Virus record (IMG/VR): IMGVR_UViG_3300045988_056069
Span: 1-13,402 of that record
Source of the DNA: a virus
Strand: one strand, 5' to 3'
DNA: 13,402 nt
Shown: positions 1 through 13,402 of the stretch, piece after piece
How positions within the stretch are numbered: the first letter of the stretch is position 1
Layout: the number at the start of each line of letters is the position of its first letter
Made by a program: the position numbers and the translations under genes
Notes under the pieces: model-generated
Database searches by the model: none
What the model was told of the DNA's origin: nothing
The model's input: the letters and a program-made list of their open reading frames with translations, nothing else

Positions 1-117
1 TAGATTAACCACCACTGGCGGACATTTGTCTTTCCCCCACGGACACATTTGTGCGCACAACACGGACACAATTTGTCCGTGGTAGGCGGACAGGGTGTGC
101 TTTAACGTGCTAAAGTG
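1..117. repeat. Left inverted terminal repeat (1-53 perfect; degenerate ungapped similarity to about 117)
   Basis: Hand reverse-complementing 13286-13402 gives tagattaaccaccactggcggacatttgtctttcccccacggacacatttgtg, identical to 1-53. Positions 54-117 match at roughly 40 of 64 positions without gaps. CGGACA-type motifs fall at the same offsets at both ends (20-24, 41-45, 64-68, 88-92). Confidence 0.95.
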
Positions 118-129
118 GAGGTATATTAT

Positions 130-159
130 TTGCTTATGTGTACTATTAGAATATATAAT
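130..159 (+). promoter_or_regulatory. Candidate sigma-70/sigmaA-type early promoter P1
   Basis: TTGCTT (130-135), an 18-nt spacer, then TATAAT (154-159). It sits in the AT-rich non-coding leader between the ITR and the first ORF. Prediction rests on sequence match only. Confidence 0.5.
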
Positions 160-170
160 ACTCAAAGTTA

Positions 171-199
171 TTGCTTTTGGGTAATTTATGTGATAATAT
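171..199 (+). promoter_or_regulatory. Candidate early promoter P2 with extended -10
   Basis: TTGCTT (171-176), a 17-nt spacer, then TGaTAATAT (191-199; TGn plus TAATAT). It lies 41 bp downstream of P1 and shares the same -35 hexamer. GATAATAT occurs twice (192-199 and 203-210), 11 bp apart. Confidence 0.55.
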
Positions 200-229
200 A
201 CAGATAATATTAGGTGGGAGGATCATGCA

Positions 230-382
230 ATGAAAGCTATTGTCGGCGTTTGGAGATCTGACCCTTGCAAAATTCCGCAATTATATGAGTTCAAAAGTTG
301 GGGCGAGGCCCTTGCATTCTGCAAGCATGAGAATTTTACAATTATGTATCATTTATCATCTTTTATTAAGGAGGAGAACTAA
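230..382 (+). CDS. Hypothetical early protein, 50 aa (below the ORF-track cutoff)
   Basis: ATG 230 is preceded by GGGAGG (216-221) with an 8-nt spacer. Stop TAA 380-382 directly abuts the next ATG at 383. Hand translation: MKAIVGVWRSDPCKIPQLYEFKSWGEALAFCKHENFTIMYHLSSFIKEEN. No family recognised. Confidence 0.5.
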   Translation: MKAIVGVWRSDPCKIPQLYEFKSWGEALAFCKHENFTIMYHLSSFIKEEN

Positions 383-559
383 ATGCGCTACCGTTTGATC
401 TACTACAAGAACGGCGAACATCTTTCTTGCTGGTCGAATGATTATAGCTGGATTCTTGAGCGCTATATCCGTTTCCATAACTGCGGCTACGATGTTGAAA
501 TTTGGGAATATAATGAGCAGGGATCACACCTGTTGGAAAGGAGATTATACAATGGTTAA
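383..559 (+). CDS. Hypothetical early protein, 58 aa (below the ORF-track cutoff)
   Basis: ATG 383 is preceded by AAGGAGG (368-374) with an 8-nt spacer. Stop TAA 557-559 overlaps the next start (ATG 552). Hand translation: MRYRLIYYKNGEHLSCWSNDYSWILERYIRFHNCGYDVEIWEYNEQGSHLLERRLYNG. No family recognised. Confidence 0.55.
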   Translation: MRYRLIYYKNGEHLSCWSNDYSWILERYIRFHNCGYDVEIWEYNEQGSHLLERRLYNG

Positions 560-749
560 TCTGTTACGAAAAGAAAAGGCGAAGCGCTATATCAATGAAC
601 TTTATGATAAGGTGCAGTATTGGCTTAACCGTGAGGGATGGGGTAGCGAAGTCTATCGGCGTAGTCTCGCAAGATATACTACTGCAAAGATCATGTATGC
701 AATTCTAACTGGTGAAGAATATTCCGGAGGATTACTTAATGAGCGGTAA
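552..749 (+). CDS. Hypothetical early protein, 65 aa (shortened from track ORF 438..749)
   Basis: In-frame ATG 552 has AAGGAG (538-543) with an 8-nt spacer. The track start at 438 has no purine-rich SD and would overlap the well-supported 383..559 ORF. The protein starts MVNLLRKEKAKRYINELYDK. No family recognised. Confidence 0.55.
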   Translation: MVNLLRKEKAKRYINELYDKVQYWLNREGWGSEVYRRSLARYTTAKIMYAILTGEEYSGGLLNER

Positions 750-942
750 TAGATGGCTGGTGACAGTGCATTACAAATATCGGCCCAAGACCACATATCT
801 TTTTTCTGATTTGCACGTTGCGCTACAATGTATCGCAATTGCCAAGCGCAAAAAGCCAGGTCTCCGTATCAATCTTATACGAAAGGAGTTGAGTAGAGAA
901 CAATGCGAGGCCGTTTTAAGAACCGGGCAACGACCCATTTGA
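739..942 (+). CDS. Hypothetical early protein, 67 aa (shortened from track ORF 712..942)
   Basis: In-frame ATG 739 has GGAGG (726-730) with an 8-nt spacer. It overlaps the upstream gene by 11 nt and the downstream RHH gene by 40 nt. The protein starts MSGNRWLVTVHYKYRPK. No family recognised. Confidence 0.5.
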   Translation: MSGNRWLVTVHYKYRPKTTYLFSDLHVALQCIAIAKRKKPGLRINLIRKELSREQCEAVLRTGQRPI

Positions 943-1100
943 CCCTATCCGTTCCGGCTGACCTTAAGGACACGCTTGAGGTCATAGCCGCCGAACGCGA
1001 TATGTCTACCTCGGCTTTTTGCCGTGAGCTTTTCCGAAAGGAGATAGCAAAGCATGAAGTTCTACCGAACAGCAGACCCGGCAACCGGGGAAGTGATTGA
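903..1100 (+). CDS. Ribbon-helix-helix (CopG/Arc/MetJ-type) DNA-binding protein, probable transcriptional regulator
   Basis: The 65-aa product has a basic N-terminus (RGRFKNR). This is followed by a beta-strand-like THLTLSV, helix A (PADLKDTLEVIAAERD) and helix B (STSAFCRELFRKEI), which is the classic RHH layout. AAGGAG lies at 883-888, but the spacer to the ATG is long (14 nt). Confidence 0.7.
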   Translation: MRGRFKNRATTHLTLSVPADLKDTLEVIAAERDMSTSAFCRELFRKEIAKHEVLPNSRPGNRGSD

Positions 1101-1716
1101 CCCAAAAGACACCCCGGAACTGTACACACTGGACGCAATCCGACACGCTGACGTATGGACACCTGAAACAATCAAGCGAGAATACCAGAGACTAAGATCA
1201 ATCGCAGTGAAGCGCTTAAAGCGCATGGAAGAAAGCGAAATCGGCAGAGCAAGCAAGACATACTATTATAACAAGGACAAGTATAAACCTGCTTCTGAAC
1301 TGAAACCATACGAGCAGAAAATCCTATTGGCAGACCTTGCAAAGATGATGCAAGCCAAGACCGGCACACTCACAGGCATTAAGCGCTATCGCAAAGAAGC
1401 AATCAAGACTTTCCACGAACATGGCTACGAATACGTTAACGAACAAAATTTTAATGATATAGGCGAATTCTTCCGGTATTGGAAAGCGTCTAATCTGCGT
1501 GGCTATGGTAGTCTTGTAGCAATGGACGTATACGAGAAAATCAAAAACTCAGAAGCATTTGAACGAGCAACGCAGAAAGTCAATAAATCAGCCGAAATTT
1601 TCCGGGCGTTCCAAGCGTGGCAAGCGGAGCGAGATGCACCATTTGAACGCAAGTCGAATGTTGTTGAACGATCTTCCGGTGAGCTATTGCAGGCGTTAGA
1701 TGAATTTCTATGGTAA
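1054..1716 (+). CDS. Candidate terminal (genome-linked priming) protein, 220 aa
   Basis: Position is the main evidence. The gene lies immediately upstream of the protein-primed PolB and is translationally coupled to it (ATGGTAA overlap at 1710-1716), as in phi29 genes 3 and 2. The product is highly charged, K/R/E-rich and predicted helical. The segment EYQRLRSIAVKRLKR loosely recalls the N-terminal basic region of phi29 TP, from memory only. AAGGAG lies at 1038-1043 with a 10-nt spacer. The CDS itself is confident; the function is inferred. Confidence 0.5.
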   Translation: MKFYRTADPATGEVIDPKDTPELYTLDAIRHADVWTPETIKREYQRLRSIAVKRLKRMEESEIGRASKTYYYNKDKYKPASELKPYEQKILLADLAKMMQAKTGTLTGIKRYRKEAIKTFHEHGYEYVNEQNFNDIGEFFRYWKASNLRGYGSLVAMDVYEKIKNSEAFERATQKVNKSAEIFRAFQAWQAERDAPFERKSNVVERSSGELLQALDEFLW

Positions 1717-3734
1717 TCAAGCCGTCAGAATTTCCCCTTGCATGGCTTGAGCAAATACCGGAAGTAAAACGGAAGAAAGGCAACCAACGCACAAAGAAGC
1801 GCCGGAAATATAAAGACCTTATAACAGCGTTTGACATTGAGACAACCAGACTTGCAGATATTGAAAACTCTATCATGTACATCTGGCAGTGGCAATTTGG
1901 AAACGCCTACACGGTTGTTGGGAGAACATGGGATGAATTTACACAATTTCAAAAGAAGTTGCAGAACGTTCTTGATGACACTTTTCTGGTTGTTTTTGTT
2001 CACAATCTTTCCTATGAATTCCAGTTTCTAAGAGGTATCTACCTCTTTGAGCCGGAAGAAGTTTTCGCCGTCCGATCTCGTAAAGTTTTGAAATGTGATA
2101 TGCACAACTGTTTTGAATTCCGATGCAGTTACCTGCACAGCAACATGAACTTAGACACATATACTAAGAAAATGGGCGTACAGCATAAGAAGCTGACAGG
2201 AACATTTGACTATGACAAAGTACGCTATCCATGGACAGAACTGACCGAACAGGAATTAGCTTATTGCATACATGATGTGCAAGGCTTAACCGAAGCAATT
2301 CAAATTGAAATGGAGCATGACGGAGATAACCTGTATACATTTCCGCTAACTTCAACTGGCTATGTCCGCCGGGATGCCAAGAAAGCAATGTCGGAAGTGT
2401 CTTACAATTTCGTCAAAGGTCAGTTACCAGACTATGAGATATACAAAATGCTTAGGGAAGCGTTCCGGGGAGGTAACACCCATGCAAATAGATACTATGC
2501 AAATTACACCTTGCACAACGTTCACAGCGCAGACCGATCCAGCAGTTACCCGGATGTAATGTGCAACTGCAAATTCCCTGTCAGCGAATTTTACCGGCTG
2601 GGCGATGTACCATTTGACGAAGTTATCAAGATATTAGGAAAGCGTCAAAAAGCCTGCATTATGCGAGTAGCAATCACAGGCGCACACCTGCAAAGGGTTG
2701 ATTGGGGATGCCCCTATCTATCATTAGCAAAGTGCCGACACGTTGAAAACGCACTGCTTGATAATGGTAGAATTGTATCCGCTGACTATCTGGAAACCAC
2801 CATAACAGACATTGACTTGAAAATTTTACTAAGTGAGTACGCATGGACGGATATGAAAATTTACGATGTAGCAACCGCCCGTTATGGATACTTGCCTAAG
2901 CCGCTAATAAAAACGATCTGCCAATACTACCACTACAAGACAGAGTTAAAGAACGTTGACGGGCAAGAATTGCTATATATGAAATCAAAGAACAAGCTAA
3001 ACTCGCTTTATGGAATGTGTGCACAAGACCCTGTAAAGCAGTCGATCCTATTTATAGATAATGACTTTAAAGAACAGAACGAGGACGAAGCCGGTTTACT
3101 GTTAGCATATAACCGAAAGGCGTTCCTTGCATATCAGTGGGGCGTGTGGGTGACAGCATGGGCAAGATATAGACTTGAGGAGGGTATCAGGCTTGCCCAC
3201 GGTGATCCAGATGATCCCAATGCACCGCAATTTGTCTATTGCGATACCGATAGCGTTAAATATTTAGGTGAAATCAATCTGGACAAATTTAACCGGGAAC
3301 GCATTAAAGACAGCCGCAACAGCGGAGCATACGCCACTGATTCGGCAGGGATTACACACTACATGGGCGTATACGAGCAAGAGCATGATATGTGCGAATT
3401 TCGGACAATGGGCGCAAAAAAGTATGTTTACCGTGAAACACCGGATAGCAAACTGATCTGCACCATTGCCGGAGTTGAGAAAAAGAAAGGGGGTGAAGAA
3501 CTTGAAGCGCACGGAGGAATTACAGCCTTTCACGAGGGATTTACCTTTGTCAAAGCCGGAGGACTTGAAGCAATTTATAACGATCTGCCCACATACATCG
3601 CAACAGAGTATGAAGCAGGGGGACAGACCTGTCAAATTACGGCTAATGTCTGCCTACGGCCAAGCACTTATACATTAGGACTGACAGCCGATTATAAGCG
3701 GCTATTGACAGAAATCAGGTATGAATATGAATGA
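1710..3734 (+). CDS. Family B DNA polymerase, protein-primed type (phi29 gp2-like)
   Basis: The 674-aa product carries all the diagnostic motifs. ExoI is FDIETT (nt 1830-1847). The ExoII-like motif is HNLSYE (2001-2018). ExoIII is YCIHD. Also present are FRGGNTH, motif A DRSSSYP, motif B KNKLNSLYG (2988-3014), motif C YCDTDS (3237-3254) and a KKY-containing GAKKYVY. Its location in an ITR-bounded linear genome next to a TP candidate fits this call. Confidence 0.95.
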   Translation: MVIKPSEFPLAWLEQIPEVKRKKGNQRTKKRRKYKDLITAFDIETTRLADIENSIMYIWQWQFGNAYTVVGRTWDEFTQFQKKLQNVLDDTFLVVFVHNLSYEFQFLRGIYLFEPEEVFAVRSRKVLKCDMHNCFEFRCSYLHSNMNLDTYTKKMGVQHKKLTGTFDYDKVRYPWTELTEQELAYCIHDVQGLTEAIQIEMEHDGDNLYTFPLTSTGYVRRDAKKAMSEVSYNFVKGQLPDYEIYKMLREAFRGGNTHANRYYANYTLHNVHSADRSSSYPDVMCNCKFPVSEFYRLGDVPFDEVIKILGKRQKACIMRVAITGAHLQRVDWGCPYLSLAKCRHVENALLDNGRIVSADYLETTITDIDLKILLSEYAWTDMKIYDVATARYGYLPKPLIKTICQYYHYKTELKNVDGQELLYMKSKNKLNSLYGMCAQDPVKQSILFIDNDFKEQNEDEAGLLLAYNRKAFLAYQWGVWVTAWARYRLEEGIRLAHGDPDDPNAPQFVYCDTDSVKYLGEINLDKFNRERIKDSRNSGAYATDSAGITHYMGVYEQEHDMCEFRTMGAKKYVYRETPDSKLICTIAGVEKKKGGEELEAHGGITAFHEGFTFVKAGGLEAIYNDLPTYIATEYEAGGQTCQITANVCLRPSTYTLGLTADYKRLLTEIRYEYE

Positions 3735-3888
3735 CGGACACGATATGTGTGTGGAATGTTTAAAATCTGCTGACCGTTTTCATGAAGATGTTGATTGCAT
3801 GAATTGCGGTTGTAAAGGTTGCCCGTGGCTTCACAACTGTTCCGGGCAATGTTATACAAGTAACCAACGGGAACACCGTGGTAAATAA
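3721..3888 (+). CDS. Cys-rich micro-protein (up to 55 aa), possible zinc-binding protein
   Basis: Not in the ORF track. It fills the otherwise empty 174-nt gap after the polymerase. Hand translation: MNMNDGHDMCVECLKSADRFHEDVDCMNCGCKGCPWLHNCSGQCYTSNQREHRGK. It has 8 Cys arranged CxxC-x12-CxxCxCxxC-x5-CxxxC. The SD is weak; ATG 3727 (AGG at 3717-3719, 7-nt spacer) or ATG 3745 are alternative starts. Confidence 0.4.
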   Translation: MNMNDGHDMCVECLKSADRFHEDVDCMNCGCKGCPWLHNCSGQCYTSNQREHRGK

Positions 3889-3908
3889 AATTTAAAGGAG
3901 AGCAAACT

Positions 3909-4241
3909 ATGACTATCATTAAGACCAGCAAGGAACTGACCAAGCGTGAATCCTACAAGTTGACCCTTGACCCGGCTATTAAGAAGATGAAAGATTTCAT
4001 CGGCGTTCAGATTGACGTTACCGCCTACTGCATTTACAGTGACGTGAACAAGGACGGTAAGGAAGTTGAAGTGTTGTCGATCATGGACAAGGACGGCGGC
4101 GTGTGCGCCACCAACAGCGACACCTTTAAGCGTGATTTCATGAACATTGCCGAACTGATGGACGGCGAGGATTACACCATTGAGGTTATCAGCGGACAGA
4201 GCAAGGCAGGCCGGGAATTTATTACCTGCACTCTGGTGTAA
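3909..4241 (+). CDS. Hypothetical protein, 110 aa; possible replication accessory or ssDNA-binding protein (position-based guess)
   Basis: A strong SD, AAGGAG (3895-3900), lies 8 nt upstream of the ATG. The gene sits between the polymerase and the packaging ATPase. The product is small and predicted beta-rich (IGVQIDVTAYCIYSDV, EVEVLSIMDKDGGVCATN, YTIEVISGQSKAGREFITCTLV), compatible with an OB-like fold. No motif I can name with certainty. Confidence 0.35.
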   Translation: MTIIKTSKELTKRESYKLTLDPAIKKMKDFIGVQIDVTAYCIYSDVNKDGKEVEVLSIMDKDGGVCATNSDTFKRDFMNIAELMDGEDYTIEVISGQSKAGREFITCTLV

Positions 4242-4244
4242 CTC

Positions 4245-5282
4245 ATGAGCCGCATATATCTTGATAGCGGCTATTTAGATATTCACGGATTGCTTGAGCG
4301 GGGCTTGCCCTTTAACTTTGCGGTTGGAGGGCGAGCCACCGGCAAAACTTACGGCAGTCTGTTAGAATCTATCCAAGTTCCAAGAACTTTCTTGCTGATC
4401 CGGCGAACACAGGCACAGGCCGACATTATCACAAAACCGGAGTTTTCCCCATTCAAGCGAATATGCGAGGATCAAAACCTCTTAATAACGTCCTCGCCTG
4501 TTACGAAGTACAACAGCGCCTTTTATTTTTATAAGGTAGACGAGGATGGCAAACAGATACAGCAAGGAAAGCCTTTGGGGTATTCAGCCGCATTATCAAC
4601 ATTTTCCAATATCCGAGGGTTTGACGCTTCTGATGTTGACCTGATGATCTTTGATGAATTTATCCCGGAACGGCACGAGCGCCCAATTAAAAACGAGTTT
4701 GAAGCGCTTATGAACTGCTATGAAACCGTCAACAGAAATAGGGAGCTTCAAGGAAAAAAGCCGGTACAGTTGCTATGTCTCGCCAACGCTAACGATGTAG
4801 CTAACCCGGTGTTTGTCGGTTTCAATCTGGTAAAACGAGCAAATGAGATGTTAGCCAAGGGCAAAGAAGTCTATCAAGACAACAAGCGAGGTATATGTCT
4901 CTATATGCTTCAACACTCGCCCATTTCGGACGAAAAGCGGAACACCGTACTATACAAGGCTACGGAGGGCACACGCTTTTCTGAAATGGCACTGGAAAAC
5001 AAATTTGCATTTAACGATTTCGGAAACATTCGGAGCAGACCTATAAAAGAATTTATCCCTATTTGCGCAATCTCTAAAATCTGCGTGTATCGGCACAAGT
5101 CAGATGGAACCTATTACGTTTCCTTGCACAAGTCCGGCAGTCCCCCATACTACACCGACAGTGAAGCAGATATACAGCGCTTCAAACGCCTGTATGGCTG
5201 GCTATGGGATGCGTACATGAAAAATAAGGTAACTTTTGAAGAATATTTAGCGGAACACTACTTGACAAAGTATCTGAAATAA
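4245..5282 (+). CDS. DNA encapsidation (packaging) ATPase, phi29 gp16-like
   Basis: The 345-aa product has Walker A FAVGGRATGKTY and Walker B DLMIFDEF. It also carries FLLIRRT, ETVNRNRE, LLCLANANDVANPVFVGFNL and FSEMALENKF. These parallel remembered phi29 gp16 segments (VIGARGIGKSY, FIYVRRY, IVFDEFI, DTVFRNRE, CICLSNAVSVVNPYFLFFNL, YGEMSLDNQF). Confidence 0.92.
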   Translation: MSRIYLDSGYLDIHGLLERGLPFNFAVGGRATGKTYGSLLESIQVPRTFLLIRRTQAQADIITKPEFSPFKRICEDQNLLITSSPVTKYNSAFYFYKVDEDGKQIQQGKPLGYSAALSTFSNIRGFDASDVDLMIFDEFIPERHERPIKNEFEALMNCYETVNRNRELQGKKPVQLLCLANANDVANPVFVGFNLVKRANEMLAKGKEVYQDNKRGICLYMLQHSPISDEKRNTVLYKATEGTRFSEMALENKFAFNDFGNIRSRPIKEFIPICAISKICVYRHKSDGTYYVSLHKSGSPPYYTDSEADIQRFKRLYGWLWDAYMKNKVTFEEYLAEHYLTKYLK

Positions 5283-5296
5283 GCTACTCTTATATC

Positions 5297-5369
5297 AGAG
5301 TAAGGGTTGCATAAAGTCACGGCCGGAAGCTGATGCAAGCGGTTGACTACCGCAAGAAACCCTTACTCT
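5297..5369 (+). ncRNA. Candidate structured RNA element (three-way junction); function unknown (pRNA-like, processing site or terminator-like)
   Basis: A perfect 12-bp outer helix pairs AGAGTAAGGGTT (5297-5308) with AACCCTTACTCT (5358-5369). It encloses hairpin P2 (GCAT 5309-5312 with ATGC 5333-5336) and hairpin P3 (GCGG 5339-5342 with CCGC 5350-5353, 7-nt loop TTGACTA). The P3 loop TGACT (5344-5348) is complementary to AGTCA (5315-5319) in the P2 apical region. The element lies in the largest non-coding gap of the genome (5283-5399). Folded by eye only. Confidence 0.4.
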
Positions 5370-5399
5370 AAATTATTATCTGGCAGAAAGGAAATGTAA

Positions 5400-5624
5400 A
5401 TGGATGTCGCAACCGTAACACAGCTTGTTAGCAATTTGGGTTTCCCTATCGTCTGTGTAGGCGTTATGTTCTGGATGCAGAACAAGGAGAGGGAGAGCCA
5501 CGCCGCCGAAAGTGAGCGTTGGACGGAAGTCGTGAAAGAGAACACCGAAGCACTGCGAGATTTGAAAGAGGTTGTATCACTGCTAAAGGAGCGTGTCGGC
5601 CATGTCAGCGAAGAAAGAGAATGA
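5400..5624 (+). CDS. Holin, BhlA/UviB-like
   Basis: The 74-aa product has a single N-terminal TM helix (LVSNLGFPIVCVGVMFWM). This is followed by NKERES and a charged, coiled-coil-like tail, matching the BhlA holin-like layout. SD AAAGGA lies at 5387-5392. The gene sits immediately upstream of, and overlaps, the putative lysin gene. Confidence 0.7.
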   Translation: MDVATVTQLVSNLGFPIVCVGVMFWMQNKERESHAAESERWTEVVKENTEALRDLKEVVSLLKERVGHVSEERE

Positions 5625-6258
5625 GGTAGCCGTTTCAATTCCATTGGATGATATTGAAAGAATTGAAATCTACCTGAACAAACCAAATCCACGAACACGA
5701 AAGCGGAAATCTCTATCCGCCATTATCAGCGCAACCGGCGCAGACTATGCAATCAACGGCACCTTATATAATATGAGGAACGGCAACCCTGTTTGTCCTC
5801 TGCGCCGGAACGGTGTAACGCTGTACCATGGGAAAGACCTGTATCGTGGTTATCTCTGGGACAACTACAACGCAAACAGCTTTCATTTTGATTTAGTCCC
5901 TAATGAAGCATGGGAAAATTTCATTGCTTGCAGTCATATCGTGATGGACGGAAAAGCAATCAAGAAGCCGATCTACAACGTTGCACAAGGCGGCAGGCGT
6001 GGGAGAACGGCTATCGGAACAAAATACGTCAACGGACAGAAGCGGCTTTGTCTGTATGCGTCCAAGGACAGAACACGAGCACGGAAAACGCCGGAACAGC
6101 TTGCACAGCTACTTCAAAGCTACGGTTGGGAAGATGCTGTAATGCTTGACTGCGGCGGTAGTTCACAGGTATACCTTGACCACGAGCGGCGGCAGGTATG
6201 TTCAACCCGCAACGTGGCGCACGTTATTTTGATTTATTTAAAGAAAGGAAGAAAATAA
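5602..6258 (+). CDS. Phosphodiester glycosidase (NAGPA/DUF2233)-family protein, putative cell-envelope hydrolase or endolysin
   Basis: The 218-aa product from ATG 5602 has AAGGAG (5586-5591) with a 10-nt spacer. The track GTG at 5593 is only 1 nt from the SD. Family hallmarks are ADYAINGTLYNMRNGNPVCPLRRNGV near the N-terminus, RRGRTAIG, and the C-terminal TPEQLAQLLQSYGWEDAVMLDCGGSSQ. Its position after the holin suggests a lysis role. Confidence 0.6.
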   Translation: MSAKKENEVAVSIPLDDIERIEIYLNKPNPRTRKRKSLSAIISATGADYAINGTLYNMRNGNPVCPLRRNGVTLYHGKDLYRGYLWDNYNANSFHFDLVPNEAWENFIACSHIVMDGKAIKKPIYNVAQGGRRGRTAIGTKYVNGQKRLCLYASKDRTRARKTPEQLAQLLQSYGWEDAVMLDCGGSSQVYLDHERRQVCSTRNVAHVILIYLKKGRK

Positions 6259-6259
6259 C

Positions 6260-6583
6260 ATGGAAACTATGAAAGCTAATGAAATCATTCAGCAGGGTCT
6301 TGCACACGGCGAAAGCTATGAGCTTATCAACGAGCGTCTGAAGCAGGCCGGGTGTGATTTCCACCTTGAAAAGAGCCGCCCGGAGGGCTGGACGGAACAG
6401 GAAATGAAAGAGGGTTTCCAGCAGGGCGAGCCTGCCCCCGAAGTAAAGCGACTGCATGATTATATGCGGTTTAATAAGGAGAACGCCGGTAAAACGGTTC
6501 GGGTTGAAGTTCCCGAGGGTATCTATGATATGACGTGGAATGAGAACGGCAATCCTATTTCCGCTGTAAGGGTGGTGAAATAA
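6260..6583 (+). CDS. Hypothetical protein, 107 aa
   Basis: SD AAAGGAAG lies upstream and the gene is tightly packed between the lysin gene and the scaffold-like gene. No family recognised. It is possibly head-associated, by position only. Confidence 0.5.
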   Translation: METMKANEIIQQGLAHGESYELINERLKQAGCDFHLEKSRPEGWTEQEMKEGFQQGEPAPEVKRLHDYMRFNKENAGKTVRVEVPEGIYDMTWNENGNPISAVRVVK

Positions 6584-6913
6584 ATGTTTAAGCCTGACGA
6601 AATTCTGACCCTTGCAAAAGCCGGTTTTACTGCACAGCAGATTGCCGGACTTTCTATGATTAGCAATCCCCCCGTTCCTCAGCCTGCGCCCGTTCCTCAG
6701 CCTGCGCCCGTTCCTCAGCCTGCGCCTGTTCCTCAGCCTGCGCCTGTTCCTCAGCCTGCGCCTGTTCCTGTTGATCCCGTCCTTGCAGAGTTGCAGAAGC
6801 TGACCGGACTTGTGCAAGGGAGCAACATCATGAACGTGAATCAGCCCAAGGTTCAGACCCCGGAAGAAATTCTCGCGGAGATTATCAATCCCGCGCCGAA
6901 AGGAGAAAAATAA
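6584..6913 (+). CDS. Putative scaffolding protein with PVPQPA repeat linker
   Basis: The 109-aa gene lies immediately upstream of the major capsid gene, like phi29 gp7 (about 98 aa). Its N-terminus (DEILTLAKAGFTAQQIAGL) resembles a helix-extension-helix motif. The middle is five and a half PVPQPA repeats, and the C-terminus is predicted helical. The function is positional inference. Confidence 0.45.
   Translation: MFKPDEILTLAKAGFTAQQIAGLSMISNPPVPQPAPVPQPAPVPQPAPVPQPAPVPQPAPVPVDPVLAELQKLTGLVQGSNIMNVNQPKVQTPEEILAEIINPAPKGEK
6671..6769 (+). repeat. 18-bp in-frame tandem repeat, 5.5 copies (encodes PVPQPA)
   Basis: Units fall at 6671, 6689, 6707, 6725 and 6743, with a partial unit at 6761-6769. 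Units 1-3 are cccgttcctcagcctgcg. Units 4-5 and the partial unit begin cct instead of ccc, and are otherwise identical. Confidence 0.97.
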
Positions 6914-6916
6914 AAT

Positions 6917-8131
6917 ATGGCAAATGTTAATGACATGACCATTTTCCAGGCAGGCACTATTCTACAATCCCTTGTCCAGCAGGCGACCGGCCAGGCGGTT
7001 ATTACCGCTTCCACTCCCGGCGAGTTTGTCAGCGTGGCACAGGTTGCGCTGAAAACTGGCTATGACCCCATCTTGAATGCAATGTCCCAGATGTGGGGCC
7101 GTACTATTTTCAGTATCCGCCCCTATGAGCGCAAGTTCTCCGGCTTGGAAATGAACATGAGCCGCTGGGGTAACGCCGTTCGGAAGTTGTCTATTGCAGA
7201 TAAGCCCATTGAGGACGATGCCCGCTTCATCTGGCCTGTTGGCTACGACGCTACCAAGACCGGTAACCCGCTGGGCAACGGTCAGAGCGTGGATATGTAC
7301 GCCTTGAACAAGCCCGACATTCTTCAGGTCAATTTCTATGGTCAGGCCGTTTATGAAAACAGCTATACCATTTTCGAGGATCAGCTGGACACCGCTTTCA
7401 CCGGCCCGGACGAATTTATGAGGTTTAATGCGATGGTTTCCGGCAACCGCTCCGACAAGCTTGAGCAGTACCGCGAGAATATCGCGCGCGGCATTCTGGC
7501 AAACTACATTGGTTCTATCCTTGCCGAAAAGCAGGCTACGCGCGTTGTACATCTGCTGACAGAGTACAATGCCGAAACCGGTTTGACGCTGACCGCACAG
7601 GCTATCTATCAGCCGGACAACTTCCCCAGCTTTATGCAGTGGGTATACGCGAGAGTTGCAACCATCTCCCGAATGATGACCGAGCGATCCGAGATGTTCC
7701 AGACGGTTATCAACGAGAAGCACGTTATGCGCCACACTCCCGCCGCCCGTCAGAAAGTCTATCTATATGCCAAAGCTATGGATCAGTTTGATGCTATGGT
7801 CAAAGCAAACAGTTTCCACGACAACTATCTCAAGTATACGGACTACGAGGGCGTTAACTTCTGGCAGTCCATCGAAACGCCTGACAGTATCAGTTTGAAG
7901 CCCGTGTACACGTCCACCACCGGCACCGCCACCACCGGCGAGGCCGTGGAACAGGCAGGAATCTTCGGCGTTATCTTTGACGAGGAAGCGCTGGGTTATG
8001 CCCAGATTCGCGCAACCAGCGATATCACCCCGAAGAACGCCAAGGGCCGCTATTGGAACACGTTTGACCATGTTAACTTCCGGGCTATCATGGACATGAG
8101 TGAAAAGGGCGTTCTGCTGTTGCTGGATTAA
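6917..8131 (+). CDS. Major capsid protein, phi29 gp8-like (HK97 fold expected)
   Basis: The 404-aa gene has a strong SD (AAAGGAG) and follows the scaffold-like gene. The C-terminal NAKGRYWNTFDHV resembles remembered phi29 gp8 NPRGLYWNYYYHV. Its size and the synteny scaffold-MCP-tail knob fit this call. A terminator-like hairpin follows, which is typical of highly expressed capsid genes. Confidence 0.8.
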   Translation: MANVNDMTIFQAGTILQSLVQQATGQAVITASTPGEFVSVAQVALKTGYDPILNAMSQMWGRTIFSIRPYERKFSGLEMNMSRWGNAVRKLSIADKPIEDDARFIWPVGYDATKTGNPLGNGQSVDMYALNKPDILQVNFYGQAVYENSYTIFEDQLDTAFTGPDEFMRFNAMVSGNRSDKLEQYRENIARGILANYIGSILAEKQATRVVHLLTEYNAETGLTLTAQAIYQPDNFPSFMQWVYARVATISRMMTERSEMFQTVINEKHVMRHTPAARQKVYLYAKAMDQFDAMVKANSFHDNYLKYTDYEGVNFWQSIETPDSISLKPVYTSTTGTATTGEAVEQAGIFGVIFDEEALGYAQIRATSDITPKNAKGRYWNTFDHVNFRAIMDMSEKGVLLLLD

Positions 8132-8138
8132 CACACGG

Positions 8139-8176
8139 AGGGGTGGGGCACTTTCCTCATGTCCTGCCCCTATTTT
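8139..8176 (+). terminator. Candidate (probably leaky) intrinsic terminator after the capsid gene
   Basis: A 12-bp stem pairs 8139-8150 (AGGGGTGGGGCA) with 8160-8171 (TGTCCTGCCCCT). It includes 3 G-U pairs and has a 9-nt loop, and is followed by ATTTT (8172-8176). Downstream genes must still be expressed, so read-through is expected. Confidence 0.5.
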
Positions 8177-8190
8177 AAAGGAGGTCAATT

Positions 8191-9567
8191 ATGCTTAGTG
8201 TAACGCTGTACGAGTTCAAGAAGCGTGAGAACAGCACAAAAAGACCGGACAGCACCGCCACGCAGAGAACGCACAACGCAGTCTTGAAGATGCCTACAAG
8301 CCTGTTAAGGCCGGAAATTACTTTTGACTTTGGCCTAAAGGGAAATCCCTCTTATTATAATTATGCGTATATTTCCGATTTGGGAAACCGCTACTATTTT
8401 ATCAGGGATTGGACGGTTGGAGATGGCCACTTGTGGACGGCGCACTTGGAGGTTGACGTTCTGGCGAGTTGGAAAAACAGTATCGGAAACAGTACACAAT
8501 ACGTACAGCGCAGTTCAAAGACCTTTGACGGCGGCGTGATTGATGTACTATATCCGACTAAACAACCGGCAAGTGTGAATGTCTACGAAAAAGCAACACC
8601 GTGGAAAACGTCCCTCGCAACTGGTACTTACGTTCTTGGGATTGTAAACTCCGAGGACGGCGGCGTGGGAGCGGCACACTATTACGCACTCACGCAGACG
8701 GAAATGAACAGCTTCCTATCTTATATGTTGGGGAACGTTGACTATCTGGGGAGCATTACGGAGATTTCAAGCGAGCTTTTGAAAGTGCTTTTCAATCCCA
8801 TGCAGTATATTGTGTCTTGCGTCTGGTATCCGTTCGCCGTGGAGGGAACAGCCGTTGAATCTATTCCTATGGGTTGGTGGTCAATTCCTGTCAGCGGTAA
8901 AAAAGTAGTTGCCACGATCCACTATGAAACGGTAGAATTTACAATCCCTAAACACCCTCAGAGCACCAGAGGCGCATACTTGAATCAAGCGCCCTATACA
9001 CAGGCGAGCCTATTCTTTCCCGGTGTGGGGTGGATTGCCTTGAATCCGTCTCTGTTGACTGTAAGCACCTTAACTGCACAATGCGCTGTTGATATGGTTG
9101 CAAATCAGGCACGGCTTGCGCTTAGTTCTGGGGAAGGCGTTTTTAGCCTGACTTTTGCGGAGTTGGGTGTCCCTATCCAGTTGGCACAACTCGCAAGTAA
9201 CACACTTCAGGCAATTGGTGAAGTTGCAAATTCTGTTGTAAGTCTCTTTTCCGGCAAGGGCAGTATTGCAAGCACGATCTTTTCCACCATTGGAGCGGCT
9301 ACGGATATGGCGTTTCCTGATGTGTCAAAAATGAATACAAACGGTTCGCTTGTGTCTCTGGCCTATTCCTGTAAGTTGCGCATGATCTTTTATCTGCTTG
9401 TGGACGAGGATAACGAGGATTTAGGCAGACCCCTATGCAAGAAGAAAGTGCTTTCCTCTATTCCCGGTTATCAACTGATTGAAAACGCTGATCTTGCAAT
9501 CGCCGGAACGAGTGAAGAAAACAGGATGGTAAAGGGATACCTTGAAGCCGGATATTTCTATGAGTAG
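8191..9567 (+). CDS. Tail knob / distal tail tube protein, phi29 gp9-like
   Basis: The 458-aa gene has SD AAAGGAGG. The N-terminal block NYAYISDLGNRYYFIRDWTVGDGHLWTAHLEVDVLASWKNSI parallels remembered phi29 gp9 SYIMFQNADYGNKWFYAFVTELEF...VHFEIDVLQTWMFDI. The position after the MCP gene matches phi29. A Gly/Ala/Ser-rich hydrophobic segment spans residues 326-375. Confidence 0.65.
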   Translation: MLSVTLYEFKKRENSTKRPDSTATQRTHNAVLKMPTSLLRPEITFDFGLKGNPSYYNYAYISDLGNRYYFIRDWTVGDGHLWTAHLEVDVLASWKNSIGNSTQYVQRSSKTFDGGVIDVLYPTKQPASVNVYEKATPWKTSLATGTYVLGIVNSEDGGVGAAHYYALTQTEMNSFLSYMLGNVDYLGSITEISSELLKVLFNPMQYIVSCVWYPFAVEGTAVESIPMGWWSIPVSGKKVVATIHYETVEFTIPKHPQSTRGAYLNQAPYTQASLFFPGVGWIALNPSLLTVSTLTAQCAVDMVANQARLALSSGEGVFSLTFAELGVPIQLAQLASNTLQAIGEVANSVVSLFSGKGSIASTIFSTIGAATDMAFPDVSKMNTNGSLVSLAYSCKLRMIFYLLVDEDNEDLGRPLCKKKVLSSIPGYQLIENADLAIAGTSEENRMVKGYLEAGYFYE

Positions 9568-9577
9568 GTGAGTGCTG

Positions 9578-10117
9578 ATGGCATGGATTACAGGAAACCG
9601 CTATCTGTCGATGGACGAAATGAAGAACAACGCCGACATTATGCATTATTTCTTCAAGTCTAACAGATGGACGGATAACGCTATCTCCGCCATGTTTGGC
9701 AATATGCAGACAGAAAGCACACTGAATCCGGGAATATGGGAAAACCTTGACCCGTTTGTGGGCGGCTATGGGTTGGTACAGTGGACACCGTACACCAATT
9801 ATTCCGAATGGGCCGGTACTAACTGGCAAGACAACGGGCAGAAAGAGATGGAGCGGATCATATACGAGTTGGAGAACCGCTTGCAGTGGATCAGTACCAG
9901 CCTTTACCCTATGACGTTCCGGGAGTTCTCGCAATCTGATAAGCCGCCTGCCTATCTTGCGCAAGCGTTCCTATATAACTATGAGCGCCCAACAGTGAAG
10001 CCGCAACCGGCACGGAGCAAGCAAGCGGAATACTGGTATCAGTACATCACAGGGCATGAGCCGCCGATCTCACAGCTACCGATCTGGCTACTATTTAAAA
10101 TGAAAGAAAGGAGATGA
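9578..10117 (+). CDS. Tail-associated lysozyme (Phage_lysozyme2-type peptidoglycan hydrolase)
   Basis: The motifs FGNMQTESTLNPG (candidate catalytic Glu) and GGYGLVQWTP are typical of the phage tail lysozyme family. ATG 9578 (AGGTGA 9566-9571, 6-nt spacer) is preferred over the track GTG at 9572. This gives 179 aa. Confidence 0.8.
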   Translation: MAWITGNRYLSMDEMKNNADIMHYFFKSNRWTDNAISAMFGNMQTESTLNPGIWENLDPFVGGYGLVQWTPYTNYSEWAGTNWQDNGQKEMERIIYELENRLQWISTSLYPMTFREFSQSDKPPAYLAQAFLYNYERPTVKPQPARSKQAEYWYQYITGHEPPISQLPIWLLFKMKERR

Positions 10118-10122
10118 TCCCA

Positions 10123-11064
10123 ATGATTGGTAACGGTATCCCGGCAAACTATGATTATATCAACGCGCAAAACGCCGCTGTAAGTCCGTCCACCGTCCAT
10201 TGCAGAAACACAGCACTTTCCCAATACTTCCGGCGCTACCTGCTTCAAAAGGCTATGTCGCTTTTCAAGTGGAAGTTGCCGGAGCATTGGAGCAAGAATT
10301 ATTTCCTGTATGTGCTGTACTGCTGGGGCTATCTCGCAGTTGTCAACACAAACAGTTTTGGTGTTATTCCGCAGGGGTGCACCCTGACCGGCTATAACGT
10401 GTTCTACCAGCCGACTAACGCAATTATCACAAATCCCCTCTTGCGTGGTATCCTTGAGCCAAGAATCGGAAGCCAATGCACGATTATCCGTTTACAGCCG
10501 GACTATGGCGGTATTATGGATATTGTGGGGTACTATGGCGATATGTTAGCGCTGTGCGCTGAATCTGTCGGAATGAACCTTATGAACACACACCTTGCGT
10601 ATGTGTTTGCGGCTGGTAACAAGACCGCCGCAGAGAGCTTCAAAAAGATGTATGACCGTGTAGCGTCCGGCGAAGTCTGCACAGTGATTGACAAGAACCT
10701 GTTCCGGGATGACGGAAGTAAAGCGTGGGAAGCGTTTGAACAGAACTTGAAGCAGGTTTATATCAGTTCCGACATTCTCAGCGATATGCGCAAAATTGAA
10801 GCAATGTTTGACACGGATATTGGCATTCCCAACGCTAACACGGACAAGCGTGAACGGCTGGTAACTGACGAAGTGAACGCTAATAACGTTGAGACACAGA
10901 GCAAATGCGCTATGTGGCTGGAAGAATTGCAGGAGAGTATCAAGGCAACAAACGATATGTTTGGCTTAGATCTTTCTGTTGAGTGGCGATTCCCTGACGC
11001 TTATGAAGGGGGTGTGAACAATGTCGGCAACAGTAAGCCTGTTGGGCCTGAAACGGTTGAATGA
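10123..11064 (+). CDS. Head-tail connector (portal / upper collar), phi29 gp10-like
   Basis: The segment IGIPNANTDKRERLVTDEVNANNVETQS...FGLDLSVEWRF closely parallels remembered phi29 gp10 [29 protein letters not shown]...YGLNVKVKFRY. The size (313 aa) is close to gp10 (309 aa). ATG 10123 (AAGGAG 10108-10113, 9-nt spacer) is preferred over the track ATG 10114, which has zero spacer. Confidence 0.9.
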   Translation: MIGNGIPANYDYINAQNAAVSPSTVHCRNTALSQYFRRYLLQKAMSLFKWKLPEHWSKNYFLYVLYCWGYLAVVNTNSFGVIPQGCTLTGYNVFYQPTNAIITNPLLRGILEPRIGSQCTIIRLQPDYGGIMDIVGYYGDMLALCAESVGMNLMNTHLAYVFAAGNKTAAESFKKMYDRVASGEVCTVIDKNLFRDDGSKAWEAFEQNLKQVYISSDILSDMRKIEAMFDTDIGIPNANTDKRERLVTDEVNANNVETQSKCAMWLEELQESIKATNDMFGLDLSVEWRFPDAYEGGVNNVGNSKPVGPETVE

Positions 11065-11713
11065 CGGCATTCTGGGCGAGTTGGTTGTCCCTGATGGCGT
11101 GGACGTGGAACTTGTCAAGGATAACCTGCTTGCAGAAACTGCGGAACTTGAAGTAATCTATCCTGATGCTATTTTCATGCAGGCCATGATTGGCAGGTGG
11201 AGCGCTAAAGAGCTTCCGATCTGGGAACGGCTTTACAAAACAACGCTGTTAGAGTATAATCCTATTGAAAACTATGACCGCATGGAAGAATGGACGGAAG
11301 CAGAGGACACGAAGAAAAACACGGAAGCCGATGCAACCGGAACCAGTAAGACGGATACGGACGGCACGAGCACCAGAGAGAGCAACACGGACGGCGTTAT
11401 CAACGATCAGAAGTATGTGAGCGCATATAATGAAGTTGAGTTCACGCCAACGGAGCGAGACAACAACACGCAGAATGAAAAGAACAACAGCGAACAAAAG
11501 GACGTGGGGACGGTATCCGTTAAAACGTCTGCGGAGAATACAACGGACGAAACCGGAAACAGAAACCTGTTGCGAAAAGGACGTGCGCACGGTAATATAG
11601 GTGTGACTACTTCCCAACAGATGATTGAAGCGGAGCGTGAAGTTGCTTTGTATAATATCATTGACGTGATTATAACGAGCTTCAAAAACCGCTTCTGTCT
11701 GCAAGTCTATTAA
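11021..11713 (+). CDS. Probable lower collar / proximal tail tube protein (phi29 gp11 position)
   Basis: The 230-aa gene lies directly after the connector gene and overlaps it by 44 nt. Conserved-looking ends are WERLYKTTLLEYNPIENYDR and HGNIGVTTSQQMIEAEREV. They flank a T/N/D/E-rich low-complexity middle. The functional call rests mainly on synteny. Confidence 0.5.
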   Translation: MSATVSLLGLKRLNDGILGELVVPDGVDVELVKDNLLAETAELEVIYPDAIFMQAMIGRWSAKELPIWERLYKTTLLEYNPIENYDRMEEWTEAEDTKKNTEADATGTSKTDTDGTSTRESNTDGVINDQKYVSAYNEVEFTPTERDNNTQNEKNNSEQKDVGTVSVKTSAENTTDETGNRNLLRKGRAHGNIGVTTSQQMIEAEREVALYNIIDVIITSFKNRFCLQVY

Positions 11714-11725
11714 GGAGGTATTAAC

Positions 11726-12355
11726 ATGGGATTATTTGAGCAGTTTCCCTATTCCAATTTACACGAATTAAATCTTGACTGGATTTTGCAGAAGATCAAA
11801 GAACTTGACGAGAAAGTCAACAGCATTGAGGACAGAATCCTAAAGGAAGCCAACGCATACACAGATCAGCAGATTGCACTGTTACGGCGTGAGTTTAACG
11901 AGCTTGAAAACGAATTTATTGTGTTCAAGTCTGACATTAACGCACAGTTTGCGGCTTACACCGCAAAACAGGACAAGGCTTTTGCTGACTATCAGAAACT
12001 TGTCAATGCACAGATTGCCCTGCTTGAGCAAGAAATCAGAGATGCACGAGCGGAACTCAAAACCATGTTGCGGCAAGCTAACGCATACACAGATGCAAGT
12101 ATGGCTATGTTGCTGTTGCAGTTGCCGGACATTATCACAAAGAACATTAAGAATGCAAAGGTGTATAACCTGCTGACTGGTAAGTATGTGACCATTCAGG
12201 CAATGTTTGATTTCCTCTGCTTGTTCCATGCGCCGGGTGCACTTACTTGCGGCGATATGTACGCAAAAAATAACACCTGCACACAGATTATCAACTACAA
12301 TAAGACCTGTCAGGAATTTATCACTGACGCAAAGAACTTTGTTGTTCAGCACTAA
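11726..12355 (+). CDS. Coiled-coil tail fibre / appendage protein, 209 aa
   Basis: A strong SD, TAAGGAGGTATT, lies upstream. The N-terminus (FPYSNLHELNLDWILQKIKEL) is followed by a long heptad-like helical region containing a duplicated ANAYTD motif. The C-terminal part is Cys-containing and looks globular. The location in the distal tail module fits a fibre role. Confidence 0.5.
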   Translation: MGLFEQFPYSNLHELNLDWILQKIKELDEKVNSIEDRILKEANAYTDQQIALLRREFNELENEFIVFKSDINAQFAAYTAKQDKAFADYQKLVNAQIALLEQEIRDARAELKTMLRQANAYTDASMAMLLLQLPDIITKNIKNAKVYNLLTGKYVTIQAMFDFLCLFHAPGALTCGDMYAKNNTCTQIINYNKTCQEFITDAKNFVVQH

Positions 12356-12373
12356 ATAAGGAGGTATTTTATA

Positions 12374-13237
12374 ATGAGTACTCAGACTGAACACTTGAAA
12401 CTTGACCTACGTGAAGCCGCCGACATTTTCAACCCCTTGAGCACTAACGCTAACTTTGAAAGTCTGGATAACATTATCTATGAAATCCAGACTAAGGGCG
12501 GTGTGCCTACTTACACCACTACGGCAAGCGCTAACCTGTTGAAGCTGTCGCAGAATCCCACGCCTAACGTGACCGTGTTCAAGTTCGTTGCGGCTGGTGA
12601 CGCTAACACATGGAGTTATCAGGAAACTGTTAACGACATTGTGGCACTGGACGGCAGTAAGAAAACTGTCAAGGGCGGCGAAATGTATGTCGCATGGGTG
12701 AATGCGGCTAATGCTATGGTTGTCATTGCATGGCCTGATGTGGTCAATGCTCAGACCTTTGACGGCAAAGGCCCTGCTGAATGGGCAAGCAAAGCACAGT
12801 TGGATGCAGTCAACCAGACAGCGGCCAATGCTACCCAAACGGCACAGGCGGCGGCTACGGTGGCGAATAATGCTAATAAACGTGGATTGCTAAGAAAACG
12901 AATTTATAGCGCATCGTTACCTTACCCAACGTCTATTGAGCCGCAAACCATTAAAATTGGAAAAATTACTGAAACCCCACTATTTGCCGTTATTACGTGC
13001 GGTAGCGGTGCAAGTGCAATCTTTATTGTTGGAAGTGGCGCAGGAGGAGGTACAAGTCTGCAATCGGACGCAAATGGTACTACACGTGGAACAAGACGGT
13101 TGTATCTTAATAGCTCTGTTGTTGACGGATATAGTTTACAGGTAGGAGCAGGCACAAGACTTGACGGAACAACAGATAATGAACTTTGTATTCCTCTTTA
13201 TGTTGACATTTTCTATATGGGAACTTCTGAAGAATAA
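12374..13237 (+). CDS. Tail fibre / receptor-binding protein, 287 aa
   Basis: A strong SD, TAAGGAGGTATT, lies upstream. The N-terminal TEHLKLDLREAADIFNPLSTNANFESLDNI resembles the common Firmicute-phage fibre anchor pattern (L.L.KP......N.N.D.ID). A DGKGPAEWASKAQLD motif is followed by an A/Q/T/N-rich helical neck. The C-terminal beta-rich knob has lower GC. This is the last gene before the terminator. Confidence 0.6.
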   Translation: MSTQTEHLKLDLREAADIFNPLSTNANFESLDNIIYEIQTKGGVPTYTTTASANLLKLSQNPTPNVTVFKFVAAGDANTWSYQETVNDIVALDGSKKTVKGGEMYVAWVNAANAMVVIAWPDVVNAQTFDGKGPAEWASKAQLDAVNQTAANATQTAQAAATVANNANKRGLLRKRIYSASLPYPTSIEPQTIKIGKITETPLFAVITCGSGASAIFIVGSGAGGGTSLQSDANGTTRGTRRLYLNSSVVDGYSLQVGAGTRLDGTTDNELCIPLYVDIFYMGTSEE

Positions 13238-13245
13238 TATATATT

Positions 13246-13280
13246 GGCCCGTGTTGAAATATACACGGGCCTATTTATAT
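13246..13280 (+). terminator. Intrinsic terminator at the end of the operon
   Basis: A perfect 9-bp stem pairs GGCCCGTGT (13246-13254) with ACACGGGCC (13263-13271), with an 8-nt loop. It is followed by T-rich TATTTATAT. It starts 8 nt after the last stop codon. Confidence 0.8.
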
Positions 13281-13285
13281 ACTGT

Positions 13286-13402
13286 CACTTTAATGTACTA
13301 AAGTGCTCCCTGTCCACGCCACACGTACAACTTGTATCCACCGTGCGCACACAAATGTGTCCGTGGGGGAAAGACAAATGTCCGCCAGTGGTGGTTAATC
13401 TA
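13286..13402. repeat. Right inverted terminal repeat (13350-13402 perfect; degenerate similarity from about 13286)
   Basis: This is the reverse complement of 1-53 (perfect) and of 54-117 (imperfect). It includes a perfect 7-bp inverted repeat, CACTTTA-N6-TAAAGTG, at 13286-13305. Confidence 0.95.

Follow-up and report, generated by a model that had tools for sequence, protein, structure and literature searches.

A conserved three-way-junction RNA with pRNA-like topology in an almost complete linear genome from an uncultured phi29-like podophage

Gene content and layout

The window, that is, the whole stretch of DNA analyzed here, comprises positions 1 to 13,402 of IMG/VR virus record IMGVR_UViG_3300045988_056069. 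All large open reading frames (ORFs) lie on the + strand, and our gene model places 21 genes there, covering 95.3% of the window, with a Shine-Dalgarno-like motif ahead of 17 of them. Six Pfam matches pass the curated cut-off: DNA_pol_B_2, Podovirus_Gp16, Phi29_MCP, Phage_connector, Phage_lysozyme2, and NAGPA.

An AT-rich noncoding region with promoter-like hexamers (100 to 229, + strand) is presumably the early promoter region. The four small early ORFs (230 to 382, 383 to 559, 552 to 749, and 739 to 942) occupy a region, 230 to 942, that is variable among relatives, and the first has a homologue in none of the fetched loci. They are followed by a 65-amino-acid (aa) ribbon-helix-helix (Arc/CopG-like) DNA-binding protein (903 to 1100; RHH_1, 1.3e-5; Arc-like repressor PHROGs). 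An all-helical 220-aa protein (1054 to 1716), which overlaps the start of the polymerase gene, is by position a candidate terminal protein; no homology was found to the phi29 terminal protein, other known terminal proteins, or any solved structure. The polymerase is a 674-aa, protein-primed-type family B enzyme (PolB; 1710 to 3734; DNA_pol_B_2 PF03175, 7.5e-15; phrog_1907, 8e-62). Next come a Cys-rich, 55-aa accessory ORF (3721 to 3888), present among fetched relatives only in L003, and a putative phi29-type single-stranded DNA-binding protein of 110 aa (3909 to 4241; PF17427, 4.4e-4, 20.9 bits, below the cut-off of 25).

The gp16-type DNA packaging ATPase (345 aa, 4245 to 5282) matches Podovirus_Gp16 (PF05894, 3.8e-20), phi29 gp16 (7jqq, E 2.3e-16), and PHROGs. 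Downstream lies a 74-aa holin with one N-terminal hydrophobic segment (5400 to 5624), for which phrog_4898 “holin” (7e-7) is the sole match; the label “BhlA-type” that it had been given in an earlier note on this DNA finds no support in Pfam. A 218-aa endolysin candidate with a NAGPA/phosphodiester-glycosidase domain (5602 to 6258; NAGPA, 4.9e-14) follows, its ATG at 5602 agreeing with homologues better than the GTG at 5593, and then a 107-aa protein with no assigned function (6260 to 6583) that is variable or absent among relatives. The 109-aa product of 6584 to 6913, positioned as phi29 gene 7, is by position a scaffold candidate, and its gene carries an 18-nt tandem repeat in six copies (6653 to 6787) encoding PVPQPA six times. 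The phi29-type major capsid protein (MCP; 404 aa, 6917 to 8131; Phi29_MCP PF25622, 7.5e-13) is followed by a terminator-like hairpin (8145 to 8176, + strand; GGGGCA, 14 nt, TGCCCC, then TATTTT), which was read from the sequence by eye because its loop is too long for the hairpin scan used.

The next protein (458 aa, 8191 to 9567) has no sequence-level match in Pfam, PHROGs, or PDB. Its AlphaFold model (pLDDT 81, with a low-confidence loop at residues 333 to 382) matches phi29 gp9, C1 gp12, and the Andhra knob (Foldseek E 1.7e-13 to 9e-9, probability 1.0), and by fold only it is predicted to be a gp9/C1-gp12 tail knob. It precedes a 181-aa tail lysozyme (9572 to 10117; Phage_lysozyme2, 1.2e-29), a 316-aa gp10-type connector, or upper collar (10114 to 11064; Phage_connector PF05352, 1.1e-18; phrog_2038, 2.9e-28), and a 230-aa lower-collar/tail-tube adaptor candidate (11021 to 11713; phrog_3225 “adaptor Ad4,” 6e-8; hhalign against phi29 gp11, E 6e-4, probability 28%). 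Two proteins in the fiber position (11726 to 12355, 209 aa, coiled-coil-like, and 12374 to 13237, 287 aa) have conserved N-terminal parts and C-terminal parts that are swapped among relatives; no homology to known fibers was found for either. A bidirectional terminator-like hairpin of 9 pairs, 7 of them G-C, closes the last gene (13246 to 13271). The earlier note, which had been made from the sequence alone, gave this late gene order (ATPase, holin, lysin, scaffold, MCP, knob, lysozyme, connector, collar, fibers) correctly and was right that every gene lies on one strand (21/21); of the PolB and four phi29-type proteins that it named, PolB, ATPase, connector, and capsid hold at Pfam thresholds, and the knob holds by fold only.

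Termini of the linear genome

The first and last 53 nt of the window are exact reverse complements, and the repeat runs on imperfectly to ~126 nt (79%), giving a left inverted terminal repeat (ITR) at 1 to 126, exact over 1 to 53, and a right one at 13277 to 13402, exact over 13350 to 13402. Four GGA[CT]A/CGGACA motifs are spaced ~22 nt apart in the left ITR (19 to 24, 40 to 45, 63 to 68, and 87 to 92), and four GGA[CT]A motifs stand at the same distances from the end in the right ITR; these motifs are probably binding sites for an origin-organizing protein.

De Bruijn assemblers collapse inverted repeats, so that symmetric contig ends are expected by construction, and the ends could in principle be artifacts of assembly: the assembler would have made the inverted repeat, and the actual molecule would be integrated, circular, or circularly permuted. 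The window's ends are, moreover, not the true ones: by homology with relatives, the true end lies 4 nt outside the first and last base, with outer letters G[C/T]GA at the left, and the window is ~4 nt short on each side. Against an artifact, Illumina adapters directly abut G[C/T]GATAGATTAACC in three relatives (L020, L029, and L032) and a diverged end in a fourth (L025). Since an adapter can be joined straight to the terminal G only where the DNA has a free end, the adapter-abutted ends are real physical DNA ends. Independent contigs of related phages also stop at the same homologous position, none of them continues into other sequence, and the window encodes a protein-primed-type PolB with no integrase or terminase nuclease among its Pfam and PHROGs matches. 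We thus consider artifactual termini extremely improbable. We identify the window as an almost complete linear genome from an uncultured, PolB-encoding, phi29-like podophage with one transcription direction, as the ITR-bounded linear genome proposed earlier had anticipated. Replication would be protein-primed from the ITR ends by PolB and the protein encoded just upstream of it. Transcription proceeds one way, starting both in the presumed early promoter region on the left and at a conserved internal promoter whose −35 box lies within the last part of the ATPase gene.

Relatives and genome architecture

IMG/VR holds 48 contigs related to the window, ~35 of them with the same synteny, lengths of 13.3 to 14.1 kb, and the same ends. 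The best of these relatives, L005, aligns over 94% of the window with 89.9% identity, or ~84% overall similarity (0.94 coverage × 89.9%), and because no nucleotide relative is closer, the window is probably a distinct species. The knob, terminal-protein-candidate, and lysin proteins fall in clusters that are 95 to 97% identical, with 400 to 500 member sequences in public assemblies. Further relatives in GenBank are gut phages such as MT835998 and the cultured Amedibacillus phages AD70P2 and AD70P3. In a 2024 survey that clustered >2000 phi29-like sequences, one of the clusters was from the human gut, at 13.8 kb (PMC11476376). By sequence comparison, the window belongs to an abundant, already-sampled clade of 13- to 14-kb gut phages.

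These relatives bear on the proposal in the earlier note that the window represents an undescribed phi29-like lineage whose genes are all transcribed one way, whose modules are permuted, whose genome is unusually small, and whose gp12 appendage has been replaced. Database comparison leaves some room for novelty, in that megablast against 50,697 deposited phage records gave no match and the exact ITR sequence is absent from IMG/VR; the probable species status points the same way, and the L005 match and the many other relatives weigh against it. Neither size nor strandedness sets the window apart. AD70P2 has the same layout within 12,320 bp, with 14 of 15 genes on one strand and a matching order (terminal-protein-position gene, PolB, ATPase, scaffold-position gene, MCP, knob-position gene, portal, collar-position gene, fiber), and phi29-like phages of 11 to 12 kb are already described (e.g., astrithr, 11,569 bp). 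The permutation is also modest: phi29 genes 7-8-9-10-11-12 are colinear with the window's scaffold-MCP-knob-connector-collar-fiber, and only the 16/14/15 block and the gp13-like lysozyme are displaced. The proposal of an undescribed lineage is already largely refuted, and we regard it as very unlikely.

A structured RNA between the ATPase and holin genes

The ATPase gene is followed, ahead of the holin gene, by a previously undescribed, pRNA-like three-way-junction RNA of 76 nt (5295 to 5370, + strand). The gap that it occupies is the window's sole sizeable internal intergenic gap, and the RNA was missed by the earlier note. A promoter for the RNA and the late operon (5262 to 5290, + strand) consists of TTGACA (5262 to 5267), a 17-nt spacer, and TACTCT (5285 to 5290), with the −35 box inside the end of the ATPase gene; all 44 distinct contexts have a TTGAC[A/G/T] −35 box and a −10-like box ending 3 to 8 nt before the RNA's first helix, P1. 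The internal transcript would start with the RNA.

P1 pairs 5297 to 5308 with 5358 to 5369, and P2 pairs 5309 to 5312 with 5333 to 5336. A 7-nt 5′ bulge, AAAGUCA (5313 to 5319), leads to the P3/E hairpin, in which 5320 to 5323 pairs with 5329 to 5332 (4 bp) around an invariant loop, CGGAA (5324 to 5328), and the D hairpin pairs 5339 to 5343 with 5349 to 5353 around a 5-nt loop, UGACU (5344 to 5348), to which the bulge segment AGUCA (5315 to 5319) is Watson-Crick complementary. The predicted folding energy is −34.4 kcal/mol (z = −2.9; 0/200 shuffles fold as well).

When 17 distinct sequences were aligned with MAFFT, pairing held in 95.4% of cells, versus 32 to 43% with the partners slid; both partners change in 25 of 31 pairs, among them 3 of the 5 bulge-loop pairs. 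RNAalifold independently arrives at this three-way junction, with 24 pairs, of which 21 have compensatory changes, and an alignment of 29 distinct sequences has 96.4% of cells paired and 26/32 pairs compensatory. The bulge-loop pairing is preserved with varied letters: AGUCA/UGACU, GGUCA/UGACC, GACCA/UGGUC, UGCAC/GUGCA, UGUGC/GCACA, GCUAUA/UGUAGC, and AAUCA/UGAUU. In a covariance-model search, each of the 47 related loci covering the region has exactly one copy; L076 and a sister clade left out of the model's training (E about 1e-8) are among these loci. The model further matches three gut phages that are more distant (MT836263, 2.6e-7; MT836115, 1.8e-4; MT836587, 0.044). On these comparisons, the existence, structure, conservation, and promoter of the RNA are established.

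Function of the RNA and comparison with phi29 pRNA

The most likely reading is that the RNA is a miniature packaging RNA, to which we give close to, if slightly short of, an even chance. Bulge-to-loop contacts between copies of the RNA would build a ring on the prohead's gp10-type connector, the ringed RNA would then dock the gp16-type ATPase through P1, and the RNA would thus act as a miniature pRNA packaging the protein-capped genome. The combined reading, a near-complete linear gut-phage genome together with a miniature pRNA function, stands at about an even chance.

The main rival, which we regard as less probable, has the RNA act in cis as the 5′ leader of the late (holin-lysin-morphogenesis) operon. 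The bulge-loop pairing would then be an intramolecular pseudoknot compacting the junction, and the RNA would regulate read-through, stability of the mRNA, or translation of the operon's first gene; the sequence fits both inter- and intramolecular pairing. Such a leader might be a put-like processive antiterminator, a switch that senses a protein or ligand, or a 5′ stabilizer. The RNA begins at the transcription start of the conserved promoter and always lies directly upstream of late/morphogenesis genes, even in the sister clade, where the ATPase gene is on the other strand, 8 kb away. P1 has no U-run behind it in the clade of the window itself, and the ribosome-binding site of the holin gene is ~20 nt downstream; here, against the packaging reading, the RNA is at least initially the 5′ leader of the late mRNA. 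Just upstream of that site, an “anti-E” segment, UCUGGC (5379 to 5384, + strand), is complementary to the 5′ strand and loop of the E hairpin (GCCGGA, 5322 to 5327). Conserved and located 7 to 11 nt after P1, it covaries with the E hairpin both inside clades and from one clade to another (6 to 9 bp for matched pairs, 4 for cross-clade pairs), which also speaks against packaging and points to a cis conformational switch between the E hairpin and the anti-E alternative.

The segment is absent, however, in L034, L035/36, L049, and L079, which retain the full junction and bulge-loop pairing, and it is therefore accessory rather than core. Nor is a terminator/antiterminator or a platform for sequestering the ribosome-binding site evident. 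In the sister clade, UUUUGUAU follows P1, which would yield a discrete RNA of ~78 nt; P1 itself then forms the stem ahead of the U-run, an arrangement unlike that of the usual riboswitch. Known put RNAs differ, having two stem-loops without a closing helix or loop-bulge pairing, and no Rfam model, cis-regulatory families included, matches the window's RNA.

For the packaging reading, the comparison with phi29 is central. The phi29 pRNA model RF00044 finds nothing in the window, even at E up to 10, and covariance models R1 and R2, built on the RNA, do not find phi29 pRNA. As no covariance model links the two in either direction, the likeness is topological and could be convergent. It is nonetheless element for element: in the Rfam consensus structure, phi29 pRNA has the same order of A helix, C helix, 5′ bulge (9 nt, versus 7 nt here), 4-bp E hairpin, and D hairpin with a 5-nt loop. 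A single structural descriptor has one match in the window (5297 to 5369, score 30; maximum over 100 dinucleotide shuffles, 28), and its one match in phi29 is the true pRNA (score 31, AACC/GGUU). Were the RNA a cis leader, this topology would be a coincidence in a phage that encodes both protein partners of phi29 pRNA, the gp16-type ATPase and the gp10-type connector. Packaging RNA of the phi29 type is not known outside phi29 and its close Bacillus relatives. In phi29, ring formation by pRNA rests on intermolecular pairing between the CE loop and the D loop (PMC5066667), the counterpart of the bulge-loop pairing proposed here to join the RNA copies.

A structured RNA family with the topology of pRNA

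What is new in this genome is a widespread and strongly supported family of RNAs with the topology of the phi29 packaging RNA (pRNA), encoded where the late operon starts; the lineage, size, and architecture of the genome are already known. The only sizeable internal noncoding gap in the window (5283-5399, between the packaging ATPase and holin genes) folds as a three-way junction at -34.4 kcal/mol (z = -2.9), and none of 200 shuffled sequences folded as well. The element, hereafter the RNA, spans 76 nt on the plus strand (5295-5370). Its closing helix P1 (5297-5308 with 5358-5369) encloses P2 (5309-5312 with 5333-5336), a 5' bulge AAAGUCA (5313-5319), P3 (5320-5323 with 5329-5332) with the E loop CGGAA (5324-5328), and the D hairpin (5339-5343 with 5349-5353), whose loop UGACU (5344-5348) is complementary to AGUCA of the bulge. 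Other readings of the region were discarded: no U-run follows the intergenic stem in the window, as a plain terminator would have; the CUGAUG that resembles a hammerhead motif changes in relatives (GCUGGUG); and the Rfam matches on the window (snoRNA and miRNA families, E values of 0.3-5) are chance.

Comparison among relatives strongly supports the fold. With 17 distinct hand-trimmed sequences aligned by MAFFT, 95.4% of cells were paired versus 32-43% with slid partners, and both sides changed in 25 of 31 pairs, including three of the five bulge-loop pairs. RNAalifold independently returned the same junction, with 24 pairs, 21 of them compensatory. A covariance model built here (R1) identified exactly one copy of the RNA in each of 47 loci spanning the region, among them the sister clade (MT835998 and IMG/VR contigs L037-L048), which was left out of model building (E about 1e-8), and L076 (JAGHRS010000043.1), a phage genome binned into a bacterial metagenome-assembled genome (MAG). 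The R1-derived alignment (29 distinct sequences) had 96.4% of cells paired, 26 of 32 pairs compensatory, and three of six bulge-loop pairs changing on both sides, but it was fitted to the model and is thus biased towards the structure, whereas the MAFFT result is unbiased. Across the bulge-loop pairs, 97% of cells were paired. With filters off, R1 extended to far more distant gut phages (MT836263, 2.6e-7; MT836115, 1.8e-4; MT836587, 0.044), where the RNA lies just upstream of the scaffold and major capsid protein (MCP) genes.

The bulge and loop sequences vary widely and are complementary in every version: AGUCA/UGACU, GGUCA/UGACC, GACCA/UGGUC, UGCAC/GUGCA, UGUGC/GCACA, GCUAUA/UGUAGC (sister clade), and AAUCA/UGAUU (MT836115). 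All 47 R1 copies carry the same E loop, CGGAA, between stems that covary freely, which suggests a site of protein or tertiary contact.

In phi29 pRNA (Rfam RF00044, Phage_pRNA), the A helix comes first; next are the C helix, which bears a 5' bulge of 9 nt and an E hairpin of 4 bp, and the D hairpin, whose loop is 5 nt long; the A' strand completes the series. The RNA has the same order of elements. As in RF00044, its bulge is Watson-Crick complementary to the D loop and varies between relatives with complementarity kept. We wrote a search descriptor requiring a closing helix, a helix with a 6- to 10-nt 5' bulge and short hairpin, and a second hairpin whose loop is complementary to the bulge over at least 4 nt. 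It matched one site in the window (5297-5369, score 30) and one in the phi29 genome, the genuine pRNA (score 31, AACC/GGUU), compared with 0.79 matches per genome and a maximum score of 28 on 100 dinucleotide shuffles of the window. The likeness is topological only. RF00044, which scores 145 bits on phi29, had no match in the whole window at E values up to 1, or in a 181-nt slice (5240-5420) at E values up to 10; R1 and a second model built here, R2, did not detect pRNA in phi29. The RNA is about half the size of pRNA (76 versus 117-174 nt), with a shorter A helix (12-15 versus about 24 bp) and C helix (4-6 versus 9 bp) and unlike junction nucleotides.

The cultured phage AD70P2 contains a look-alike three-way junction (6404-6475, minus strand) in the interval separating its ATPase gene from the scaffold-position gene, with a UAUC/GAUA bulge and loop, an upstream TTGACA promoter, and a U-rich tail. 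Neither R1 nor R2 detected it, and its descriptor score of 28 equals the best shuffles; we therefore do not claim it as a family member. AD70P2 has a single, identical IMG/VR relative, making a covariation test impossible.

Transcription context and possible roles of the RNA

Upstream of the RNA, each of the 44 distinct contexts carries a TTGAC[A/G/T] -35 box plus a -10-like box whose end is 3-8 nt from the RNA (in the window, TTGACA at 5262-5267 and TACTCT at 5285-5290), so that the RNA starts at the transcription start. In the sister clade, UUUUGUAU directly 3' of P1 (6 of 8 positions T) makes a discrete RNA of about 78 nt plausible. The window's clade has 4 of 8 T after P1, no U-run, and a holin ribosome-binding site about 20 nt downstream; there the RNA is, at least initially, a late mRNA leader. 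This placement directly behind a promoter is what a purely cis-acting leader of the late operon would show, the main rival reading, to which we give odds of about one in three. One precedent for cis action is the put RNA of phage HK022, two adjacent stem-loops just downstream of a promoter that act on RNA polymerase. Position fits a put-type antiterminator, but the closed three-way junction, the closing helix of 12-15 bp, and the bulge-loop pairing do not.

Downstream of the RNA, 7-11 nt after P1 (5379-5384 in the window), lies a segment complementary to the 5' strand and loop of the E hairpin, which we call anti-E. Its pairings are AGCCGGA/UCCGGCU in the window's clade, GGCCGGA/UCCGGCC in the IMG/VR contig L029, ACGGACGGA/UCCGUCCGU in the sister clade, GCGGACGGA/UCCGUCCGC in L047 of that clade, and 10 bp long in MT836115. 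Anti-E can pair with its own E region over 6-9 bp, versus 4 bp in cross-clade combinations, and where the E hairpin changes, whether inside a clade or from one clade to another, anti-E changes with it (MT835998, L047, L082, and most clade-A loci). In read-through transcripts, anti-E would compete with the E hairpin. This fits a cis-acting switch; it could equally reflect inactivation of mRNA-attached copies of a trans-acting RNA. Four sets of loci (L034, L035/36, L049, and L079) lack anti-E and keep the full junction and kissing pairs, making anti-E an accessory, which counts against a purely cis-acting leader.

The likeliest reading is a packaging role like that of pRNA, which we judge to be nearly as probable as improbable; the probability left over by these two falls to some other function. 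In phi29, the pairing of the CE bulge with the D loop is intermolecular and forms the pRNA ring on the prohead (PMC5066667). By analogy, the RNA would be a minimal packaging RNA that oligomerizes into a ring by bulge-to-D-loop kissing, the ring would bridge the gp10-type connector and the gp16-type ATPase, and anti-E would inactivate copies still joined to read-through mRNA. Taken as a whole, this proposal (a ring built from a core half the size of pRNA, anti-E inactivating the mRNA copies, and RNA-dependent motors that are widespread and possibly ancestral in gut protein-primed phi29-like phages) is a tentative one, which we hold to be slightly more apt to fail than to stand.

Reviews restrict pRNA to phi29 and its Bacillus relatives (PMC11476376, PMC5066667), and in the literature searched we found no description of a pRNA in other phi29-like families. 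If the RNA is a packaging RNA, an RNA-dependent motor would be general to this phage assemblage; its minimal conserved core would consist of the junction itself, the bulge and loop that kiss, and the CGGAA loop; and RNA nanotechnology would gain from the family new three-way-junction scaffolds that self-assemble. If the RNA instead acts in cis as a leader, it would represent a new class of control element for phage late operons.

Gene content

Every large open reading frame (ORF) lies on the plus strand, as an earlier sequence-only note had stated. The resulting 21-gene model accounts for 95.3% of the 13,402 bases (GC content, 46.6%), with Shine-Dalgarno-like motifs ahead of 17 of the 21 genes. 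Six proteins matched Pfam above the curated cutoff: a protein-primed-type PolB (DNA_pol_B_2, PF03175, 7.5e-15, 55 bits versus a cutoff of 25.8; phrog_1907, 8e-62), a gp16-type packaging ATPase (PF05894, 3.8e-20; phi29 gp16, PDB 7jqq, E value of 2.3e-16), a lysin with an NAGPA domain, a phi29-type MCP (PF25622, 7.5e-13), a tail lysozyme (PF18013, 1.2e-29), and a gp10-type connector (PF05352, 1.1e-18). An RHH protein and a phi29-type single-stranded DNA-binding protein (SSB) had weaker Pfam matches, and PHROGs added a holin and "adaptor Ad4." The phi29-type signatures that the earlier note had read in ATPase, connector, and MCP, and its protein-primed PolB, are thus borne out by Pfam and the signature of the knob by fold, whereas its "BhlA-type" label for the holin found no Pfam support.

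The 458-aa protein in the knob position had no sequence-level match in Pfam, PHROGs, or PDB. An AlphaFold model built from 43 homologues (pLDDT of 81) matched phi29 gp9, C1 gp12, and the Andhra knob in Foldseek (E values from 1.7e-13 to 9e-9, probability score of 1.0), the first for 5fb5_A with a TM score of 0.55 (4eo2 and 8egs also matched); from the predicted fold only, we assign it as a gp9-type tail knob. The labels terminal protein (TP), scaffold, and fiber denote candidates by position only. The TP candidate (220 aa, helical) overlaps the start of PolB in the position of phi29 gene 3, matched nothing in Pfam or PHROG and no PDB fold, and retrieved only uncharacterized proteins from BFVD; hhalign against the phi29 TP gave a probability of 0.25%, with no profile similarity, and the exact protein had no database record. 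For the lower-collar candidate, there is a match to phrog_3225 "adaptor Ad4" (6e-8), an hhalign match to phi29 gp11 over 35 residues (E value of 6e-4, probability of 28%), and a profile match to 6qz9 (E value of 1.3). Sequence searches of PDB with the collar and both fiber proteins gave nothing meaningful.

Several local features deserve record. The lysin ORF could start at GTG 5593, but 218-aa homologues fit ATG 5602; whichever start is used, the ORF shares bases with the end of the holin gene (5593-5624). Between PolB and the SSB-like gene lies a Cys-rich 55-aa ORF (3721-3888; CVEC...CMNCGCKGCPWLHNCSGQC), which among the fetched relatives only L003 shares and which is probably a recent accessory insertion. 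An 18-nt tandem repeat of about six copies (6653-6787) encodes PVPQPA x 6 in the scaffold-position protein. Its unit and copy number differ between relatives (PAPAPA..., PVPQPA..., PPVTT...), and the contigs L010, L018, L026, L045, and L048 start within it, indicating that the repeat breaks assemblies. A terminator-like hairpin directly 3' of the MCP gene (8145-8176; GGGGCA, 14 nt, TGCCCC, and then UAUUUU), missed by the consensus terminator scan because of its long loop, may increase capsid mRNA relative to the tail genes. Another, bidirectional terminator-like hairpin closes the genome (13246-13271).

Genome ends

The 53 nt at one end of the window are the exact reverse complement of the 53 nt at the other, confirming the inverted terminal repeat (ITR) claimed earlier, and an imperfect inverted repeat extends to about 126 nt (79%). 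Together with the phi29-type gene content, this upholds the reading of the window as a phi29-like, ITR-bounded genome. Relatives that carry ITRs are 13,399-13,653 bp long, with exact ITRs of 28-81 nt. Relatives from IMG/VR and metagenomes start GCGATAGATTAACC... or GTGATAGATTAACC..., and the window starts TAGATTAACC....

In three IMG/VR contigs, an Illumina adapter tail (...GTGTGCTCTTCCGATCT) is joined straight to the terminal G (right end of L020, right end of L032, and both ends of L029), and in L025 the adapter at the right end is joined to a diverged terminus, GTGTAAAGATAAGCC. Adapter ligation needs a free DNA end, so the termini in these four contigs are physical ends. Adapter left in public IMG/VR contigs is database contamination, yet it marks the exact end of the genome. 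Homology with L016, L021, L027, L029, L032, and L060 gives G[C/T]GATAGATT... as the true 5' terminus of the clade, and the window is about 4 nt short of it on both sides. Equal truncation of the two sides is expected since assemblers merge an ITR into one path, and the window is essentially a whole genome, a few bases short.

Terminal bases 1 and 3 are both G and base 2 varies. With equal bases at positions 1 and 3, protein-primed synthesis could, speculatively, initiate at template position 3 and then jump back, as it does in Bam35. The adapter-abutted ends supply the exact terminal sequence (5'-G[C/T]G...) for work on how priming begins in this clade.

Each ITR region contains four GGA[CT]A or CGGACA motifs (19-92 and 13311-13384), about 20, 41, 64, and 88 nt from the end (a spacing of about 22 nt), at distances that are identical at both ends even past the exact 53-nt repeat. 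The window has 16 copies of CGGACA versus 5.8 expected, and 0 of 200 shuffles reached 16; five copies lie within the first 92 nt. We infer that the terminal motifs are plausible candidate sites for an origin-organizing or terminal-region protein, perhaps the RHH protein. The exact ITR of the window had no match in IMG/VR. A degenerate ITR pattern searched against metagenome contigs gave mostly chance internal matches, with real ends only in L060, L072, and L074; the closest contig, L077, is without the terminus.

Relatives and host

The earlier note had proposed an undescribed lineage of unusual size and architecture. Whole-window megablast against deposited phages gave no match, but this claim is contradicted by relatives in IMG/VR, by AD70P2, by 11- to 12-kb phages, and by a 2024 survey. 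By tblastn, the window matched the human-fecal contig MT835998 (56% identity in PolB and MCP), the cultured Amedibacillus phages AD70P2 and AD70P3 (12.3 kb; PolB 38% and MCP 31% identity), and 11- to 12-kb astrithr-like phages. IMG/VR holds 48 related contigs; the closest, L005 (IMGVR_UViG_3300045988_060846), covers 94% of the window at 89.9% identity, or about 84% overall, followed by L011 and L012 at about 82-83%, overall similarities here being blastn approximations rather than VIRIDIC values. ICTV rules of thumb place the genus boundary at about 70% and the species boundary at about 95%. Nucleotide comparison thus suggests that the window is a species distinct from L005 within the same genus-level group (IMG/VR contigs L002-L034). 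Its knob, TP-candidate, and lysin proteins fall in 95-97% identical clusters with 400-500 member sequences, and the 2024 survey, which covered >2000 phi29-like sequences, describes a human-gut cluster of 13.8-kb genomes with 45% GC (PMC11476376). The genome alone is one more species of a known, abundant group of small gut phages.

Comparison with L002-L034 showed that genomes otherwise 90-99% identical in protein sequence have a tail knob (8191-9567) of one of two types, either about 94-98% or about 50-59% identical, and that the fiber genes (11726-13237) keep only their N-terminal parts or the second fiber is absent, a pattern resembling an exchange of host-recognition cassettes. Swapping also affects the early genes of the window and its relatives. 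In the sister clade, TP, PolB, SSB, and ATPase lie on the other strand from the structural genes, and the two groups converge on a terminator that they share, downstream of the ATPase gene; the single-strand layout of the window is therefore one of two arrangements in the wider group. The RNA of the sister clade stays with the structural operon and not with the ATPase gene.

The nearest cultured relative infects Amedibacillus (Bacillota), and the 2024 survey suggests a Bacillota host for the matching gut cluster (PMC11476376). Among 185,579 species genomes, the single match was L076 (13,759 nt), in a MAG of "Candidatus Treponema caballi" (GTDB). It is a complete phage genome of the group, with a 71% identical MCP and the RNA. 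Its presence in the Treponema MAG, at odds with a nearest cultured relative that infects Bacillota, is most likely a binning artifact and is weak evidence for a host. Homologues of the lysin were all on phage-sized contigs and gave no pointer to a host.

Comparison with known systems

Among the closest known systems are IMG/VR genomes such as L005 and GenBank gut contigs (MT835998, MT836263, and "Podoviridae sp. ct..." records), which have gene order, ITR sequence family, size (13.3-14.1 kb), and the RNA in common with the window at a similarity below species level. AD70P2 and AD70P3 (OP172638/9; Guelinviridae in NCBI) are likewise small gut phi29-like phages with nearly all genes on one strand (14 of 15 in the cultured AD70P2). 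They share with the window the order TP-position gene, PolB, ATPase, scaffold-position gene, MCP, knob-position gene, portal, collar-position gene, and fiber, as well as the collar C-terminal motif HGNIGVTTSQQM. They differ in GC content (26.7% versus 46.6%) and lack the lysozyme gene between knob and portal and the holin-lysin block after the ATPase.

Phi29 (Salasmaviridae) resembles the window in its protein-primed-type PolB, ITRs, gp16-type ATPase, gp10-type connector, gp8-type capsid, and gp9-type knob. The 19.3-kb genome of phi29 has ITRs of 6 nt and early and late operons that diverge, whereas the window is 13.4 kb, with 53-nt ITRs and one transcription direction, and, unlike phi29, has no head fiber and no detectable gp12-type appendage. 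The permutation of modules suggested earlier is modest. Relative to the phi29 order (7-8-8.5-9-10-11-12-13-14-15-16), scaffold, MCP, knob, connector, collar, and fiber are colinear, and what has moved is the gp13-like lysozyme and the ATPase/holin/lysin block: lysis genes and ATPase end the late operon in phi29, whereas ATPase, holin, and lysin precede the head genes in the window.

The genomic setting of the RNA also differs from that of pRNA. In the window, the RNA gene opens the late operon and shares its strand with every other gene, whereas the phi29 pRNA gene is at the left end of the genome behind an early promoter. In the window's clade the RNA has no terminator of its own. A putative pRNA-like RNA is mentioned for archaeal ampullaviruses, an unrelated lineage with PolB and linear double-stranded DNA, in one sentence of a preprint (bioRxiv 10.1101/2020.07.06.188573), the source of the comparison made here; the same preprint poses how and when an RNA joined a DNA-packaging motor as an open question. 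On that origin bears a natural RNA family with strong covariation, present in dozens of gut phage genomes that, like phi29, also encode both proteins with which pRNA works, the gp16-type ATPase and the gp10-type connector.

Follow-up and report, generated by a model that had tools for sequence, protein, structure and literature searches.

Why should a five-base motif recur at regular steps, and at matching distances from both ends, in a linear phage genome? The question is raised by the viral DNA analysed here, a stretch of 13,402 nucleotides that we refer to as the window. The window is a 13.4 kb linear genome of a small phi29-like gut podovirus, with every large gene on the plus strand. Most of what is known about protein-primed replication comes from phi29, PRD1 and adenovirus. 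For phi29, origin recognition is attributed largely to the parental terminal protein (TP), together with a coat on the DNA that is indifferent to sequence. A sequence-only reading of the window described four GGACA motifs close to each end. It proposed that they form a phased protein-binding array, under selection at the replication origins. Our analysis bears out a selected, phased and probably protein-binding origin element. However, the unit is not four sites. Rather, what is conserved is a box of 26 bp that contains two sites, spaced by 21 bp. In the searchable literature, we found no description of such a box.

GGACA motifs in the terminal repeats of the window

Open reading frames (ORFs) of the window matched the Pfam families DNA_pol_B_2, Podovirus_Gp16, Phi29_MCP and Phage_connector. 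Hence, the family B polymerase and the phi29-type packaging and structural genes occur together with terminal inverted repeats (ITRs), as in protein-primed replicons. Features are listed in Table 1. The ORF taken as the TP candidate had no Pfam or PHROG match. It lies upstream of the polymerase gene and ORF clustering indicates that it is kept in nearly all clades. The gene for a ribbon-helix-helix (RHH) protein sits immediately 5' of it. A scan against Rfam detected neither pRNA nor other RNA families. Among GenBank phages, there was no DNA match to the whole window or to the ITR. The window polymerase is at most 57% identical to those of unannotated human-gut phage scaffolds. The two best protein-level relatives fetched from GenBank, MT835998 and MT836263, have sequences that stop before the genome ends. 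Separately, an ORF at 6584–6913 contains an 18 bp tandem repeat (5.5 copies, 98% identity, 6671–6769) that is also found at the end of L008.

Table 1 Positions of features in the window
Feature	Position	Strand	Basis or remark
Left ITR	1–126	+	1–53 identical to right end; 54–126 imperfect
Right ITR	13277–13402	-	Repeat comparison
Terminal core TAGATTAAC	1–9	+	Inner part of G[CT]GATAGATTAAC, conserved in clade A
Conserved 26 bp box, putative origin element	20–45	+	GGACA#1, TTTGTCTTTCCCCCAC, GGACA#2; motifs 21 bp apart
Same 26 bp box, right end	13358–13383	-	Motif match
Pyrimidine tract TTTGTCTTTCCCCC between core motifs	25–38	+	Free pattern columns hold only Y or M
Accessory GGACA#3	64–68	+	Unit 3 duplicates unit 2
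Accessory GGACA#4	88–92	+	12 nt before CTTTA-N6-TAAAG dyad
Degenerate accessory GGATA (#3, right end)	13335–13339	-	Same allele in L003, L009
Accessory GGACA#4, right end	13311–13315	-	Motif match
Dyad CTTTA-N6-TAAAG, inner ITR edge	100–115	.	2 copies in window; 0/200 shuffles reach 2
Dyad CTTTA-N6-TAAAG, right end	13288–13303	.	2 copies in window; 0/200 shuffles reach 2
RHH protein, 65 aa	903–1100	+	PF01402 RHH_1, 25.5 bits (cut-off 20.5)
TP candidate, 220 aa	1054–1716	+	Position upstream of polymerase; conservation
Protein-primed family B polymerase	1710–3734	+	Pfam PF03175, E = 7.5e-15
Phi29-SSB-like protein, 110 aa	3909–4241	+	Pfam 20.9 bits, below cut-off 25
Gp16 packaging ATPase	4245–5282	+	Pfam
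Phi29-type capsid protein	6917–8131	+	Pfam
Connector	10114–11064	+	Pfam

In the left ITR, GGACA occurs at 20–24, 41–45, 64–68 and 88–92, in steps of 21, 23 and 24 bp. These coordinates were all re-verified, and C precedes each of the four copies. At the right end, the same offsets fall at plus-strand positions 13379–13383, 13358–13362, 13335–13339 and 13311–13315, the third of which is GGATA. The motif frequency is not explained by chance: GGACA reached at least four copies in none of 20,000 dinucleotide-preserving shuffles. There are also four copies of CGGACA in 117 nt; any 6-mer attained at least four copies in 0.4% of 20,000 such shuffles. Outside the two ITRs, no 117 nt stretch of the window held three or more GGACA motifs.

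The earlier reading held that spacing, and not the sequence between the motifs, has been kept at the two ends. Within the window alone the difference is marginal (9/10 motif columns versus 32/54 other columns, Fisher P = 0.06) and the claim is sustained through the relatives described below. Beyond position 53 the ends do diverge, but 36% of positions differ and not the 40% first given (54–117 are 64% identical without gaps). An 8 bp palindrome, GTGCGCAC, begins at 51 in the left repeat and at 53 in the right one, as reported. The accompanying suggestion, that 5 nt and 3 nt of filler restore the register after a 2 bp shift, is not needed; the best global alignment has substitutions only. The GACA...TGTC dyad GGACACAATTTGTCC is present at 64–78 but dyads of this kind are not conserved in relatives. 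The statement that the sites share a helix face is strictly true of the core pair only. Taking a helical repeat of 10.5 bp, the phase difference from site 1 is ~70 degrees for site 3 and ~170 degrees for site 4.

Conservation in the window's clade and the physical ends

We collected relatives by a polymerase-based scan of IMG/VR, which gave 80 loci. The 28 closest, with polymerases 79–97% identical to that of the window, are called clade A. Since clade A was retrieved by polymerase homology, it carries no bias toward the motif. Conservation in related genomes had been set as the test of the original proposal, which comes through it strongly. Of the 27 clade-A contig ends that reach the ITR, 26 have GGACA-N16-GGACA at the offsets seen in the window. 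The sole exception has GTACA as its second site. This pair is essentially confined to termini. Both ends of L012 and L025 keep the box although their ITRs have diverged inside it. In L017 and at the right end of L024 (L024_R), spacers cannot be aligned with those of the window, yet GGACA recurs at +25/+21 and +23/+22. The box is described by the formula GGACA-YTYGTYTYYCCMMNNN-GGACA, in which the two motifs are exactly 21 bp apart.

Several relatives run 3–4 nt past the first base of the window and read G[CT]GA|TAGATTAAC. An Illumina TruSeq adapter is joined directly to the outermost G in L016_R, L026_R and at both L027 ends. The relatives with this outer sequence include L013 and L018. By comparison with such genomes, the window probably lacks ~4 terminal nt at each end. 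The motif offsets of 20, 41, 64 and 88 were counted from the contig ends. Because the physical end would lie 4 nt outside the contig end, the true offsets become ~24, 45, 68 and 92. The two core motifs form an ancient and strongly conserved box, some 24 bases from the true end, that is most likely a site of protein docking at the replication origin.

The window contig itself begins TAGATT (checked for the terminal reiteration that permits sliding back or jumping back). Physical ends of clades A–F and others (L341, L350, L072, L059, L048) start GCG, GTG, GGG, CGC or GAG. In each, base 1 equals base 3, a pattern that would be compatible with priming opposite base 3 of the template and a subsequent jump back. 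Other ends were less simple. L011 has an entire terminus, GTGATAGATTAACC, that has become internal and sits 150 nt within an additional ITR copy of left type (L011 13404–13703). Either end replacement by recombination or a chimeric assembly could account for this. Terminal assembly artefacts were also seen. At both ends of L030, the true end GGGATTACG is followed on its outer side by a snap-back duplication. The right end of L355 continues for another 77 nt past the terminus, and both ends of L038 carry Nextera adapter sequence.

Just inward of the right ITR of the window, and abutting it, is a GC-rich hairpin, GGCCCGTGT...ACACGGGCC, at 13245–13270. It directly follows the last ORF (12374–13237) and is probably the terminator of the late operon. 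In L003, L009, L011 and L018, the right end has a copy of the left promoter region instead.

A sub-terminal box in other phi29-like clades

Scanning IMG/VR with the pattern GGACANTNGTNTNNCCNNNNNGGACA identified 49 loci. In 39 of these, the match lies within ~130 nt of the end of a 7–14 kb contig, often at both ends. Contigs with a terminal box comprise clade A and at least five further clades (B–F) of phi29-like genomes, 12–14 kb in length. The element therefore recurs, in position and phasing, at both genome ends and across clades. Terminal sequences are GGGATAATCTGTA... in clade B, GTGGAATACTCAAGTCC... in clade C, CGCCTATATAGGTATCC... in clade D, GTGGTAGAACTG... in clade E and GGAGCCTAAATAGG... 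in clade F. The corresponding polymerases are 50%, 44%, 44%, 27% and 49% identical to that of the window; the range for box clades beyond A is also put at 27–51%. In clades B–F, the box starts 22–26 nt from the physical end, as confirmed by adapter junctions in L341, L345, L350 and L351. Ahead of the box, the termini have little in common past the first few bases (~6 nt).

High identity of the box in clades B–F is partly by construction, since these clades were found by searching for it. The columns left free by the search pattern still contain only pyrimidines (Y) or C/A (M) in these clades. Hence, the whole 26-mer is constrained, and not just the two pentamers.

Further copies of G[GA]ACA follow inward at steps of 19–25 bp, for a total of 2–6 per end. 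L017, L024_R and clade C have a lattice of 0, 21, 44–46 and 66–68. For clade C the exact values are 0, 21, 44 and 66, the last being GAACA. The lattice of clade B is 0, 21, 40 (inverted), 60, 81 and 87. In clade A, there are no copies beyond the pair in L012_L, L013, L014, L021, L025_L, L026 and L027. One extra copy is present in L002_R and L024_L, two at some ends, as in the window, and three in L024_R. Copy number can also differ between the ends of one genome (2 versus 4 in L012, 4 versus 3 in L002). Since copy number varies in this way, we interpret sites 3 and 4 of the window as accessory, iteron-like and evolutionarily labile.

Are the accessory sites functional? Possibly not. Only the 26 bp core may matter, with sites 3 and 4 the neutral leftovers of ~23 bp tandem duplication, regular because they are copies and not because of selection. 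We regard this as doubtful but far from negligible. In keeping with it, units 2 and 3 of the window both contain CACGGACACA(A)TTTGT, from which it follows that the array grows by unit duplication. The variable and unequal copy number points the same way, and L021_R equals the right end of the window minus exactly two units. Degenerate accessory copies (GGATA, GTACA, GAACA) persist across ends, and other duplications span 47 and 63 bp. Neutral copying is harder to reconcile with GGACA at lattice positions where spacers are unalignable (L017, L024_R and clades B and C). The chance of such lattice survival was estimated at roughly 4e-5 per lineage.

At the left end of L026 (~45–150), a 63 bp tandem duplication carries both a GGACA site and the CTTTA...TAAAG dyad. 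Whole ITR modules therefore duplicate, and not only 23 bp units.

The box does not follow the polymerase phylogeny. In a neighbour-joining polymerase tree, box-bearing clades are scattered and include the deepest branch. It follows that the box either is ancestral and has frequently been replaced, or has been exchanged horizontally. Many related clades with the same TP, polymerase and packaging genes have no exact box and only TTCCCC or TGACA variants. Hence, the box is not indispensable to replication of this kind. In the L029/L030 clade, one of those without the box, TGACA replaces GGACA. In a more distant clade (L041, L044), with polymerase identity of 55%, a TTCCCC box is surrounded by copies of GTGGACA, some in each orientation. 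A second polymerase-based scan for members of this L040–44 clade yielded nothing beyond the four already found.

Two other terminal elements were noted. TTCCCC (32–38 in the window) occurs at a similar distance from the end, 30–45 nt, in clades that lack GGACA (L036, L048, L064, L072 and others). In the L043/L045/L064 clade, TTCCCC is followed immediately by a near-consensus promoter, TTGACA-17/18-TAAAAT or TATAAT. The second element, the dyad CTTTA-N6-TAAAG, has conserved arms and a variable spacer. In clade A and L044 it comes after the final GGACA, and clades B–F are without it. A promoter in which GGACA would be the -35 hexamer and TAAAGT the -10 was rejected. Among relatives the distance from GGACA to the dyad is 1, 7 or 28 nt, and the two are therefore not one joint promoter. 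In L012_L, L013_L, L014_L, L021_L and L024_L, the sequence ATTGTTAAAAC(T/A)TTCACA lies between GGACA#2 and the dyad, ~50–75 nt from the end. It resembles a Rex or Crp/Fnr-type operator, TTGTGAA-N4-TTCACAA.

Looser patterns were uninformative. Scanning metagenome contigs for ATAGATTAA-N10/11-GGACA, all matches listed were non-terminal. The same was true of nearly all matches listed when viral contigs were scanned for GGACA-N7-CTTTA-N6-TAAAG. Both patterns are too loose.

Candidate binding proteins and comparison with known origins

We favour the interpretation that the GGACA motifs are part of a cis-acting replication origin at each end of a protein-primed, phi29-like genome. On this reading of the comparative data, they would comprise a docking box and an accessory array. 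The essential part would be the 26 bp sub-terminal box, in which two YGGACA sites flank the pyrimidine tract ~24 nt from the physical end. Spaced by 21 bp, or two helical turns, the core sites would be on the same face of the helix. A sequence-specific replication factor that binds double-stranded DNA could dock here. Once docked, it would position, bend or open the terminal 23–26 bp for the TP/polymerase complex. Extra G[GA]ACA copies, such as window sites 3 and 4, would extend the nucleoprotein complex inward, in the manner of plasmid iterons. Such copies would come and go by duplication or deletion of ~22 bp units.

The motifs could instead be early-gene operators. If so, RHH or another early regulator would act at promoters inside the left ITR, and the right copies would reflect ITR homogenisation. 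The RHH gene adjoins the TP gene, an AT-rich and promoter-like region follows the left ITR, and some sites resemble short dyads. Furthermore, the RHH subfamily is encoded by all 27 clade-A genomes that cover the region. However, the box is kept at right ends that have no nearby promoter and lead straight into the late-operon terminator, and at both ends even when the ITRs have diverged inside it. This fits a function needed at both ends. Together with the fixed distance to the physical end across clades, it argues for an origin role over transcription. Nor are the dyads conserved. We therefore consider operators improbable.

The RHH protein, which had been named as a possible binder, is in any case a poor fit. 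Residues of its beta-strand predicted to contact DNA change from H-T-S to W-N-K while GGACA is invariant. RHH was not detected in three box-bearing clades. With the window RHH, tblastn found no match in clades B–F, a clade-A RHH profile found nothing in the L040–44 clade, and Pfam RHH was absent from the early ORFs scanned in clades B and F and in L041. RHH also showed no obvious co-variation with the CTTTA-N6-TAAAG dyad. In L040–L044 and L049, the place upstream of the TP gene that RHH occupies in clade A is taken by a small protein rich in cysteine (CPYN..C..C..CGW.P), which matched no Pfam family and may be a zinc ribbon.

A complex like that of phi29 p6, also put forward earlier, found no support. 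No p6 family was detected among window ORFs scanned with Pfam or small ORFs scanned with PHROGs. In phi29, there is one p6 dimer per 24 bp, and the protein both opens the ends of the DNA and stimulates initiation primed by TP (PMC4974454). It reads a pattern of bendability and not sequence (PMC4974454), and only Salasmaviridae and Enterococcus are reported to have homologues (PMC11476376). The element described here resembles p6 binding in being periodic and near the origin at both ends. It differs in that p6 coats the whole genome, whereas here a specific 5–6-mer is invariant. Moreover, the core pair is spaced by exactly 21 bp and not 24. Accessory steps are 19–25 bp; the p6-type period is ~24 bp. 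The 110-aa protein looks like an SSB of phi29 type, and would therefore be a non-specific binder of single-stranded DNA.

Which protein, then, might read the box? When the ORFs of 58 genomes were clustered by all-against-all BLAST, none of the protein families was coextensive with it. Families common to the clades are the polymerase, TP, ATPase, structural proteins and, mostly, the SSB-like protein; all of these are also in clades without the box. Among scanned ORFs, there was no match to a Rep family (Pfam, with PHROGs for small ORFs). The two foremost candidates are, with equal and limited confidence, the TP–polymerase complex itself and a small phage protein that evolves fast. A host factor would be a somewhat weaker candidate, as would any other protein.

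A host DNA-binding protein could read the box, much as NFI and Oct-1 act at adenovirus origins or Spo0A at the ends of phi29. By this analogy, unrelated clades with a common host group would share the box. Three observations are compatible with such sharing: the box departs from the polymerase tree in its distribution, no phage protein tracks it, and it is common to clades whose terminal sequences are clade-specific. However, across 185,579 bacterial and archaeal genomes, there were 13 scattered matches to the box, compared with ~17 estimated by chance, and no organism was enriched. The consensus sites of DnaA, Spo0A and LytTR gave no convincing match and none fits all GGACA copies. We judge a host reader to be unlikely.

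Could the box serve something other than initiation? Recognition of TP-DNA for packaging, anchoring to the membrane or nucleoid, or a structural polypyrimidine feature are conceivable. A box at both ends, at a fixed distance from the terminal protein, is compatible with these roles as well as with initiation. Against this, phi29 packaging recognises the terminal protein rather than sequence. Furthermore, folding of the single strand gives a weak signal (z about -2), which hinges on a palindrome in unit 3 that is absent from relatives. Such roles are very improbable in our estimation.

The proposed docking box and accessory array share features with several known elements. The adenovirus ITR origin has a pTP–Pol box at 9–18 and auxiliary NFI and Oct-1 sites. 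Each is a protein-primed origin located in an ITR. In each, a conserved box lies inward of a terminus that is more variable, at a set distance from it. This bipartite layout is evident here, where the box begins 22–26 nt inside termini that share little beyond ~6 nt. In adenovirus, auxiliary factors also dock beside the core. However, the adenovirus sites are single and read by known host factors, whereas here there are direct repeats two turns apart and a variable array.

Plasmid iterons (RK2, R6K, pPS10, F) are 17–22 bp in length and bound by the Rep initiator of theta replicons. Like iterons, the GGACA sites are direct repeats in the same orientation, with a period of ~22 bp and variable copy number, at the predicted origin. 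As in iteron arrays, at least three direct repeats are present. They are stepped by 21, 23 and 24 bp in the window, and clades A, B and C share this lattice. Unlike iterons, the conserved core is only 5–6 bp, no Rep-like gene was detected among the scanned ORFs and replication would be protein-primed from the ends.

Finally, Spo0A boxes are short repeated 7-mers near phi29 ends and promoters, bound by a host regulator that affects initiation. Both are short repeats close to genome ends. However, the Spo0A site TGTCGAA shares only TGTC with TGTCCGC, and the role of Spo0A is repression and not origin function.

What does the box mean for this group of phages? In the phi29 paradigm, recognition is of the parental terminal protein, and the p6 coat on the DNA does not depend on sequence. 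A box that is read would contrast with this. Here, the box was conserved while the polymerase fell to 27% identity and the termini changed, which points to a different mode of origin recognition. We tentatively suggest, well short of thinking it probable, that origin recognition in a large and ancient phi29-like group is sequence-specific. The sub-terminal GGACA-N16-GGACA would be read directly by the TP–polymerase complex or, as in adenovirus, by a host factor. The box is also a practical marker of whether metagenomic phi29-like contigs reach their true ends; by this measure, the window is ~4 nt short on each side. If recognition does work in this sequence-specific way, protein-primed replication would have in this box a minimal origin enhancer that is portable. 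Were it a true enhancer, it might find use in engineered protein-primed replicons. The mode of origin recognition at issue concerns a large group of uncultured gut phages.

Follow-up and report, generated by a model that had tools for sequence, protein, structure and literature searches.

A conserved three-way-junction RNA at the start of the late operon of phi29-like gut phages, a candidate miniature packaging RNA

Background

What is the role of the non-coding stretch that lies between the packaging ATPase gene and the lysis genes of a small phi29-like phage? The packaging motor of phi29 depends on a prohead RNA (pRNA), which published accounts treat as peculiar to phi29 and the related Bacillus phages (PMC11476376, PMC5066667). 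A preliminary description of the viral DNA studied here (the window, 13,402 nt) had pointed to a compact 73-nt element directly after a gp16-like gene and had suggested that it could be a pRNA-like molecule. Here we ask how this element folds, how widely it is conserved, where it is transcribed from, and which function fits it best.

Results

Packaging proteins of the phage

The window comes from a phi29-like phage. It encodes a protein-primed PolB, a gp16-type ATPase (PF05894, 3.8e-20) and a protein matching the gp10-type connector, and it carries a terminal inverted repeat of 53 bp; the gp16-like and gp10-like assignments made earlier are thus borne out. The ATPase profile aligns to residues 6-319 of the 332 residues of 7JQQ chain A (full-length phi29 gp16), with the C-terminal domain included. 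The protein is therefore collinear with phi29 gp16, as expected of a motor that works with a pRNA. In phi29, the C-terminal domain of gp16 scarcely contacts the connector, and the pRNA is the chief link to the procapsid (10.1101/2020.07.06.188573). The phi29 connector needs a basic N-terminal RKR segment in order to bind the pRNA (PMC12084888). This segment is absent from the connector encoded in the window and from the connectors of all 15 RNA-carrying relatives checked. For example, the N-terminal 37 residues of the window connector contain a single lysine or arginine, compared with eight in 25 residues of phi29 gp10.

Since a megablast search of the genome against GenBank phages returned no match, relatives were retrieved via gp16; tblastn confirmed more than 400 gp16 relatives. 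Across the genome, we looked among these relatives for any other widely conserved non-coding stretch that might be a rival pRNA candidate and found none, and a scan for tRNA and tmRNA returned nothing. The gap that holds the element had been called the largest non-coding one. That description has to be corrected: the intervals 750-1053 and 3735-3908 are longer when measured between large ORFs, though both contain small ORFs.

Fold of the element

The element occupies positions 5297-5369 on the plus strand, to which all coordinates below refer. It is closed by helix P1, in which AGAGTAAGGGTT (5297-5308) pairs with AACCCTTACTCT (5358-5369). These two strands form a perfect 12-bp inverted repeat, and no other perfect local inverted repeat in the window reaches 11 nt. 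The first arm begins with P2a (GCAT, 5309-5312, paired with ATGC, 5333-5336), followed on the 5′ side by a 7-nt bulge (AAAGTCA, 5313-5319) and then by the hairpin P2b (5320-5332), where CGGC (5320-5323) and GCTG (5329-5332) enclose the pentaloop CGGAA (5324-5328). On the 3′ side P2b runs continuously into P2a, with no bulge. The second arm is the hairpin P3 (5339-5353), with the stem GCGG (5339-5342) and CCGC (5350-5353) and the loop TTGACTA; it is followed by the junction strand J3/1 (AAGA, 5354-5357), which is variable in the family and has a column composition of roughly A-N-G/U-A. Finally, AGTCA in the bulge (5315-5319) is complementary to TGACT in the P3 loop (5344-5348). The preliminary description had located the element and its 12-bp closing helix correctly, and likewise the P2 and P3 stems and the complementarity between them. 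It had rightly placed the partner of the P3 loop in the apical region of P2, but had not resolved that region into the bulge and P2b.

The RNAfold check recommended at that time gave a divided answer. The 73-mer folds better than its shuffled versions (z = -4.9; none of 200 shuffles was equally good), but the minimum free energy structure is a nested hairpin and not a three-way junction. The nested hairpin was rejected, since 15-19 of 28 relatives do not pair its inner helix. The three-way-junction model, on the other hand, is satisfied at 96.4% of cells in relatives, with compensatory changes in each helix, and it was preferred because the comparative data support it. In this model the P3 loop forms four to six Watson-Crick pairs with the bulge. 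The comparative data thus show the element to fold, as modelled, into a three-way junction with pairing between bulge and loop.

Covariation and extent of the family

Covariation was measured on 82 distinct sequences from relatives, with slid alignments and 500 shuffles as controls. Two-sided changes are seen at 30 of the 31 pairs, which bears out the structure by the test that the preliminary description had put forward. Overall, 89.9% of cells are paired, against 37-42% in the slid controls, and none of the 500 shuffles attains the observed score. Every helix contributes: two-sided changes occur at all 13 modelled pairs of P1, and compensatory changes at all four pairs of P2a (99.7% of cells paired), all four of the P2b stem (100%) and all five of the P3 stem (92%). 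P1 is 11-13 bp long in the core family and, read by eye, apparently about 6-9 bp in distant clades. The presence of G.U pairs and the orientation of all matches place the RNA on the coding (plus) strand.

The contact between bulge and P3 loop changes in step as well. Among close relatives AGUCA:UGACU gives way to GGUCA:UGACC and GACCA:UGGUC, with three of the five pairs covarying, and across the family there are 27 distinct complementary sequence pairs. Watson-Crick runs average 4.26 bp when a sequence is matched with its own partner, as opposed to 2.26 bp for mismatched partners. As a sequence pattern, this covariation is equally compatible with pairing in cis and in trans. The invariant positions are located in the P2b loop, where C is found in 81, G in 76, G in 82, A in 82 and A in 82 of the 82 sequences. 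The columns of the junction strands J2/3 (AA, GU, AC or AU) and J3/1 rank with the most variable ones.

The element is present in all 83 aligned related loci of 12-14 kb phi29-like gut phages, and in every complete relative examined. A search of Rfam with the whole window, or with a 171-nt slice at E ≤ 10, gave no match, only chance matches below threshold. The element is therefore a new, unannotated RNA family. A first covariance model (R1) had no matches in distant relatives; a second model (R2), built from the first matches, recovered most of these. All full-length matches to the covariance models lie within 12-14 kb phi29-like contigs. Pattern matches in a 38-kb and a 66-kb viral contig had no full-length model match, and neither did any of the 80 listed loci among the at least 120 matches of a fixed DNA pattern in cellular contigs, so that these gave no host assignment. 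A hammerhead or other ribozyme was also considered and rejected, given that the junction strands are unfit for one and that there are no Rfam matches.

Promoter and position at the head of the late operon

A promoter lies directly upstream. It consists of a −35 box TTGACA (5262-5267, within the final gp16 codons), a 17-nt spacer and a −10 box TACTCT (5285-5290), and it ends 6 nt before P1. The preliminary description had seen no dedicated promoter; in fact the promoter is conserved family-wide, and the built-in scan missed it because TACTCT matches the consensus at only three of six positions. The same hexamer had been read as one half of a switch, pairing with AGAGTA in competition with P1. 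This idea is not sustained, since this hexamer is the −10 box, and relatives with TATTTT, TACAAT or TATAAT in its place lack the complementarity. The −35 box TTGACA is identical in 32 of 32 close relatives, despite varying synonymous positions on its flanks, and family-wide 55 of 81 distinct upstream regions contain it; in 74 of the 81 promoters, 9 or more of the 12 consensus positions agree. The −10 box of relatives is TATAAT, TATTAT or TACAAT, often with an upstream TG, and the gap between it and the first base of P1 is 4-10 nt (mode 6, 81 promoters). The predicted 5′ end of the transcript is thus at 5297 or within a few nucleotides of it. We take the element to encode a compact structured RNA, about 73 nt long, that is predicted to be transcribed from this consensus sigma-A-type promoter as the first nucleotides of the late transcript.

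There is some variation upstream of the element. Read by eye, the promoter of the L094, L097 and L098 clade apparently sits further upstream, by about 20-25 nt. In the clade of L069, L077, L081 and L087 the spacer between the −35 and −10 boxes holds a 14-bp palindrome, GTTTCACGTGAAAC, which is possibly an operator acting at the DNA level, located upstream of the RNA element and not inside it.

In all relatives inspected the RNA heads the late (lysis and structural) operon and never stands alone. A Shine-Dalgarno (SD) sequence and a start codon follow it within about 13-40 nt in every relative inspected; in the window these are AAGGA and the ATG of a gene with a PHROG holin match, the first of the late operon (5388-5402). 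The first downstream gene varies by clade and includes several holin types, an amidase and others. In L034 and L071 gp16 lies apart from the late operon, and the RNA stays with the late operon. The element is therefore tied to the start of the late operon and not to gp16.

The terminator scan called nothing after P1. There is no conserved U-run at this point, the tails being A/U-mixed and unconserved, and the only strong terminator predicted is at 13246-13271, at the end of the genome; inside the late operon there are weak terminator-like sites only. A discrete small RNA would have to obtain its defined 3′ end by processing. A stand-alone unit was considered for the clade of L035 and L119, where a hairpin follows a larger variant of the element, and was rejected: the hairpin runs directly into the SD sequence.

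Between P1 and the SD sequence of the window lies TCTGGC (5379-5384), which we call anti-E. It is complementary, with one G.U pair, to GCCGGA (5322-5327) in the 5′ strand and loop of P2b. In about one third of relatives a Watson-Crick match of 6-8 nt occurs at the same place; other clades do not have it, and in the window genome it is degenerate. Where it is present, its two sides covary (AGCCGGA:UCCGGCU, GGCCGGA:UCCGGCC, UCCCGGA:UCCGGGA, CGGACGGA:UCCGUCCG and CUCGGAA:UUCCGAG). The pairing competes with P2b, but it excludes the SD sequence and forms no terminator.

Discussion

Comparison with the phi29 packaging RNA

Several features of the element parallel the phi29 pRNA. It occurs in the same type of phage, with a gp16 ATPase, a gp10 connector and protein-primed replication. 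The order of its parts is that of the Rfam consensus: A helix (P1), C helix (P2a), CE bulge on the 5′ side, E hairpin (P2b), D hairpin (P3) and A helix again, and in both RNAs the E hairpin has no 3′ bulge. The CE bulge and the D loop are free in sequence yet complementary by covariation. Moreover, the transcript is predicted to start at the base of the closing helix, and in phi29 the A helix begins at about nucleotide 3 of the A1 transcript.

Our preferred reading, which we hold tentatively and with somewhat more doubt than conviction, is that the element is a miniature packaging RNA, a counterpart of the phi29 prohead RNA. Its copies would join "hand in hand" through the pairing of bulge and P3 loop, the conserved P2b hairpin would dock the RNA on the portal vertex, and P1 would be offered to the gp16-type ATPase, tying the motor to the prohead. 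The RNA could be freed by cleavage in the A/U-rich spacer behind P1, or by occasional termination there, and before its release it may also serve as the 5′-terminal structure of the late mRNA. In its fullest form this proposal would make the element a true packaging RNA, the smallest known and, in bacterial viruses, the first outside the Bacillus Salasmaviridae: a 73-nt RNA forming a ring that links the gp16-type ATPase to the portal vertex in hundreds of phi29-like phages of the human gut, synthesised at the head of the late mRNA and subsequently released. For this fuller claim our confidence is a shade lower again.

The differences from the phi29 pRNA are considerable. The element has 73 nt, against 120-174 nt for pRNA. 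P1 has 12 bp and no bulge, whereas the phi29 A helix has about 25 bp and a CCA bulge, which is described as essential (PMC3479190). The helix of the C type has 4 bp here and 9 bp in phi29, that of the D type 4-5 bp and 6 bp, and the junction strands have 0, 2 and 4 nt here and 1, 3 and 0 nt there. The element is fused to the late mRNA, whereas the phi29 pRNA is a separate early transcript from near the genome end; its apical loop is invariant (CGGAA), unlike that of phi29 pRNA; and the connector is without the RKR segment that the phi29 connector has. The two RNAs show no similarity in sequence. The pRNA model RF00044 found nothing in the whole window or in its 171-nt slice at E ≤ 10, while the phi29 positive control scored 145 bits, and models R1 and R2 did not match phi29.

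The packaging reading is weakened by the lack of an RF00044 match, the short P1 and the missing RKR segment of the connector. It is weakened further by the facts that the RNA never stands alone, has no terminator and is tied to the late operon, and that about one third of relatives have anti-E, a cis feature. The invariance of the CGGAA loop and the equal lengths of P2a and P3, both taken up below, also speak against it, the latter making pairing in cis plausible. In addition, each subunit would by rough estimate span some 13-14 bp through P2a, the kissing helix and P3, where phi29 has about 19 bp; if this rough estimate holds, a ring of five or six copies would be too narrow for the 6.6-nm end of the connector. 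The earlier pRNA-like proposal thus stands as regards structure and order of parts and falls short on RF00044, the long A helix and the connector segment, and the function is neither shown nor refuted.

Alternative functions

Because the RNA is linked to the late operon, follows a promoter and has no terminator, a cis-acting leader is a serious alternative, one that the preliminary description had missed. Such a leader would bind a protein, RNA polymerase or the ribosome, with an intramolecular pseudoknot holding P2 beside P3 and leaving the CGGAA hairpin exposed. Its action would be processive antitermination, as with lambda boxB/N or HK022 put, or else translational control of the first late gene, and in some clades competition by anti-E for the hairpin would provide a switch. 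Structured RNAs right after the promoter of a long phage operon are known from lambda nut/boxB with N and from HK022 put. Like these, the element has a small promoter-proximal hairpin with an invariant pentaloop on a covarying stem, though they are simple hairpins and not pseudoknotted three-way junctions. Protein-binding hairpins classically show just this combination, an unchanging pentaloop carried on a 4-bp stem that covaries freely. Since CGGAA is invariant across phages whose proteins are only 30-50% identical, a host partner fits better than a phage protein. The location of the RNA, first in the late transcript after a consensus promoter and 13-40 nt before the SD sequence, its retention with the late operon in L034 and L071, and the covariation of anti-E in several clades all favour a leader, and the promoter is so near to consensus that control of holin and lysin after initiation appears plausible. 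The equal lengths of P2a and P3 suit side-by-side docking within one molecule, as in the THF-I riboswitch, where a hairpin loop makes Watson-Crick pairs with a receptor on the other, roughly parallel arm (PMC6614920). Against a leader, no strong intrinsic terminators are predicted within the late operon for read-through, and no N-like protein or other candidate binding protein was found in our analysis. Control of a particular gene is unlikely given that the first downstream gene depends on the clade; anti-E is absent from about two thirds of the family and leaves the SD sequence uncovered; and no Rfam leader family, put and EAR included, gives a match. On balance we regard a leader as somewhat less likely than a packaging RNA.

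The position of P1, which begins 4-10 nt past the −10 box so that few or no unpaired 5′ nucleotides are expected, would also suit a stabiliser that shields the late mRNA of about 8 kb from 5′-end-dependent decay (by RNase J1 or RppH in Firmicutes). Known models are 5′ stem-loop stabilisers and viral exonuclease-resistant RNAs (xrRNAs). The element heads a long operon in every complete relative examined, and its three-way junction and pseudoknot, with pairing of a loop to downstream sequence in some clades, recall the xrRNA design. To our knowledge, however, no element of the xrRNA type has been reported from bacteria or phages. A simple hairpin suffices for the known bacterial stabilisers, so that the invariant CGGAA loop and the conserved architecture would be left unexplained, and the more distant promoter read by eye in L094, L097 and L098 would leave a 5′ tail. 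We consider a stabiliser improbable. A metabolite-sensing riboswitch controlling the lysis genes is far more so. The element shares with the THF-I and purine riboswitches a location in the 5′ UTR, a size of about 73 nt (theirs being about 70-90 nt) and a three-way junction with a remote loop-receptor contact, and with THF-I also two arms of equal length; but its junction strands are the least conserved part, with no signature of a ligand pocket, conservation is concentrated in a hairpin loop that is exposed, there is no expression platform that would mask the SD sequence or form a terminator, and Rfam offers no match. It is just as hard to credit a weak terminator, an RNase III site or other mRNA punctuation separating the packaging module from the lysis module, or an inverted repeat acting as DNA (operator or origin). 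In favour of these roles, the first two of which had been offered in the preliminary description, are the perfect 12-bp inverted repeat where two modules meet and the A/U-rich stretch behind it. Yet the promoter directly upstream means that the element begins a transcript, the scan calls no terminator, no U-run is conserved after P1, P1 is below the typical length of an RNase III substrate, G.U pairs and compensatory, non-palindromic changes indicate selection on the plus-strand RNA, and for any of these roles the internal junction and pseudoknot would be superfluous.

Implications

Phi29-like phages of a large and separate clade thus possess an RNA that covariation proves and that has the layout of pRNA. 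As a packaging RNA, it would offer a minimal natural pRNA for work on motor mechanism, evolution and RNA nanotechnology, and gp16-type motors would by implication descend from ancestors that already used an RNA adaptor. As a cis-acting leader, it would represent a new class of control or stabiliser RNA in phage late operons, marked by an invariant CGGAA hairpin. On either reading the family is unannotated and merits an entry in Rfam.

The question of an RNA requirement in other gp16-type motors thereby becomes directly testable, and cultured relatives are available. In two of these, the Amedibacillus phages AD70P2 and AD70P3, a divergent version of the element occupies the same position; the versions of the two phages differ by a single base, and their comparison is hence uninformative. 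A candidate related RNA was also seen between the pol and gp16 genes of the Clostridium innocuum phages CI55P1, CI461P1 and CI130P2, whose genomes are 97% identical there.

Structure and conservation of the RNA

The 73-nt RNA between the gp16-type ATPase gene and the holin gene (window 5297-5369, + strand) had been drawn in the preliminary description as a three-way junction, and all of its helices were found where they had been placed. The 12-bp closing helix P1 (5297-5308 with 5358-5369) is the genome's sole perfect local inverted repeat of 11 nt or longer. Directly stacked on it is P2a (4 bp), followed by a 7-nt bulge on the 5' side only, the final five bases of which pair with the loop of P3, and by P2b (4 bp), closing an almost invariant CGGAA pentaloop (G, A and A in 82 of 82 sequences). 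A 2-nt linker joins this arm to P3 (4-5 bp, loop of 5-7 nt), and from P3 a variable strand of 4-5 nt returns to P1. Compared with its shuffles, the 73-mer has a far more stable fold (z = -4.9). The RNAfold minimum-free-energy model is a nested hairpin using AGUCA:UGACU as an ordinary helix, so single-sequence folding is unable to choose between the models. The inner helix of this hairpin fails in 15-19 of 28 close relatives, and the hairpin was rejected.

Searching IMG/VR with gp16 yielded 31 loci (gp16 identity 75-99%), and a profile search yielded 423 relatives, 80 of which were fetched. In 28 distinct close relatives, the originally drawn fold with its bulge:loop pairing holds, being 96.4% paired with compensatory changes in every helix. 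Covariance models built from these sequences, with E-values that are rough owing to a short calibration, recovered the element in 83 loci. In the resulting alignment, both-sided changes occur in 30 of 31 pairs, and pairing amounts to 99.7% in P2a and 100% in P2b versus 37-42% in slid controls, figures that lean towards the structure because the alignment is fitted to the model. An independent MAFFT alignment of the 28 close relatives gave the same answer. The bulge and the loop form 27 different sequence pairs across the family, with a mean Watson-Crick run of 4.26 bp for the RNA's own partner versus 2.26 bp for mismatched partners. Judged from this covariation, which is compatible with pairing in cis and in trans alike, the interaction is specific to each RNA's own partner. 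The presence of G.U pairs and the location of all hits on the coding strand show that selection acts on the + strand RNA. The same architecture can be read by eye in distant relatives at 31-40% gp16 identity, Amedibacillus phage AD70P2 among them (for the clades L035, L036, L039-L041, L102 and L105 the structures are by-eye readings only), with unrelated bulge:loop pairs such as AAAAGGAA:UUCCUUUU, UGUGC:GCACA and AUCC:GGAU. On comparative sequence grounds, we consider the three-way-junction structure established.

In seven sequences of one clade (L125/L128/L130/L134/L144/L148) this pairing is AACC(A):(U)GGUU, the same four bases as in the phi29 CE and D loops; the match is probably a coincidence.

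About one third of the family (for example L034, L027, L063, L110, L038 and L128) has a segment 4-14 nt past P1, here called anti-E, that is complementary to the 5' strand of P2b and the first four loop bases. The two sides change together, giving seven different pairings, each mutually exclusive with P2b. The window has a degenerate version (UCUGGC, 5379-5384), and the other clades of the family are without the segment.

Promoter and linkage to the late operon

A TTGACA box within the last gp16 codons (5262-5267, + strand), a 17-nt spacer and a TACTCT box (5285-5290, + strand) constitute a predicted sigma-A-type promoter immediately upstream of the RNA. It had been overlooked in the preliminary description, where TACTCT, as a competitor of P1, was taken to hint at a switch; it is instead the -10 box. 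TTGACA is invariant among close relatives while neighbouring synonymous sites vary, and 74 of 81 upstream regions across the family agree with the consensus at 9 or more of its 12 positions, in many cases with an extended -10. Between the end of the -10 box and the first base of P1 there are 4-10 nt (mode 6). Therefore, as predicted from promoter geometry, the RNA would be the very start of the transcript. In four relatives (L069, L077, L081 and L087) the -35/-10 spacer is filled by a perfect 14-bp palindrome, GTTTCACGTGAAAC, which resembles an operator at which a dimeric repressor could control the late promoter; a related TCACGTGAAAC is located 3' of the RNA in the L125/L128 clade.

No terminator was found downstream of the RNA in the window or its relatives. 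An A/U-rich spacer of 13-40 nt is followed by a Shine-Dalgarno sequence and the first late gene, usually holin but sometimes amidase or another gene. The promoter-RNA-late-gene unit is intact both in MT835998 (L034), whose late operon is inverted and sits a long way from gp16, and in L071, which carries an insertion of about 840 nt behind gp16. What is conserved is thus the link with the start of the late operon rather than with gp16.

The phage genome

A perfect 53-bp inverted repeat at the two ends of the window (1-53 and 13350-13402), extending imperfectly to about 110 bp, marks these 13,402 bp as the complete linear genome of a protein-primed phage. Every gene is on the + strand, including those for a protein-primed family-B DNA polymerase (1710-3734), a phi29-SSB-like protein (3909-4241; weak Pfam match, E = 4.4e-4, short of the curated cut-off), the packaging ATPase (4245-5282; PF05894, 3.8e-20), holin (5400-5624), lysin, a phi29-type major capsid protein (6917-8131) and a gp10-type connector (10114-11064; PF05352, 1.1e-18). 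The ATPase profile aligns to full-length phi29 gp16 (7JQQ), including the C-terminal domain. No close relative of this phage was found in GenBank, the nearest database relatives being unannotated human-faecal contigs and Guelinviridae Amedibacillus phages. Within the contigs scanned, the RNA is confined to 12-14 kb phi29-like gut-phage contigs.

Possible function

Reviews from 2016 and 2024 confine pRNA to phi29 and related Bacillus phages (PMC11476376, PMC5066667), and one paper mentions a pRNA-like RNA in an archaeal ampullavirus. No description of the present element was found in the searchable literature or Rfam 15, and it is a new RNA family. We rate a miniature pRNA as the likeliest reading, though at less than even odds, a rating that covers the case in which the RNA doubles as a 5' structure of the mRNA. 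Its parts follow the Rfam pRNA consensus on phi29 in order and sidedness (A, C, 5'-side CE bulge, E, D), although it is about half the size of phi29 pRNA and neither sequence nor covariance-model comparison detects a similarity to that family. The phage type fits, bulge and loop vary freely yet are always complementary, transcription is predicted to start at the base of P1, and the genome has no other widely conserved non-coding region. Moreover, the C-terminal domain of phi29 gp16 hardly touches the connector, pRNA being the chief link to the procapsid (10.1101/2020.07.06.188573). However, P1 is short and without a bulge, and the N-terminal RKR segment needed in phi29 (PMC12084888) is absent from the connector. 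By a rough back-of-envelope estimate, with connector dimensions from the same source, five or six such small subunits would form a ring too narrow for a connector end of phi29 size.

Other observations also speak against a packaging RNA. The RNA is a permanent part of the late mRNA, anti-E pairing is cis in nature, and CGGAA stays invariant among phages sharing only 30-50% protein identity, a pattern suggestive of a host partner. P2a and P3 are equal in length, which suits intramolecular docking as in the THF-I riboswitch (PMC6614920). Second to a miniature pRNA we place a cis leader bound by a protein or by RNA polymerase, which is somewhat unlikely in our estimation, and a stabiliser of the 5' terminus is less likely still. 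A metabolite riboswitch is very improbable, and we give equally little credence to a terminator, an RNase III site or a DNA-level element.

Other structured elements

In L035, L119, L120 and L122, a larger variant of the leader RNA (about 150 nt), which our covariance models do not detect, lies directly 3' of gp16; it contains several complementarities of the UGCACA/UGUGCA type as well as an additional covarying hairpin ahead of the Shine-Dalgarno sequence. A similar three-way junction can be drawn in the 150-nt pol-gp16 gap of Clostridium phage CI55P1 (L181, 4780-4860), L305 and L306, with bulge AUACCA complementary to loop UGGUA and an apical loop unlike the family's; the three genomes are 97% identical in this gap.

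Elsewhere in the window, a strong G+C-rich hairpin directly 3' of the last gene (13246-13271), with tails rich in U/A on either strand, resembles a bidirectional terminator of the right end. A long, strongly structured hairpin (945-1000, + strand; z about -7) ahead of ORF 1054-1716 is kept in the closest relatives only. Finally, a long hairpin inside the coding sequence for the Walker-A region of gp16 (4300-4339; z about -5 to -8) has an 18-bp consensus in 10 relatives, the outer part of which shows 3 compensatory pairs, and may be a functional RNA structure within the ATPase gene.
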